Shown piece after piece: positions 1 to 64,000 of a stretch of DNA of 64,000 nt. Both the position numbers and the translations under genes were made by a program. Below the pieces are notes generated by a model, which worked only from the letters and a program-made list of their open reading frames with translations, made no database searches and had not been told where the DNA came from. Where the stretch lies: the NCBI GenBank assembly GCA_040400605.1, contig JBBAPZ010000001.1, positions 83,290 to 147,289 on the forward strand, in the 5' to 3' direction. This DNA is from Candidatus Sericytochromatia bacterium (GTDB lineage Bacteria; Cyanobacteriota; Sericytochromatia; S15B-MN24; JAQBPE01). The number at the start of each line of letters is the position of its first letter. Position 1 is the stretch's first letter.

Positions 1-1210
1 CTTGAATCTCAAGTAAGACACGCTCTTGCGCCTGGGTGAGCCGAAAAGGCAATAACTCTTTAAGCCGCAATACCCGTTCTCCCACCGTGGGCAGCCGCAA
101 TGCCTCACAGCGTGCCTGCGCCTGCGCCCGCTTGTAGGCCAATCCCAATTGCATCCACAGCAATTCATCAAAAGCCAGTCGGGTACGCGCCAGATCTTTC
201 AGCTCCAAACTGGTGGGAAAATGAATCAGCTCCAAGGCTTGCCGCAGAGGAACCAACTGCAAAGTCTCCCGGGTCGCAGCAGGCAAAGCGTCCCGCACCA
301 ACGGCAAAAAGCGATCCAGCGCGCCACGCAACGCCTGACGCACACTATTCGCGCTCAGCCCCTCCGTGAGATCATAAACGGGCACCAAACGCCCCACATG
401 CAAAGACGTGCCGCCCGATTCGTCCAACCCGCCCAATACTTCTGTCGCTGGACGGTCAAACACGATGCGCCCTGAAAAACTGTCGCGTTTGGGTTCGCCA
501 CTCAACAGCACCGACTGGCCCACCGGAAAGCGCGCCTTTTGGCGATCCAGCGCCACCTTGTTTCCCCGCTTGCCAAACCAGCGCGCTGCAACCGTTCCAG
601 TGCCATCCGTCAACCAAACGGTTAAAATGCTCATTTGGGCTTGACGGGGCGGGTTATACGCATCCACACGTTTGATCGTGCCCCAGATGGTGACCCGCAC
701 ACCTGCGCGAAGGTCACGAATGCGCACCCGTTGGCTGAAATCCAGGTAGGTTCGTGGATAATAACGCAACAAATCATCCACCGTGCGCACATTCAGGCGT
801 GCCAGACGTTCGGCCGTCTTTGGGCCCACGCCTGCGATCGCACCACCTGAACCCTTGCTGATGGCAAGTGGGCGATCGCGCCAATCCATGACGTCATCAC
901 GCGCAGGCTCATCCGTTTCGGAACTTGCCACCGTCAGCGACGCGATCCGTTCATTGAGCCACAAGTGCAAGGCTTGCACCGCTGCTGCGCGTTCAGTCAG
1001 ATTCAGGCTGCCGTATACGCGAAACTGCAACAGCAAGGACTCGGCACCGGGTAGGCCTCCTTGGAGCGCTTTTCCGAGTTCAGCAATCACAAAATCAGCG
1101 AAATGCGCCTGCTTGCCCTTTAGATTGGGGTAATGATGCCGGGCTTCGATACTCAGCGCGCGACGAAGGGTCTCATAATCAGGCGACGGTTGCGCAGGCA
1201 GCTTCGGCAA
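1..1210 (-). CDS. recG: ATP-dependent DNA helicase RecG, 5' part (runs off the window start)
   Basis: Not in the ORF track; translated by hand on the minus strand: PDYETLRRALSIEARHHYPNLKGKQAHFADF...IAGVGPKTAERLARLNVRTVDDLLRYYPRTYLD...LTQAQERVLLEIQ. These match RecG N-terminal, wedge and Q-motif segments. The TTG start at 1210 is tentative and overlaps the mnmA end. Confidence 0.9.
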   Translation of the reverse strand, partial: MPKLPAQPSPDYETLRRALSIEARHHYPNLKGKQAHFADFVIAELGKALQGGLPGAESLLLQFRVYGSLNLTERAAAVQALHLWLNERIASLTVASSETDEPARDDVMDWRDRPLAISKGSGGAIAGVGPKTAERLARLNVRTVDDLLRYYPRTYLDFSQRVRIRDLRAGVRVTIWGTIKRVDAYNPPRQAQMSILTVWLTDGTGTVAARWFGKRGNKVALDRQKARFPVGQSVLLSGEPKRDSFSGRIVFDRPATEVLGGLDESGGTSLHVGRLVPVYDLTEGLSANSVRQALRGALDRFLPLVRDALPAATRETLQLVPLRQALELIHFPTSLELKDLARTRLAFDELLWMQLGLAYKRAQAQARCEALRLPTVGERVLRLKELLPFRLTQAQERVLLEIQ

Positions 1211-2288
1211 CGCGACCGCTTTCTTTCGCAATCAACCCCCCACCCAATACCAGATCATCACGATACATCACCGCGACCTGCCCGGGTGTGATGGCATGCT
1301 GCGGTTCAAAAAAACGAACCAAGACACGATCGGGCGAATGACCACCCTCATCCTGCAATGCTTCAACAATGGCGCGCGCGGCCCGCGACTTGTAGCGAAT
1401 CTTGACCTCGGCTTCGATCGGTTCGTCGGGCCGCGCAATCGACACCCAATTCACGTTGTTAACCACCAACGTCGTGCCCATGGTGGCTTCACGCGGTCCG
1501 ACAATCACCCGGTTGTTGTCCGGATCGATACGAATCACATACAGGGGCGCTGCGTGGGCGATGCCGAGCCCGCGTCGCTGTCCAACGGTATAGTTGACGA
1601 TGCCTTCGTGACGCCCTAACACGTGGCCGTTGAGATCGACAATATCGCCTGGAACGATCCTTGAACCCAATTGCTCACGCAAAAAGCCTTGCGGATCCTC
1701 GCTGAAACACAAATCCTGGCTTTCCGGTTTTTCCGCCACAACAAAACCCAGGTCCCGGGCGATCGCCCGAACGGCAGGCTTTTCCATCTCCCCAACCGGG
1801 AAAATGCACCGCGCCAACTGCGCCTGCTTCAACCCGTAGAGCATGTACGTCTGATCCTTGTTGTGATCCAGCGCCATCCGCAACTCATAACGGCCAGATG
1901 CCTCACTAAAATTCACCCGCGCATAATGGCCCGTCGCGACGTGCTCCACCCCGAATTTGTGTTGCGCCATCTCAAACAATTCCAAAAACTTGAAATCACT
2001 GTTGCAAATGGCACAGGGATTGGGCGTCAAACCTTGCAGATACGATTCCGTGAAATTATCGACCACCTTCTTCTGAAAGGTCTCAACAAAGTCAAAGCGA
2101 TGAAAGGGTATCGCCAATTGTTCGGCCACATCTTTGGCATCACGCATCGCCTCATTGTTGCAACAACGCGAATTTGGCCAGATAACCATCGAAATGCCGA
2201 CAGCTTCATAACCATCTTGGCTCAACAAATACGCGGCAACGCTGCTGTCGACACCGCCACTCATCGCCATCGCTACCCGTTTAGTCAT
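1179..2288 (-). CDS. mnmA: tRNA 2-thiouridine(34) synthase
   Basis: AMSGGVDSSVAA PP-loop, TPNPC, ATGHYA, KDQTY, YTVGQRRGLG and ITPGQ motifs. Start taken at MTKRV. Confidence 0.97.
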   Translation of the reverse strand: MTKRVAMAMSGGVDSSVAAYLLSQDGYEAVGISMVIWPNSRCCNNEAMRDAKDVAEQLAIPFHRFDFVETFQKKVVDNFTESYLQGLTPNPCAICNSDFKFLELFEMAQHKFGVEHVATGHYARVNFSEASGRYELRMALDHNKDQTYMLYGLKQAQLARCIFPVGEMEKPAVRAIARDLGFVVAEKPESQDLCFSEDPQGFLREQLGSRIVPGDIVDLNGHVLGRHEGIVNYTVGQRRGLGIAHAAPLYVIRIDPDNNRVIVGPREATMGTTLVVNNVNWVSIARPDEPIEAEVKIRYKSRAARAIVEALQDEGGHSPDRVLVRFFEPQHAITPGQVAVMYRDDLVLGGGLIAKESGRVAEAACATVA

Positions 2289-2514
2289 GAATGCGAACCC
2301 CTTCTGCTTGGCTTGACGCCACACGATTGATCAATCTTAACGTGGATCGTGCCGGATGAAAAGCCTCCCAAATGCAGCAGTGGTGCCCAAAAAGCCCCTT
2401 AACCAGCGTCGTCGACGGGTGGGGTTCCAACCCTTGCAAAAGTGCCCTTGGCACGGTGTGTCTTCGCGATCGGCTGACCGGAACCTCGATGCACGCATTG
2501 CCACACCAAGTCGG

Positions 2515-4812
2515 TCACTCAATCTGGCCAAGCGCCTGACAGCGTTGGTTACGGGATACCCGCCAGTTAGTGTGGCGATCGCCCACGCCAAAATGACGCC
2601 CATCCGTTTCAATCAACACGGCACCATCCTCATCCGTGCGCTTCACGGCACACTTCAGCCGTGTCAGACGTGCCAGCACCGCGGAATGAGGATGCCCAAA
2701 GCGATTGCTCGCCCCAACACTGATGATGGCCACCGATGGCTTTAGCGCCTTTAAAAACCCCTCCCCCGAGCTCGTTTTACTGCCATGGTGCCCCACTTTC
2801 AGCACATCCACCGGGCGCAGTGTGCCCTGACGGATTAAACGCGCCTCCCCTTCGCGCTCAAGGTCCCCGGTCAACAAGGCGCGAAAACTTCCATATTCCG
2901 CCTCAACGACCAATGAACCATCATTGCTGGTTCGTGCGGACGGCGGGTGCGACAAGACCCGCAAACAGAGCCCGTCACGTTGCCAAAGATAATGTGGCGG
3001 GGGCAGGTAAAAAGGCACGCCGCGTAATAGCCAGTTTTGCAGCAGCAACTGTTGCGTATCGTCATTACTGGCCTGTCTGGCTTCCCACGCGGCTTCGATT
3101 GGCAACGCCGCACTCAAGGCACCCAGGCCGCCTGTGTGGTCTTTGTGCGCGTGTGTTGCAACCACCAATGCGATGCTGCGACACCTTTGCTGACGCAGAT
3201 ACGGCAGCACGATGTTTTTTCCCGCATCGTACCCGTCACCTTTGGGCCCACCATCCATGACAACCCACTCACCGTGTGGGGTTTCCAGTGCCAGGGCGTC
3301 ACCTTGTCCAACCGCCAGCACGTGTATCCGTAGCACGGGTGGATTGGGCGGCAGCCACGCAAGCCCATACCCGACGGCAGCGATGGTGCAACCAACCAGG
3401 CGCGCGTGCCCCTTAGCCAAAAAAGCCAGATACAGCCATGCCACGGTGGCGCCACTGAGACCCTGTATGGTGATCAATTGCCACGCTTGTTGTGCGCCCA
3501 GCCTGACCACGCCGATGAACGCCACGAGCACCCAATGGCTCACAACATTCAATGCGCCTGCAAGCAGGATACTGACATTGCCCAGTGCCGTCACAATAAA
3601 GCCCCATGGAGTGACAAGCCCGATGAGCGGTGCAACCAACCAGTTGATGGGCAAGGCAAGCAAGCTGAGATTGCCAAATAACAACGCCTGCCAAGGCGTG
3701 ACCCACAGCCACGCGCAAAAGGGGGTCAAGAAAATCGTCAGCCAACCAGGAGACGCGCGCCCGCGTTGCCACACCGCCAACCTTAACAAGCCATAAGTTG
3801 CAAGGACGCTGAACTGAAATCCCAAATCCTGAAGTGTCAACGGATTCCAGATCAGAATCGCTAGCACGCTTGTGTAAAATGCGGCAAATGGCACCGTCAA
3901 TCGGTTTGTGCCCAATGCAAACAGCGCAATGCCACCCATCAAGGTCGAGCGCACCATGCTGGCTGGCGCACCTGTCAACAACAGATAAACCGTCAACACC
4001 AGCAGACCCACAAGCACCCGCGACACCGGCGGGATTCTTAAGCGGGCCCCGCACCACCAGACGCTCGCAGCCAGCAAGCCAACCTGGGTGCCACTGGCTG
4101 CCAATGCGTGCGACAAGCCTGTGCTGCGAAAGTCCTCCGCGAGGTCGTCGGGTACGGCAATTGCGCCAGAACCCAGGATGAGTGAACCAAACAGTGCCGC
4201 TTCGTGGGATGGCAAGCCGGCCCCGATGATTGGTTGCAGGTGCACGCGCAGTTGATCGATTCTCCGCAAAACGCCCCATCCGGGTTCGACTCCGCTGTGA
4301 CGAGCCTCGCGCGCGTGAAGCGTACAATAGAGGCCCTGGCGTGCGAGGTAGGCGGCATAATCAAACGCCCCAGGGTTCATGGCAGGTTGTGGACGATTCA
4401 GGCTGCCGCTAACCGTGAAGCGATCGCCAACCATTGGCGGCTTGCCACCCGGAAACTGAACCCGCACGTATCCGGTCACCACACCCACGCGGCGTGCGGC
4501 GACACCGAGCACCCGCGCGTGGGTGACCCATTGTTCACCCTTTGCCGCCGCCGCAGTGGTTACAACCACTTGCATGGTGACATAGCGCCTGGGTGCGAAC
4601 CGCGCAACATCCGTTACAGGCTCTCGCGGTTGATTCACGCCCGTCCACCATGCGGCAAGCGCGATGGCTGTCAGGCCCCAATGCCATCCGCGCAGAGAAA
4701 CCCCGGTTGCAAGCCATACCGCGAGCAAGGGTAAGCACTCCCAGCCAATTTGCTGGCCGTACAAGCGTAAGTAAATGCCCAACGCCACACTTTGGGTCAC
4801 AAACGCTAACAT
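2515..4812 (-). CDS. comEC: DNA uptake channel ComEC/Rec2 (OB domain + competence domain + metallo-beta-lactamase fold)
   Basis: NPGAFDYAAYL, GLSHALAASG, LGFQFS, VGQGDA, THAHKDHTGG, LKVGHHGS and NRFGHPH motifs. Confidence 0.95.
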   Translation of the reverse strand: MLAFVTQSVALGIYLRLYGQQIGWECLPLLAVWLATGVSLRGWHWGLTAIALAAWWTGVNQPREPVTDVARFAPRRYVTMQVVVTTAAAAKGEQWVTHARVLGVAARRVGVVTGYVRVQFPGGKPPMVGDRFTVSGSLNRPQPAMNPGAFDYAAYLARQGLYCTLHAREARHSGVEPGWGVLRRIDQLRVHLQPIIGAGLPSHEAALFGSLILGSGAIAVPDDLAEDFRSTGLSHALAASGTQVGLLAASVWWCGARLRIPPVSRVLVGLLVLTVYLLLTGAPASMVRSTLMGGIALFALGTNRLTVPFAAFYTSVLAILIWNPLTLQDLGFQFSVLATYGLLRLAVWQRGRASPGWLTIFLTPFCAWLWVTPWQALLFGNLSLLALPINWLVAPLIGLVTPWGFIVTALGNVSILLAGALNVVSHWVLVAFIGVVRLGAQQAWQLITIQGLSGATVAWLYLAFLAKGHARLVGCTIAAVGYGLAWLPPNPPVLRIHVLAVGQGDALALETPHGEWVVMDGGPKGDGYDAGKNIVLPYLRQQRCRSIALVVATHAHKDHTGGLGALSAALPIEAAWEARQASNDDTQQLLLQNWLLRGVPFYLPPPHYLWQRDGLCLRVLSHPPSARTSNDGSLVVEAEYGSFRALLTGDLEREGEARLIRQGTLRPVDVLKVGHHGSKTSSGEGFLKALKPSVAIISVGASNRFGHPHSAVLARLTRLKCAVKRTDEDGAVLIETDGRHFGVGDRHTNWRVSRNQRCQALGQIE

Positions 4813-4820
4813 GGCAATGG

Positions 4821-5378
4821 CTAGACCGTGAGCATCGGGCGCAAACGCTGCAGCCGCTTGGGACCAATGCCTGGCACTTCCTGCAGCTCATCGATCGATG
4901 AAAACCCACCGAGTTTTTGTCGGATCGCCATAATACGCCTGGCCATGTTTGGGCCGATGCCAGGCAACTGCTGGAGTACATCTGGCGACGCCTGGTTGAG
5001 GTTGATTTTGGCACCGGGCACCCCGCGTCTGCGATTGCCTCGACGTGCCTTGGTTGGTTTTGAGCGCACGTGGGGACTGACGCCCGTCAAACCCGCCGGC
5101 GCCGCACCGCGAATGGGGATGTAACAGCGTTCACCATCTTCGAGACGGCGAGCGAGGTTCATGGCTTGCAAGTCGGCGTTTCCGCGCGGGCCGCCCGCGC
5201 GTTGAATGAGTTCAGCGACCCTTGAGCCTGCACTTAAGCGATAAAGCCCGGGACGCGTCACGGCGCCTGTGGCTTGCACTTGAACGTGGGTTTCCGTGAT
5301 TGCACACGCGGCAAACGCTGCAGATGCAGGTGCCAATGACCCCCAAATTGCCACCATGACGCGAATCAGCAACACCAT
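4821..5378 (-). CDS. comEA: ComEA DNA-binding competence protein (SLBB + helix-hairpin-helix)
   Basis: GAVTRPGLY and NLARRLEDGE (SLBB); KINLNQA, LPGIGP and VPGIGPK (HhH); adjacent to comEC. ATG at 5378 follows GAGGGAGG. Confidence 0.93.
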   Translation of the reverse strand: MVLLIRVMVAIWGSLAPASAAFAACAITETHVQVQATGAVTRPGLYRLSAGSRVAELIQRAGGPRGNADLQAMNLARRLEDGERCYIPIRGAAPAGLTGVSPHVRSKPTKARRGNRRRGVPGAKINLNQASPDVLQQLPGIGPNMARRIMAIRQKLGGFSSIDELQEVPGIGPKRLQRLRPMLTV

Positions 5379-5566
5379 CTCACAACCCTCCCTTTCAATG
5401 ACGCCGACGTCATTTTCTTCGAGGGTGCGTAAGGTCTGGTTGCGCCAATTGGCGCGTGCCCGTTGCGAACGGCTCCCTGACACGCGACGGGAGCCTGCGA
5501 TGCTAAAACGCGTTGATTGGGCGAGAGCCTGACATCGTTGGGCGGGCGAGCTTTGGGGTGGTCTTT

Positions 5567-6859
5567 TTAGCCGTGGTGACTTTCATCAAGTGAATCCAGC
5601 CACAACGCCAGATGCATCAGGGTGGGGGCAGGTTCTGCTTGTCTGAGGCCGCGGCCAATCTGCATCAAACACGGGGGATTGGCGGTCAAGACGATGCTCG
5701 CTTGGGTCGCTTGGATGTGTTGCAGTTTGTGTGTGAGCAACTTGTCGGAACGCTCGGCCTGCAACAGGGTGTAACTGCCCGCGCCCCCGCAGCACCAGTC
5801 GGCTTCGACCAATTCGACAAATTCCACGTTCGGCACTTGGCGAATGATCGCGCGGGGCGCTTCTTTGACCTTGAGGCCGTGCACCAAATGACAGGGATCG
5901 TGCCATGTCACCCGAACAGGCGGCTGGTTTGGGGCAGCCGTCGGCCACTGGATGTCACTTTGAGCGATTAGCGATGAAAAATCAACGACTTTGGCGGTGA
6001 ATTGCCGGGCACGTTCGGCCCACTCGGGGTCATCCGCCAACAAGCTGGCGTATTCGTGCAAGGTGGCGCTGCAGCCACCGGAATGACTGACGATATGGTC
6101 GAGCGGAAAACGTTTCAGAACCGCAAGGTTGTCCCGGGCCAGCGCGCGCGCGCCTTGGCGATCGCCATCGTGTAAATGGATCGCACCGCAGCAACCCTGC
6201 ATCGGGGGCACCCACACCCGAAAGCCAGCCTTAGACAATACCCGCACGGTCGCTGCATCCACATCCCCAAAAAAAACAGGCATCGCACAGCCGTTCATCA
6301 GTGCAACAGTTCCTTTTTCGACACCTTGGGCCGGTGTCCATTCAGGCACAGGCACGCGCTTAGGCTTTGGTGGCAGCAATTCGAGCAGTCTTTTGGCCAC
6401 CTCTGGCAGCCAAGCGGCCGCAAAGCCTCGTTTAACCAACACGCGCGCGGCCCATAAACCGGGCAAAACAGCCACTTTTAGCCGGTTGCGGTACGGCAGG
6501 ATGTGACGCAAAAGCGATCGCCAAAATAACCGACGTGCACCGGGCGGCCGTTGGGGTTCAACAAAACGTTCCCGTGCCATTTCAAGTAACGTGCCATACT
6601 GCACCCCGGCGGGGCACGCCGTTTCACACGCCCGACAGCCGACACAACTGTCCAACTGTGCCGTGGTGCCATCATTGGGGTCCAGTCGACCTTCCGCCAA
6701 GGCCCGTATGCCATAGATCCGCCCACGGGGCGATTCTCCTTCTTTCAGCGATTCGCGGTAGGTCGGACAATGCTCCAAACAGAGTCCACAGTGAATGCAA
6801 TCATCATATAGATTGGCAAGGCCAGCCAACGCTGCTGGCGTGTCATCGGTGTCACGCAC
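5567..6859 (-). CDS. glcF: Glycolate oxidase-type Fe-S subunit
   Basis: Two CxxCxxCxxxCP ferredoxin motifs, ESPRGR, and two CCG domains (CCGA, HDPCHL, CCGGAG). Confidence 0.92.
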   Translation of the reverse strand: MRDTDDTPAALAGLANLYDDCIHCGLCLEHCPTYRESLKEGESPRGRIYGIRALAEGRLDPNDGTTAQLDSCVGCRACETACPAGVQYGTLLEMARERFVEPQRPPGARRLFWRSLLRHILPYRNRLKVAVLPGLWAARVLVKRGFAAAWLPEVAKRLLELLPPKPKRVPVPEWTPAQGVEKGTVALMNGCAMPVFFGDVDAATVRVLSKAGFRVWVPPMQGCCGAIHLHDGDRQGARALARDNLAVLKRFPLDHIVSHSGGCSATLHEYASLLADDPEWAERARQFTAKVVDFSSLIAQSDIQWPTAAPNQPPVRVTWHDPCHLVHGLKVKEAPRAIIRQVPNVEFVELVEADWCCGGAGSYTLLQAERSDKLLTHKLQHIQATQASIVLTANPPCLMQIGRGLRQAEPAPTLMHLALWLDSLDESHHG

Positions 6860-6864
6860 CCTTT

Positions 6865-8097
6865 TTAACCTCCTGCCGTACGCCCCGGATTGAGCACCAA
6901 TCGCGGATCAAACTGTTGCTTGATTTGCCGCATCAGGCCTTGGGCGGGTTTTGGCTCACCCCATACTGAACCAAGCCCCGATTTCCAGTCTCCGGGTGCA
7001 CGTTCAAGCACCCAGTTGCCGCCAAGATCGCGCGTCATCTGTTTGACCTCGTCAATTCCTGCACGAACGGATTCCAGCCGATTGGCCCGCCACACTGTGC
7101 GAACCACACCCGCACCGACATCAGCCAAAACACCAACAGGACGTGTCGTTGCCATTTGCGTGATCCAATCCGCCAACACCGACACATCACCCGGACGCAC
7201 CATCACTTTCAGAACACCATCACCACGCCGCCGGGCTTGCATTGTTTGCTGGATCACCAAACGTGCATCATCTTGCTCATAATGGTCGATGGCCACGTGA
7301 GGAATGTGACGAGCCAAAGCCAAAACTTGCTCCACCTGCCATTGCGTCGCCTCTTGCACACCGGCAAACCCAACCAGCAACACCCACGGCCCTACACCAA
7401 ACGGTTCATCCCAAGCAGGATCCCCTTTCACGAGACTGAGCACAGCCGGCTCCAAATCGCCCGTTACCAGGGTTTGGGCGATGGTGCGCGCGTTGTCCGC
7501 CTCAAGCAAACCAATCGCGATCAACCGAACAGACGCCGGTTTGGGCTGCAAGCGCACACAGACAGCGCTCAATACACCCAGTGCACCCAAGGAACCGGTA
7601 TAGAGCCTCGGCAAATCATAACCGGCCACGTTTTTAACAACCTGCGCACCGCCTTCGATGCGCCGTCCATCACTGCTTAAGGTTTCACACCACAAAATCG
7701 CATCGCGTGCCGTGCCATAGCGCATGCGCCAAGGGCCTGCTGCACCTGTGGCAATCGCACCACCAAGCGTTGCGCGCTCCGGTTCTTCCGTATCCAATGG
7801 CAAACACTGCCCATGCTTTCCCACAAGTTCGTTGACTTCCGCCAAGGTCACACCCACCTGTGCGGTGAGGGTCAATTCTTCCGGCCGAAAGGCCAACACC
7901 CCTTTCAAGAGGGTCAGGTCCAACGCCACATCATAACGGGTCAGGCGATCGCCCCAATCCTGATGCGTGCCGCCACCCCACGGCACCACCGCCTCGCCGC
8001 GTGCGTGGGCGTGACGCAACACCTCCAGTGCCTCCGCCACCTGTTGGACCTGCACGGCATGAGTTGGCGAACGCCCATCAAGCTGATAATCACGCAT
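6865..8097 (-). CDS. glcE: Glycolate oxidase-type FAD-binding subunit
   Basis: ATLGGAIATG, VVKNVAGYDL, GSLGALG and KQQFDP..LNPGR; lies between glcD and glcF. Confidence 0.9.
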   Translation of the reverse strand: MRDYQLDGRSPTHAVQVQQVAEALEVLRHAHARGEAVVPWGGGTHQDWGDRLTRYDVALDLTLLKGVLAFRPEELTLTAQVGVTLAEVNELVGKHGQCLPLDTEEPERATLGGAIATGAAGPWRMRYGTARDAILWCETLSSDGRRIEGGAQVVKNVAGYDLPRLYTGSLGALGVLSAVCVRLQPKPASVRLIAIGLLEADNARTIAQTLVTGDLEPAVLSLVKGDPAWDEPFGVGPWVLLVGFAGVQEATQWQVEQVLALARHIPHVAIDHYEQDDARLVIQQTMQARRRGDGVLKVMVRPGDVSVLADWITQMATTRPVGVLADVGAGVVRTVWRANRLESVRAGIDEVKQMTRDLGGNWVLERAPGDWKSGLGSVWGEPKPAQGLMRQIKQQFDPRLVLNPGRTAGG

Positions 8098-9520
8098 GAT
8101 TGACAACTTTTCGGGATTGAGGAAACTCGGCGCAACCGCCGCGCAAAGGCACCAGCTTACCGGGATTGAGGCGTTGATTGGGATCGAACACCGCTTTAAT
8201 CAAGGCCATGCAAGCCAGACTATCGGCATCGAACATCCAGGCGATGTAGGCTTCTTTTTCCACACCCACGCCATGCTCTCCGGTGATGCTTCCCCCGGCA
8301 TCCAGGCAGGCCCGCAAAATGGCGGCACTTGCACCATGCACGCGTTGCACCTGGTTTGGGTCCCGTTCATCGAACAAAATGATTGGGTGCAAATTACCAT
8401 CACCCGCATGAAACACGTTGCCGATCAACAACCCGAATTCCTCAGCAATGGCCGCAATCCGACGCAAAACCATCGGCAGCTTGGAACGGGGAATCACCCC
8501 ATCCTGGGTCACTTTACTGGGTGCTAAACGCCCCACCGCGCCGACCGCTTTTTTGCGCGACTGCCACAGCTTGGCACGATCAGCCGCATCTTGCGCTTGC
8601 CGTAACGACGTCGCACCCTGCGCCGTACACAGTGCCTCGATGCGCGCCTGCAACGCATCAAGCCCGACAGCCACCCCATCGACTTCAACCAGCAAAACGG
8701 CACCCGCATCAGCAGGAAAGCCCACCTGAAAAGCGGCTTCGACCGCTTGCATGATCACGGCATCCATCAACTCCAGCGATGATGGCAAAATGCCCGATGC
8801 GATAATCGCGCTGACGGCACTCGACGCTGCGTCAATATCCGGAAAAATCGCCAAGGTCGTTCGAATCGCGGCACTCAGTGGAGTCAGTCGAACCCACGCC
8901 CGCGTGAAAATGCCCAACGTACCTTCGGAACCAATCAACAACGCCAGGAGATCATAACCAACGGGGTCTTCCGTCTCTTCGCCCAACCACACAACCGTCC
9001 CATCTGCCAAAACCACTTCCGCCGCCAACACGTGATTGACCGTAACGCCGTACTTCAAGGTGTGCGGCCCACCCGCATTCTGGGCCAAATTTCCACCGAT
9101 GGTGCAAGCGGACTGCGAACTGGGATCTGGGGCAAACGCCATCCCGTAGGGCTTGAGCGCGTCGTTCAGTGTCAGGTTGACCACGCCAGCATCCACCAAG
9201 GCGCGTCGATTCGGTGCGTCAATGGTCCAGATGCGGCGCATCCGCGTTAACACCACCATGATGCAGCCTGGGGCAGCCAGCGACCCCCCGGATAAACCCG
9301 TGCCCGCTCCGCGAGGCACCACGGGGATGTTGTGAGCGAATGCGAAACCAATCACACGCGCAACGGCTTCGGTGGATTCAGGCAACACCACCACGCGCGG
9401 CACGGCTTTCGCCAGCGTGTAGGCATCGCAATCGTACAGCAACACGTCTTCTTGTCGATGCAAGACGGCATCGACACCCAATATGACTTGGAGTTGCGTG
9501 ACGAGATCAGCAAAGGTCAT
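8090..9520 (-). CDS. glcD: Glycolate oxidase-type FAD-linked subunit
   Basis: RGAGTGLSGG, PDPSS, TIGGN, GSEGTLG, HAGDGNLHP and GEHGVG motifs. Confidence 0.95.
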   Translation of the reverse strand: MTFADLVTQLQVILGVDAVLHRQEDVLLYDCDAYTLAKAVPRVVVLPESTEAVARVIGFAFAHNIPVVPRGAGTGLSGGSLAAPGCIMVVLTRMRRIWTIDAPNRRALVDAGVVNLTLNDALKPYGMAFAPDPSSQSACTIGGNLAQNAGGPHTLKYGVTVNHVLAAEVVLADGTVVWLGEETEDPVGYDLLALLIGSEGTLGIFTRAWVRLTPLSAAIRTTLAIFPDIDAASSAVSAIIASGILPSSLELMDAVIMQAVEAAFQVGFPADAGAVLLVEVDGVAVGLDALQARIEALCTAQGATSLRQAQDAADRAKLWQSRKKAVGAVGRLAPSKVTQDGVIPRSKLPMVLRRIAAIAEEFGLLIGNVFHAGDGNLHPIILFDERDPNQVQRVHGASAAILRACLDAGGSITGEHGVGVEKEAYIAWMFDADSLACMALIKAVFDPNQRLNPGKLVPLRGGCAEFPQSRKVVNHA

Positions 9521-9640
9521 GTTGTCATTCTAGACGGATTGACCCGGCCTTGTAATGGGCTTAGGCCTCTCGCATCGTTGAAATCTAAAAAACAGACCGG
9601 CTTTAGGCGCTTAACAGTTTTTTGAAGATCCGCGGTGACC

Positions 9641-9677
9641 CGTTGTCATCGTGAGCGGCGCGTTCACGATGACAACG
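9641..9677. repeat. Inverted repeat/hairpin with 14-bp perfect arms
   Basis: CGTTGTCATCGTGA (9641-9654) and TCACGATGACAACG (9664-9677). Confidence 0.85.
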
Positions 9678-9749
9678 TCGTAAGATATGGTGTCGCATCG
9701 GTTTTCTTTAGAATATTGTTTCGTTTAAAAGTGGCCGTTGAGCGGACTT

Positions 9750-10152
9750 GCACACAGAACCAAGCGCAGACCATCGACTTGGTGGCTTTCAGCACGGGTG
9801 CTATCGTCAGTCGTTATTACTGCTAATTCTGGGCTGTCTTCGCCGCACGGCCCATCTTGTCACCATCGCCGCGCCCTATCACGGCACCTTGGCCGGTTTC
9901 TTCGTCAAAGGACCGGCACCGCGCGAGATCCGCACCGGCATTCAGTTTATGGCGCAACTCAACGAAGGCGCTGGTATTTTACGGCGCATTCCTTGCACGT
10001 CTTTGTGGGCCCCTTTTGATGGTGTGATCCTGCCTGCGAGTTCGAGCGTGGTACCGTGGGCACACAATCAAACCTTTTGTGCGCCCACACACGCAGACAT
10101 GCTGGGCGATCGCGATGTTCAGGCCTCCGTGGCTGCAGCATTGCGACGCTGA
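9750..10152 (+). pseudogene. Frameshifted, 5'-truncated alpha/beta-hydrolase (lipase/esterase) remnant
   Basis: One frame gives IDLVAFSTGAIVSRYY then a stop at 9826. The adjacent frame continues LGCLRRTAHLVTIAAPYHGT...FDGVILPASSS...THADML. Together these supply the nucleophile elbow, Asp and His. Confidence 0.75.
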
Positions 10153-10596
10153 CACGCGCGAACCAGAGGCATAATCGTGCGTTAAAGTTCGAATCAAACC
10201 CAGTTGTCACCACGGCTGATTGTTCGTTGCACATTCGGTGTATCGATGCGTGCACCACCATGCGGCCCAATCTTTGCGTCATGGATAGGAAACGGTTGTC
10301 TAATTGACTTGATCAGATGCTGCCAGTTCAAGGCGGGATAACCCGGATGCCAATTGTGTATGTTTAAAGTGAGTACCCTTGGCCTGCGAGGTGGAAAACG
10401 GGTTCAGGCACTCACGTGCTGTCACCCAATAAATGATTAACTCAAAAAGCGCTGACATGGTTTCCAGGGCTTTTCGCCCCTAACTGTTGAATACCCGTTG
10501 AAGAGAGTCGACGGGCACGGTTTCTTTGTGCGAACCATCAATTACGCTAAAAAAACATTAACCTTATCTAAGTTTTCGACGATAAGATGTTAAGTT

Positions 10597-10647
10597 TATT
10601 GTTTTGAAGCAAGTTTTAACAGTTTTAAAACATACTTCAAAACAGTA
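10597..10647. promoter_or_regulatory. AT-rich imperfect palindrome upstream of the lipoprotein gene (candidate operator or hairpin)
   Basis: GTTTTGAAG (10601) pairs with CTTCAAAAC (10635-10643); nested GTTTTAA/TTAAAAC; ends about 30 nt before the ATG. Confidence 0.5.
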
Positions 10648-10676
10648 TCGCGTCCATCAACATTAAGGATTGAATT

Positions 10677-11888
10677 ATGTTTAAAAAGGTATTGAGATGG
10701 CTTGTCGTTCCTGCCGTGTCGGCTGCACTGACGGGCTGTCAGACTTCCGCCCCGACTTTGCAACAGTCAACAGATGTGACATCGATGGCGGGAGATTTCG
10801 ACACCCCTCATCCAGATGACATTCGGGTACTTCCAACGTTACGTGACGGCAAGCGCAGGCTCCAGGCCATTCCGGTGAGCGAGGTCGACCCTGCGCGTTC
10901 CTTATTAGTGAGAAACCTTCGCGTGGTGAATGATCCGGTACGAACAGCCGCGGGTGGCGCCTGGCATTTTGGTACCCTCATCAAGCGCATGTGTGGTACC
11001 CATAACCCCTCTACGTTTACGACGGAATGGTTGAACACCTGGAAAACCGAGCAAACGATCAAAGGTCATACAATCGCTGCTCGTGCAGCGATTGATAGCT
11101 TGGTGATCACGCCTTGGCTTAGGGCGAGCGGGGGGGCAGTCTTAAATCTTGATAGAGCGCCTTTTCGGTTGCTTGCGATCGTGAATCGCGTTGATCTCCG
11201 GACAGCGGGTAACTATGGGGAGGGGCGCTTCATATACGGCGTTCTCGACGGCAGTGGCAACCCGACGCCGTTTACTGTCATTCTTGAATATGGTATCCCC
11301 AGTTCCTTGGCACCGGATCTGAAAACATGGGCGACGCGATGGCAGAATCTGGCGAACTTGCCGGTTGGTACTGAAAACTATAACCGCGCCCTGCAAACGA
11401 TCACCGATTCGTTCACTATGGCGGGGGCAAACCCAAACAAGCCAAATGGCAGCGCACTGAATCAGTTGCGAACCAACGAAATCGCACTTGGCTCGCCGTG
11501 GGAGCTGCGTGAGTTTAGAATCGCAGCACAAGGGCGTATGCGACACCGGCCCACACAGCAAACACCACGTCAATCGCTCAACAACACGCAAGAACTCGCC
11601 ACATTTATCAATGCCAATGAGTCGGCCATCTTAAACGACAAACACGTGGTGCCTCCGTCGATGTTGGGTGGGAGTTCGCTTGACCTCGGGCCGTGGACAG
11701 CGCCCGGTGTCAGTGAAGACGTGCGAGCAGCATTTGCCACCGCTACGTGCATCGGTTGTCACACAGGCGAGACCGGAACACGCTTCACCCACGTCACACC
11801 GAGATTGCGAGGAGCCGAATCAACCATATCGACCTTCCTGGAAATGAAACTGAGGTCACGTGCTCAGGATTTTGCAAGCTTGCTCTAA
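10677..11888 (+). CDS. Hypothetical lipoprotein with C-terminal CxxCH (possible c-type heme protein)
   Basis: Signal peptide with lipobox LTGC; TCIGCHT near the C-terminus; AAGGA RBS. Confidence 0.8.
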   Translation: MFKKVLRWLVVPAVSAALTGCQTSAPTLQQSTDVTSMAGDFDTPHPDDIRVLPTLRDGKRRLQAIPVSEVDPARSLLVRNLRVVNDPVRTAAGGAWHFGTLIKRMCGTHNPSTFTTEWLNTWKTEQTIKGHTIAARAAIDSLVITPWLRASGGAVLNLDRAPFRLLAIVNRVDLRTAGNYGEGRFIYGVLDGSGNPTPFTVILEYGIPSSLAPDLKTWATRWQNLANLPVGTENYNRALQTITDSFTMAGANPNKPNGSALNQLRTNEIALGSPWELREFRIAAQGRMRHRPTQQTPRQSLNNTQELATFINANESAILNDKHVVPPSMLGGSSLDLGPWTAPGVSEDVRAAFATATCIGCHTGETGTRFTHVTPRLRGAESTISTFLEMKLRSRAQDFASLL

Positions 11889-12260
11889 GACCAGTCAGCA
11901 TTTTGACTGTTGCTGATTTAAGTGAAAACCCGTGCGATCAGATTCCAATGCGTGGCGCAGTGGTTCACCTGGTGCGTACGGGTTTACGCCATACCTCGGT
12001 GGCGCCGCAAGATATGACGATGTCCGCTAAGGAAGCATCGCGTTAGCGCCACGAGGCTGTTTGGATAATCGTTGCTTGTGACGACGCGCGCAACCTGACA
12101 TTATACGGTGACGCATGGTTGGTGTTCAAAATTTGTGTAGCAAACTCAAAAACAGTCCGCACTGGCGTGTTGTTATTCACCAATCAGCCAGAATTTGATC
12201 ACCAATCAGCGCGCGCCTGTATAAGTCATTTTCGGTCAATCTTGCTACCGGCGAACGGAT

Positions 12261-13214
12261 TTATAATGTCCACCCCATCGGCGAATCGGAACCCGTTAAC
12301 ACGCGAATGTCTCCTCGCACCGTGTCGATCTGAATACGCCGCACCGCACGCTGCCCCGTCGCAAGCGGGCCTCTCACCAGGCCCGTGAACCCAGGCACAT
12401 CCTCCGGGTGGTCGCTCTGGGACAAGATGCCATCGCAATTAAACGTGCCATTGACCGTGTGAGCCTCCAATTCGCCTAAAAACGTTGGGGCGAGGCGCAA
12501 CGCAACGTTGCCGCGGTTGCTCTTGAGCATCACATCACTGTCCGCGCGAGAGGCTGTGATGGTGCCGGATTGAGAATCCGCAAAAAGATCCCCTGATACG
12601 CCCTCGACGGTGATGGCCCCGCGTTCCGTCGTCAGTTGGGCCCAACCGGTCAAGTCGCTGACCCGTATGTCTCCCTCCCGCAGTCGTATTCGCAGGCGTC
12701 CATTCAAGCCGTGCGCAAGCACGGGGCCCTTCTCTTGCTCGACCAGAACGCAGGTATCTTCCGGTACCGCCAACACGTAATCAAGCGCCCCATCCCCAAT
12801 GGCGGGCGCTTTATCCCCCACAGACCACCGTGCCTGGATATCCACCTGATTGGGCGCAGCTTCCTTGACATCGACCGCGGCGTCCAGTAGCCACGTCTGG
12901 CGCGCGGGAGGCCCAGCGAATCGCTTGACGGCCCGCACGACGATCGCACGTTGCTTCCAGCGCTTAATCGCGACTGAACCTTGTGGATTCCGCAAAGACA
13001 CGGTGACACTGCCTGGCTGGGTGACGGTGATGACACGCGAAAACTCAGAACGAACGGGTATCGGGCGCACGGAGGCCGAAATGGGCCCGGCGGTGGCCGT
13101 CCAAACTGGGTGGGTCATCACAAACGCGCAGGTAAGCAAGGCCGACACGCGGAGCACAGTGACCCTCCTTTCATATTTATGACCCATGACGCAAACGTGG
13201 GTCGAGCCAGACAT
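12261..13214 (-). CDS. DUF4097/putative adhesin-like beta-strand repeat protein
   Basis: Repeated units such as xTxxGxIx (LTTERGAITV, DSQSGTITA, KSNRGNVAL, HTVNGTF, DTVRGDIRV) after a signal-like segment. Start uncertain. Confidence 0.75.
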   Translation of the reverse strand: MSGSTHVCVMGHKYERRVTVLRVSALLTCAFVMTHPVWTATAGPISASVRPIPVRSEFSRVITVTQPGSVTVSLRNPQGSVAIKRWKQRAIVVRAVKRFAGPPARQTWLLDAAVDVKEAAPNQVDIQARWSVGDKAPAIGDGALDYVLAVPEDTCVLVEQEKGPVLAHGLNGRLRIRLREGDIRVSDLTGWAQLTTERGAITVEGVSGDLFADSQSGTITASRADSDVMLKSNRGNVALRLAPTFLGELEAHTVNGTFNCDGILSQSDHPEDVPGFTGLVRGPLATGQRAVRRIQIDTVRGDIRVLTGSDSPMGWTL

Positions 13215-14103
13215 ACAAGCCGTCCACTATCCAGTTGACCACAATGATGACCGTCGCGGCAAACAGGACTGTGCCCATGATCATCGGAATATCCAGGGTG
13301 TCAATCGCCTGCACGGCGAGTTGCCCAATCCCGGGCCAGGCAAAAACGCTTTCCGTCAACACCGCGCCGCCCAGCAGATTGGCAAAATCGACACCCAACA
13401 AGGTGACAAAGGGCATCAAGGCATTGCGCAACACATGGTGACCCACCACCCGATACTCGGTAACGCCTTTGGCACGGGCGGCCCTGACATAGTCCTTGCC
13501 CAATTCCTGCGTCATGCTTTGACGCAAGACCCGGGTGTAGTAAGCGGCGCCTGCAAGCCCGAGGGTTAAAGCGGGCAAGCACAAATGCCAGAGGGTGCCA
13601 GCGCCGCCGAGTGGGAACAAGGATAGGTGGTAGGCCAGCAGGAACAGCAAAACGAGTCCCATCCAAAACGTGGGGATGGACAAAGCGGCGATGGCAAGAC
13701 CTGCGATGAGGCGATCCACCCACGTGCCCGGACGCAGTGCAGCCCAAACGCCCAAGCCACCGCCAACGAGGACATAAACGGCCATCGCGGCAACAGCAAG
13801 CATCGCAGTCGCGCCGAAGCGCTCAAAAATCGCCGGCAACACCGCCTGCCCTGTGGCATAAGACACGCCCCAATCACCTTGCAAGGCATGGAACAGGTAG
13901 CGCCCGAGCCTGAGCCAGACCGGGTCGTCCAAACCCAGTTCGCGGGCGATCCGCGACACCGTCTCAGGATCGGCTTGCGCACCAGCCAGCAATTTGGCCG
14001 GATTGGCCGGAATCAGGTAAGTGATGACAAAAGTCAAAGTGGCGACGGTCAACCAGACCAGCAGCCCGCCCCATAACCGCATCAATCCACGCTGCACCAT
14101 CAC
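13177..14103 (-). CDS. Peptide/nickel ABC transporter permease (DppB/OppB family)
   Basis: LGLDDP, IPTFWMG, DYVRAARAKG, RNAL, GAVLTESVFAWPGIG and DPR motifs. Confidence 0.93.
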   Translation of the reverse strand: MMVQRGLMRLWGGLLVWLTVATLTFVITYLIPANPAKLLAGAQADPETVSRIARELGLDDPVWLRLGRYLFHALQGDWGVSYATGQAVLPAIFERFGATAMLAVAAMAVYVLVGGGLGVWAALRPGTWVDRLIAGLAIAALSIPTFWMGLVLLFLLAYHLSLFPLGGAGTLWHLCLPALTLGLAGAAYYTRVLRQSMTQELGKDYVRAARAKGVTEYRVVGHHVLRNALMPFVTLLGVDFANLLGGAVLTESVFAWPGIGQLAVQAIDTLDIPMIMGTVLFAATVIIVVNWIVDGLYVWLDPRLRHGS

Positions 14104-15752
14104 CGCTGCTCCATATCCAAATCCTCAACCATCAAGCCCCAGACGGGGTGTAATTGATGATTGCGCACCCACGGCGCATGGAACTGGGCCGTGAGCGGAA
14201 AATACAAGGGTACAACCGCCGCATCCCGAACAATCAAGCGCTCGGCCGCTCGGAACGATCGCATCCGCTCATCAAACCCGGCGTTGCGTTCTCCCCGATT
14301 CAGCCAATCATCCACGGCCTGGTTACGGTAAAATGAATCATTCAGGGAACCCACAGACCGGATGTTGCGACTGTGAAACATCGTGCTTAAAAAGTTGCTG
14401 GGGTCCAGATAGTCCGCGCTCCAGTTGCCACTGCCGATCGGCACCCGCCCGCGGGTCGATTTCGCTTCAAGGTACGTGGGGAGAGCCAGTGACTTGATGC
14501 TCACCCGGATACCAATCGCGGCCAGGTCTTGGCTGATCGCCTGCGCAATCCGACGCTGCGTGTCATTGGTGGTGCAGTAATAAGTTGTATCGAAACCCCG
14601 CGACAATCCTGCCTTGGCCAACGCCTCACGCGCGGCAGCCGGGTTGTAGGCCCAGCCGCGCAGCGTGGGATCAAAGCCCGGCAAGGTAGGCGGTAAGATG
14701 CCCTGCGCAACGACGCCTCGTCCATTGATCAATTGGATCAATTTGCGCTTGTCAATCGCCTGCGCCACCGCTTGACGCACGAAGGGGCGATCGAAAGGCG
14801 CCACTTCACAGTTGATCGTCACGTAATGAAACGCGGCGTGGGTGCCAGTCACCATTCGCTTCCCAAAGCCTGCATCGTCTTTGAGCCGCACGAAATCAGC
14901 CGATGACACCCCCCGTAACGCGCCGATGAGATCCAACTCACCTTTTTCAAATTTGAGCACTTCCAATGATTCATTCAGCCCCAACTCAAACGATACCCCA
15001 TCCAGAAAATAAGCCGCCCGCTCGTGTTGACGCGCCTGTCGACGCACAATCACGCGCTGTCCCACCACCCACTTTTCAAATCGAAATGGCCCAGTTCCGA
15101 TCGGGCGGCGCGCCAATTGCGCCCCAGCGACACCTTCCGGCACCACCGAGGCAAATGGCATGGCAAGCAGCTGTAGAAAGATTGGGTTAGCTCGCTTCAA
15201 TGTAATGCGCAATTGATCGGGGTGAATGGCGACAATGCCCAAAGGCGTGTTCACCTGTCCAGCCAATCGCTCGGCGGCCCCCACAGTGTCCGCGTAAAAA
15301 GCGGCACCCGGCGACCGGGTGGCAGGATCAAACAAGCGTTGAAAGCTGTAAACGACGTCGCGTGCTTGGCACGGTCGGCCATCATGAAAGGTCAGACCGG
15401 GCGGCAAGAAAAAATCATAAACCAGACCTGTCGCATCAACGCGCCAACGGGTGGCCAAATCACCCACCACCTGACCCTTGCGATCATACGTGACCAAGGT
15501 GTTGTAAAGCAGGTGGGCCACGGCCCAACTGGGGATGTCATAGCCAATGGCTGGATCCAGGGAGCGAACCCCGTCTTGTAAACCGACACGCAATACCTTG
15601 CCTGCCCAGTCAGGGTTGTGACACCCGCCTAGCCCAAGCAACAGCGCGAGGACGATTCCAGTCGCACCCGACAACCTCGATGGCGATCGCAAGGATAATA
15701 CCCCCCAAACAAGGCTGCGGTCAGGCGATCGCAACGGACAGCAAGCCGGCAC
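14100..15752 (-). CDS. Peptide ABC transporter substrate-binding lipoprotein (family 5)
   Basis: Lipobox-like LGGC, SLDPA, FHDG, PIGTGPF, VRQAVAQAID and WSADYLDP. True start is probably downstream of 15752. Confidence 0.92.
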   Translation of the reverse strand: MPACCPLRSPDRSLVWGVLSLRSPSRLSGATGIVLALLLGLGGCHNPDWAGKVLRVGLQDGVRSLDPAIGYDIPSWAVAHLLYNTLVTYDRKGQVVGDLATRWRVDATGLVYDFFLPPGLTFHDGRPCQARDVVYSFQRLFDPATRSPGAAFYADTVGAAERLAGQVNTPLGIVAIHPDQLRITLKRANPIFLQLLAMPFASVVPEGVAGAQLARRPIGTGPFRFEKWVVGQRVIVRRQARQHERAAYFLDGVSFELGLNESLEVLKFEKGELDLIGALRGVSSADFVRLKDDAGFGKRMVTGTHAAFHYVTINCEVAPFDRPFVRQAVAQAIDKRKLIQLINGRGVVAQGILPPTLPGFDPTLRGWAYNPAAAREALAKAGLSRGFDTTYYCTTNDTQRRIAQAISQDLAAIGIRVSIKSLALPTYLEAKSTRGRVPIGSGNWSADYLDPSNFLSTMFHSRNIRSVGSLNDSFYRNQAVDDWLNRGERNAGFDERMRSFRAAERLIVRDAAVVPLYFPLTAQFHAPWVRNHQLHPVWGLMVEDLDMEQR

Positions 15753-16129
15753 TCACGGCCTGAAAACGCTACCATCATTGTAGCATTCGCGCGAAACACC
15801 ATCACAAAGACGATGGGTGAATCACCGCGTCAGGTCTGGTTCGAGTGTTCCACGCCGGAAAGCGGACTGGGCCGGTTCCCTTGGAACGCAGCGCTTTCAA
15901 CGACAAGATGATGGGCTTTTTTTTCGGGTCTCGTGCAAAGACCGGTTTAACACACGTCTCAATGCGTCAATCACGTCATCACCGCTGATAGTGACCGACA
16001 AGGCTGGTACACCCCGCAATCATCACCACAAAGTCTGGTTGATTCCGTAGCACATTAACGCCAGATTTTTTTCCCAGTCACGTCAGTTTAAGCGCATCGG
16101 GTCGATAAGGTCTGGGCGTGGCTGTTTGA

Positions 16130-17392
16130 GTGGAGATGATTTTGCGCAAAACCAAGCATTTTCGAGCAACCGTGATCGGTGCGTGTATCGTTTTGAGCGT
16201 CGCTGTCCTGGCTGCGTGCGGGCGATCGCCGGTAAAAGCCGTCACCCCCGGTACGGACGGGGCCACCAAGCCACAGGCCGTGTCGTTGCAATACGCCAGT
16301 CGCGCAGAACTTGCCCGGTGGGTCGCGCAGGGATTTGAACCTTATGGTGTGGATTGGGATGCCCAAATCGTGCACGGCAGCGCACCAGAGCGCCTGCGTT
16401 TGCAGTGGCAGCAACAAAAAGTCCGCTATGACGCTCTGGAGGCGCCCTATGGCACGCGCAACGTGTTTGACAAGGGCTATCACACGTACGAGGCGATGAC
16501 GGCCTACCTACAGGATTTGAGTCGTCGTCACGCGGAACTGGTAACACTGAAGCCCATTGGCGCGACCTATGAAACCAGCACAGGTCGCGCGAGCCGCCCA
16601 ATTTGGTCGGTGCGGATCACAGGCGCCGGCGATTCACGCAATCGTCCTGCGGTGGCGTTCACCGCCAACTTGCATGCCCGCGAGCTCGTTACCGTTGAGG
16701 TGGCGCTATCCTTAATCAAGGAATTGGTCGAAGGATACGCAACGGACCCACGGATCGCCAAACTGCTCGATGAGCGCGTGGTGCACATTGTGCCGATGGC
16801 CAACCCGGATGGGCACATCAAGGCGGAGCAGGGCTTGAACTGGCGCAAGAACACCCACCCGTTTATCGGCGGCATCGGGGTGGATTTGAACCGTAATTTC
16901 CCGTTTCAGTGGTCGAATGCGGGTGCGACCGGTGAGACAGGGTCGGACATCTACGCAGGCCCTGAGCCCGCTTCGGAACCGGAAACACAAGCCCTGATGC
17001 AATACTTGCGCAGCATACCCAACCTGCGTATTGGCATGGATTACCACGCTTACTCCAATCTGGTGATGTGGAGCTGGGGTTATACGGACAAAAAAGCCAA
17101 AGATGCGGCACTACTTGAATCCATCGGCAAAAAACTGGCATCTTTTAACGGTTACAAGGCCATTCAAGCGAATGAACTATATCCAACCACCGGCACGATT
17201 CGCGACTTCGTTTACGGCACACTCGGTATCCCCTACTTTACAACTGAAATCGGTTCTGTCCGGGACGGGTTTGATCCACCACACGCGCGGGTTGCTGCAC
17301 TTTGGGCGCAAAATCGTCCTGGGGCCTTTTATCTGCTTGAGATTGCAGACAATCCGGCACAAGTGTTAAAGGCACAACACGCCAAGCGCTGA
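16130..17392 (+). CDS. M14 zinc carboxypeptidase (carboxypeptidase T-like) lipoprotein
   Basis: LAAC lipobox, HARE, NPDG, WRKN, GVDLNRNF, SEPETQA, DYHAY and TTEI. Confidence 0.93.
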   Translation: MEMILRKTKHFRATVIGACIVLSVAVLAACGRSPVKAVTPGTDGATKPQAVSLQYASRAELARWVAQGFEPYGVDWDAQIVHGSAPERLRLQWQQQKVRYDALEAPYGTRNVFDKGYHTYEAMTAYLQDLSRRHAELVTLKPIGATYETSTGRASRPIWSVRITGAGDSRNRPAVAFTANLHARELVTVEVALSLIKELVEGYATDPRIAKLLDERVVHIVPMANPDGHIKAEQGLNWRKNTHPFIGGIGVDLNRNFPFQWSNAGATGETGSDIYAGPEPASEPETQALMQYLRSIPNLRIGMDYHAYSNLVMWSWGYTDKKAKDAALLESIGKKLASFNGYKAIQANELYPTTGTIRDFVYGTLGIPYFTTEIGSVRDGFDPPHARVAALWAQNRPGAFYLLEIADNPAQVLKAQHAKR

Positions 17393-17588
17393 GCGACGCA
17401 CATCGGCTTTGGTTCACCATCAGAACGGCCCCCCGCATGGATACCCGGCACGTACCTGGACCACCCTTTGTGCCCCAGGGTGCATCCCTCTGATTTGAAC
17501 GGGGCAAACGTTGATAAAAGATGGGTTTCTCATCGCTTCGTCCGCCACAAACCAACCCTCAGATTGCCTGATCGTTCGTTGAATATTC

Positions 17589-17615
17589 GGTGTGACCGTG
17601 CGGCACGGTCACACC
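17589..17615. repeat. Perfect 13-bp inverted repeat with 1-nt spacer
   Basis: GGTGTGACCGTGC-G-GCACGGTCACACC. Confidence 0.9.
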
Positions 17616-17705
17616 CGGCATCGGTCGGCTTACCCTTGCGTACAGTTCGGATGGTCAGCGTCCGTCCGGTGAAATTGATGGTTGCAGCCACAAGGTGTTA
17701 TATTT

Positions 17706-17976
17706 AGCCCGACAGCGGGAATGAAGTCGGCACGTCCGTCGCTCTGACACCACTGGCCGCAACCTTGATGGGATTCCCTTGTCAGTGCTCCGTGACGTGC
17801 GTTTTCTGAATCAAACCCTACCGTTTTTATATGAAGCCTTGCCAAGATTGAAGTCTTGATACCGGACGGGCATCCGTTTTTCATCGCAGCTACGACACTT
17901 CTCTGGTCGACAGTGCGCCGGATCGGGCATCCATCGGGTTTGGCCGGGTTGTTGTGAACCCCGCTTCGGGCTGTCT
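17706..17976 (+). ncRNA. Candidate structured RNA upstream of rny (6S RNA-like or leader)
   Basis: Extended -10-like TGnTATATT at 17696-17704; several complementary segments (see findings); no convincing ORF. Confidence 0.4.
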
Positions 17977-18011
17977 CTGAATTTTGTCCAGTTCAAGCTG
18001 TAGATAGTGAT

Positions 18012-19565
18012 GTGTTAATGAATCCGGATCCATTGGCGATAGTTTTGTTCATCCTTGGCGCGTTGGCCATCTTTTTTGCTTATCGGAAGTACACCCACGT
18101 GAAGGTGTTGATCGCAGAAACGGCGCAGGCGCGCCGATCACTGGAACTCGAAGCCGAAAAATTGCGCGCGGAAGCCTTGGTTGATGCCGAGAAGCAGCGT
18201 GCCAAGATGCTCGCTGAATCCGAAGCCTTGATGGAGCGCAAAGAAAGTGAACTGCGTGAGCACAAGGTGGAAATCAAGCAACTCGAAGGCCGTGTGTTGC
18301 ACAAAGAAGAGTTGCTCGAGCGCAAAGCCACGACCTTGGACGAAAGGGATGTGCAGCTTCGTGAACAGTCGGTTCACCTGGAAAAAGTCTCGGAAGAACT
18401 GGAACAGCGGCGCAAGGATTTGGCGCGGGAACTGGAGCGTATTGGGGGTTTGAGCGCCGAAGCCGCGCGAATCCAGTTACTCAAGTCGTTGGAGGATGAG
18501 TTACGTCAGGAGATGGGGCGGATGATTCGCGATGCTGAGAGCCAGGCACGCGAGCAGGCGGACAAAAAAGCGAGGGATATTATCACGACCGCGATACAGC
18601 GATGCGCGGTCGATCACACGGTTGATGCGACGGTGACGGTGGTTGCGTTGCCCAATGATGAAATGAAAGGCCGAATCATTGGCCGCGAGGGACGCAACAT
18701 TCGCGCACTGGAGGCTGCGACCGGCATTGACCTCATCATCGATGACACACCTGAGGCGGTAATTTTGAGCAGTTTCGATCCGGTCAGGCGTGAGGTTGCC
18801 CGGATCACGTTGGAAAAGCTGATCGCAGATGGTCGCATTCATCCCACACGCATTGATGAGGTGGTTGAGAAGGCGCGCGAGGAGGTTGAAAAGCAGATTC
18901 GCGAGGACGGCGAGAACGCGTGCCTTGAAGCGCAGGTTCCCGGTGTGCATCCCGAGCTGGTTAAAGTCCTTGGTCGATTGCGTTACCGGACATCCTATGG
19001 CCAAAACGTACTCAGCCATTCGGTTGAAGTTGCGCACATCTGTGCCGCGATCGCGGCTGAACTGGGTGCGGACATTGCCTTGGCGCGACGTGCCGGCTTG
19101 TTGCACGACATCGGCAAGGCATTGTCGCATGAGGTCGAGGGTCCCCACGCCTTGGTCGGCGGGGATTTGTGTCGCCGGTATGGTGAATCACCCAAAACGG
19201 TGAATGCGATCGCAGCACACCACCTGGATGTACCCCAAGAAAGCGTCGAGGCCGTTTTGGTCCAGGTGGCGGATGCGATTTCGGCCTCGCGGCCAGGGGC
19301 ACGCCGCGACACCATCGACATTTACATCAAGCGTTTGGAAAAGCTCGAGCAAATTGCACGCTCTTTTAATGGTGTCGAGCGCAGTTATGCCGTTCAGGCT
19401 GGCCGAGAAATACGAATCGTCGTGCAGCCATCCGTGGTAGACGATCAAGAGTCTGCGAAGCTGGCCCGGGATGTCGCGCGTAAGATTGAATCAGAGTTGG
19501 AATATCCAGGCCAAATCAAGGTCACGGTGGTACGTGAAACCCGGGCGACGGAATACGCGAAGTAG
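18012..19565 (+). CDS. rny: Ribonuclease Y
   Basis: N-terminal TM helix, coiled coil, KH domain ([13 protein letters not shown]) and HD domain (LLHDIGK). Confidence 0.98.
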
Positions 19566-19601
19566 CATGGTTGTGATGGTCGCGATAACTAAGGGGCTGA
19601 C

Positions 19602-20402
19602 GTGAAGTCATCAGGGGAGCGTCCTTTGCGGGTCTTGTTTGTCGGCGATGTTGTCGGGCGCGCTGGACGCGAAGCGTTGGCGCGACAATTGGAGCGGGTG
19701 CGGGCTGTATCACCGCCAGACCTGGTCGTGGTGAATGGCGAAAACGCTGCAGGCGGATTTGGTTTGACGGAGGCAGTCTTTCACGAGTTGTTGAGTTTGG
19801 GTGTTGATGTGGTGACACTGGGCAACCATGCGTGGGACAAGCCGGAAATTTTGCGATTTATCAGCGAGGCGAACCAGTTGGTACGGCCGCTTAACTTTCC
19901 GGACGGTTCACCGGGACGGGGTTGGACCATTCGAACGGTGGAGCATCACAATGTGGCGGTCGTTAATATGTCGGGCCGTGTCTTCATGCCGGCGCCGCTA
20001 GACTGTCCATTCAGGGCGATTGAAAAGACCCTGCCGCAGCTTGAGACGCCGTTGGTCATCGTGGACTTTCACGCTGAAGCGACGGCGGAAAAAAAGGCGA
20101 TGGGACATTTTCTTGATGGGCGTGTGTCGGCTGTGTTGGGTACCCATACGCACGTGCAGACGGCTGATGATCAGATTTTGCCCGGCGGTACGGCGTATAT
20201 CAGTGATGTGGGGATGACCGGGCCATTTGAGTCGGTGATTGGTATGAAGATCGAGGGTGCCACCCGCAAAATGGTGCAGGGGTTACCGGGTCGACTTGAG
20301 ACCGCGGAGGGCCCGGCGCAATTCAATGCCGTGATGCTTCACCTAGATGCCGTTACTGGCAAGGCCTTGACAATTGAACGCTTGAACTGCCCCCGTGGCT
20401 GA
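19602..20402 (+). CDS. ymdB: YmdB-family (TIGR00282) metallophosphoesterase
   Basis: GDVVG, NGENAAGG, GNHAWD, DFHAEAT, GTHTHV and DVGMTG; follows rny. Confidence 0.95.
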   Translation: MKSSGERPLRVLFVGDVVGRAGREALARQLERVRAVSPPDLVVVNGENAAGGFGLTEAVFHELLSLGVDVVTLGNHAWDKPEILRFISEANQLVRPLNFPDGSPGRGWTIRTVEHHNVAVVNMSGRVFMPAPLDCPFRAIEKTLPQLETPLVIVDFHAEATAEKKAMGHFLDGRVSAVLGTHTHVQTADDQILPGGTAYISDVGMTGPFESVIGMKIEGATRKMVQGLPGRLETAEGPAQFNAVMLHLDAVTGKALTIERLNCPRG

Positions 20403-20527
20403 TCTATGATGCAAACACGAAGGCAATCAGCAGACCGTCCGACGGTTGGTGCTGATTGCTGATCGCCATCGCTTCCATTGTCCCTGTCACTTCAGACCTT
20501 GCACGCCATTTTTACGGAGGATTGGTC

Positions 20528-20797
20528 ATGGATGTATTAAAGGTATCCGCGAAATCAAATCCAGGATCCGTTGCGGGTGCACTTGCCGGTGTCTTGAGAG
20601 AACACGGGCGTGCGGAGCTTCAAGCCATTGGAGCGGGTGCCCTCAATCAGGCAATCAAGGCGGTGGCGATCGCTCGCGGCTACGTCGCACCAAGCGGCTT
20701 GGACCTGGTTTGCATACCCGCATTCATTGACATCGACGTAGCCGGCGAAACCCGTACCGCCATCAAACTGCTGGTTGAACCGCGCCGCCTCGGTTAA
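20528..20797 (+). CDS. spoVS: SpoVS family protein
   Basis: MDVLKVSAKSNPGSVAGALAG...QAIGAGALNQAIKAVAIARG; GGAGG RBS. Confidence 0.96.
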   Translation: MDVLKVSAKSNPGSVAGALAGVLREHGRAELQAIGAGALNQAIKAVAIARGYVAPSGLDLVCIPAFIDIDVAGETRTAIKLLVEPRRLG

Positions 20798-20842
20798 GAC
20801 ACTGCTTCACCAAGGCAACGTGGGTATGACCGGGAAAGACGA

Positions 20843-22339
20843 TTAAAAAATTGCACCTGTGATGGCTTGCACACCAGGCCACTGCAGGCGTTCACGCAAC
20901 CAAGGCAACAATTCATTGACACTCAATCGCACCTGAGACATCGAGTCTCGCTCACGCACGGTGACACAATGGTCTACCAGTGAGTCGAAATCAAGGGTGA
21001 CGCAAAAAGGTGTCCCGATCTCGTCTTGGCGCCTGTAACGCTTGCCAATCGATTGCGTCTCATCGTACTCCACAGGCCAATGCTGAGCGAGTTGGGTATA
21101 CAAGGCCCGTGCAGGACCGGTCAACTCCGCTTTTTTACTTAACGGCAGTATGGCAACCTTATAGGGTGCCAGCATCGGATGCAGACGCAAGACCACACGC
21201 ACCTCGCCTTTGTTATCACTTTCCTCATCGTAGGCATCAACCAAGAAAGCCAGTGTAGCGCGATCCGCACCCGCCGAAGGCTCGATAACATGAGGCAACC
21301 AAGCGGCTTTGCTCTCCTCGTCAAAGTAACGCAAATCCTTACCGGACAGGTTCTGGTGCTGTTTAAGATCATAATCCGAGCGATTCGCCACCCCTTCAAG
21401 CTCAGACCAGCCAAACGGGAAGCGGTATTCAAAATCGACGCAACCCCGCGCGTAATGCGCCAATTCATCCGACGCATGCTCGCGCCGCCTGAGCGCCGTC
21501 GGCTTGATGCCAAGGTCCAGATACCACTGATACCGATAATCAAGCCAGTGTTCAAACCACTGCGACGCGTCATCCTCGCTGCAAAAATACTCGACTTCCA
21601 TCTGCTCGAATTCGCGCGTACGGAACGTAAAGTTGCCCGGCGTGATTTCGTTTCGGAACGATTTGCCGATTTGCGCAATGCCGAACGGGGGCTTTTTGCG
21701 GCTGGCAATCTGCACGTTCTTAAAATTGACAAAAATGCCCTGCGCCGTTTCGGGACGTAAGTAAACTACTGCCGCTGAATCCTCAACGGGCCCCAGAAAA
21801 GTTTTGAACATCAGGTTAAAGTTTCGTGGCTCAGTCAACTCACCCCCTGCCGGGCTTTGCATGTGTGAAAAAATCTCAACGGCACGGGCCCGGTCCTTTA
21901 ACAAGGCTTCAATCGGTTGGTCATTCAAACCCTCGACGAAAGCGCTTGCCCAGGATTCGGACCCCTTGCGAACCAACACTGAGCGCCCGTTAGCCTGAAT
22001 ATCGCGCACCATCTGTTCTACCAGGTGATCGGCTCTGTAACGCTGCTTAGTTGCCTTGCAATCCACCAAAGGATCGTGAAAGGTATCAATATGGCCGGAT
22101 GCCCGCCACGCATCAGGATGCATCAGGATCGCCGCATCCATCGCCACCATGTCATTCCTGCACTGGACCACGGAACGCAGCCACGCCTGTTTGACGTTGT
22201 TCTTGAGCAAAACGCCCAACGGACCATAATCCCACGTGCTGCCAAGCCCGCCGTAGATTTCACTGCTTGGAAAAACAAAGCCTCTTCGCTTTGCCAGCGA
22301 AACCACTTTTTCCATTACATCCGTGGCAACTTGCGTCAT
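20843..22339 (-). CDS. glyQS: Glycine--tRNA ligase, alpha2 (homodimeric) type
   Basis: [44 protein letters not shown] and [15 protein letters not shown]. Confidence 0.97.
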
Positions 22340-22368
22340 GTGTTATTCCTTTAACGTTAAACGAACCT

Positions 22369-22396
22369 GCCTGTCGATTATAGGTAATCGACAGGC
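22369..22396 (-). terminator. 12-bp perfect stem-loop downstream of pilQ
   Basis: GCCTGTCGATTA-TAGG-TAATCGACAGGC; U-tract is weak. Confidence 0.5.
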
Positions 22397-22430
22397 CGAC
22401 GCCAAGTGCATCAAGTTCCAATTCGCCCGG

Positions 22431-23807
22431 TCAGTCCGTCGGCTTTTCGCCGGAGGTAATGTGCGGTGTGACCATGATGATTACTTCGGTCTCATCGTTA
22501 CTAACACTCTCCTGTTTGAAGAGAAAGTTCAAGATGGGAATGTCACCCAAAAGCGGCATCTTGTTAGTCGTGCTGCTGTTGTTGCGCCGGATCAGGCCAC
22601 CAATCACGACGGTCTCGCCGTCAGCGACGCGCATCTTGGTTTTCAATGTGCGCTCGTTGATCTCCGGTACCGGGTTTCGGTTAACAATGACGTCTTTGCC
22701 ACGGACACTGATCGTGGGCTCTATCGCCATCGTCACAAAGCCATTGACATCAATGCGCGGTGTAATTTCAAGCGTCTCGCCAATATTTTGAAACGTTACC
22801 GTCTCCGTTGCGATTGCGGCACCTTGTCCACCTGTGATATTGACCGATATGACCGGAAACTTGTTAACGATGGCAATTCTTGCCGTGTGACTGTCTTGAG
22901 TGGCCACACGCGGATTGGCCAAGACCTGCGCCTCACCACGCTGGACAAGGGCGTTGACTCTCGCGTTGAGGTTTGACGTGATGTTCCCCATCGCGGAAAA
23001 GGTTATCGCAGTTGCGCCGCCACCAGACGGCGGGTTGCCGGCTGTTGGTTGTCCGTTCGCAGTAACGGATGGATCCGTCAAATTGTTTGCCACGCCGAAT
23101 TTACTACCACCAAATCCAAACTCACTGCCCAAACGCTGTGCAGCACTTCTGGAAACCTCGACCAATCTTACTTCGATCACCACCTGCGGTGCAGCCACAT
23201 CGATCGCTTTGATGGCATTCTTCACCCGATTGATGTCTTCCCCCGTTCCAACAACAAAAATTGAGTTGGTGCGCTCATCAGAAGCCAAACGGAAAGCGCC
23301 TTGCCCCGCCCCGGCAGCCCCCGGTGGCGCAGCAACGCTCGTCAGCAGTTTCAGTGCATCGGCAGCCGTGGAATTGTTCAACCGAAAGGACGCCGCCTGC
23401 TGCAAATCAACTTTCTTGCTCAACACATCTTCTTTACCAATCAACAGAGACGTTCCCACGCGTCGCGCCGCCAAGCCATTTGTGCGCAACACAATGCCGA
23501 AAAATTCATCAAGCGGCACAGCACGCACATCGATTGAGAAGCGTCCTGTGACGGATTCGTCAATGACCAGATTCATCCCCCCCCGCTGGGCGATCACGCG
23601 CAACACTTCGCGGATGTCTGCGTTATCGAATTTGAGGGTCACAAAAGAGGGGTTCTTGATCAAAGTCGGGACTTGCTTGAAATTGATCACCTGATCACGC
23701 ACCACACTGTTATTAATTGATTCTGCGGCATCTGAGCGCTGCGCCCCCAAACCGGCCACACTGACGCACACCAGTGCCGCCAGGCTTGCATACAACCGAT
23801 GCCGCAT
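22431..23807 (-). CDS. pilQ: Type IV pilus secretin (short; no AMIN domain evident)
   Basis: Signal peptide, N0 (FDNADIREVL), N3 (DERTNSI), QVVIEVRLVE, LEITPRI, DGETVVIGGL and PLLGDIP. Confidence 0.92.
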   Translation of the reverse strand: MRHRLYASLAALVCVSVAGLGAQRSDAAESINNSVVRDQVINFKQVPTLIKNPSFVTLKFDNADIREVLRVIAQRGGMNLVIDESVTGRFSIDVRAVPLDEFFGIVLRTNGLAARRVGTSLLIGKEDVLSKKVDLQQAASFRLNNSTAADALKLLTSVAAPPGAAGAGQGAFRLASDERTNSIFVVGTGEDINRVKNAIKAIDVAAPQVVIEVRLVEVSRSAAQRLGSEFGFGGSKFGVANNLTDPSVTANGQPTAGNPPSGGGATAITFSAMGNITSNLNARVNALVQRGEAQVLANPRVATQDSHTARIAIVNKFPVISVNITGGQGAAIATETVTFQNIGETLEITPRIDVNGFVTMAIEPTISVRGKDVIVNRNPVPEINERTLKTKMRVADGETVVIGGLIRRNNSSTTNKMPLLGDIPILNFLFKQESVSNDETEVIIMVTPHITSGEKPTD

Positions 23808-24487
23808 CACAAAATACCTCCAATAAGCTTGACATACCGTCGCTGATTCCGTATGAAGGTCACGCCCCGGCTAGAAATCGATTCGACACGACTGCCATCT
23901 TCCAGGCGATCGCCCACACGCGCCGTGATGCTTTCATCACGACCCTCCAGCATGCATATCCGCTCCGAACCCGTGCTCATCACGCCCCGCACCAACCATT
24001 GTGGTTCAGACTCACCGGGCGGCTTGTCACCGGCAAACGGTATCGGTGTTTTCGTCAGTTGTGGTGTGGGCACCGCGTACGGGTCCAAAACCGGTCGTAC
24101 CGTTGGAACCGGAACCGGCGGTGCCACCGCCTTGATTAAACCAGGCGGGAGCTTGATCGATTGCTTCGCAGACTCGGGTGGAATGATTTCGGTGGCACTC
24201 GGGGGCATCAATGACACAAAGGGATCCACGCGACCAGACACCTCGACAGCCTTTGAACCCAACTCTCCCAGCGTGATAGCCCGAAAACCCGATATTTTGG
24301 CCTTGGCCGACGAAAATTCAGCCGAACCAGCCTGAATCGCCACCTTGGTGCCAATTGCAGCCGGTGGGGGCGGTACCCGCGGCGCCGCCACACCCACTTC
24401 CACCATGGACAGGTTCCGGGCAAGCAACAAGGCCCCCAGTCCTGTTGAAGTCAATGCGGGTACAATCAACGCTTGCGAAAAATTCAT
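23807..24487 (-). CDS. PilP-position Pro-rich protein with C-terminal beta domain
   Basis: Lies between pilO and pilQ; RVDPF motif and RVGDRLEDGSRVESISSRGV resemble PilP/GspC-HR. Confidence 0.65.
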   Translation of the reverse strand: MNFSQALIVPALTSTGLGALLLARNLSMVEVGVAAPRVPPPPAAIGTKVAIQAGSAEFSSAKAKISGFRAITLGELGSKAVEVSGRVDPFVSLMPPSATEIIPPESAKQSIKLPPGLIKAVAPPVPVPTVRPVLDPYAVPTPQLTKTPIPFAGDKPPGESEPQWLVRGVMSTGSERICMLEGRDESITARVGDRLEDGSRVESISSRGVTFIRNQRRYVKLIGGIL

Positions 24488-25260
24488 TGGACCACCTCAC
24501 CCTGCTTCAACACGAAGGCTGAAACCGTGAATTCCACCTTCAAAGAGTTTCGGTACGGTTGACCCAATACCGAACCTTGAACACCTGCCAAACCAGCGAG
24601 CGGGGCACCGCCACCCAACTGCTGGTCAAGACTGTTGACTACCTTGAAAAGATCAGTCAACGCACGCCTCGAACGTATCTTTGGCACGTCCTTCCGCGCG
24701 ATCGTCACCCCACTCACCGTCAGCTTGCGCTCATACTTGTTGATCTGATTGAAGAAGTTGATCAACTGCGGGTAGGTGCTGAATGCAGATACCTTGATCG
24801 GAACCTCAAAAATATCACCTGAACTTTGGGTAACACCGCCGGCTGCAGCATCTCCCTCTGCGGCGCCTTGTGTCGGGGCGGCGTAAGCCCTGACCTCCGT
24901 CGGCTCAAAGGTCTCTACCTCGCTGCCAGAAGCCTTCGCCATCCGCTCGATGTCGTATAACAACACCGCAATCTGCGCCTCTGCGGGGATTCGTGAACGC
25001 AGCAGGGTAATTCTCTTTTGATAACCCGCAATCTCCGCCTTGATGACGTCAAACTGTTTCGCCCGCTCCATCAAGTTTTGGACCTGACCCTTTTTCTCTT
25101 CAACCTCAGCTTCCATCGCAATGGCGGCATCTCGACGCGCCACCAGACTACTTTCGGAAAAGTAACCCGCCCACGCCACGTAAAGCGCAGCGAACGCAGG
25201 CATCGCCAAAGCGACTGCGATGGTTGGAACTTCGTTGCCTCCAATGTTCAGGGTACTCAT
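24484..25260 (-). CDS. pilO: Type IV pilus alignment protein PilO
   Basis: TM helix + coiled coil, RIPAEAQIAVLLYDI and YPQLINFF; synteny. Confidence 0.85.
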   Translation of the reverse strand: MSTLNIGGNEVPTIAVALAMPAFAALYVAWAGYFSESSLVARRDAAIAMEAEVEEKKGQVQNLMERAKQFDVIKAEIAGYQKRITLLRSRIPAEAQIAVLLYDIERMAKASGSEVETFEPTEVRAYAAPTQGAAEGDAAAGGVTQSSGDIFEVPIKVSAFSTYPQLINFFNQINKYERKLTVSGVTIARKDVPKIRSRRALTDLFKVVNSLDQQLGGGAPLAGLAGVQGSVLGQPYRNSLKVEFTVSAFVLKQGEVVQ

Positions 25261-25268
25261 CCGTTCCT

Positions 25269-25850
25269 CTACGACTTCTTTTGTTGCGTGCGCATGCGCG
25301 CCGTCATTTCAAAACTCACTATACCGTCCGTATTCCTGGTGTTTTTCAAGACCGGGGATTCAAAATGCGAAGAGGCATCAAGGTTGCGTTGCAAATAGGC
25401 GACGGCTTCAAAGTCCAGTGCCAGGCCACTGATGGCAATGTCACCCGCAGGGTCGCTGACCTTAAAGCCCGAATACCACAAATTGGCGGGCGTCAGGTTT
25501 CGCAACTCATTCAGGCGATCGCCCCACGACGGCGTCACACCGGCCACAGACTGCAAACTGTTGTACTGAAGCGCGAGCGTCTCTTTCTGTTTGCCGATTC
25601 GCTCAAGCTCACTCAAGGTCCCCTCAAACTTTTGAATTTCGGCTTCAACGTCCGTCTTGGCCTGTAACGTACGCGCCTCCCACCCATCCAGATAAAACAG
25701 ACTGATCGCGGTTGGAATCAACGCAATCACGATTGCAGCAAGCAACCCCGCTCCCAAAGGGACAATTGCATCCGGATCGAGACCGCCGCCGCCACCTGTT
25801 TTTTGCCCCCGCAGTTCGTCCGGCAAAAGGTTGATGTTAATCATGGTCAT
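25269..25850 (-). CDS. pilN: Type IV pilus alignment protein PilN
   Basis: N-terminal INLLP (PilM-binding) motif, TM helix, coiled coil and PANLW. Confidence 0.92.
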   Translation of the reverse strand: MTMININLLPDELRGQKTGGGGGLDPDAIVPLGAGLLAAIVIALIPTAISLFYLDGWEARTLQAKTDVEAEIQKFEGTLSELERIGKQKETLALQYNSLQSVAGVTPSWGDRLNELRNLTPANLWYSGFKVSDPAGDIAISGLALDFEAVAYLQRNLDASSHFESPVLKNTRNTDGIVSFEMTARMRTQQKKS

Positions 25851-26944
25851 GTGCCAGCCAACCCCCTCATGGACAAACCAATCGCCGTTACATAGGCCGG
25901 CGCCTGCGCTTCATCCACAGCCTCATCGGCAAAGTCAACGGCCGTCAACGGATTGGCAACAACCACTTCAATGCCGAGTCGACTCGCCAAAAAACGGTCA
26001 ATACCCTTCAGTGTGGCACCCCTGCCGCAAATCATAATACGATCGATCGCACCCCCACCCTGATTCATATAAAACTCTAAAGATCGGCTGATCTCGCCCG
26101 TCAACTCCGACAAAGCCGGCCGCACAATTTCAGTCGCTTGTTCCACATGCGGGGGCAGCTCATCATAGCCCTGCGGCTCCATATCAATCTGGTCCCACAA
26201 CTCCCGCGCAGCATCCTCATCAATTCCGAGCGAACTGATCAAGTTATCCAACATGTAGCCACTGCCAATCAACACGCTGCGATTAAACCTCGGCGCCCCC
26301 CCGGAAATCACCATAATATCGGTCGCCGGTCCCTGAACCAACAACACCGCCACACTCTGGGTATCATCGATGTAGTTCATGTTCTCGAGTGCACGCATCA
26401 CCGCAAACGATGAAACATCGACGCAGTTCAGGCTCAAACTCGCTTCTTGTGCTGCGTTCAGGTACGAATCCACCAAATGTTTTTGAACGGCCACCAGCAA
26501 CACATCCAGCTGCGGGTTTCCACCATCGTCCGTGCTGTTGCCAACAATCTGCGAACTGATGTTCACATCATCCGGAGAGAACGGGATATAACGCTCCGCC
26601 TCCGTCAATAAAAACGTTTCGAGTTCGTCTGTCTCCATCAATTCCGTGTTAATGAGGCGGATGATGACACTCTGTCCGCCAATGGATACAACTGCACGAT
26701 TTGAGGTAATACCATTATCCTCCAAAATGCCTCGAATCACTTCGCCAACCCCTGCGGGATCGGTAATCTCCCCATCTTGAAATGCGTCAGGCGGCATGGG
26801 CCCCCACGCCAGTTTTTCAACGACATAGCCCTGTTTGGTTTGCCCAACCAATGCCACCAAAATGGCATCCGTCCCGATATCAAGACCGATAATGCCCTTC
26901 CGTTTCGGCAAGAGCTTTGCTTTGAGCGTATCTAAAAATCCCAC
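25847..26944 (-). CDS. pilM: Type IV pilus actin-like protein PilM
   Basis: IGLDIG, EAERYIPF, EISRSLEFY, CGRGA and AIGL motifs. Confidence 0.95.
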   Translation of the reverse strand: MGFLDTLKAKLLPKRKGIIGLDIGTDAILVALVGQTKQGYVVEKLAWGPMPPDAFQDGEITDPAGVGEVIRGILEDNGITSNRAVVSIGGQSVIIRLINTELMETDELETFLLTEAERYIPFSPDDVNISSQIVGNSTDDGGNPQLDVLLVAVQKHLVDSYLNAAQEASLSLNCVDVSSFAVMRALENMNYIDDTQSVAVLLVQGPATDIMVISGGAPRFNRSVLIGSGYMLDNLISSLGIDEDAARELWDQIDMEPQGYDELPPHVEQATEIVRPALSELTGEISRSLEFYMNQGGGAIDRIMICGRGATLKGIDRFLASRLGIEVVVANPLTAVDFADEAVDEAQAPAYVTAIGLSMRGLAGT

Positions 26945-26966
26945 ACCAAGTACCCCGTTGCCCCAA

Positions 26967-27974
26967 TCACTGTATCGAATACAAATTACTGATCAAGCGC
27001 GTGACATCCTGTCCGTAAAATAACGCTCCCACGCCACCCAATACCAATGACGGCCCAAACGGCATCTCCAGAAAATCATCATCGCGTGCATACTTCATCA
27101 TCAGCCAACCCGCACACGCACCGAGAAATACCGAGAACACCCCAAGACTCACCTGCGTCATCGAACCAGAACCCCAAAGACCTCCAGCCGATAACCCGCG
27201 TGCTTCCTTCCAATACATAACCACAGGCCACGACGCCACGTAAGTGACAATGCCCACCAACGATGCACATAAAAAAGGTTGCCACACCCGCGCTTGGTAC
27301 CATTTGAAAAACAGCAGTGCCAAGCCGATCACAGCACCTGCCAGGACCGCCAAAACCAATGCCACACCCGTCGCACCCAGACCTAACCAGGTTCCGAGCA
27401 TCGCAATCAACAGAAAGTCTCCTTCGCCGATGCCGTCACGACCAATCAACAACAACGTGACGGAATTAATGAAAATCAAAATGCTGGCACCCGCGAGCGC
27501 TCCGGCTACCGCCAGTAAAAAGTTATGGTTGACGATCGCGCTGTAAATCAGTCCGAGGGCGATGCCAGGAATCATCATTTCATCCAAAATGACCATGTGA
27601 TCGATATCAATCCAAAATGTCACAATCAGCAACGCCATCAGCACGCATAAAAAAATTAATTGAGTACCCATCCCAAAGTGCCAATAAACCAACAAAAACA
27701 AAACGGACGTCGCCACCTCATTCAGCGGGTAGCGCCAGGAGATGGGCATGGCACAGCTCCGGCAGCGCCCTTTTTGCAACACAAAACTCAACACGGGGAT
27801 ATTCTCCAACGCACCCAGCGCATTGCCGCAGCCGGGACAGCGTGAGCCCGGCCACACAACAGACTGTTCTCTGGGCCGCCTGTAAATCACCACGTTCAAA
27901 AAACTGCCAACCAACAAGCCGACCGTGACAATCAAGACGGGCCCAACCCAGGCATCCAACACCTCAATTGACAT
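26967..27974 (-). CDS. pilD: Prepilin peptidase/N-methyltransferase
   Basis: GSFLNVVIYR, CPGC...CRSC, NIPVLS, DID, GIGEGD and PFGP. Confidence 0.96.
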   Translation of the reverse strand: MSIEVLDAWVGPVLIVTVGLLVGSFLNVVIYRRPREQSVVWPGSRCPGCGNALGALENIPVLSFVLQKGRCRSCAMPISWRYPLNEVATSVLFLLVYWHFGMGTQLIFLCVLMALLIVTFWIDIDHMVILDEMMIPGIALGLIYSAIVNHNFLLAVAGALAGASILIFINSVTLLLIGRDGIGEGDFLLIAMLGTWLGLGATGVALVLAVLAGAVIGLALLFFKWYQARVWQPFLCASLVGIVTYVASWPVVMYWKEARGLSAGGLWGSGSMTQVSLGVFSVFLGACAGWLMMKYARDDDFLEMPFGPSLVLGGVGALFYGQDVTRLISNLYSIQ

Positions 27975-28320
27975 TCACCCCATCCTTTACGCAACGACTG
28001 ACTAAAGCGCGCCCGAGCGGCTTTGGCCCGTCATCATGCACATACCCGACACAGGGAGCATCCAACTGTAAAGAATCTTGATCTTTTATGAACGTCCGCT
28101 TGGTTTGCTTCGGTTAACGTCCATAACTCAAGGCAGCGACTCAAGGTGTTTCAATCGCACAAAGTGGCGAGTTCATTAACGTGCCTTCTGGTATTCGAAT
28201 AGCCGAAAACGAGAATACCAAACGGTGACGCAAGGGTTGCTGGCCAAAGGACTAAGCAGTTCCAAATTTTCGACAAATTGAAGAATTGTTTTCAACAACA
28301 GCCAGTTATCTGAGGTCCAA

Positions 28321-29055
28321 TCACTGCTTGTCCATATCGGCCCGCGCCGATACGTCTCGAGGCTTCTTTCGAAATGCCGGTTTTCGCAAACCTGCCATTT
28401 CTTGTTGAATCCGGGTCACGTTGCGCTTGGCGATCGCAATCAAACTCTTATCACCTTCCGCCTCCGCACCTTTCAGGACACTTTGCCACATGCCAAGCGC
28501 CAGCGCATCTTGACCCTCCGTCTGATACATCCGCGCCGCCATCGTTCTGGCAAAGCGCGATGCATTGGGCTTCTTCGCACTGCGCTCAAAACAATTCGCA
28601 GCAGCTTGATGGTCTTTGGCAAAGGCAAAATTTACAAAACCGGCCAGGTAAGGGTAATTGTAATCATCGGGATTGTTCTGCTCTCCCCACCTTAGCATGG
28701 TGATTGCCGCATCCGGTTCGTGGCTGTCACCCAACGCAAACGCGCCAAGCCAATAAGCAAACCAGAAGTGACTATCCAACCGGGTGATCAGTCGAAAGGC
28801 TGCCGGCAGGTTCATAAACTTATGATCGTCGCTGACCACCCGGTCACCGTAGTACTGCAACAGGCCGAGCCACAAACCATCCGCGATCAAATTATCAAAG
28901 CCCGACGCTGCTTCAGTTACCAATTTCTCAGGCGGTACGAATAAGATGTTGTACTCAACCGAAGGTTCCGGCAAAGACTCGATGCGCCAGTTCGACGCAG
29001 CAGCAAGACCTGCAGCCAAAACGCCAGCAACGACCCACTTGACGACGCTCGCCAT
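28321..29055 (-). CDS. TPR-like membrane-anchored protein (PilG-like partner of PilHI)
   Basis: N-terminal anchor, ADGLW...QYYG, LDSHFWFAY and helical repeats; follows the pilH/pilI-like genes. Confidence 0.65.
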   Translation of the reverse strand: MASVVKWVVAGVLAAGLAAASNWRIESLPEPSVEYNILFVPPEKLVTEAASGFDNLIADGLWLGLLQYYGDRVVSDDHKFMNLPAAFRLITRLDSHFWFAYWLGAFALGDSHEPDAAITMLRWGEQNNPDDYNYPYLAGFVNFAFAKDHQAAANCFERSAKKPNASRFARTMAARMYQTEGQDALALGMWQSVLKGAEAEGDKSLIAIAKRNVTRIQQEMAGLRKPAFRKKPRDVSARADMDKQ

Positions 29056-29058
29056 AAC

Positions 29059-29823
29059 CTAGAACTCTCGTTTGTGAAAAATCACGGCGGCCACACAAAA
29101 CAGCCCAAGGCTATACACCAGGCTGTAGGCGATCGCCAGACCCACCTGCTCAAACCCGGCGGTGTACCCGTACACGACACGGTTCTTGATGTCAAAATGC
29201 GTCAAATTCGGTAACACGACATAGTAGGCACCCAACAGCAACTCCCGCAAACCAGGGGCCGCCTTCTGTGCCAAAAGCTTGAAAGTCTGCGCGTTGTGCC
29301 CGTAAAAATACATGGCAAACGCGTACAACATACTCAGTACCGGCGAACTGAAAGTCGAGAACAACAAGGTCATGGTCGTCAGTACGATCAATTCCAACCA
29401 CGAGAACATGATGGCCTGAAACAGACCCACCTCAACGGGTACTCCCAAGAAAACAAGCAAACCTAAATACGCCAAACCCATCAAAATGGTCAGCATGGTC
29501 AAGGTGGTCATCAAACCAAGTAACTTGCCAACCAGGAATCGGGCGCGATTGACCGGCTTGGTCAACACAACAAAAACCGTGCGCTTGTCCAGCTCCTTGT
29601 GCACCAAACTGGTGCCCACAAAAATTGCGATGACCACCCCGAAAAAACTCACCGACGCTAGCCCGAGGTCCTTGATAATCTTGATATCCTGCCCCGCTGA
29701 TAACTGCCCCAACAAGATCGAAGCAACAATCAACAGTACGGCAAACACAAGAATCGCATTCAAGATGCGATCACGAATTGTTTCAAGAAAAGTATTGCGC
29801 GCAATCGCAACAATCTGATTCAT
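29059..29823 (-). CDS. ABC transporter permease, PilI-like
   Basis: IARNTFLETIRDR, KELDKRT...LTKPV..RFLVGK and C-terminal KREF; about six TM helices. Confidence 0.85.
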   Translation of the reverse strand: MNQIVAIARNTFLETIRDRILNAILVFAVLLIVASILLGQLSAGQDIKIIKDLGLASVSFFGVVIAIFVGTSLVHKELDKRTVFVVLTKPVNRARFLVGKLLGLMTTLTMLTILMGLAYLGLLVFLGVPVEVGLFQAIMFSWLELIVLTTMTLLFSTFSSPVLSMLYAFAMYFYGHNAQTFKLLAQKAAPGLRELLLGAYYVVLPNLTHFDIKNRVVYGYTAGFEQVGLAIAYSLVYSLGLFCVAAVIFHKREF

Positions 29824-30575
29824 CGGCCAATCGCCTCCGCCTCTTCGATGGTGCGCACAAACACATCCTCCAACGATTCGCGTCCATCACCGGTCAACGC
29901 ACCCACCGTACCCGACGCCACCAAACGCCCCTTGTGCAAAATCGCCACCTGGTCGCACAACTCCTCGACATCAACCATGATGTGCGAGTTAAAAAACAGG
30001 GTCTTACCCTCTGCTTTCAGCGTTTTGATGATCCGCCCGATCTGCTTGTGGCCAAGGGGATCCAAACCACTGGTTGGCTCATCCAAGAAAATCAGTTCCG
30101 GGTCGTTGATCAACGCCTGCGCAATGCCGATGCGCTGCAACATGCCCTTCGAATAACGCCGCAATTGCGTCTCGGCCGCACTGCTCATCCCGACCAGCAT
30201 CAATAACTCATCGATTCGCTGATGCTTGGCAGCCCCGCGCATATCAAACAACGCCGCACAAAACTCCAAAAACTCGCGCCCGGTCAGGTAAGTATAAAAA
30301 TACGGGTTTTCAGGCAAAAAACCAACCCGCGCACGCACCTCGGGATCATCAGGTTCCCCGCCCAAAACCCGCACAGACCCTGAGCTTGGCCGCAACAAAC
30401 CCAAGAACAGCTTTTGCGAAGTCGTTTTTCCCGCACCATTTGGTCCCAAAAGACCAAAGGTCTCGCCCCGCCGCACCTTGAAGCTCACGTTGTCCAACGT
30501 GGTCACCCGCTTGCGCGGAAAACTGGTGTAGACCTTTGTCAATCCAACCGCTTCTACTATCCAATCATCCATCAT
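29820..30575 (-). CDS. ABC transporter ATPase, PilH-like
   Basis: GPNGAGKTT, GFLPENPYFY, YSKGMLQR and LDEPTSGLDP; directly downstream of the pilin. Confidence 0.9.
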   Translation of the reverse strand: MMDDWIVEAVGLTKVYTSFPRKRVTTLDNVSFKVRRGETFGLLGPNGAGKTTSQKLFLGLLRPSSGSVRVLGGEPDDPEVRARVGFLPENPYFYTYLTGREFLEFCAALFDMRGAAKHQRIDELLMLVGMSSAAETQLRRYSKGMLQRIGIAQALINDPELIFLDEPTSGLDPLGHKQIGRIIKTLKAEGKTLFFNSHIMVDVEELCDQVAILHKGRLVASGTVGALTGDGRESLEDVFVRTIEEAEAIGR

Positions 30576-30584
30576 CGTTATCCC

Positions 30585-30626
30585 AAAAAAAACCTGGAGC
30601 GTGCCACAAAACTGAGGCTCGCTCCA
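30585..30626 (-). terminator. Intrinsic terminator after the pilin gene
   Basis: Minus strand reads TGGAGCGAGCC...GGCACGCTCCA followed by GG and T8. Confidence 0.7.
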
Positions 30627-30681
30627 AATGAATTACAACAACCAGAAAAGACTTTTCAAGTCACCAAACCTCACGCCGAGA

Positions 30682-31308
30682 TTAGCCGCCATTCGAGGCT
30701 TTGGCCGCCTGTACAGCATCACGGTTACGCTTGCCAGTGCCGTACAACACATAAGTCTGGGCATTGACATCGTAATCATACATCATGGCACCAAAGTGCA
30801 AGGACGCCGTTGGACGCTGGGCAGGCCCAACACCAGGAGGCACCAAACCTGCATTCGCGGCGCCAAAACGCGTGTTATCCGGAGCAAAACTCGCGCCTGT
30901 CGCAATCTGGTTGGCAGCTACCATCGGCGCAGCTGTTGCAATGGTTACCTGTTGCTCACCCCCACCCCACGGTGCCTTCGGGAGTCGATTGCCTGGCAGA
31001 TAATTGTTTTGACGGATACCGTTTGTACTGGTTGCTGCAGCCCAGACGCTTTGTGCAGGCGGGAAGTTTCCGTTGTTGTCAACAGCGAACTGCTCAAGTG
31101 CCATTTTTACCGTACCGATATTCGCGACCACCGACGCATTACGGGCCTTGTCCTGCGCGCCGATAAACGACGGCAACGCAATCGAAGCCAGAATGCCGAT
31201 GATCACAACGACGACCAGCAACTCAATCAAGGTAAATCCCTTACGAGACTGCTTGGCCAATCGGCGGATCATGCTTTGCGCCAAAACGACGCGGGTTGTT
31301 TCTAACAT
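30682..31308 (-). CDS. pilA: Type IV pilin (probable major pilin)
   Basis: KG|FTLIELLVVVVIIGILASIALP N-methylation motif; AAAGGAG RBS before the ATG at 31308; own terminator. Confidence 0.9.
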   Translation of the reverse strand: MLETTRVVLAQSMIRRLAKQSRKGFTLIELLVVVVIIGILASIALPSFIGAQDKARNASVVANIGTVKMALEQFAVDNNGNFPPAQSVWAAATSTNGIRQNNYLPGNRLPKAPWGGGEQQVTIATAAPMVAANQIATGASFAPDNTRFGAANAGLVPPGVGPAQRPTASLHFGAMMYDYDVNAQTYVLYGTGKRNRDAVQAAKASNGG

Positions 31309-31421
31309 TTTGGATAGAACTCCTTTCGCTTGCTCTCCAAAAACCATCTGTTGTTAGTTTCCCAGATACTGCACCATTTTAAACAGAAAAAATTGAATAC
31401 TTTGTGATTGGCTGCCGCTCA

Positions 31422-33464
31422 TCAACGCGCACGCTCCAATTGAAACACCTGAACGCGCGAGTTACCGCGATCTGACACATACAACAGATCATCAGGCGCC
31501 CAGACGATCCCCTCTGGTCCAGCCAATTCGCCGTCTTGCTTCCCTTTGTGTGAAAAAACTGACGTGGGTTGCCCATTTGGACCCAGTACCTGAATCCGAT
31601 GGTTCAATGTATCTGCCACGTATAGCGTACCGCCCGGATCCACGCACATATCCCGAGGAACACTGAACTCACCTGCCCCACCCCCACGCCGACCATACGA
31701 GGTCTTAATTCGTCCACTTTCATCCAGCAGGTGCACCTTGCATTGCGCATAGTCGAGTACAGCCAAACCCCTATCCGGCATTAGTGCCAAGCCCGACGGT
31801 GATCCCATGCCACCATCCGCACTGAATGATCCCATGTGGGCCAGGTTTTTAGAATAAACACACACGCGGTGCGCATTCGGTTCAGAAACAAAAATCTGGC
31901 CCGCGCCATTGATAACCATTCGGCCTGCAATGACCGACGCATCCGTTGCCTTGCGCCGTCGATCCCAGATCTGCGTTTGACGACCGTCCATATCAAAAAT
32001 GAAAACCCGGTAATCAAGTTCATCGATGATAAAAATCTGATCATTACCGGGCGTGATCGCAACCGTCCGTGGAAAGCGAAAACTATCACGCCCTGATGCG
32101 GGTTTGACTTCCCGAATCAACGTCCCGTTTGGTGCAAAAACCTGCACACGACCGTTCTCTGTGTCAGCCACGTACAAATTCCGGGCGCCATCCAGGGCAA
32201 GTCCTCGTGGCTGCTGAAACGAGCCAGCCGTAAACCCGACCGTCCCGATGCATTTCAAAAATCGCGCACCCACCACGGGGCGATTTAAATAACCCGAGTC
32301 CCGTTCCCGCAGCCGACCGCTCGGAGTGGGTCGAGCAGGAGCACCGTGCCCTGTCAGGTGCCCCAACGGCCCCGAACCACTTCGCGTTTGACGCATGTCA
32401 TCTGCGACCGCCGGTCCCAATGGCCCGGTGTGCCGCGGCAAGCCGCCAGACCCGACGCCAGGCGTTCCCGGACGGGACAAAGGCCCCGTCATCCGTTGCC
32501 CGGCACCACCCTCCGTTGCCGCTTTCAACCGGCCACACTTGGGGCACGGTCCCTGTCCGCCAGGGATTCCTGCACCACATTCCCGACATGTCACAACATT
32601 AAGCTGCACATTACGAGGCGCGGTAGCCGCATCACTCCGAATCGCATTGGATAATGCCTGGCCCATTTCCGACGCGCGTGGGAAACGCTCGTCAGGATTC
32701 TTGCGCAAGGCTCGCATGATCACCGCCTCCAGTTTCGCCGGGATGGCAGGATTCATTTGACGCGGCGGCACAGGCTCCTCACCCATGATTTTCATGATGG
32801 TTGCCCCCACGCTGCCCGAATCAAAAGGGGTTCGAAGCGTCAGCATCTCGTACAGCATCGCACCCAAAGAAAACAGATCCGATCGCCCGTCCACCAACCG
32901 GGAATCACACAGCTGCTCAGGCGATATGTAGGCGATGGTACCCAACGTCGTTCCCGCCTGCGTTAACTTGGACACTTCGCCGACATGTCGTGCGACACCA
33001 AAATCCATCAACTTGATGGTGCCGTTTTCCAGCATGAATACATTGTCTGGCTTGATGTCCCGATGAACAATCTTGTGGGCATGCGCATAATCCAAAGCAG
33101 CGCACACCTGATTGCCGATATCAATGGTCTGCTCCACGCTGAAAGTCTGACGCCCATCGATGTAATGCTGTAAATTGTTGCCTTCAAGCAGTTCTAACAC
33201 CATGTAATGGCTGTTACCATGCTGGAGGTAGTCGTAAACCGCAACGATGTTCGCATGTTGCAACTTGGCCGCCGCCTGTGCTTCGCGTTTGAAACGTGCC
33301 ACGACCGTTTCTTTGTCATCATCCAGCACCTGACCCGCTATCAACAACTCTTTGACTGCTACGCGTCGATTCAGGCGGTGATCCTGAGCGAGGTAAACCA
33401 CACCCATGCCACCACGGCCGAGTTCCTTCAATAGTTCATAATCGCCAATGACCGTGTTAGCCAC
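31422..33464 (-). CDS. Hanks-type Ser/Thr kinase with zinc ribbon and C-terminal NHL beta-propeller
   Basis: GRGGMG, VAVK, HRDIKPDN, DFG and SPE; CRECG..CPKCG; NHL repeats (PRGLA..YVADT.N.RVQVF). Confidence 0.95.
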   Translation of the reverse strand: MANTVIGDYELLKELGRGGMGVVYLAQDHRLNRRVAVKELLIAGQVLDDDKETVVARFKREAQAAAKLQHANIVAVYDYLQHGNSHYMVLELLEGNNLQHYIDGRQTFSVEQTIDIGNQVCAALDYAHAHKIVHRDIKPDNVFMLENGTIKLMDFGVARHVGEVSKLTQAGTTLGTIAYISPEQLCDSRLVDGRSDLFSLGAMLYEMLTLRTPFDSGSVGATIMKIMGEEPVPPRQMNPAIPAKLEAVIMRALRKNPDERFPRASEMGQALSNAIRSDAATAPRNVQLNVVTCRECGAGIPGGQGPCPKCGRLKAATEGGAGQRMTGPLSRPGTPGVGSGGLPRHTGPLGPAVADDMRQTRSGSGPLGHLTGHGAPARPTPSGRLRERDSGYLNRPVVGARFLKCIGTVGFTAGSFQQPRGLALDGARNLYVADTENGRVQVFAPNGTLIREVKPASGRDSFRFPRTVAITPGNDQIFIIDELDYRVFIFDMDGRQTQIWDRRRKATDASVIAGRMVINGAGQIFVSEPNAHRVCVYSKNLAHMGSFSADGGMGSPSGLALMPDRGLAVLDYAQCKVHLLDESGRIKTSYGRRGGGAGEFSVPRDMCVDPGGTLYVADTLNHRIQVLGPNGQPTSVFSHKGKQDGELAGPEGIVWAPDDLLYVSDRGNSRVQVFQLERAR

Positions 33465-33798
33465 CCGTCACCCCACCCGTCACGTGCGCGCAACAAAAAT
33501 GAAGCGTTGTATTTCCAACGAGAACCTCATCGCCGTCTTGCAACCATTCACCTCGAACCAATGAGCGACAATTCAAAAAAGAACCATTTTCGCTGTTGAG
33601 ATCACGCACCTGCCACTTGTCAGCCTGCCTTGATATCACCGCGTGGCGGCGGGATACAAAGTGATCGTCAGCAATCACCAGATCGTTGCAGCCGTCTCGA
33701 CCAATCCAAAACAACGGGCGTTCGATCCAATACGTTCGCCCAAGTCTGACATCCATTAGACAAGGCGCCTTCATTTTCAGGCTATCTTCCTTCCGCAT
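33457..33798 (-). CDS. Stand-alone FHA domain protein
   Basis: IGR, VSRRHA, DLNSENGS and LQDGD. Confidence 0.92.
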   Translation of the reverse strand: MRKEDSLKMKAPCLMDVRLGRTYWIERPLFWIGRDGCNDLVIADDHFVSRRHAVISRQADKWQVRDLNSENGSFLNCRSLVRGEWLQDGDEVLVGNTTLHFCCAHVTGGVTGG

Positions 33799-33836
33799 CT
33801 CGCACGCCCAACGGTGTCAGCTACCCACTTCACCCA

Positions 33837-34604
33837 TCAGTCATTGTAAACGAGAACCACCGTGATATTGTCGGAACCCCCACGCTCCAACGCCAAATTG
33901 ACGAGCTCTTGGCAGGTTGCCTGAGGATCCGCAGAGTTGAGCAAGGCTTGAAGCATCTCGTCATCTGAAACCAGTCCCGACAAGCCGTCACTGCAAATCA
34001 GCAACCGATCTCCGCCGCGCAACTCGCGTTGCTGGGTATCCGCTTCAACATCTGCTTGCATGCCCAAACACCGTGTGATCACGTTGCGATATGGATGCCG
34101 GGCGGCCTCTTGGGGAGTGATCGCTCGCGCGCGAACCAATTGCGCAACGATCGAATGATCATCCGTAATCTGATCGATGCGGCGGTTCCGAACCAAATAG
34201 GCGCGCGAGTCTCCCACGTGTCCCACGTACAACTGATCGGACCGCGTCATCACAACGGTCGCAGTTGTACCCATGCCACGCATGGACGCGTCCTCCAACG
34301 AGGATTGAATGATTTCACGATTCGCCTCTTGAATCGAGGCTTGCAATACCCCAAGAAGCGATCCGCCGTATTCGCCATCATTGATTGAAAGCAACCGGTC
34401 ACGAATGATCTGCACCGCTGTCTGGCTGGCTTTCTCACCAGCCGCATGCCCCCCCATGCCATCAGCGACAATAAAGACACCCCGTTCCGGCACCACCGCG
34501 TAACAGTCCTGATTAATCTCGCGAACTTTTCCGATGTCCGTCAAGCTACCTACGCGCAAAGGTTGCCGCCTTTCCTGAGTCTCATGATAAAGACCTAAAA
34601 CCAT
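33837..34604 (-). CDS. PP2C (Stp1/PrpC-family) Ser/Thr phosphatase
   Basis: TDIGKVREINQD, VADGMGG, MGTT, HVGDSRAY, CSDGL and GGSDNITV. Confidence 0.96.
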   Translation of the reverse strand: MVLGLYHETQERRQPLRVGSLTDIGKVREINQDCYAVVPERGVFIVADGMGGHAAGEKASQTAVQIIRDRLLSINDGEYGGSLLGVLQASIQEANREIIQSSLEDASMRGMGTTATVVMTRSDQLYVGHVGDSRAYLVRNRRIDQITDDHSIVAQLVRARAITPQEAARHPYRNVITRCLGMQADVEADTQQRELRGGDRLLICSDGLSGLVSDDEMLQALLNSADPQATCQELVNLALERGGSDNITVVLVYND

Positions 34605-34655
34605 CTGTGTGATAACGTCAGGGCTGTTGGCATAGATACCCGCTTTCGCCCCGTT

Positions 34656-34991
34656 CTAACGATAACTCGAACGATACTGCAAAGCTGTGATCAATTGATC
34701 AGCGCCAACAATTCCCAACTCAAACATCACCGTCGCAAGCGACTCCCCCGTTTGTACCTGACGCTCTAACACTTTCGCGAGTTTGGCTTGGTCCAAAACT
34801 CCCTGCTCCAGTAAAATAGCTGCCAACAAAGGTACATGATCCGGCACCAAGGCTTGAACCTCGTCCCGATAGCTTTCAAAACCATTGGAAGGAATATCTT
34901 CATTCAGTTCCGGTTCTTGCGATACCGCATAACGCTTGCGCGATCCTCCCGCGGTATCTCTGTCACGCCCATCTCCCGTCACCTGCATCAC
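34656..34991 (-). CDS. Small protein with degenerate MshEN-like motif pair
   Basis: LLAAILLEQGVLDQAKLAKVLERQ-VQTG-ESLATVMFELGIVGADQLITALQY; starts 3 nt after the gyrA stop. Confidence 0.7.
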   Translation of the reverse strand: MMQVTGDGRDRDTAGGSRKRYAVSQEPELNEDIPSNGFESYRDEVQALVPDHVPLLAAILLEQGVLDQAKLAKVLERQVQTGESLATVMFELGIVGADQLITALQYRSSYR

Positions 34992-34994
34992 CCC

Positions 34995-37472
34995 TTAAAC
35001 CGATGCATCCACTTCGAGACACACATCATCGTCATCCGTCATAACCACCGGTGCGACACCCGCAACCCGCTCGTCTTCTCCCAGTTTCTGTAACCGCGTC
35101 CCTTGGGCGCTGCGTCCCGTCTGCCGCACATCCCGCACGCTTTGCCGTATCACCACCCCACTGGAAGTTACAATAATGACCTCATCATTTTCGTTGACCA
35201 CCAGAATCGCGGCCACCTTACCCTGTCGGTTTACGTTGAGTTTGACATTGATCAAGCCTAAACCACCACGGCTCTGTAGGCGATACTCTTCAACAGGCGT
35301 CCGCTTACCAAAACCATCCGTCGTCACAACCAAGACATCTGCTGTTGGATCACCAATATCCATGCCGATGACAATATCTTCGGTGCGCAACCCAATCGCT
35401 TTCACGCCACGCGCCGTCCGCCCCAATGGACGCAACTCCTCCTCCGGAAAGTGAATCGCCATTCCTTCGCGCGTCCCAATCAAAATGCTTTGCGAACCAT
35501 CGGTCAAACGCACCCATCCCAAGGCGTCGTCATCATCCAAAGCGACAGCAATCAACCCATTGCGTCGAATATTGCTGAACGCGGACAATTCCGTCTTTTT
35601 AATCACGCCACGACGGGTTAACATCACCAAATACTTGCCATCGTCGTATGACTGCACCGGGATGACCGTCGTGATTTTCTCCTCGCCTGATAACTGCAAC
35701 AAATTGACGATATTGCCGCCTTTGGCCTGTCGTGATGCTTCCGGCAACTCATGGACTTTCAGACGATAGACCACACCCCGATCACTGAAAAACAGGACAT
35801 CTTGATGCGTAGAACCCACGAAGAACTGACGGATAAAGTCATTCTCCCGGGTTGTCATCCCACCGATGCCGCGCCCACCGCGCCGTTGTTTGGCGAAGGT
35901 ATCCAACGACAGACGCTTGACGTACCCTTGATCCGTAATAAAAATTGCCATCGGCTCATCTGGAATCAAATCCTCCATCGACAGATCGCCCGAATCGGCT
36001 TCCACACGCGTCCGACGCTCATCCCCGTACTTGTCCCGAATTTGCGTCAACTCCTGTTTGATGACAAGAAGCAGGCGATCGCGGCTATCCAGGATCTCCC
36101 GCAAGCCCGCGATGCGCAAACGCAACTCATCCCGTTCCGTCTCAAGTTTGGCTCGTTCAAGTCCCGTCAAGCGTCGTAGTTGCATATCCAAAATGGCGTT
36201 GGCCTGCAACTCACTCAAACCAAAATGCTCAATCAGGCCGGACCGCGCCTGCTCGATATTGGCTGCCGCCCGAATCAACTTCACCACCGCATCCAGATTT
36301 TCCTGTGCGGTCAAAAGACCCATAACGATATGCTCGCGATTTTCCGCCTTGCGGAGTTCAAACCGCGTCCGACGGGTGACCACATCAACGCGGTGATCGA
36401 TATACGCCTGCAAAATATCACGCAGGTTCATCACGCGTGGGCGATTGCGATCCAACGCCAGAAAAATCATTGAAAAGTTTTGCTGCATCGGGGTCTGCTT
36501 GTACAGGTTGTTCAAAACGACCTGCGGCGACGCATCTCGCTTCAACTCAATAATGCCCCGCATCCCGTCCCGATCACTTTCGTTTCGCAGATCAGCAATA
36601 CCGTCAATCTTTTTGTCCTTCACCAAGTCCGCGATTTTTTCAAACAACGGGTCCAGACCAACCATATAGGGCAATTCCGTAATCACAATCGATTGGCGCC
36701 CATTGCGTCCGGGCTCAATGTCCGTTTGAGCCCGGACCGTCACACTCCCACGGCCACTCGCATACGCTTCAGCAAATCCTGCCTTGCCCATAATGGTTCC
36801 ACCACTGGGAAAATCCGGGCCCTTGACATACTGGAGCAAATCGGGCGACGTCAAGCTTGGGTCGTCAATCAACGCCACCGTGCCATCAATGACCTCTTTG
36901 AGGTTGTGAGGTGGAATGTTTGTTGCCATGCCAACAGCAATACCGGTCGACCCATTGACCAACAAATTCGGATAGCGCGCCGGCAAGACCGTCGGCTCCT
37001 CCGTCGTGCCATCAAAATTTGGCGAAAAATCAACCGTATCGGCATCAATGTCTGCCAGCAATTCCCCTGCCAGGCGGCTCATCCGCGCCTCGGTGTAACG
37101 ATAGGCTGCAGCCGGGTCACCATCCACCGAACCAAAGTTGCCATGGCCATCAACCAACGGGTAGCGCGAGGCAAATCCCTGTGCCAGACGCACCATCGCA
37201 TCATAAACGGAGCTATCACCGTGAGGATGGTATTTACCCAGCACATCACCGACCACGGTCGCGGACTTTCGATGCTTGCGTTCAGCCGTCAGATTGTTTT
37301 CGTGCATGGAGAACAAAATCCGCCGGTGCACGGGTTTCAATCCGTCACGGACATCCGGTAGCGCGCGACCCACAATCACGCTCATCGCATAATCAAGATA
37401 AGACTGTTTCAGCTCATCGCGAAGGTTGATCGGGTTGATCTTCTCAAAATGCAAGGGGGGCAATTGTTCCAT
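34995..37472 (-). CDS. gyrA: DNA gyrase subunit A
   Basis: [29 protein letters not shown] active site, GyrA-box QRRGGRG and C-terminal pinwheel repeats. Confidence 0.98.
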
Positions 37473-37568
37473 GAAAGGCTCCAACTCCTAATCTTGCCAA
37501 AATCATAACACGGAAGGGTTTTATCAGGGCAGCCTTCTTTTATGCCGCTGCGAGGATGCCCCTGACAC

Positions 37569-39191
37569 TCACTTTTCCGCCTTGATGTATGCATCCAGAC
37601 GCTTGCGATCGATTTGACACACGGCCAAACGGCCCTGCTCACTTCGGTATACCACCTTGAGTACCTCCGGATAGCGCATGTCAAAATTACGAATCATACG
37701 CGGTGTCACATCAATACTTAAACCCGAAGTCTCAAGCGTTTGCGGAGTGCAAAAAATGTACTGCGCATTTTCAGCGTACATCAACGCGCCAAAAAGGGCC
37801 GGGTTCAAATAACGCCTCGCAGCATCATCATATTGCGTATCCAAGGGTATGTGCACCATCGGGCGGCTAGTGTAAAAAGCAAAGGCCTGACCGGACCAAC
37901 ACAAAAACCTGGCGTCTCTCGGCATTTTATCCGCTACAAAGCGGTAAGCGCTGACCCATTCAGATCTGGCCATTTCACGGGACGGGTCAACGTCGTATGC
38001 AAAATAAGGCAACGTATAAACAGCTGCCCCCAATGCACCCACAACAGCGAGCTGACGCACCGAGGCGGCCACGACGTGCCGCGCAGGCGGCAACTGGCGC
38101 CACACAATCATGGCCGCTGCATAATACATCGGCGCTGCGACGATCAAATAGCGAATATACAAGCCACCCTTGTACATCGGGTAACCGACCTCCATCATCC
38201 AGGCCAGTCCGACCACAAAAAACAGAAACAACCCTGAAACCGGAGCAAGTCGACCATCCCCGCGCAGAATCCATCGTGCGAGACCTAACAAAACCACACC
38301 CGTCACCAAGACGGCTGGTACGAACAACAAGGGGTCATCCCCCGCAAACTGACTGGGCGCGAAGAAGCGCGCAACCCCTTGTGTGAAAAGATTCGCAGTC
38401 GCCCGGGTCAAATTGAAAAAGAAACTGGCATCCCCTCTCACAAACTCCTGACCAACTTCCGCCACGTAAGTTTCACCACCGGCCAACCAGCGATAAACAA
38501 ACCAAGGCGCGGTCGTTATCACCAAGCCCAGACCAGCGAACAAAGCAGGTCGCCAGCGTTTGGTGAGTAACAAGGGCAAGAGTACGGCAAGCACCAGGCA
38601 AACCGCGTAGTAGCGCACCAAAAAAGTCAATCCAACCAGCACACCAACCCAAAGCCAGCGTTTGGTACCCTCTTTTTGCCAGATGTAATCCGCAACCATC
38701 ACCGTCGTCAAAGCCATCAGCGCAAACAACACATCCGAAACCAACAGGCTCGTGAAGTAAAGTGTCGATGGATTACAACTGATCAACGCCGTAAACAAAA
38801 AAGCCATCAACGCGGGTACCCCGGCTCGATAGCGCAAAAACACATACGAAACCAGCACAAACAAGGCTCCGATGCCAACTTGAATCCATTGCATCCGTTG
38901 CGCAATCTCAAATGGGTCCGTGATTCCTAAGGCTGCAGGAGCAAGTACCGCCGGAAAGCCAATCGGATAGCGCCGTGCAGGCACAGGCGGAATCTGGCTG
39001 GTGTCGACATAGCCCAGCCCGTGAGCCAGTGCCCGCGCAAAAGTCGCATAAGCACCATCATCGCGCAGGTCACCAATCAGCCCCGGAATGTGAAAGGCTG
39101 ACACGTTCCAAACAAACAACGCTACAAGCGCCAGCACCAAACCCCACTCAACCGCGCGGGCCATTACCAAACCAACCCGATTAAAGCCCAT
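37569..39191 (-). CDS. Polytopic GT-C-fold glycosyltransferase (ArnT/PMT-like)
   Basis: DDGAY in first loop, YPIGFP, SDVLF and RY motifs; many TM helices. Confidence 0.75.
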   Translation of the reverse strand: MGFNRVGLVMARAVEWGLVLALVALFVWNVSAFHIPGLIGDLRDDGAYATFARALAHGLGYVDTSQIPPVPARRYPIGFPAVLAPAALGITDPFEIAQRMQWIQVGIGALFVLVSYVFLRYRAGVPALMAFLFTALISCNPSTLYFTSLLVSDVLFALMALTTVMVADYIWQKEGTKRWLWVGVLVGLTFLVRYYAVCLVLAVLLPLLLTKRWRPALFAGLGLVITTAPWFVYRWLAGGETYVAEVGQEFVRGDASFFFNLTRATANLFTQGVARFFAPSQFAGDDPLLFVPAVLVTGVVLLGLARWILRGDGRLAPVSGLFLFFVVGLAWMMEVGYPMYKGGLYIRYLIVAAPMYYAAAMIVWRQLPPARHVVAASVRQLAVVGALGAAVYTLPYFAYDVDPSREMARSEWVSAYRFVADKMPRDARFLCWSGQAFAFYTSRPMVHIPLDTQYDDAARRYLNPALFGALMYAENAQYIFCTPQTLETSGLSIDVTPRMIRNFDMRYPEVLKVVYRSEQGRLAVCQIDRKRLDAYIKAEK

Positions 39192-39458
39192 TACACCTGC
39201 CTCTGACTCGACACTATCACAAATTTGTGGACCAACTCGTTCCAACACCTTGGGCACAAGCTAAACAGCAATCTCGTTTCAGATGCGGTCAAACAGCGTG
39301 CCAAGGCACTTGACCGATCCGCAACACAACCGCCTTGGTATCAAACGTACCGATTATACCCGGTTTTGATTTCGACGGCGCTTTGGTCTGAAACAACCCG
39401 CGCAATTGATCAACGAGCCCAGGCCTCGCCACCCGTCCAGATGCGCTGACAATGACCC

Positions 39459-41411
39459 TTAAGACAAATGTGACTCAATTTCAACATCTTGGTGACATGA
39501 CGCCAGACGATTAAACCAGTCCTTGACCGCTTCGATCGAATCTGCACGTCCACACGGCGGTAACGCCTTGATGATTTGCCGACCGTAACCTTTGCTCAAC
39601 AGTCGCGAATCAAGAATGGCCACGACCCCACGATCGCTCGCGGTGCGGATGAGCCGACCGAAACCCTGTTTGAGTCTCAAAATGGCTTCGGGTAAGGTAT
39701 ACTCCCTGAACCAATCGCGCCCTTGCATTTTCAGACGCTCAACAAATGCCTGGACCACCGGGTCATCCGGAACCGCAAAAGGCAGCCGATCGATGATGAC
39801 ACACGACAGTGCATCCCCCGGCACATCAACGCCTTCCCAGAATGAACTCGTTGCAAACAGCACCGAGTGCGGCGTATTCTTGAACCACTCAATTAAATGC
39901 GACCGCGACAAATCACCCTGCTGTCGACACGGATAGGGCAAATTGGGTGCGATCGCTTCATAGGCCGCGTTCATCGCCCGATAACTTGTAAACAACACAA
40001 ACGCGCGACCACCCGACGCCCCCAACAACTCAATAATCGCAGCGTGACTGCTCGCCGCGTAGCGCGAATCACTCGGCTCAGGCAAAGCCGGCACAAACAG
40101 CCGCGCCTGACGCCCATAATCAAAAGGCGAGTGCAACACCGCTTCTTTGGTTTGCAATGGCAATCCCAACTGCTTTCTGAAATACCGAAAGTCACCATCA
40201 ACGCTTAATGTCGCCGATGTCAATACAGCCGTCCGTTGACCCCATAACAGGTTCGCCAAATCATGCGCCACATCCAGTGGCGCCGAAAAAAGCTCGAAAT
40301 AACCACTGCGTGGATCCCGTTCCACCCAATTCACACGCTCCAGATGCGTCGCATCCCCACAATCCGCAAAAAATTCCCAACGCGCAATCAAATGATTCAA
40401 CTGCTGCGCCAACTTGGGCCGATGCAAAGGCGCCTTAGACCGTACCGCCTGATCCGAAAACAACAAATCATCCACACGACCATTCTCAAGCCATTCACGC
40501 AGATCCCGCAAACCCGCAAGCAAATGCTCCGTAATATCCAAAAAGTCAGAATCCGGATACAAACGAAACTGTGTTTTGTCGTGACGCCAAATCCACTCCG
40601 CCAAACGACTCTCCACACTGATCAACGCATAAGTCAACGTCTCCGGAGGACTCTGCCAACGGCGCCGAATCTTTTGCATCAACTTCGTCAAGGCATAACG
40701 ACCAATGCTGGCAGTAAACGCATCTGACGCCGCCCTCGGCAAATGATGCGCCTCATCAAAAATAACCAGATCGTGGTCGGGCAAAATGCCGCCACCCGCC
40801 GCCAAATCAACCAGATACAAGGCATGATTGGCCACGATGATATCGGCTCGACCCAATTTCACACGCGCCAGGCGAAACGGATTGTCATCAAAATATTCAC
40901 AGGAATTCCCCAAACAATCATCGCTGGTACTGGCCACTTCCTGCCAAAATCGCGCCGGCGGATGAAAATCGAGACTGGCCAAATCACCATCCCACCCGTT
41001 CGCGACACCCAACAAACGGTCGACATCTCGCCTGAGTGGATCACCTGGTGCAATTTGCCGATCCGCCTCCCATAACTTCTGCCGACACAAATAGTTGCCA
41101 CGCCCTTTTGCCAGCGCCACCGCCATCGTCGAGCCGGAGGCCTCTACCAAAAACGGCAGATCCGACCCAAGCAATTGCTCCTGCAACTGAATCGTGCCCG
41201 TCGAAATCACCACCCGTTGACCCGCGTGAATCGCAGGCAACAAATACCCGAACGACTTGCCGCTGCCAGTACCGGCTTCAATCAACAATTGCCCGCCGGC
41301 CGCTATCGTTTCCCGGACGCGCGACGCCATCTCCCGTTGCTGTGGCCGCACCTCGTACCCCGGCAACTGGGACACAACCCCATCAAAAAACGACTCAAAC
41401 GTGCCAGTCAT
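39459..41411 (-). CDS. DinG/YoaA-family SF2 helicase
   Basis: EAGTGSGKS, KGRGNYLC, DEAH, TSATL, FWEGVD and QGFGRLIR. Confidence 0.95.
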   Translation of the reverse strand: MTGTFESFFDGVVSQLPGYEVRPQQREMASRVRETIAAGGQLLIEAGTGSGKSFGYLLPAIHAGQRVVISTGTIQLQEQLLGSDLPFLVEASGSTMAVALAKGRGNYLCRQKLWEADRQIAPGDPLRRDVDRLLGVANGWDGDLASLDFHPPARFWQEVASTSDDCLGNSCEYFDDNPFRLARVKLGRADIIVANHALYLVDLAAGGGILPDHDLVIFDEAHHLPRAASDAFTASIGRYALTKLMQKIRRRWQSPPETLTYALISVESRLAEWIWRHDKTQFRLYPDSDFLDITEHLLAGLRDLREWLENGRVDDLLFSDQAVRSKAPLHRPKLAQQLNHLIARWEFFADCGDATHLERVNWVERDPRSGYFELFSAPLDVAHDLANLLWGQRTAVLTSATLSVDGDFRYFRKQLGLPLQTKEAVLHSPFDYGRQARLFVPALPEPSDSRYAASSHAAIIELLGASGGRAFVLFTSYRAMNAAYEAIAPNLPYPCRQQGDLSRSHLIEWFKNTPHSVLFATSSFWEGVDVPGDALSCVIIDRLPFAVPDDPVVQAFVERLKMQGRDWFREYTLPEAILRLKQGFGRLIRTASDRGVVAILDSRLLSKGYGRQIIKALPPCGRADSIEAVKDWFNRLASCHQDVEIESHLS

Positions 41412-42046
41412 GCCCTTAGTCTAGCACGCCAGTAAACATGGACCGACTCACACAGTGCGCGCGCGGTGAACGAGGCCGTATTCGCGTAGGGAACCCACGC
41501 CCGGTTCGAACGCAGATGATGCGTGCCATTTTTCGGCAAGTGTGACTGTCCATCGTTCGAATGCCTCTCGTGCTATCAACTGAAAGATCGGCCATTTCAA
41601 TGTCCCGGCGCCCGTTCCGTCAGTGAAAATGCGCCGAAATGGGTACGTTTACGCTGGGTATGAGATTCTTCACTGATTCAAGTAGGGGTGAGTGGTGGGT
41701 CCTTGGGTGGAGGTTTCTGTGGCTTGCGGCCGTCGTGGGGAAACAGGAACGGCTTACGCGCCCCCGACGGCGCGTTTGATCGCCCATCACACGAGCCAAT
41801 CGTTGAACTCAACCAAACGGCCATCGACGACCTTAAGGTCCGGGCGTAGCATACGACAGCACATTAAACGGTGATCAACTATTGTCAGGCATTGCCATAA
41901 GGGAAAAACGTTGACCGGTAATCAAATTCTCACTTTTGTGCCGTTACGGCAGGTGCGAGTCTGGTGTTTTTGCATTTGCCAATCAGTTTTTGACAACAAA
42001 CCGATGCGTCACTACATTGACAAAGTTTTGAACGGTTATCCGTGCG

Positions 42047-44497
42047 TCACTGTACACCGCCGCTTGATGGCGCAAGTAGCCAGGTGCGGGTGCGCTGCCA
42101 TGTTTCAAGGCGCTGGGTGGCCCGTTTAAGCTGGGTATTCATGGTGCTGTCATCGAAAGTCTCAAGCAGGGAACCCGGTCGGGGATAGACCTGCAAGACC
42201 GTCAAATCGGGGTTGAGCGCCGCTGTCTGCATCGCGTCCTGGATGGCGGTTTCGAGTCCACCCGGGCGATCGACAAGACCGATATCGAGTGCTCGCGTGC
42301 CTGACCAAACACGCCCTTGCGCGAGCTGATCCACACGGTTGACCGACATCCGACGCCCCTGTGCCACCCGCTCCAGGAATTGGCCGTAGGTATAGCGCGC
42401 ACCTTCACGCAACAAATCGAGTTCCTGATCCGTCATCGGACGCAGGCCGCTCTGATAATCCGCATGAGCCCCTTGGTTCAGGGTTTCGGTCGTGATAAAC
42501 AATTTGTCCAGTAGCCCCTTGAAAACAAACTGACCCGTGAACACCCCGATGGAACCCGTGATAGTGCCAGGCTCCGCATAGATACGAACGCCGTTCGCTG
42601 CCACCCAGTACCCGCCGGATGCCGCCACGTCCCCCATCGACACGATCACAGGCTTGTTTTGCAAGCGCAGCAGATCCAGCTCCCGGCCAATCTCATCAGC
42701 CGCCACCGCATCCCCACCCGGGCTGTCTACACGCAACACCACCGCCTTGATGCGATCATCTTGCCGTATCTCGCGCAGCGCCCGGGTGACTGTTGCGGAA
42801 CCCGCGCTGCGACCAGTTAATAAATCCTGGTCGGAACCCTCACCGCGCGTGATGTCCCCATCAATTCTGACCACGGCAACAATATCCGCTTCACCCCACG
42901 TGTCGGGCTTCACGACATCCAAGCCATAATTGAAAGCAGGGCCTTTCGCCAGATATTCGGGCACCTGATCCGGATACATGATGGCATCGATCAGACTCTT
43001 GTCTTTGGCCGCCGGCGGTGTCCAAATTCCACGGTTGATGAGTGCGATCACCTCCTCGCGACTCAAGCGCCGCGAACTGGCAATGCCCATAACCATTTGC
43101 TCGAATTGATCCGCAAGTAACGCTTGATCCTGCTCTTTGGCAGTCTGCGAGAGATCCTTCCGCGTAAACTGCTCCGGAGCGGACTTGTATTTGCCAATGG
43201 CGACAAATTGCGGCTGAACGCCCAACTTCTCCAACACCCCTTTAAAAAATGGAATGGTGGTGCTTAACCCGGTGATGCTCAAGCTGCCGCCGGGGTGCAG
43301 GATGATGCGTTCACAGGCACTGGCCAGGTAGTATTCGCCCAAATCCGGGTCCGTGATGTAGGCAGCGGTCGTTTTACCCGCGGCACGGAAAGCTGCGATC
43401 GCTTCTCGCAATTCCTGCAAACGCCCGACACCCAGGGTGACGCCGCGCAAGTCAAGAATCATCCCGGTGATCAGCGGATCATCCTTTGCCTGCGCAATGC
43501 GGCGTGTGGTATGCAACACGCCGGGATATACCAAACTGCGCAGGTCGAGCAATCCCCCGCCTTGAGCACCCAAATCACCCTCAAGGCGCACATAGGCCAA
43601 ATGGGGTATCCCCAATTGAAGCGAACGTTTCGCCGTCCAGTCCGAGCTGGTGACGTACATCAAATCGCTGGAACCAATCCGACCGGTTGGCGTCGCAGCC
43701 ATCATGCCAGCGCCCAGTTGACCGAACTGTGTCCCGACGCCCAAGCTGATGCGGCCTTTGGGATCGGCCATGCCACGCAAAGTCAGCCCCGGAATGATTT
43801 CGCCTTGCAATCCTAGCCACACATCAACTGTGTCGGCAGCCGCACCTTCTTCCCAAGCAGCATCCAATGATACCAGGATGCGCCGGGTTCCCGGTGCGAT
43901 CGCCACGCCACCGCGATACCGTCGCTTTAATGTCGCCACGTCAAGCCCGAGTCCTGTACCCTCAATGCGCCGCCCCACCGCCGCCTGATTCAGGTGGTTA
44001 ACAACCAGACCTGCAGAAAACCACGGGGATGGACGGTAACTCATCGATAGCCCGAGGTCTGCGGCATTGCCGCCTTGGGCGTCCAGAAACTGCATCAGGC
44101 CAAAACTGCCGCCAAGTGCCAGGCCATTAAATGGCGTCCACGCTCCTCCGAACAGATATTGATTCAAAAAACGATCCTGGGGTGTGCGAAATTGCTGCCA
44201 GGCGGAACCACCACCGCCACCCGTAAACAAGGCATGCGTGGCATCGTTGCCATTCAGCGAACGACTCAAAAAGATTTCGGAACTACGTTGAAAGCCCATG
44301 GCCGCTGGGTTGATAGCCAATGCCGACGCATCCTCAACCGTCGCAACCGAGCTCAATGAACCCAACTCACTGGGCAAAAAACTGCCGTAGGGCGTGGATG
44401 CCTGAACTGGCGCCGCCACCACCCCAAGGGCTGTCACAAGCGTCGGCAGTCCACGCACAACCCGCCTCAGGTGCCCCATTCCGGAATCTTTGACCAT
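42047..44497 (-). CDS. sppA: Signal peptide peptidase SppA (tandem S49) with ~300-aa N-terminal putative beta-barrel
   Basis: YYLAS, GKYKSA, RVDSPGG, AASGGY, TGSIGV and QGRVW; the N-terminus has a signal peptide, INPAAMG and amphipathic strands. Confidence 0.9.
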   Translation of the reverse strand: MVKDSGMGHLRRVVRGLPTLVTALGVVAAPVQASTPYGSFLPSELGSLSSVATVEDASALAINPAAMGFQRSSEIFLSRSLNGNDATHALFTGGGGGSAWQQFRTPQDRFLNQYLFGGAWTPFNGLALGGSFGLMQFLDAQGGNAADLGLSMSYRPSPWFSAGLVVNHLNQAAVGRRIEGTGLGLDVATLKRRYRGGVAIAPGTRRILVSLDAAWEEGAAADTVDVWLGLQGEIIPGLTLRGMADPKGRISLGVGTQFGQLGAGMMAATPTGRIGSSDLMYVTSSDWTAKRSLQLGIPHLAYVRLEGDLGAQGGGLLDLRSLVYPGVLHTTRRIAQAKDDPLITGMILDLRGVTLGVGRLQELREAIAAFRAAGKTTAAYITDPDLGEYYLASACERIILHPGGSLSITGLSTTIPFFKGVLEKLGVQPQFVAIGKYKSAPEQFTRKDLSQTAKEQDQALLADQFEQMVMGIASSRRLSREEVIALINRGIWTPPAAKDKSLIDAIMYPDQVPEYLAKGPAFNYGLDVVKPDTWGEADIVAVVRIDGDITRGEGSDQDLLTGRSAGSATVTRALREIRQDDRIKAVVLRVDSPGGDAVAADEIGRELDLLRLQNKPVIVSMGDVAASGGYWVAANGVRIYAEPGTITGSIGVFTGQFVFKGLLDKLFITTETLNQGAHADYQSGLRPMTDQELDLLREGARYTYGQFLERVAQGRRMSVNRVDQLAQGRVWSGTRALDIGLVDRPGGLETAIQDAMQTAALNPDLTVLQVYPRPGSLLETFDDSTMNTQLKRATQRLETWQRTRTWLLAPSSGGVQ

Positions 44498-44976
44498 TTT
44501 GTTCTCCTGCCTTGATGACCCGGCCAAGCGGGCTATGCAAACGGTATACCCGCAAAAACCTTTCTGTGTCATCGTCTTGTTCCAACGGGAAGCATCATCA
44601 CTGAGTGCTCCCTTTCCTGCTTACAGGTTATCCCCAACATAAATTGTAATCAGGCTGCAATCGTTAACACCATCAAACCCGCACAACCGCTTGATCGTCA
44701 CGGCATACCGATGATGTTTTTCGTGCGATCGGTTGGGTCGACCGCAGTCACGAGCCACCCATATTGAGGCCGATTCATCAATGAGTCGTTTGCCCAAACG
44801 CTTGGTCAGGGATTAACATAAAACGGTGCTCTTCGGGGTGTATTTAGCGGCATAGGTGATCGAGGCCCAATGCAAATCCAGCGTGTCTGTCAACGGATTT
44901 CCGCAAAGATGTGGTTGCAGACCAAGCGGACCACCATTCGCTGCGTGTGCTGCCAGACGCAAGTGGGTTGCCTGCG

Positions 44977-45870
44977 ATGCTGAATGTCCGCGTCCCTGCG
45001 AGCAGCGCCAACCTCGGTGCCGGGTTCGATTTATATGGTGTCGCGTTGCCACTGTATAACGAGTTACGTGTGACCCCTGGCGAGTCGCTGTCAATTCATG
45101 CGATCGGCCCCGAAGCCAGTGGTTTGCCAGCTGATGCCAGCAATTTGACCCAACGCGCGGCGATGCGTGTCTGTCAACAATTGGATAAGCCTTTGCCGAC
45201 GTGGCGTCTGGAAGCGGTCGTTCGTATTCCTCAAGCGCGTGGTTTGGGCAGCAGCAGTGCTGCAATTGTTGCCGGGTTGCTGGCAGCGAACGCGTGGTAT
45301 GACATGCCCTTGACGCGGGACGATTTGATGCAATTGGCCGTCGAACTGGAGGGCCATCCCGATAACGTCGCTGCCGCTTTGTACGGGGGTGTGTGCTGGG
45401 CACAATCCCACAATGGCCGTATTCAGGTGGTGCCAGTGAGCGATCACATTCCGGGTGCACTGGTCTTGGCCATTCCCGACTTGAGGCTGTCCACGGCGCT
45501 TTCCCGGCAAGTGTTGCCCAAGCTTGTGCCACACCGTGATGCTGTGGCAACCGTTGGGGCTGTGACGGCTTTGACAACCGTGCTGCTGACCGGGCAACAC
45601 GCGTTGTGGCCACAGGCGCTAAGCGATCATTTGCATGAGCCGTACCGAATGCCACTCATCCCAGGCGGCTTGGCGGTGAAGGATGCGGCATTGGCGCAAG
45701 GAGCCTGGGGGGTGGTTATCAGTGGTGCCGGTCCCAGTCTGCTTGCCGTGTGTCCTGAGGATGTGGCATCTCGGGTCGCCCAGGCGATGCAGCAGGCGTG
45801 GGAAAAGCAAAACGTCGGTTGCCACAGCGTGGTGGTCACCGAGTTGGCCAAAGGGGCCCTTGTGTGTTGA
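44977..45870 (+). CDS. thrB: Homoserine kinase
   Basis: VPASSANLGAGFD, PQARGLGSS, EGHPDN and ISGAGPS. Confidence 0.96.
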   Translation: MLNVRVPASSANLGAGFDLYGVALPLYNELRVTPGESLSIHAIGPEASGLPADASNLTQRAAMRVCQQLDKPLPTWRLEAVVRIPQARGLGSSSAAIVAGLLAANAWYDMPLTRDDLMQLAVELEGHPDNVAAALYGGVCWAQSHNGRIQVVPVSDHIPGALVLAIPDLRLSTALSRQVLPKLVPHRDAVATVGAVTALTTVLLTGQHALWPQALSDHLHEPYRMPLIPGGLAVKDAALAQGAWGVVISGAGPSLLAVCPEDVASRVAQAMQQAWEKQNVGCHSVVVTELAKGALVC

Positions 45871-45904
45871 CCAAGCGACCGCATCCATTGTCAAGGAGAT
45901 CATC

Positions 45905-47161
45905 ATGGCGTTGATTGTACAAAAATTCGGTGGGACTTCGGTCGGGGACCCTGAACGCATCAAACATGTGGCGCGACGAATTGCAGCTGTCAAGGCGGCA
46001 GGGCATCAGGTGGTGGTGGTGGTGTCGGCAATGGGGCACACCACGGATGAGTTGATCGAACTGATGGGCAAGGTCACAGATTATGCTTCACCCCGCGAGG
46101 TTGACATGTTGCTTTCGACCGGCGAGCAGGTATCGATCGCATTGGTTACGATGGCCTTGCAGGCGCAGGGGGTGCCGGCGCTGTCGATGACGGGGGCTCA
46201 GGCGGGCATGCGCACGGAACCGGTCCATAGCCGCGCGCGCATCGTGGACATTCATACGGATCGCCTCAAACAGGTGCTCGCGGATGACTACATCCCGGTG
46301 GTCGCTGGTTTTCAAGGGGTAACTTACAGTGGGGAAATCTGTACATTGGGCCGGGGCGGCTCGGATACGACGGCCGTGGCGATCGCCGCGGCGCTGCGTG
46401 CAGACGAATGTGAAATCTACACTGACGTCTCTGGGGTCTATACGACGGATCCCCGCGTCGTCACCGACGCACGTTTGCTTACGGAAATTTCCTATGATGA
46501 AATGCTCGAACTGGCCAGTCTGGGTGCGCAGGTCCTGCACCCGCGTTCCGTGGAGTACGCCAAACAGTATCGCTTGAATTTAAGGGTGCGATCAACCTTT
46601 AATGAAGGTGCCGGCACCTTGGTGAAAGGAGTGCAAGACTTGGAGAATCAAACCCCTGTGCGCGGCGTGGCTGCGGATCTGAACCAGGCCAAGGTGGCAT
46701 TGATGGATGTGCCGGATCAACCAGGTGTCGCGGCTCGGCTCTTCTCGGCACTCTCCGAGCACGGCGTCAACGTGGATATGATCACTCAAGCCGTACGCGG
46801 CGAACAAAAAAATGACATTGGCTTCACGGTGGCGAAAAGTGAACTTGACCAAGCGGTCCAGGTCACCGAAGAAGTCGGTCGTCAGGTCGGCGCCTCCGGC
46901 GTGGTTCAAGACCCGGACGTTGCGAAGGTATCTATCGTAGGTTCAGGTATGGTGAACCATGCGGGCATCGCTGCGCGGATGTTTCAAGCCTTGGCAGATG
47001 GCAATATCAATATTCAGATGATCGCCACATCCGAGATCAAGGTGTCCGCGATTATCAGCCGAAACCAGGCACAACAGGCCCTGCGCCTGATTCACAACGC
47101 CTTTCACCTTGCCGGCGCCGCACCTGCCGTCGAAGCGATATCATCTGAGGTTAAGTTTTAA
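45905..47161 (+). CDS. lysC: Aspartate kinase with two ACT domains
   Basis: MALIVQKFGGTSV, VVSAMG, TLGRGGSD, YTDV and TSEIKVS; AAGGAG RBS. Confidence 0.97.
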   Translation: MALIVQKFGGTSVGDPERIKHVARRIAAVKAAGHQVVVVVSAMGHTTDELIELMGKVTDYASPREVDMLLSTGEQVSIALVTMALQAQGVPALSMTGAQAGMRTEPVHSRARIVDIHTDRLKQVLADDYIPVVAGFQGVTYSGEICTLGRGGSDTTAVAIAAALRADECEIYTDVSGVYTTDPRVVTDARLLTEISYDEMLELASLGAQVLHPRSVEYAKQYRLNLRVRSTFNEGAGTLVKGVQDLENQTPVRGVAADLNQAKVALMDVPDQPGVAARLFSALSEHGVNVDMITQAVRGEQKNDIGFTVAKSELDQAVQVTEEVGRQVGASGVVQDPDVAKVSIVGSGMVNHAGIAARMFQALADGNINIQMIATSEIKVSAIISRNQAQQALRLIHNAFHLAGAAPAVEAISSEVKF

Positions 47162-47172
47162 TCATCATTTCA

Positions 47173-47202
47173 TTGACATTGAAAGCATTGAGTTGGTAAG
47201 AT
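47173..47202 (+). promoter_or_regulatory. Sigma70-type promoter for tRNA-Ala
   Basis: TTGACA-N18-TAAGAT with TG extension, 13 nt before the tRNA. Confidence 0.7.
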
Positions 47203-47215
47203 GACTTCAGTGTTC

Positions 47216-47288
47216 GGGGGTATGGCGCAGTTGGTAGCGCGTCTGCATGGCATGCAGAAGGTCACCGGTTCGAATCCGGTTACCTCCA
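47216..47288 (+). tRNA. tRNA-Ala(GGC), CCA not encoded
   Basis: Full cloverleaf: GGGGGTA/TACCTCC acceptor with G3:U70, TCTGC-ATGGCAT-GCAGA anticodon arm, TTCGAAT T-loop. Confidence 0.98.
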
Positions 47289-47291
47289 CTG

Positions 47292-47325
47292 AAAAGCTCG
47301 GTCAAAGACCGGGCTTTTTTGTTTT
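47292..47325 (+). terminator. Intrinsic terminator after tRNA-Ala
   Basis: AAAAGCTCGGTC-AAA-GACCGGGCTTTTTT. Confidence 0.85.
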
Positions 47326-47344
47326 TGGTGCGGGGAGTGATTGG

Positions 47345-47896
47345 TTGCGAATCATTTGGTATACAGCGATGTCGATGGATGGTCGCATCGCGGACGCTTG
47401 CGACAGTCTGGGATTCCTTGATGCAATCGGCGCGTGGCAAGGCTCGGAGTCCGAGTTTGCGACATTCCTGACAGGTATTGATGCCATCATCATTGGCGCA
47501 GCGACCTTGCGCTGGTTGCTGCGCGCTGGCCATGGGTGGCCCCACGGCGACATTCCCACCTGGCTGGTGTCTCATGACGCCATGCTGGCGACGCAAGTTG
47601 GCCAGACGGCAGCATCGTTCACGCGGATGGAAGGTGATTTAAATGTTGCGATCGATGCGATAAAAACGGCCGGTCACGAATGTGTTTGGCTCTGCGGCGG
47701 TGGTAATGTGGCGGGTCAGTTGCTCGCGCTTGATTGTATCGATGAGGTCATCGTAACCGTGGCGCCCGTGGTCCTGGGTCAGGGGCCGGCGTTGTTTGAT
47801 GCCCCGGCTTTGACTGAGCGGCGGTTTGGTTTGATTGCCTGCCATGCACTGAATGATCGCACGGCACGGCTTCACTGGGTGCGAACGAAAAGCTGA
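47345..47896 (+). CDS. Dihydrofolate reductase/RibD C-terminal family protein
   Basis: AMSMDGRIA, IIIGAAT, VWLCGGG and IDEVIVTVAPVVLGQG; TTG start after GGGGAG. Confidence 0.88.
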   Translation: MRIIWYTAMSMDGRIADACDSLGFLDAIGAWQGSESEFATFLTGIDAIIIGAATLRWLLRAGHGWPHGDIPTWLVSHDAMLATQVGQTAASFTRMEGDLNVAIDAIKTAGHECVWLCGGGNVAGQLLALDCIDEVIVTVAPVVLGQGPALFDAPALTERRFGLIACHALNDRTARLHWVRTKS

Positions 47897-48166
47897 CCAA
47901 TTTGGGCAGACTACCAACCCCCAAACGTATCCGAAAATTTCAAAAGGGGGCTTGGGTTGATGACACGCCACCAATTCCACGGATTACTCTTGGCATCGGA
48001 AGCTGCTCCGCATTTTAACCGGTTCTAACGTTCAAGCCGTCCCTGACGAGCAGTGATGGCTTGAAACGCTGTCGCTTGGCAGATAACCTCAAACAAACTT
48101 GACTTGTTTTAACAGAAAAAATATGATTCCACGGCTTTGGTAACACACCCTTCTTGCCGTTGGAGC

Positions 48167-50290
48167 ATGACGACTATCAAAAACCCCGCACTCAATTCGA
48201 TGACGGCTTCGTCGCCTCAACCATCGCACCCCAAGTATCGTTCGGATATCGATGGCTTGAGAGCGGTTGCGGTCTTGTCAGTTGTTGGCTTTCACGCTTT
48301 TCCAACCTGGCTGACAGGCGGCTTTATTGGCGTTGACGTATTTTTTGTCATTTCCGGTTACTTGATTTCGATGATCATTTTCGAAAACCTCGCGCGGGGT
48401 TCGTTCAGTTTTTCAGCGTTCTACGCTCGTCGCATCAAGCGTATCTTTCCAGCACTCACAATTGTTTTGATGACCTGTTTGACCTTTGGTTGGTTTGTCT
48501 TGCTACCAGACGAACTCAATCAGTTGGGCAAGCATGTGGCTGCTGGGGCGGGGTTTGTCTCAAATCTCGTTTTGTGGGGTGAGGCAGGTTACTTTGACAA
48601 CGCGGCCGAGACCAAACCCTTGTTGCACCTTTGGAGCCTGGGGATAGAAGAGCAGTTCTATATCGCATGGCCTTTGTTACTCTGGCTGGCATGGAAGCGG
48701 AAGTTCAACCCCCTTGTTCTTGTGCTCTTTATCGCTTGTGCGTCTTTTATTCTCAACGTCAACGGGGTTAGACAAAATCCCGTGGCGACTTTTTATTCGC
48801 CCTTGACACGGTTTTGGGAATTGCTTTTTGGAACGCTGTTGGCTTGGTTTTCAAACGAAAAACCCATGGTTCCCGCTAGTCTGAAAAATTTTATTGCAAA
48901 CTCCGTTCCTGGCGCATTTTTCACCGACAAGCAGCGTGAGATTGTTCAGATTCTACGGAATGCGTCTGCTTTCTCAGGATTTTTTCTGCTTGCTTATGGC
49001 TTGTGGGGTATTGATAAAGCGGTTCCCTTTCCCGGTTATTGGGCGCTGTTACCTGTCTTGGCGACAGTGATGATCATTATGGCCGGACCGCAGGCCTTCT
49101 TGAATGACAAAGTCCTGTCCAATAAAGTTTTGGTATGGTTTGGCTTGATCAGCTTCCCCTTGTATCTGTGGCACTGGCCAATTTTGTCATTCGCCCGGAT
49201 CATCAATTCTGAACTCGCTCTTCCCGGGTTCAGGGTGCTCGCGGTTGCACTGTCAGTATTGTTCGCTTGGCTAACGATGCAGTACGTAGAGAGACCTGTT
49301 CGGTTCGGCAGCGGACGTTCTGCCGGCAAAGTCGCTGCTTTCTCATCAGTGGTTTTTGCACTGGCGGTTACCGGTCTCTATGCGAGCAAAGCTGATTTTT
49401 CGGCGTCTCACAAGTTTGATCAGTTGCTGGTTCATCGGGATTCCAAGGATACGATTGGTATTTCTGCGGCATGGTTCCGCGGTAAGGATGATTGGTTGTT
49501 TTTGGGGAATGCGTTCGACAATTGTGTTGCCAAGCTGAAGCTTTCCATTCTGCCAGACGCCAGTGTTGTAGCCGGTACAAGAGACAGCCTCGCGGCCCTG
49601 GCCCAAGTTGCCAGCAATTACAAAACGCAAGTTGTTTTGATCGTCGGCCCCAACAAAACCAGTGTCTATCCCGAGTATCTACCCGATGGCCTGATTCCTT
49701 CTCCAAAGACGTACATCAGTTTTTTTCTGGATGAACTACAAGGCATACCCAACTTGACCGTGCATGACCCGACACGCGAGATGCTTGCATCAAAGCGTTC
49801 TGTGGGGAACCTTTATTGGATGACCGATACGCATTGGAACGCCAAGGGGGCATACCTGGCATATGCAGGATTTCTAAAAAAATTTAGGATTCCTGTACCG
49901 GATGTTGAGTTTAAACGGGGTTCCACTCACAGCGGTGACCTCATCGTGATTTCTGGTCTGAACGATTTCCCGTTGCATGCTGAAGATAATTGGGATGTCG
50001 TTTGGAGTAAGCAACCCAGGTGGCAAGAAACACCCATACCAAACGAGCCGATGACCGACTTCGGACGAGCCACAATCGTTACCAACGAAAAGCCACTGTC
50101 AAACAAACGTGTTTGGGTGATTGGTGATTCATTCGGCAATTCTTTGAGGCAATATTTTAATGCAACCTTCAAAAGGGTGCGTTACGTTGGACATTGGGGT
50201 CTCAAGTTCAATGGTTTGTCTGAAGAACTGGTCAACGCAGACAAAAAACCGGATTTGATCGTCATCGTAAGGGTCGAGCGATCGTTTTGA
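48167..50290 (+). CDS. Acyltransferase-3 (OafA-like) fused to AlgX/AlgJ-like domain
   Basis: YRSDIDGLRA, GVDVFFVISG, HLWSLGIEEQFY and SFPLYLWHWP; C-terminal GKDDWLFLG, PNKTSVYPEYLP, TDTHWN and GDSF. Start uncertain. Confidence 0.9.
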   Translation: MTTIKNPALNSMTASSPQPSHPKYRSDIDGLRAVAVLSVVGFHAFPTWLTGGFIGVDVFFVISGYLISMIIFENLARGSFSFSAFYARRIKRIFPALTIVLMTCLTFGWFVLLPDELNQLGKHVAAGAGFVSNLVLWGEAGYFDNAAETKPLLHLWSLGIEEQFYIAWPLLLWLAWKRKFNPLVLVLFIACASFILNVNGVRQNPVATFYSPLTRFWELLFGTLLAWFSNEKPMVPASLKNFIANSVPGAFFTDKQREIVQILRNASAFSGFFLLAYGLWGIDKAVPFPGYWALLPVLATVMIIMAGPQAFLNDKVLSNKVLVWFGLISFPLYLWHWPILSFARIINSELALPGFRVLAVALSVLFAWLTMQYVERPVRFGSGRSAGKVAAFSSVVFALAVTGLYASKADFSASHKFDQLLVHRDSKDTIGISAAWFRGKDDWLFLGNAFDNCVAKLKLSILPDASVVAGTRDSLAALAQVASNYKTQVVLIVGPNKTSVYPEYLPDGLIPSPKTYISFFLDELQGIPNLTVHDPTREMLASKRSVGNLYWMTDTHWNAKGAYLAYAGFLKKFRIPVPDVEFKRGSTHSGDLIVISGLNDFPLHAEDNWDVVWSKQPRWQETPIPNEPMTDFGRATIVTNEKPLSNKRVWVIGDSFGNSLRQYFNATFKRVRYVGHWGLKFNGLSEELVNADKKPDLIVIVRVERSF

Positions 50291-50491
50291 TCGTCGTACA
50301 GCTTCAAACGGAATGGCCTTGAGATAAGCCAGCGAACGTTCGAAATGCGTTCGACATATCACCGGCCGATATCAGGAAAACAAAGTCATGTAATGAGGAT
50401 AATCCAACGCTCGATGTTGATTCGGGCGCACGGGACACTGTCGTCACTCCCACGCTGAGGATACTCGTCAGAGCGACGTCGTTTGCCCTGC

Positions 50492-52360
50492 TCAGGGCCA
50501 CAGGGCCCCAAGCAGGGCCACTGCAACACCGACCAGACTTTCGCCTGCGATGAGTCCCGAGCTGACAGGAATCAGGTAACGTGTTGCGCTCAAGGTGTGG
50601 CGCTTTTCCCAGATGCGTGCGATGCAGGCGCCAAGGAACATCGAAATCGCATTTGTTCCCGGGATGACCATGGAAAGACCAAGCCCCATCGAGGACGGGA
50701 CAAACGCGCGTGCTTTTTGTGGCAGTGCCGCTTCAAGCAAGGGCAAGGCAGCGCCAACCAAACCTCCGATAAGGATGGCGGCCTGAGCCGTCGGGTGCAG
50801 GCTGTCCAGTCCGTTTCCGAGCAGTTTGGCAACGCTGGCCCACACCATGGCGGCAGGCGCGGGGTATTTATCACTGCCTAACACGCTAGCATCGGGGACG
50901 AGCAGGTAGAAGGCTGGAACCACGACGGCGGTGCCGACAAAGATGCCGGCAAACTGCGCGAGAAACTGCTTGCGCGGGTTCGCGCCAAGCAAATAGCCAC
51001 TTTTGAGATCAGTCAGCAGATCAGCCGCAGAACCGGCGGCCCCGGCTGTGATGCAGGCAGTCATCAAATTGGCGACCGTATTGGCGGGTGCCAGCACGCC
51101 GTAAGTTAACTGGGTGATTTTTCCCATCGCGCCAATTGGGGTTGTATCCGTCTCACCGGTGGCCCGACAGGCAACGAGCGCCAGAAAAAAGGTCAGGGCA
51201 ACCGCAATCAGACTCATGACCGGACCAACCTGGAAAGCAAAGTGCATCACTGCCATGACGCCGAGCGATGCGATCGCCGTTCCCGCCCAAAACCAGCTGT
51301 TTGGCACTTCGATGGCTTGCAGGGGATCATCACCGAAAGCATCCGGGCCTTTGGTCGGACGAAGCGCCCGCAAGATGGTTTTCCATTGCAGCCCGAAACC
51401 AACCAGGCCGGAACTGACCATCAAGGCGGATCCACCCCAAAGCGTCCATTTGCGAACCGCCTCAGGTTCCGGGATAGCGCCTGGGAAATGCTGCCAGACA
51501 TAGGGGCCTACCACCCCATAGGTCAGGACCGCACCCAAGAGCATGCTCCACCCTGTGCGCCAACCCATCAGGGCCCCGGCTGCGATCATGATGCTCGAAT
51601 TTTCAAAGGTGAAAGTCCATTTCGCGAGCGGTTGACCCGCAATCTTGAAGACCTCCGGGTAGTGGAACTCGGTCGGAATGGCCGGCCAACTGGCTTTGAA
51701 ATGGGTATTGGCCCACGCCATGCCATCTTTCAGACTGGCGATCGCTGCCCCGACGCCCATGGCCAAAAACAACGATCGCGCCTGTAAAACCGCCTCTGCG
51801 CCTTTGGCGTGTAAACTTTGCAACGTCGTTGCGGCAGCGACCCCGGAGGGGAAACGCAACTGTTCGCGGTTAATCATCTGCCGCTTCATCGGTATCGCCA
51901 TCATCACACCCAACATGGCCAGAAAAAAAGTCCACGCGACCAGGGTCCAAAATGGCATATGATGCCCCGTCACCATCAAGTAGGCCGCAATGGCTGACAC
52001 CATTGTGCCTCCGGTCGAATAACCCGCCGACGAAGCCGTTGACTGCATCGCATTGTTCTCAAGAATCGACATCTCACCCTTGACGACGCCAATCCGGCTT
52101 AAACTGGTCCAAATGGCATAGCTCAATATACAGGCGGTGATCGCGACCCCCAAGCCCCAACCCGTTTTGAGTCCCACGTAAAGATTCGACAAGGACATCA
52201 CTGCGCCCAATACACTGCCCATCACGACCGAACGCACGGTCAACTGCGGCATCGAATCACCGCGGTAAACGTCACGGTACCAACGGTACTCCCGCTCTTC
52301 CGGCGTCAATGCTTCAGACTCGGTTCCAGGGACCGCCTGTGGGAGAGTGGGCGTAGACAT
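50492..52360 (-). CDS. OPT-family oligopeptide transporter
   Basis: QLTVRS, NLYVGLKTG, LENNAMQS, LRFPSG, DLKSGYLLG, PAPAA and SGLIAGES. Confidence 0.95.
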   Translation of the reverse strand: MSTPTLPQAVPGTESEALTPEEREYRWYRDVYRGDSMPQLTVRSVVMGSVLGAVMSLSNLYVGLKTGWGLGVAITACILSYAIWTSLSRIGVVKGEMSILENNAMQSTASSAGYSTGGTMVSAIAAYLMVTGHHMPFWTLVAWTFFLAMLGVMMAIPMKRQMINREQLRFPSGVAAATTLQSLHAKGAEAVLQARSLFLAMGVGAAIASLKDGMAWANTHFKASWPAIPTEFHYPEVFKIAGQPLAKWTFTFENSSIMIAAGALMGWRTGWSMLLGAVLTYGVVGPYVWQHFPGAIPEPEAVRKWTLWGGSALMVSSGLVGFGLQWKTILRALRPTKGPDAFGDDPLQAIEVPNSWFWAGTAIASLGVMAVMHFAFQVGPVMSLIAVALTFFLALVACRATGETDTTPIGAMGKITQLTYGVLAPANTVANLMTACITAGAAGSAADLLTDLKSGYLLGANPRKQFLAQFAGIFVGTAVVVPAFYLLVPDASVLGSDKYPAPAAMVWASVAKLLGNGLDSLHPTAQAAILIGGLVGAALPLLEAALPQKARAFVPSSMGLGLSMVIPGTNAISMFLGACIARIWEKRHTLSATRYLIPVSSGLIAGESLVGVAVALLGALWP

Positions 52361-52684
52361 GAAAATCCTTTCAGCACAGACAGAATCAACCGGTAAGCGA
52401 ATCAAACCAAGCGTCACGCACCGTAATTCAACGGCAAACCGTTCGGGCTTGAGGCGGAGGATGACGGTTGTTAGCCGTATGCCATGATAACCGCGCTATT
52501 CTCACCATTGGCGAAAAAATGAAAATTGAAAGATGAGACAATCTGAATTTTAAACGCATGTCGCCCCGGAAATCAAAGCGAACGGTCGCGAATTGGGGTG
52601 CAGGGCAAGCCTGATGGACGGTTGTGGTGCCTTGGCGGGTCGCACCAAGTGAACTGCTCCCAGCCGCACATAACCGTCCTCCAG

Positions 52685-52802
52685 CCATCAGATTGACCGA
52701 TTGGTTTTTAATTTTTTTAACATTTGGCGGCCGCTCGGACCATTGCGTCGTCTTTTTGCGTCTTGATGGTGTCAACGGCCGCCCGATCGGTCAATCTGAT
52801 GG
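52685..52802. repeat. 17-bp perfect (20-bp with one mismatch) inverted repeat flanked by a 10-bp direct repeat
   Basis: CCATCAGATTGACCGAT (52685-52701) and ATCGGTCAATCTGATGG (52786-52802); AACCGTCCTC at 52672 and 52807. Confidence 0.85.
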
Positions 52803-53017
52803 TATCAACCGTCCTCTCGCGATAGCCTGATGAACCTGTTGGGTACAAGGTGGATGTCCAGCGTGGTCGCCACCCCTTGGCGCGTCGCTGCAGCAAGCGA
52901 TATTCAAGATGTGCGAGCACCGGACCCGGGGGCTTTTGAGTGACGTGCAAGGGTGTTCTGACAAGACATTTGAAGCCAAGTCTGTAAAGAATGACGCCCG
53001 CTTTGGAGTCCTAAGGC

Positions 53018-54310
53018 ATGTCACCAGAAAACGACACACCCAGGAATACTGAAACACCCCTGACGCTGGGCTTTCTGGTTTTGGTGTGCAGCGGTTTGTG
53101 GCTGGTTGAAACGCTCAACGACGGCGTGAGACTTTTGGCCTGTTTGATTATCGTGATAGCGGGTGTTTACGTCATTGGCGCTCAGCGGACCAAGCAACGG
53201 TTGATGGGTGAGAACGACACCTACCGACGCTGGTTAGTGTCGTTGCATGCAACGAGTGGGCGCATTTCGGCCAAAATGGAGTTGGGCGAAACATTGCGTG
53301 CGATCGCAGAAGGTTTGCCAAACCTGATTCCACACGACGAGTGCATGATATTGCTGTTGGAACCACGAACCAATCTCTTGACACTTAAGTCGATCCCCAG
53401 GAACGGCAGGCCCTTGGTCCAATCCACAATCCGTGCCGGTCGTTCCCGTTCGGGTTTGCCGCTGGCCGAACTGAAGATTGCCGCCGATTACGGACTTTTT
53501 AGACGCATAACGGAGACGAAACAAGCTGTATTACTGAATGATTTGGACCAGGTATCATACGAACCAGGCATTCTGGCAGGCTATCGTTCTTTTTTGGGCA
53601 GTCCGCTTGTGAGTGAACAGGAGCTCCTTGGCGTCCTGGTCTTGCTTGGTGAACATTCGGGCAGCTTCAACGCAGATCACGAACACCTGTTGAATGTTGT
53701 GGCAGCTCAGTCAGCAACGGCCATCAAGAATGCACAGTTGTACCGTGTCAGCCAACAAATGGCGTTTACCGATGGACTGACAAAAGTTTTCAATCGTCGA
53801 TTTTTTGAGGATCAATTGCATATGGAGGTGACACGGGGCCGCCGTTATCACCATACAACGTCGCTCATGATGATCGATGTGGACTTCTTTAAGCGCTTTA
53901 ATGACACTTACGGCCATCCAATAGGAGACGACGTCTTAAGAATGATTGGAAAGACACTTGGCGCAAGCACCCGTGAGACTGACATTGTCGCACGCTATGG
54001 GGGGGAAGAATTCGTCGTGATTCTACCTGAAACCGGCATCGAGACGGCCATTGATGTGGCTGAACGCATACGAAAAAATGTTATGGCTCAGCATATTGCC
54101 GGCCCCGACAATGAGGCGTTGGGTGTTACCATCAGCATCGGTGTGGCCTCGGATCACGGAGAAGAAGCCAGCCATGCAGCTTTGATTGAGGCAGCCGATG
54201 CGTGCTTGCATCAATCCAAACAGATGGGTCGCAATCGTGTGGTGGCACAGGCGCAACCGCCTCGGACGCCCGATGTGGCGCCGAGTCAAACCATGCTCTC
54301 GCACGAATGA
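53018..54310 (+). CDS. Membrane-anchored GAF-GGDEF diguanylate cyclase
   Basis: Two N-terminal TM helices, GAF domain, DGLT..NRR, DVDFFKRFND.YGH, RETD I-site and RYGGEEF. Confidence 0.95.
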   Translation: MSPENDTPRNTETPLTLGFLVLVCSGLWLVETLNDGVRLLACLIIVIAGVYVIGAQRTKQRLMGENDTYRRWLVSLHATSGRISAKMELGETLRAIAEGLPNLIPHDECMILLLEPRTNLLTLKSIPRNGRPLVQSTIRAGRSRSGLPLAELKIAADYGLFRRITETKQAVLLNDLDQVSYEPGILAGYRSFLGSPLVSEQELLGVLVLLGEHSGSFNADHEHLLNVVAAQSATAIKNAQLYRVSQQMAFTDGLTKVFNRRFFEDQLHMEVTRGRRYHHTTSLMMIDVDFFKRFNDTYGHPIGDDVLRMIGKTLGASTRETDIVARYGGEEFVVILPETGIETAIDVAERIRKNVMAQHIAGPDNEALGVTISIGVASDHGEEASHAALIEAADACLHQSKQMGRNRVVAQAQPPRTPDVAPSQTMLSHE

Positions 54311-54471
54311 TGGGCCTGTATCATATGCAAAGCCGCAACTGTCGCATGATGCGGATTGATGGCAGTGCACCACGCGTTTCGAACAATGTGCGTTTCGTCA
54401 AACGTGGTTGACGATAGCCTCTTCACCTTACTAAAATGATTCTGTATTTTTTATTATGGAGAGCGTCACGC

Positions 54472-54798
54472 ATGTCGAAGCCAATCACCGTCACAGATGC
54501 GAATTTCAAGTCAACGGTTCTGGAGTCATCGAAACCGGTTCTGGTTGACTTTTGGGCAACGTGGTGTGGGCCGTGTCGCATGATTGCGCCCATCCTGGAC
54601 GAAATTTCCGCGGAAGAGGGGCAACGTGTGACAGTTGCCAAACTGGATGTCGATACCAATCAGGGAACCGCACAGGCGTATAACGTTATGAGCATTCCCA
54701 CCTTGATTTTGTTCAAGGATGGCAAGCCGCTGCAGACATTTGTCGGGTACAAGAGCAAGGAACAGTTGCTCGCCGGCCTGCGGCCCGTCATCGATTAG
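54472..54798 (+). CDS. trxA: Thioredoxin
   Basis: VLVDFWATWCGPC and SIPTL. Confidence 0.97.
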   Translation: MSKPITVTDANFKSTVLESSKPVLVDFWATWCGPCRMIAPILDEISAEEGQRVTVAKLDVDTNQGTAQAYNVMSIPTLILFKDGKPLQTFVGYKSKEQLLAGLRPVID

Positions 54799-54854
54799 TT
54801 TCTTGTTCAATGCGCGTGTCGATGCCTTGAACAAGAAGCAATTGTTACAGGGAA

Positions 54855-54883
54855 TTGACCAAAGACAAGGATAGGTGTAAAAT
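54855..54883 (+). promoter_or_regulatory. Sigma70-type promoter for tRNA-Arg
   Basis: TTGACC-N17-TAAAAT, 9 nt before the tRNA. Confidence 0.75.
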
Positions 54884-54892
54884 AAGAAAAGT

Positions 54893-54965
54893 GTCTCTGT
54901 AGCTCAGTGGATAGAGCGTCTGCCTCCGGAGCAGAAGGCCACAGGTTCAAGTCCTGTCAGGGACG
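54893..54965 (+). tRNA. tRNA-Arg(CCG), CCA not encoded
   Basis: GTCTCTG/CAGGGAC acceptor, TCTGC-CTCCGGA-GCAGA anticodon arm, TTCAAGT T-loop. Confidence 0.97.
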
Positions 54966-55062
54966 CCTAATTTTAATTGGGTGTACATTCGAGTCCTACG
55001 GTACATACGATTAAAACTTTCACCAAGCCTACAAATGTAAAGACTGGACAGGCGGGTGGGTA

Positions 55063-55209
55063 ATGGCGAGGCGGTTGGCACTGTATTTTAAGCTTGCGTG
55101 GCTGTGCTTTCTCTCGTTGTGGATACCTGCTGCAATACTCGAGAGGCTTATTAAGGATGCCCTCGACGCAGTCGCAAAATCACATGAGCCGGCCTCAAAA
55201 GGCACGTAA
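55063..55209 (+). CDS. Candidate 48-aa small membrane protein
   Basis: MARRLALYFKLAWLCFLSLWIPAAILERLIKDALDAVAKSHEPASKGT*; stops 2 nt before the next ATG. Confidence 0.45.
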   Translation: MARRLALYFKLAWLCFLSLWIPAAILERLIKDALDAVAKSHEPASKGT

Positions 55210-55211
55210 GA

Positions 55212-55736
55212 ATGGAACTCAATCTGCGGACCACGGTCAGTCCCTTGCTGGTTTCCGTGTGCGTGTTGAGTGTTGCGCCGAAACCTGCTTGGGCTGAATT
55301 GGGCAATACGTTTCTGCAGTTTCGGCATTCTCCCCTGATTGCAGGCAACGAACTGTTTCGCTTTGAGGGGCGCACCGGTGCGCGTTTTAGGTTTGGTGCG
55401 GCTTCTCGTTGCCCATTCGGCACGGCGGTGCTATACCTGGACACGGTCGATGGCACCGTGGTGCAGCAGACTTTGCTGTTGCCGTTGCCACGGGACTTGC
55501 GCCAAGCTCGTCTGGTGGAGCATATTGCCGGTCTTTTTTTACAGGACTCAGGCCTTGGTGCTGCCAATCAGGAGAAGGCTTTACAGGCCTTACGAGCGTG
55601 CTATGAGGGTGGCAGGCGCACACAGACGACGCTTGGCGAACGCGTTCTGCTCTTGGTTGCCTGTGACCCAGGCGCTGCGCACCTGATGATCGTGGTAGGC
55701 TTAAAGCCAGCGCAGGGAGCACCAGTTACGTCGTGA
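55212..55736 (+). CDS. Hypothetical exported protein
   Basis: Signal peptide ending AWA; no family recognised. Confidence 0.65.
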   Translation: MELNLRTTVSPLLVSVCVLSVAPKPAWAELGNTFLQFRHSPLIAGNELFRFEGRTGARFRFGAASRCPFGTAVLYLDTVDGTVVQQTLLLPLPRDLRQARLVEHIAGLFLQDSGLGAANQEKALQALRACYEGGRRTQTTLGERVLLLVACDPGAAHLMIVVGLKPAQGAPVTS

Positions 55737-56008
55737 ATCCTCTTCGATTGGTGCGGGCTTGCACCAAAGGCCCGGAATGAACAAGGAGCCTGCGTGGGGG
55801 AGCGGACCAGTGGTTTTACCGCGTTACCAACGGAAAAAGGGTATCGAAGCAAAATCGTCGATCCATACGCGCATTCTTCCCGGCGGGTTCAAACACTGTG
55901 GTGAGGGAGAAGCCTCGGAGCGATCGGTTTAGAACCCTGGCGCGACGAACTTTCAGTTCGTTAAAGTGCCGAGCGTTACCTTGTTTGGTGCGCTTGATTT
56001 GAGGATGC

Positions 56009-56428
56009 ATGCCGATGAATTTGATGTTTTTGTTTGTCGCGATCGCTGGCGTCTTGATAGGCGTGTTGCTCATGGTTGGCGTGGTTGTCGTTAAGCGGGC
56101 AAGGCGTCTTGAGAAACGTGAGCGTCTGATTCGGTTGGCATCGGTTGCTGCTGCTGATGAGTCGGGTGCGGCGCTTGTCGCGTTGCTTGATGCCGTGGCG
56201 CACGAAAAAGACGACTGTCCGGTCAAGGTGAGGTGGGTTTTTCATAACAGTGCTCGTAATCCCGTGCCATCCGTGTTGATCACCATCACCTGGGATGGCA
56301 ACGAATGGCGCCGGGTTAGCCCGATAGCGGTGCTATATAAAAACCTCGAATCAGTGCTATCCGACGGGCAGAGCCACTTGGCGCGTCAGTTTCGCGAGGA
56401 TCTGCAGGCCTATGCGGCCGCACCGTGA
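56009..56428 (+). CDS. Hypothetical membrane-anchored protein
   Basis: N-terminal TM helix followed by a basic stretch; GAGG RBS. Confidence 0.7.
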   Translation: MPMNLMFLFVAIAGVLIGVLLMVGVVVVKRARRLEKRERLIRLASVAAADESGAALVALLDAVAHEKDDCPVKVRWVFHNSARNPVPSVLITITWDGNEWRRVSPIAVLYKNLESVLSDGQSHLARQFREDLQAYAAAP

Positions 56429-56431
56429 TGC

Positions 56432-57424
56432 TCAGACGTCAATCTCGCCTGCAAGCGACAGATGGAAGGTCTTGCGCACCTTGTCAACATCGCCGGGATA
56501 CTGACCAAGCAAAAACATGAGTTTGACCACCGTTGCCTCGATGGTCATATCGCGTGCTGAGACAGCCCCCGCTTCACCTGCGCGGCGCGCACTTTCGTAA
56601 AGGTCCAAATCAACCGTGCCGCCCATCGCCTGGGAGTTTAAAACTATCAGCTTGCCTTTTTGGGTCGCTTCCTCGATGAAACCAAGGAGGCTGTTTTCGT
56701 GTATCGGGACATTACCAGAGCCAAACGCCTCGATGACAATGGCGCTGATCGCCGTATCCAGCAATGGCATCCAGTGTTGCGGATTCATACCGGGAAACGG
56801 TCGCAAAACCAAAACGCGATCAGAAAAATCCATATCCAGTCGAAACAACCCGCTTGGCCGACGCAAAAGTTCATCGCGAATGCGGATGTGAAGCCCCACT
56901 TCCGCCAGCGGCGGAAAATTGGGCGATGCGAAGGCATCATAGTCGTGAATGCTGACTTTCTTCGCCCGATTGCCACGAAACAAGCGATGGTTAAAAAAAA
57001 GTCCAACCTCCGGAATCGCCTGACATGCCAGTTCGAGTGCATTGACCAGATTCGCCTTTGCGTCTGTGCGAATCACCGCAATCGGGCGTTGTGCCCCGGT
57101 CAGAATGACCGGCTTGGGAAGATTGGCCAACATGTACGACAGCGCAGCCGCTGTGTACGCCATCGTATCTGTGCCGTGAATTACCACAAAGCCATCATAA
57201 TGATCCAACGTCAAGGCGATCGCCTCGGCGATCGCACACCAATGTGCTACTTGCAAGTTCGCGCTGTCCTCGCTGAACAGCACCCGCGTATCAATCTCCG
57301 CCAGTTTCAAGGCCTCCGGAATGAAGCGAAACACCTCCGCCCCATCCGAGCAGGCACGCATGCCATCCGTCCGAGGCACCATCCCCAAAGTGCCTCCGGT
57401 ATGCAAGAGCAAGAGCTTTTTCAT
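56432..57424 (-). CDS. ansA: L-asparaginase type I
   Basis: HTGGTLGM, HGTDTMAY, TGAQ, FASPN and FGSGN. Confidence 0.95.
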   Translation of the reverse strand: MKKLLLLHTGGTLGMVPRTDGMRACSDGAEVFRFIPEALKLAEIDTRVLFSEDSANLQVAHWCAIAEAIALTLDHYDGFVVIHGTDTMAYTAAALSYMLANLPKPVILTGAQRPIAVIRTDAKANLVNALELACQAIPEVGLFFNHRLFRGNRAKKVSIHDYDAFASPNFPPLAEVGLHIRIRDELLRRPSGLFRLDMDFSDRVLVLRPFPGMNPQHWMPLLDTAISAIVIEAFGSGNVPIHENSLLGFIEEATQKGKLIVLNSQAMGGTVDLDLYESARRAGEAGAVSARDMTIEATVVKLMFLLGQYPGDVDKVRKTFHLSLAGEIDV

Positions 57425-57693
57425 TGGCCGCCCAGTTGCTCTCGATACAACCGATTAGCGAGCGTCGCCAGCTCTGAATCATCCAGAGACCACGACCACT
57501 CCTCAGGGCCGTGGTCCCCATGAAATCGGCAACGCCCAAGTTCGAGCAGTTCTACCACCGATTCCTGTACGGATTGATCATCTTTTTCGCCCAAACGAAA
57601 ATCACGCTCGATGCGCGCGAACTGATCGGAACGGGCTATCTGGTACTGCAGTTCAGCAAGATCCGTCAAGAAGGTACGGGTGGCGCGTGGCAT
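57421..57693 (-). CDS. Hypothetical 90-aa protein
   Basis: Fills the clpP-ansA gap; ATGA overlap with ansA. Confidence 0.7.
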   Translation of the reverse strand: MPRATRTFLTDLAELQYQIARSDQFARIERDFRLGEKDDQSVQESVVELLELGRCRFHGDHGPEEWSWSLDDSELATLANRLYREQLGGQ

Positions 57694-57698
57694 CGTCG

Positions 57699-58370
57699 TT
57701 AAGCCTTGATATCACCCTCGCCACCTTCCATGGGCGGCATTGGAACCTGGCTTTCACCAATGCGCGGAATCAGCACTTGATCAATCAACCCGTACGCCTT
57801 CGCTTCATCCGCTGACATATAGAAATCGCGCTCCATGTCACGACTGAGCTTCTCTTCGGGCTGTTTCGTGTGAATGGCCATCAACTGCGTCAGATACTTT
57901 TTGATCCGTAGAATCTCTGCCGCCTGAATCTGGATGTCCGTCGCCTGACCACGCGCACCACCCAATGGCTGGTGAATCATGATGCGCGCATTGGGCAAGG
58001 CAATGCGCTTGCCGGGAGCACCACCCGCCAAGAGGAATGAGCCCATCGATGCCGCTTGCCCCAGACAAATCGTCGAAACATCAGACTTGATGTACTGCAT
58101 GGTGTCGTAAATGGCCATGCCAGCCGTCACAACACCACCCGGGCTGTTGATGTACAGCATGATGTCCTTGTTGGGATCTTCCGACTCCAGGAACAACAGT
58201 TGCGCAATGATGAGATTGGCCACGTCATCGTCGATGGGGGTTCCCAGGAAAATGATGCGCTCCTTCAGCAAACGCGAAAAGATGTCGTAACCCCGTTCAC
58301 CACGACTGGTACTCTCAACAACCGTCGGGACGATGGCCATCCTTGGATCAAACACATTCAACTCCTTCAC
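57699..58370 (-). CDS. clpP: ATP-dependent Clp protease proteolytic subunit
   Basis: [32 protein letters not shown] and ERD. Confidence 0.98.
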
Positions 58371-58533
58371 ATCCGTTCGCTAAGACCTTGGCTTTCGGAT
58401 GCCATGAACCGGCACAGCCTTCCAATTACCTGGCGCCAGTATACCCGAATCAGTGGATTTTAGACGCCACTGCCGCTTATAATCGACTCTGTGCCAGTGT
58501 TTTTGCACCGTCCATTATAAGCGAGTGTTTTTA

Positions 58534-60174
58534 GTGATTGCATTCAATTCTGTAGCGAAGTTTCAGGGTAAGAAGTACCTCTTTAAAGAGGGCAGCTTTC
58601 AAGTCAACCCAGGGGACCGCGTTGGATTGGTTGGTGCCAACGGTGCGGGAAAGACCACGATTTTTCGACTCATCAACGGCGACGAAAGTCCTGATGAGGG
58701 GACGGTTATCATACCGGAGCGCTTCGTGGTGGGTTACTTCTCGCAGAACATGGCGGAGATGAAAGGCGTCAGTGTGCTCGAGGCGGCCTTGGCCGGTTGC
58801 CGTCACGTCCTTGATTTGCGTGACGCGATTGATGGCTATGGCGAAGCTTTGGGCGATCCGACGCTCGATGATGCGCGTATGACGGAATTGCTTGAACAAC
58901 TGGGTGAAGCCCAAGAGGCCTACGAAGCGCGTGGCGGCTATGACCTGGAGCAGCGCGCCAAAGAAATACTAAGTGGGCTCGGTTTTCGTGATCAGGATTT
59001 CGACCGGGATGTCAGTCAGTTTTCCGGCGGCTGGCGTATGCGCATCGAGTTGGCCAAGGTGTTGTTGATGCAGCCGGATGCGTTGGTGCTTGATGAGCCA
59101 ACCAACCATTTGGACCTTGAATCGATTGTTTGGTTAGAGGATTTCCTGGGCCGTTACAAAGGTGCGATTTTGTTGACCGCTCACGATCGCGACTTTATGA
59201 ACAGGCTGGTGAACCGGGTGGTGGCAATTGAATACAGCACCATCAATGTTTACAGTGGCAATTTTGATTTTTATGTCAAAGAGAGCGAACAACGCCTGGC
59301 CAACCTGGAAGCACAGGCCAAGCGTCAGGAAGACAAGTTAGCCAAGGAAGAGGAGTTCATCGCACGTTTTAAAGCGCGGGCGTCGCATGCAGCTCAGGTG
59401 CAGTCCCGAGTGAAGATGATTGAAAAAATGGATCGCATTGAAGTGCCCAAAGAGGCGCGTGCCGTGAAATTGTTGTGGCCGGATTGTCCGCGCAGCGGTG
59501 ATGTCGTCGGTACCATCGAGGGTGTCTGCAAATCTTTTGGGGACAAAGCGGTTTTGCAAGGAACGCAGTTCGAGTTGCGGCGTGGTGAGCGCCTCGCTCT
59601 GCTGGGCATCAATGGGGCTGGTAAGTCGACCTTGCTGAAAATCATTGCCGGTGAACTTGTGCCTGATGCAGGTCGGTATCAGTCGGGGGCAAACTTGTTT
59701 CCAGCTTATTTTGCGCAGCATCAAACAGAGGTACTGGATCGTAACAAGACGGTGTTTGACTGTGTTGCCGAGGTCATGCCAACTGCTAACCGAGGCGTCG
59801 TGCAGAACATTTTGGGTTCGGTTCTGTTCAGTGGAGATGATGTTGAGAAGAAGGTTGGCGTGTTGTCGGGTGGCGAAAAAACGCGTGTCGTTCTAGCGCG
59901 GATCCTGGCGAACCCGGTTAATTTCCTGATTCTGGACGAGCCAACCAACCATTTGGACCTACGCAGTCGTGAAATATTGCTAGAGGCGCTGAAGCGTTTT
60001 GAGGGAACCATTATTTTCGTGTCTCACGATCGTCATTTTCTGCGTGAGATTGCATCGAAAGTTGTGGTATTGGATGGCGGCATGACGACCACTTATCTGG
60101 GGGGCTTGCAAGAGTTCCTGGACAAAAACGGGCATCGTTTTCCGGGTTCAGACCATACCTTGCGTGTGGGTTAA
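58534..60174 (+). CDS. ABC-F family ribosome-associated ATPase
   Basis: Two ABC cassettes (GANGAGKT/FSGGW/LDEPTNHLD and GINGAGKS/LSGGE/LDEPTNHLD); no TM helix. Confidence 0.95.
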   Translation: MIAFNSVAKFQGKKYLFKEGSFQVNPGDRVGLVGANGAGKTTIFRLINGDESPDEGTVIIPERFVVGYFSQNMAEMKGVSVLEAALAGCRHVLDLRDAIDGYGEALGDPTLDDARMTELLEQLGEAQEAYEARGGYDLEQRAKEILSGLGFRDQDFDRDVSQFSGGWRMRIELAKVLLMQPDALVLDEPTNHLDLESIVWLEDFLGRYKGAILLTAHDRDFMNRLVNRVVAIEYSTINVYSGNFDFYVKESEQRLANLEAQAKRQEDKLAKEEEFIARFKARASHAAQVQSRVKMIEKMDRIEVPKEARAVKLLWPDCPRSGDVVGTIEGVCKSFGDKAVLQGTQFELRRGERLALLGINGAGKSTLLKIIAGELVPDAGRYQSGANLFPAYFAQHQTEVLDRNKTVFDCVAEVMPTANRGVVQNILGSVLFSGDDVEKKVGVLSGGEKTRVVLARILANPVNFLILDEPTNHLDLRSREILLEALKRFEGTIIFVSHDRHFLREIASKVVVLDGGMTTTYLGGLQEFLDKNGHRFPGSDHTLRVG

Positions 60175-60305
60175 GGTTGAAATCAACCTGTGACGAATGC
60201 GTGCTTCGTGACTTGGAATTGTCATAATCGGGTATATGAGTTAATGATGGGCAGGCGCGTGAACTGGTGCCTGGTCAGTTGGGTGCGAGGGTGAGGGGAC
60301 AGGGT

Positions 60306-61616
60306 ATGGTGGATCGAGAAAAAGCGCTCAATATTTTGCTCGGCCGCTATCGTTATGAGCAGGCGATGCGGCTTTTTGGTGAATATTGTTTGTTGCTTGA
60401 TGAAACATGGAGTGATTTTGTCGGGCGTCATACTCCTTTGCGGTTGAAGCAGATTCACAAGCAGTTGTCTGCTGTTGGGCTGTGGCCGCCTGAATTGGTG
60501 TTACCGGCGGCGGTCGGAACTGGAAATCTTGCGGGTGATTTGATCATGCACGCGAGCAAGGCCGTGACCGGCATGTTGGGAAATTTGCGGGCAAAAACCC
60601 AGGAACTGCCCCCATTATCCGATGTCGTGACGGCAAATGCTGTGCCAAAAGATCTTGCGGTGGAACGTTCGGTGCAACGGGTTGTCGGTGGGGACCCGGA
60701 GGCTTTGTTGCAGAGTCTCGTCGTGCCCACGTTTTCGCTGGAGTTGGCTGGCAATTTACACGGGCACGCCCATTTGGCGGCTCGGGAAAGCCCTTTGGCG
60801 GACGCGGTTGGCGTGGCGCGATACCGGGTGGCCCACGAGTGTGGATTTGTGTTTCCCTTGTTGGATGTGCGACAAAACGCGGAGTTGGCACAAGATACGT
60901 ATGTCATTCGTATTTTTGGGGAGACGGTGGGAGAGGGTTCTATCCTTCCCGATTTGCATTGTTTGCTGAATGTGGTGCGGAGTGAGGGGGAGCCTTACCG
61001 GGTCCATCCGGTGAGAGGGGGGCAGGTTCGTTGGGTTCCGGCTCACGTGGCTGCCAGTTGGTCGGGTGAGGTTCATCCGGCGTGGCGGGTGGTCGCGGAA
61101 CATATTGAACACGTGGCGAATCGCCATGCGCATCGGATGTTGACCAATCAGGCTGTCGAGTTGCTTTTGCGAGCCCATGAATCCGAAATCGGTAAAGAGA
61201 CTTTCTCGGAGTTGTTTGGTCGATTTTTGTCCTTGACGGAGATTCGACTGGTGTTGCAACGAATGTTGCAGGCTGGCCATAGCATTCGACCGATCGCCCG
61301 GATTGTGGATATTTTGTTGGCGCACTTTATCGAGTTCCTCTCAGGACGTCAGGTGAACATGGATGATACGTGGAAGATTTCCGCACATGTCCCGTTTTGT
61401 TCGACTGACACGTTATACCGGGTGGTGTGTGATGGCTTGGGTTTGCCGGCTGTGAGCGAGCAACTGAGCGACGTTGCTGCGTCGCTTGAGCGGGTGATGC
61501 GACAGCCTTCTGCCAAGCGGGCGCGCACGGTTGGGGATGGCAATGGATTGCCACTGACCCCGGATTCGGTTGAGCGTCGCGAGCACCGTTTTTTGGATGC
61601 CGAAGAAGGGGGTTAA
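60306..61616 (+). CDS. Stand-alone FHIPEP (FlhA/SctV cytoplasmic domain-like) protein
   Basis: ECGFVFPLLDVRQNAELAQDTYVIRIFG, HPV..VRWV, VVAEHIEHV..RHAHRMLT and VLQRMLQAGHSIRPIARI match the FlhA-C pattern; no TM region. Confidence 0.8.
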   Translation: MVDREKALNILLGRYRYEQAMRLFGEYCLLLDETWSDFVGRHTPLRLKQIHKQLSAVGLWPPELVLPAAVGTGNLAGDLIMHASKAVTGMLGNLRAKTQELPPLSDVVTANAVPKDLAVERSVQRVVGGDPEALLQSLVVPTFSLELAGNLHGHAHLAARESPLADAVGVARYRVAHECGFVFPLLDVRQNAELAQDTYVIRIFGETVGEGSILPDLHCLLNVVRSEGEPYRVHPVRGGQVRWVPAHVAASWSGEVHPAWRVVAEHIEHVANRHAHRMLTNQAVELLLRAHESEIGKETFSELFGRFLSLTEIRLVLQRMLQAGHSIRPIARIVDILLAHFIEFLSGRQVNMDDTWKISAHVPFCSTDTLYRVVCDGLGLPAVSEQLSDVAASLERVMRQPSAKRARTVGDGNGLPLTPDSVERREHRFLDAEEGG

Positions 61617-61618
61617 GC

Positions 61619-62038
61619 ATGTTTAAATCCTCTCAGGAAGCCCGTGAAAATTTTCTCGCTGAGATTGGTGCGGGTTATTTTGGGGAGTATTTGATTTCCC
61701 AGGGCCTCGTGACGCGCGATCAACTGGAGCGGGGTTTGACGAAACAACGCGGGTTGAGCGCCCATCTCAAGATTGGCGAGTTGCTGGTCAAAGAAGGTTC
61801 ACTGGACGCACGGGCGTTGGTTCAGGCACTCAGACAGTACAAAGCGGGTCTGAGAATTGGAGAGTTGTTGATCCATCAAGGCGACATCGGTTTCATTCAA
61901 TTGTTGGAAGCCTTGGATTATCAGCAGTTGCATGGGGTTCAATTGGGTGAGGCGTTAATTCGCCTCGGTTATTGTCGCTTGGACCAAATCAGCGAAGTCA
62001 TTGAGTTGCAAGCATCGTTAAATGAGCCGCAGAGTTGA
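61619..62038 (+). CDS. Stand-alone tandem MshEN (c-di-GMP-binding-type) protein
   Basis: Four copies of the (R/K)(L/I)GExLxxxGxhxxxxLxxALxxQ-like motif. Confidence 0.85.
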   Translation: MFKSSQEARENFLAEIGAGYFGEYLISQGLVTRDQLERGLTKQRGLSAHLKIGELLVKEGSLDARALVQALRQYKAGLRIGELLIHQGDIGFIQLLEALDYQQLHGVQLGEALIRLGYCRLDQISEVIELQASLNEPQS

Positions 62039-62095
62039 CGAGCCCAGTTGGTTGTGGGTGGTTATATTGGCCCCTTGTCATCGGGAAATTGATGA

Positions 62096-63178
62096 TCACC
62101 CCCGATCGTTAAGGGCAATCTGAAGGGTATCAAGGAGGGTATCGGTTGTCACCGGAAACACGTTCGGATTCCGGGCGTGGCGGTGAAGCCAACCTGCGAT
62201 GATTTGAATGTCATCAAAATCTTCGGCGCTGACAAGGATGCCAGGGGGTGGTTCGGCGAGTATTTGCCGAAGGGTTTCCGTGACGGTGGGCAGATCCTGT
62301 ATTTTGAATAAGTGATTGGCAAAACACGGTCTTCCGCGCCGAATGAGGTAAAGGGCTTGACAGTGGATGTCGCGGCTCGGCAAAACGACCAGCAGATTTT
62401 CTTCAAGTAAGGCTGTGCCCCAAATGGCACGATGTTGTTGCCATTTTTCGAGGAGGCGGATGCGATCCCGCAAAATGGCCGCGCGCTCAAAGGCTTGCCT
62501 CGCAGCTGCGTCTTGCATCTGGGTGTGTAGCGTGTCAATGTGCGTGCGCGTGACACCATTCAGAAACGCGAGCAGGTCATCAATGTTTTTCAGGTATCGC
62601 GTTTCATCGATTCGATTTTCACAGGGTGCCGGGCAGCGGCCAATTCCGTATTCAATGCAGTGGCGCTTTGGCAGCGGGTGGCAATGGCGATAGGGCGTGA
62701 GCGTGCGCAATATGTCGAGGATGGCACGCAAGGCCTGTTCACTACGAAAAGGTCCGACATACCGGGAACCATCGTCGAGAAGCTGATAGGTGATGACAAC
62801 CCGCGGAAAGGATTCGTCGACAATTTTTAAAAAAGGAATGTGACGGCTGCGCCGCCCGCGAACATTATAGGGCGGCAGATGGGCTTTAATGAGCCTGGCT
62901 TCAGTCAAAGCCGCTTCGAGATCGGAACCGCACGGTTGCACCGCTACCCGCGTGGCCTCCAGACGAATTCTTGCAGTGCGGGCACTATGGCCCCCGCGTT
63001 CGCGGAAATAACTTTTGACGCGCTGACGCAGGTTGACCGATTGACCGATATATAACAGGCGCTCAGCGTCGTAAAAAAAATAAACCCCCGGGCTTGCGGG
63101 CAGATTGCTCAGGTCTTCCAATAACACGGGGCTTCCTAAAACTCTGAGAAACGACGCACACCGGTTACATGGTATCAA
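62096..63178 (-). CDS. GIY-YIG nuclease, Cho-like / UvrC N-terminal half
   Basis: PGVY...YIGQS.NLRQRV.SYF, PPYN, CIEYGIGRC.APC and UVR domain (FERAAILRD); no RNase H-like or HhH part. True start is probably near 63122. Confidence 0.88.
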   Translation of the reverse strand: MIPCNRCASFLRVLGSPVLLEDLSNLPASPGVYFFYDAERLLYIGQSVNLRQRVKSYFRERGGHSARTARIRLEATRVAVQPCGSDLEAALTEARLIKAHLPPYNVRGRRSRHIPFLKIVDESFPRVVITYQLLDDGSRYVGPFRSEQALRAILDILRTLTPYRHCHPLPKRHCIEYGIGRCPAPCENRIDETRYLKNIDDLLAFLNGVTRTHIDTLHTQMQDAAARQAFERAAILRDRIRLLEKWQQHRAIWGTALLEENLLVVLPSRDIHCQALYLIRRGRPCFANHLFKIQDLPTVTETLRQILAEPPPGILVSAEDFDDIQIIAGWLHRHARNPNVFPVTTDTLLDTLQIALNDRG

Positions 63179-63246
63179 AAAATTCGGTTAAATCGCGAGG
63201 CTGGAACGATACACGTTCGCGCGCCGCTTTGATACAATCCCGACAC

Positions 63247-63927
63247 ATGAGCAAATGTAAGCGACACAAGCGATGGGGTGTCATGATCGTGATTCTCGGT
63301 GTGGGGTGGGGGTGCTTGACACACAGTCCGGCCAGCGCCCATTATGCCGTCGATTATGGTGATTCGCTGAGCATCACGGTAAAAAATGCATCGCAGTTTG
63401 ATTACGTAGGCCCCATTCGACCCGATGGTCACATCAGTATTCCCTATGTCGGTGAATTGAATGTTTTGGGTTTGAGCACCGAGGCCATTCGTGAGCGCGT
63501 GAGACTGGCCTTGGGATCAAGTTGGCGTCGCGCGGACGTCAGCGTGGTGGTTACGGCGTTTCGGCCACGGACGGTTTTTCTTTTTGGCGAAGTGGTTAAG
63601 CCGGGTGTTGTTGAACTATCACGCCCGAATGTGACCGTGCTGGATGCCGTCAGTCAAGCGGCGGGTTTTACCGATCGCGCGGCCAAAGCGAATGTCGTTT
63701 TGTATCGTGGCGTTGGTGATAATGCCAAGAAGTATCCAATCAACGCGGAAAAGATGCTCAACACCGGTGACTTCACGGACAACCTGACGGTGCAGGACGG
63801 TGATCGCATCCAGGTGCCAGCGGTTTGGTACCCTGACTTTCGTGCCATTTCCGGCAACTTGACACCGGTGTTGTCGATCCTCACAGCGCTTGTCGTCGTG
63901 TTCAACATGGTCGACCGCACCAATTGA
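63247..63927 (+). CDS. Polysaccharide export protein (Poly_export + SLBB; Wza/GumB-like)
   Basis: YGDSLSITV, IRPDGHISIPYVG, VFLFGEVVKPG, AAGFTDRA and DGDRIQVP. Confidence 0.9.
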   Translation: MSKCKRHKRWGVMIVILGVGWGCLTHSPASAHYAVDYGDSLSITVKNASQFDYVGPIRPDGHISIPYVGELNVLGLSTEAIRERVRLALGSSWRRADVSVVVTAFRPRTVFLFGEVVKPGVVELSRPNVTVLDAVSQAAGFTDRAAKANVVLYRGVGDNAKKYPINAEKMLNTGDFTDNLTVQDGDRIQVPAVWYPDFRAISGNLTPVLSILTALVVVFNMVDRTN

Positions 63928-64000
63928 AAACTGACGCAGCGGCAGCTCGCAAAAACGTGTGTAGCCAGTGCAAACCTATCAGGCACGCACAGGCGGACAG

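Follow-up and report, generated by a model that had tools for sequence, protein, structure and literature searches.

Enrichment of the HIP1 palindrome in an order of Sericytochromatia: a possible self tag for DNA recombination

The palindromic 8-mer GCGATCGC (HIP1) is a hallmark of oxygenic cyanobacteria. The same word is the commonest of all 8-mers in a genome whose sequence places it in Sericytochromatia, a class of Cyanobacteriota without photosystems. It is enriched in most of an order in which no cytosine methylase of the kind to which HIP1 is usually attributed was found. Our best explanation, which we hold tentatively, is therefore that GCGATCGC marks DNA as self and directs it to recombination, in break repair as in natural transformation, and that a split AdnAB-like helicase-nuclease may read it in the fashion of Chi. 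The evidence consists of an excess in every frame and in intergenic DNA, conservation of the sites beyond codon expectation, the all-or-none form of the 8-mer and its absence from phage contigs, together with a conserved Dam-family gene and a search that found no DmtC-like enzyme.

The source genome (G000; 3.71 Mb, 55.9% GC, 94.55% complete) belongs to an order that we take to be S15B-MN24. The best named matches of its GlyRS and Dam are from Sericytochromatia, and neither a type II reaction centre nor PsaA/B was found in the 94.55% complete assembly; genomes of the same phylum are HIP1-rich, and PsaA/B are present in the one examined. The assembly contains no SSU rRNA, which made 16S placement impossible. 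The first-pass annotation had argued against an oxygenic cyanobacterium from rny, a ymdB-type phosphoesterase, SpoVS and a dimeric GlyRS; all are present, and the matches and missing reaction-centre genes agree with its conclusion.

The window, the whole 64,000-nucleotide stretch that was analysed, contains 30 GCGATCGC sites, against a mean of 2.45 and a maximum of 6 in 100 dinucleotide shuffles. All 30 positions listed in the first-pass annotation are exact and there is no further site; its frame split (17 Ala-Ile-Ala, nine x-Asp-Arg and four x-Arg-Ser) and its claim of over-representation hold as well. The frames of sites 15683 and 15725 were assigned by hand (ORF 14100-15752), and site 10106 sits in a weakly called ORF. 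An Rfam search of the window returned two tRNAs only, and the sites therefore belong to no RNA family. The sites (no strand assigned) and their context are as follows.

834..841, GCGATCGC site, Ala-Ile-Ala frame
872..879, GCGATCGC site, x-Asp-Arg frame
1759..1766, GCGATCGC site (GGCGATCGCC), mnmA, Ala-Ile-Ala
2575..2582, GCGATCGC site (GGCGATCGCC), comEC, x-Asp-Arg
4420..4427, GCGATCGC site, comEC, x-Asp-Arg
6158..6165, GCGATCGC site (GGCGATCGCC), x-Asp-Arg
6514..6521, GCGATCGC site, x-Arg-Ser
7945..7952, GCGATCGC site (GGCGATCGCC), x-Asp-Arg
10106..10113, GCGATCGC site, weakly called ORF
15683..15690, GCGATCGC site, peptide-binding protein gene, x-Arg-Ser
15725..15732, GCGATCGC site, peptide-binding protein gene, x-Arg-Ser
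16222..16229, GCGATCGC site (GGCGATCGCC), x-Arg-Ser
19047..19054, GCGATCGC site, rny, Ala-Ile-Ala
19206..19213, GCGATCGC site, rny, Ala-Ile-Ala
20666..20673, GCGATCGC site, spoVS, Ala-Ile-Ala
23906..23913, GCGATCGC site (GGCGATCGCC), pil operon, x-Asp-Arg
25515..25522, GCGATCGC site (GGCGATCGCC), pilN, x-Asp-Arg
28430..28437, GCGATCGC site, Ala-Ile-Ala
29129..29136, GCGATCGC site (GGCGATCGCC), Ala-Ile-Ala
36075..36082, GCGATCGC site, gyrA, x-Asp-Arg
39949..39956, GCGATCGC site, Ala-Ile-Ala
43395..43402, GCGATCGC site, Ala-Ile-Ala
43896..43903, GCGATCGC site, Ala-Ile-Ala
46379..46386, GCGATCGC site (GGCGATCGCC), Ala-Ile-Ala
51270..51277, GCGATCGC site, Ala-Ile-Ala
51738..51745, GCGATCGC site, Ala-Ile-Ala
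53300..53307, GCGATCGC site, Ala-Ile-Ala
56039..56046, GCGATCGC site, Ala-Ile-Ala
57216..57223, GCGATCGC site (GGCGATCGCC), Ala-Ile-Ala
57228..57235, GCGATCGC site, Ala-Ile-Ala
2515..4812, minus strand, comEC with DUF4131, Competence and metallo-beta-lactamase domains, HxHxDH intact (context, not motif)
4821..5483, minus strand, comEA with SLBB and helix-hairpin-helix (context)
22431..27974, minus strand, prepilin peptidase, pilM, pilN, pilO, an unassigned ORF and the pilQ secretin (context)
18012..22339, rny, ymdB-type phosphoesterase and spoVS (plus), dimeric GlyRS (minus), used for genome placement

Over the whole genome, GCGATCGC occurs 1,554 times (418/Mb), with observed/expected ratios (O/E) of 18.2, 6.6, 8.1, 4.7 and 2.0 under Markov models of order 0, 2, 3, 4 and 5, and of 1.15 under the order-6 model, whose expectation already draws on the 7-mers within the motif. 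It is the most abundant and the most enriched palindromic octamer; the next palindrome reaches 3.1 at order 2 on 25 sites. In the 3,016 called genes, 1,412 sites compare with 347 ± 14 in synonymous-codon shuffles, an excess of about fourfold that extends to every frame (804 against 264, 435 against 75 and 173 against 9), and intergenic DNA holds 143 sites where 27 are expected. The word is thus enriched against both the codon-preserving shuffles and the Markov models that had been proposed as checks, and it is not a peptide motif. The proteome is shaped by it: no other tripeptide is as over-represented as AIA and GDR. A reversed-pattern control was dropped because it contains CTAG; the control of the same composition used beside the Markov models, CCGATCGG, has 71 sites.

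Conservation was measured on three congeneric pairs of the order, G000 having no congener in the set. Between congeners, 45 of 79 GCGATCGC sites are conserved, 2.4-fold more than the 18.7 expected from codons, and the word ranks second of 1,408 8-mers, behind one that overlaps it. Its single-mismatch variants are conserved at expectation (78 of 300, 74.4 expected), and the 8-mer is all-or-none in form. Another word, CCAACGCC, appeared conserved at 63 sites in a first comparison and fell outside the top 15 in the refined one. Three phage contigs binned with G000 (C20, C24 and C27) contain no GCGATCGC, against about 66 expected. Site conservation could also come from biased repair.

Enrichment was found in 22 of the 27 genomes of the order and was absent from 16 genomes of sister Sericytochromatia orders, 201 genomes of a third class (by inference Vampirovibrionia) and 45 unrelated genomes. 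An earlier pooled control was set aside because it held one genome probably of the order and the unpublished G453; both are left out of the unrelated set (n = 45) and of the palindrome survey below. One genus of the order (G010, G012, G018 and G022) has lost the word. HIP1 is also missing from Gloeobacterales and Thermostichales (PMC13756078). With the word missing from the sister orders, the third class and these two cyanobacterial orders, fewer steps are required if it was gained in parallel or transferred: of the two origins first suggested, one predating oxygenic photosynthesis is not shown, and two gains are more parsimonious.

The word is identical to HIP1 of oxygenic cyanobacteria and is the top 8-mer in both (PMC4390886, PMC5861425, PMC13756078); enrichment in all frames and intergenic DNA, conservation beyond control words and a Dam-family gene are further likenesses. 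Cyanobacterial densities are 300-2,700/Mb with 15- to 300-fold enrichment, including a 'weak HIP1' range (PMC4390886), and G000, with 418/Mb and an order-0 O/E of 18 (typically 55-228 in cyanobacteria), lies at the low end, within Elhai's 'weak HIP1'. The GG..CC extension surrounds 31% of its sites, compared with 27-88% in the strains listed by Elhai (PMC4390886). The differences are a non-photosynthetic class, no DmtC or m4C counterpart found in G000, and near-matches: cyanobacterial deviations are commonest at positions 1/8 and rarest at 4/5, whereas six Sericytochromatia samples show a flat profile with neither a position 1/8 excess nor protection of the central AT, and single-mismatch variants, conserved according to Xu et al. 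2018 (PMC5861425), are not conserved here. A CGATCG methylase is usual but not universal in HIP1 cyanobacteria; the high HIP1 of S. elongatus PCC 7942/6301, of Pseudanabaena PCC 7367 and of Geitlerinema PCC 7407 without a recognisable CGATCG enzyme (PMC4390886) gives the absent DmtC a precedent, although these strains are scattered exceptions of very high density, whereas in the order of G000 this is the rule.

If GCGATCGC is a self tag, a protein would recognise the whole 8-mer, with a preference for GG..CC flanks; tagged DNA would be protected and recombined and untagged DNA degraded, which would both select for the word and drive its spread. The candidate reader is a four-gene module at G000:C4:179454-186538, with separate genes for a motor, a motor-like protein, a PD-(D/E)XK nuclease and RecJ. 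HIP1-rich G000 and G011 both encode its helicase at full length, G011 having all four genes, and HIP1-poor G010 (the one examined member of the loss genus), G028, G365 and G119 gave partial generic matches or none; presence thus matched HIP1 status in 6/6 genomes, a small set whose HIP1-rich members are G000 and G011. The fast divergence of ComEA and ComEC in the loss genus, detailed below, also fits the self tag, although the Dam gene of that genus has a long branch too. The three best-placed metagenome relatives of the helicase lie in DNA rich in HIP1 (L424, 18 sites against 2.5 expected) or in the published alternative HIP GGGATCCC (25 sites in L425 and 17 in L462). Against this, support for uniting the HIP1 and GGGATCCC helicases is 0.43, and the family is widespread in DNA without GCGATCGC excess: one of 80 metagenome loci is significant, the other 79 pool 35 sites against 48 expected, and most distant homologues come from DNA free of HIP1. 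Long helicase loci had an enriched palindromic 8-mer no more often (4/37) than control loci (8/56), which does not support such palindromes as a feature of the carriers at large, and the one supplement of PMC13756078 that was searched lists no helicase. In S. elongatus, loss of uvrD, cas4, recJcy or a PD-(D/E)XK gene aids maintenance of a foreign plasmid (PMC10653904); in PCC 7002, integration increases as much as sevenfold with homologous HIP1 that is unmethylated, and the addAB deleted in that study is a plasmid copy (10.1101/2024.09.10.611283). HIP1-free marine picocyanobacteria carry recBCD (PMC5101192, PMC4390886).

It is conceivable, though doubtful, that Sericytochromatia and oxygenic cyanobacteria share a split AdnAB-like helicase-nuclease-RecJ module older than oxygenic photosynthesis, for which HIP1 plays the part of Chi, the word drifting (GGGATCCC, hot-spring strains) and decaying wherever RecBCD has taken the module's place or the module has disappeared.

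The Chi sites of RecBCD and AddAB (E. coli GCTGGTGG, B. subtilis AGCGG; PMC5101192) are likewise short, exact and genome-wide and tie self/non-self sorting to a helicase-nuclease, a tie that for GCGATCGC is proposed. Known Chi sites are polar, strand-skewed and unmethylated, whereas GCGATCGC is a perfect palindrome with a GATC core, and the candidate enzyme is split among genes. The word was lost in one lineage only.

DNA uptake sequences, known from Neisseria and Pasteurellaceae, show a halo of near-matches. GCGATCGC could be such a sequence, read at the surface or in the periplasm by the pilus, ComEA or ComEC, with biased uptake raising its copy number; we regard this as unlikely. Like these sequences, which include the methylated RAATTY of Campylobacter jejuni (10.1101/2024.09.10.611283), it is an over-represented word that shapes tripeptide use in a genome with competence genes: ComEA, ComEC with intact HxHxDH, PilM, PilN, PilO, PilQ and a prepilin peptidase are encoded in the window, as first noted, and pilus genes and ComEA correlate with HIP1 in cyanobacteria (PMC13756078). 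The loss genus also shows decay, with ComEA and ComEC diverging 1.45- and 1.38-fold fast and the ComEC nuclease motif missing from 4/4 genomes. However, PilQ (0.92-fold, MnmA 1.06-fold) is unaltered there, HIP1-rich G013 likewise lacks the ComEC motif, GCGATCGC has no halo, and in PCC 7002 the effect that is independent of position depends on methylation by DmtC, an enzyme for which no counterpart was found in G000. The machinery occurs throughout the class, HIP1-poor genomes among them (ComEC in 43, ComEA in 46 and PilQ in 46 of 47 genomes), and its presence is therefore uninformative for HIP1.

A structural mark bound by a nucleoid or chromosome-organising protein, as proposed for periodic cyanobacterial HIP1 (10-90 kb; PMC5861425), is improbable: GCGATCGC is conserved and evenly spread over host contigs, but neighbour spacing in G000 is Poisson-like (CV 1.02, n = 1,365; contigs up to 273 kb), and the widest gaps lie in translation and ATP synthase operons.

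We consider just as improbable a functionless by-product of a methylation-directed repair ratchet, whether as in Elhai's G-meC model or in a version based on Dam. Biased repair would conserve sites too, G000 has MutS- and MutL-like motifs, and 42 of the 47 genomes in the class carry a Dam-family gene whose GATC specificity is predicted from homology (G000 Dam: closest solved structure DpnM, E 1.7e-73). CGATCG methylation, to which the word had been linked, is not borne out: the proposed methylase search recovered Dam and no CGATCG-specific enzyme in G000, where neither a C5 methylase nor an orthologue of the cyanobacterial C5 and SPPY-type queries was found (the identity of the DmtC query, L145, was inferred from sharing among three cyanobacteria), and no C5 methylase was found in 14 of 19 genomes of three HIP1-rich families. 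The ratchet predicts first/last-position variants as intermediates; their ratio to expectation is 5.0 in pooled cyanobacterial loci but only 0.74-0.97 in the six Sericytochromatia samples. Given the lack of this excess and of any C5 methylase in G000, the ratchet model does not fit. HIP1-poor genomes keep Dam with the same hairpin residues, and none was found in HIP1-bearing G014 and G020; Dam was rejected as the HIP1 switch. Dam of the loss genus has a long branch (1.43) in a quick tree with long branches that does not resolve grouping with cyanobacterial Dam. Among PF01555 genes, an order-wide CGATCG methylase was rejected, the G000:C19 enzyme being confined to family f1 and the HPPY-type to f3 and the HIP1-free genus. 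So was an alternative HIP (CTCGAG/CCTCGAGG) in the loss genus, equally high in HIP1-bearing G013, G014 and G020.

An artefact of composition, arising from GC-rich codons and amino-acid usage, to which 130-340 GCGATCGC/Mb in unrelated 65-74% GC genomes and the 57% of coding sites in the Ala-Ile-Ala frame would point, is refuted for G000 by the 4-fold excess over codon shuffles (3- to 19-fold per frame), the 5-fold intergenic excess, the rarity of CCGATCGG and an O/E of 4.0-8.7 against a median of 0.95 and a maximum of 2.1 in the 45 unrelated genomes by the same method, which makes it extremely improbable overall; it may still explain the weakest order members (G002, G003, G005, G006, G014 and G016; 1.5-2.4-fold, local order-2 model). 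None of the outcomes named beforehand as refuting the enrichment (O/E near 1, similar enrichment in GC-matched genomes, an ordinary oxygenic cyanobacterium) occurred.

We found no published account of HIP1 enrichment in Sericytochromatia; the HIP1 surveys cited here cover oxygenic strains only, and Delaye and Moya 2011, as cited in PMC13756078, predates the genomes used here. What HIP1 does and how it arose have been open questions for 30 years. A second, non-photosynthetic HIP1 clade removes photosynthesis and, in these genomes, DmtC from the requirements. The added gain and loss provide a comparative filter, and the lineage without the word a natural test of the reader: genes common to HIP1-rich Sericytochromatia and cyanobacteria and missing from the HIP1-free genus, sister orders and Vampirovibrionia should form a short candidate list, of which the helicase-nuclease module is one that passes a small version of the filter. 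If true, the Chi-equivalent reading would name the HIP1 reader after three decades and would make DmtC methylation a later add-on.

The palindrome HIP1 (GCGATCGC) is present in the window at all 30 positions listed by the first-pass annotation and at no others, compared with a mean of 2.45 and a maximum of 6 copies in shuffled sequences. The window occupies positions 83290–147289 of contig C1 of genome G000. This genome (3.71 Mb in 174 contigs, 94.55% complete, 4.91% contaminated and 55.9% GC) contains 1,554 sites (418 per Mb), more than any other 8-mer. The claimed over-representation also stands genome-wide, with observed/expected (O/E) ratios of 18.2, 11.7, 6.6, 8.1, 4.7, 2.0 and 1.15 under Markov models of order 0 to 6; the fall at the top orders arises because the motif's own sub-words feed those models. 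GATC is not enriched (O/E 0.77), and CGATCG is enriched 1.37-fold with half of its copies located within GCGATCGC. Codon usage was controlled by 20 synonymous-codon shuffles of 3,016 genes, called with our own hexamer model, which gave 347 ± 14 coding sites versus 1,412 observed (804/264, 435/75 and 173/9 observed/shuffled in the three frames). Over-representation among tripeptides is strongest for AIA and GDR, and the shuffle is therefore conservative. Intergenic DNA contains 143 sites, with 27 expected, and the form flanked by GG and CC (GGCGATCGCC) accounts for 31% of all sites versus 13.5% in shuffles.

The earlier view that the organism is not a classical cyanobacterium is supported by its best named GlyRS and Dam matches, which are to Sericytochromatia. 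No type II reaction centre was detected in this 94.55% complete genome, and PsaA/B were not found in it or in G001, G011 and G013, with a cyanobacterial control (G081) positive. We take its order to be S15B-MN24. The class is described, in the available text of PMC11853062, as comprising three orders, of which S15B-MN24 is one. Near the end of the window, the interval 60267–62038 holds an ORF matching only the C-terminal FlhA (FHIPEP) region and, after it, a small c-di-GMP-binding protein of MshEN type. A short UvrC-like protein of 360 residues (62096–63178) aligns with the N-terminal portion of its model alone.

Enrichment across the class was measured as the ratio of GCGATCGC to the same-composition palindrome CCGATCGG in 47 Sericytochromatia genomes, 27 from the order of G000 and 20 from other orders. 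The ratio is 6–22 in all 19 genomes of three families (f1–f3), 7.8, 4.5, 4.5 and 3.1 in G024, G014, G020 and G016, and 1.0–1.5 in all four genomes of genus g9; it is at least 4.5 in 22 of the 27. Enrichment within the order is uneven, at 3.5–5.4 in G007, G008 and sampled f3 genomes versus 1.5–2.5 in G002–G006, G014 and G016. The other orders show ratios of 0–3.0 and at most 79 sites per Mb (16 of 20 genomes, four less than 80% complete being left out). A third class, Vampirovibrionia as judged from its position in the phylum sample, reaches at most 132 sites per Mb among 201 genomes, with the four densest at 0.7–2.5-fold over a local order-2 model. The outgroups were 45 of 50 genomes reached via GlyRS loci, after removal of three Sericytochromatia-like genomes, one probable member of the order of G000 and one unpublished genome. 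In this set, which includes few genomes near 56% GC and no proteobacterium, GCGATCGC reaches 340 per Mb at high GC, yet its O/E has a median of 0.95 and a maximum of 2.1; the same method gives 4.0–8.7 for 116 chunks of G000. Eight high-GC outgroup loci (L087, L093, L098, L110, L130, L131, L137 and L138) are mildly enriched in CGAGCTCG, CGACGTCG or CGTCGACG, probably owing to codon use.

HIP1 is reported, in the accessible part of PMC13756078, to be missing from Gloeobacterales and Thermostichales and to have been lost seven times later; that paper nowhere names the non-photosynthetic classes. We found no publication joining Sericytochromatia with HIP1 or Melainabacteria with 'highly iterated palindrome', most subscription literature lying outside our scope, and the text on Sericytochromatia and palindromes that was available proved irrelevant. 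If the word arose once, at the root of the phylum, at least four additional losses are required; two gains or a transfer take fewer steps. Of the two alternatives raised initially, parallel origin (or transfer) is the more parsimonious, and an origin predating oxygenic photosynthesis and shared by both clades keeps an appreciable, if lesser, probability because losses are common.

Genus g9 (G010, G012, G018 and G022) is a natural case of loss, with 39–50 GCGATCGC per Mb, which is below expectation. It retains ComEA, ComEC, PilQ and Dam genes. The distances of its proteins to sequences of other orders, relative to those of the rest of the order, are 1.45 for ComEA (three sequences) and 1.38 for ComEC (four), with PilQ at 0.92 and MnmA at 1.06; the Dam branch of g9 is also long. 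The ComEC HxHxDH motif is lost in all four genomes, and only the Competence domain scores in G010. Elsewhere in the order, 14 members have the motif intact and two have an altered form, the sequences of three do not span it, and the HIP1-rich G013 has lost it. The nuclease of this ComEC domain is described as important for transformation of B. subtilis (PMC8579336, in part). The association of HIP1 loss with ComEA/ComEC decay is suggestive and represents a single event; that HIP1 is an uptake signal seems unlikely to us overall.

In aligned coding DNA of congeneric pairs (G019/G021, G011/G009 and G021/G025, with G021 used twice), 45 of 79 GCGATCGC sites are kept versus 18.7 expected from codon-level substitution rates. 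Of 1,408 8-mers, only the overlapping CGATCGCC ranks higher. Variants with one mismatch are kept about as often as expected (78 of 300 versus 74.4), and same-composition permutations give a conservation ratio of 1.03. Neighbour spacing in G000 is Poisson-like (CV 1.02). The five longest gaps examined cover ribosomal-protein, ATP synthase, infB/nusA, pnp, gatAB and ftsY regions, and the most biased codon decile (five-gene reference set) carries 354 sites per Mb versus 417–604 elsewhere. Three phage contigs in the bin (C20, C24 and C27), whose host may differ, contain no GCGATCGC. C20 (L274–L276; 61.7 kb) encodes a DNA polymerase, primase, terminase, portal and DarB-like protein and lacks GATC entirely; C24 and C27 have normal GATC. 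Either selection or biased repair could explain the conservation, and we regard a structural mark and a by-product of repair as equally improbable accounts of the word itself.

The proposed link to CGATCG methylation did not hold. Such a methylase is predicted to leave a surplus of variant words that deviate at position 1 or 8 (Elhai, PMC4390886, as far as its available text goes). These variants have an O/E of 5.0 in pooled cyanobacterial loci (69 counts, 163 kb, nine genomes of mixed GC) and of 0.74–0.97, without excess, in G000 and five relatives; a methylation ratchet therefore misfits these genomes, in which GCGATCGC is an all-or-none word. G000 has one Dam-family gene (nearest structure DpnM), and the family is present in 42 of the 47 class genomes, including HIP1-poor members. 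PF00145 (C5 methylase) has no match in G000 or in 14 of the 19 f1–f3 genomes. One C5 family common to three HIP1-rich cyanobacteria (L145, L150 and L161), putatively DmtC, was not recovered by tblastn in G000, has no close counterpart in the order's set of C5 genes, and gave no match in G011, G013, G010 and G028 in a search run without a positive control; no orthologue of the SPPY-type cyanobacterial enzymes was found in G000. By sequence, density and conservation the word is HIP1; what makes it a variant is the host, together with the lack of both a C5 methylase and the near-match pattern.

Other methylases were noted. A Mod-like DPPY enzyme (C19:15330–16805; L004) recurs at 60–63% in six of the seven remaining members of f1, five of which were compared directly, and is a family-wide methylase. 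An HPPY-type methylase (L209, L211–L216 and L223) is conserved in f3 and g9 and absent from G000. A beta-class methylase adjoining a PDDEXK_11 nuclease (C4:24535–25778; L003) makes up a small restriction-modification-like pair with it. In G027 (L285, 20 kb, 66% GC) CTCGAG is absent and TCGA low, with 230–1,600 per Mb in similar genomes, a probable case of restriction-site avoidance.

A candidate reader of HIP1 is a four-gene module:

C4:179454–186538 (L423; also L265), AdnAB-like helicase, PD-(D/E)XK nuclease, helicase-like protein and RecJ

The HIP1-rich G011 carries all four genes, its helicase matching over the full length (38%, 342 bits). In the HIP1-poor G010, G028 and G365 the helicase has only partial matches (≤97 bits), and the small cyanobacterium G119, also HIP1-poor, yielded none; the module agrees with HIP1 status in all six genomes tested. 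At E < 1e-30 the helicase family comprises 283 representatives. Of 529 metagenome loci, the 80 best were screened: the first-ranked is HIP1-rich, and the other 79 show no GCGATCGC excess. The second locus (L425) and its sister in the tree (L462) are rich in the published alternative HIP GGGATCCC (25 copies in 18.7 kb and 17 in 10 kb), a density close to Elhai's figure for hot-spring Synechococcus. The branch joining the GCGATCGC and GGGATCCC helicase groups has a support of 0.43, and enriched palindromes show no surplus in helicase carriers (4 of 37 versus 8 of 56 controls). In a 22 kb metagenome locus (L472), GGCCGGCC is dispersed 13 times, versus 3.0 in shuffles, beside a family member, and is possibly a HIP-like word of another lineage.

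The gain in integration conferred by HIP1 in PCC 7002 is reported to have a methylation-independent, homology-dependent form and to persist after plasmid-borne addAB deletion, leaving other complexes possible (Kamoku and Nielsen, 10.1101/2024.09.10.611283, available in part). Excerpts of two further papers describe limitation of foreign plasmids by uvrD, cas4, recJcy and a PD-(D/E)XK gene (Taton et al., PMC10653904), and recBCD in marine picocyanobacteria (Cassier-Chauvat et al., PMC5101192). The literature available in part contained no link of HIP1 to Cas4, UvrD or AdnAB.

We tentatively favor HIP1 as a self-DNA tag for a resection and recombination enzyme, a possibility that we hold with some reservation. 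The data establish that the word is enriched, conserved and sharp, along with the gene inventory and the co-occurrence; the mechanism that follows is proposed. Starting from DNA ends, the enzyme would unwind and digest the molecule as far as a tag, whereupon tagged DNA would be passed to recombination and untagged DNA destroyed. The advantage of tagging would hold the word near one copy per 2.4 kb, except under the strongest coding constraint.
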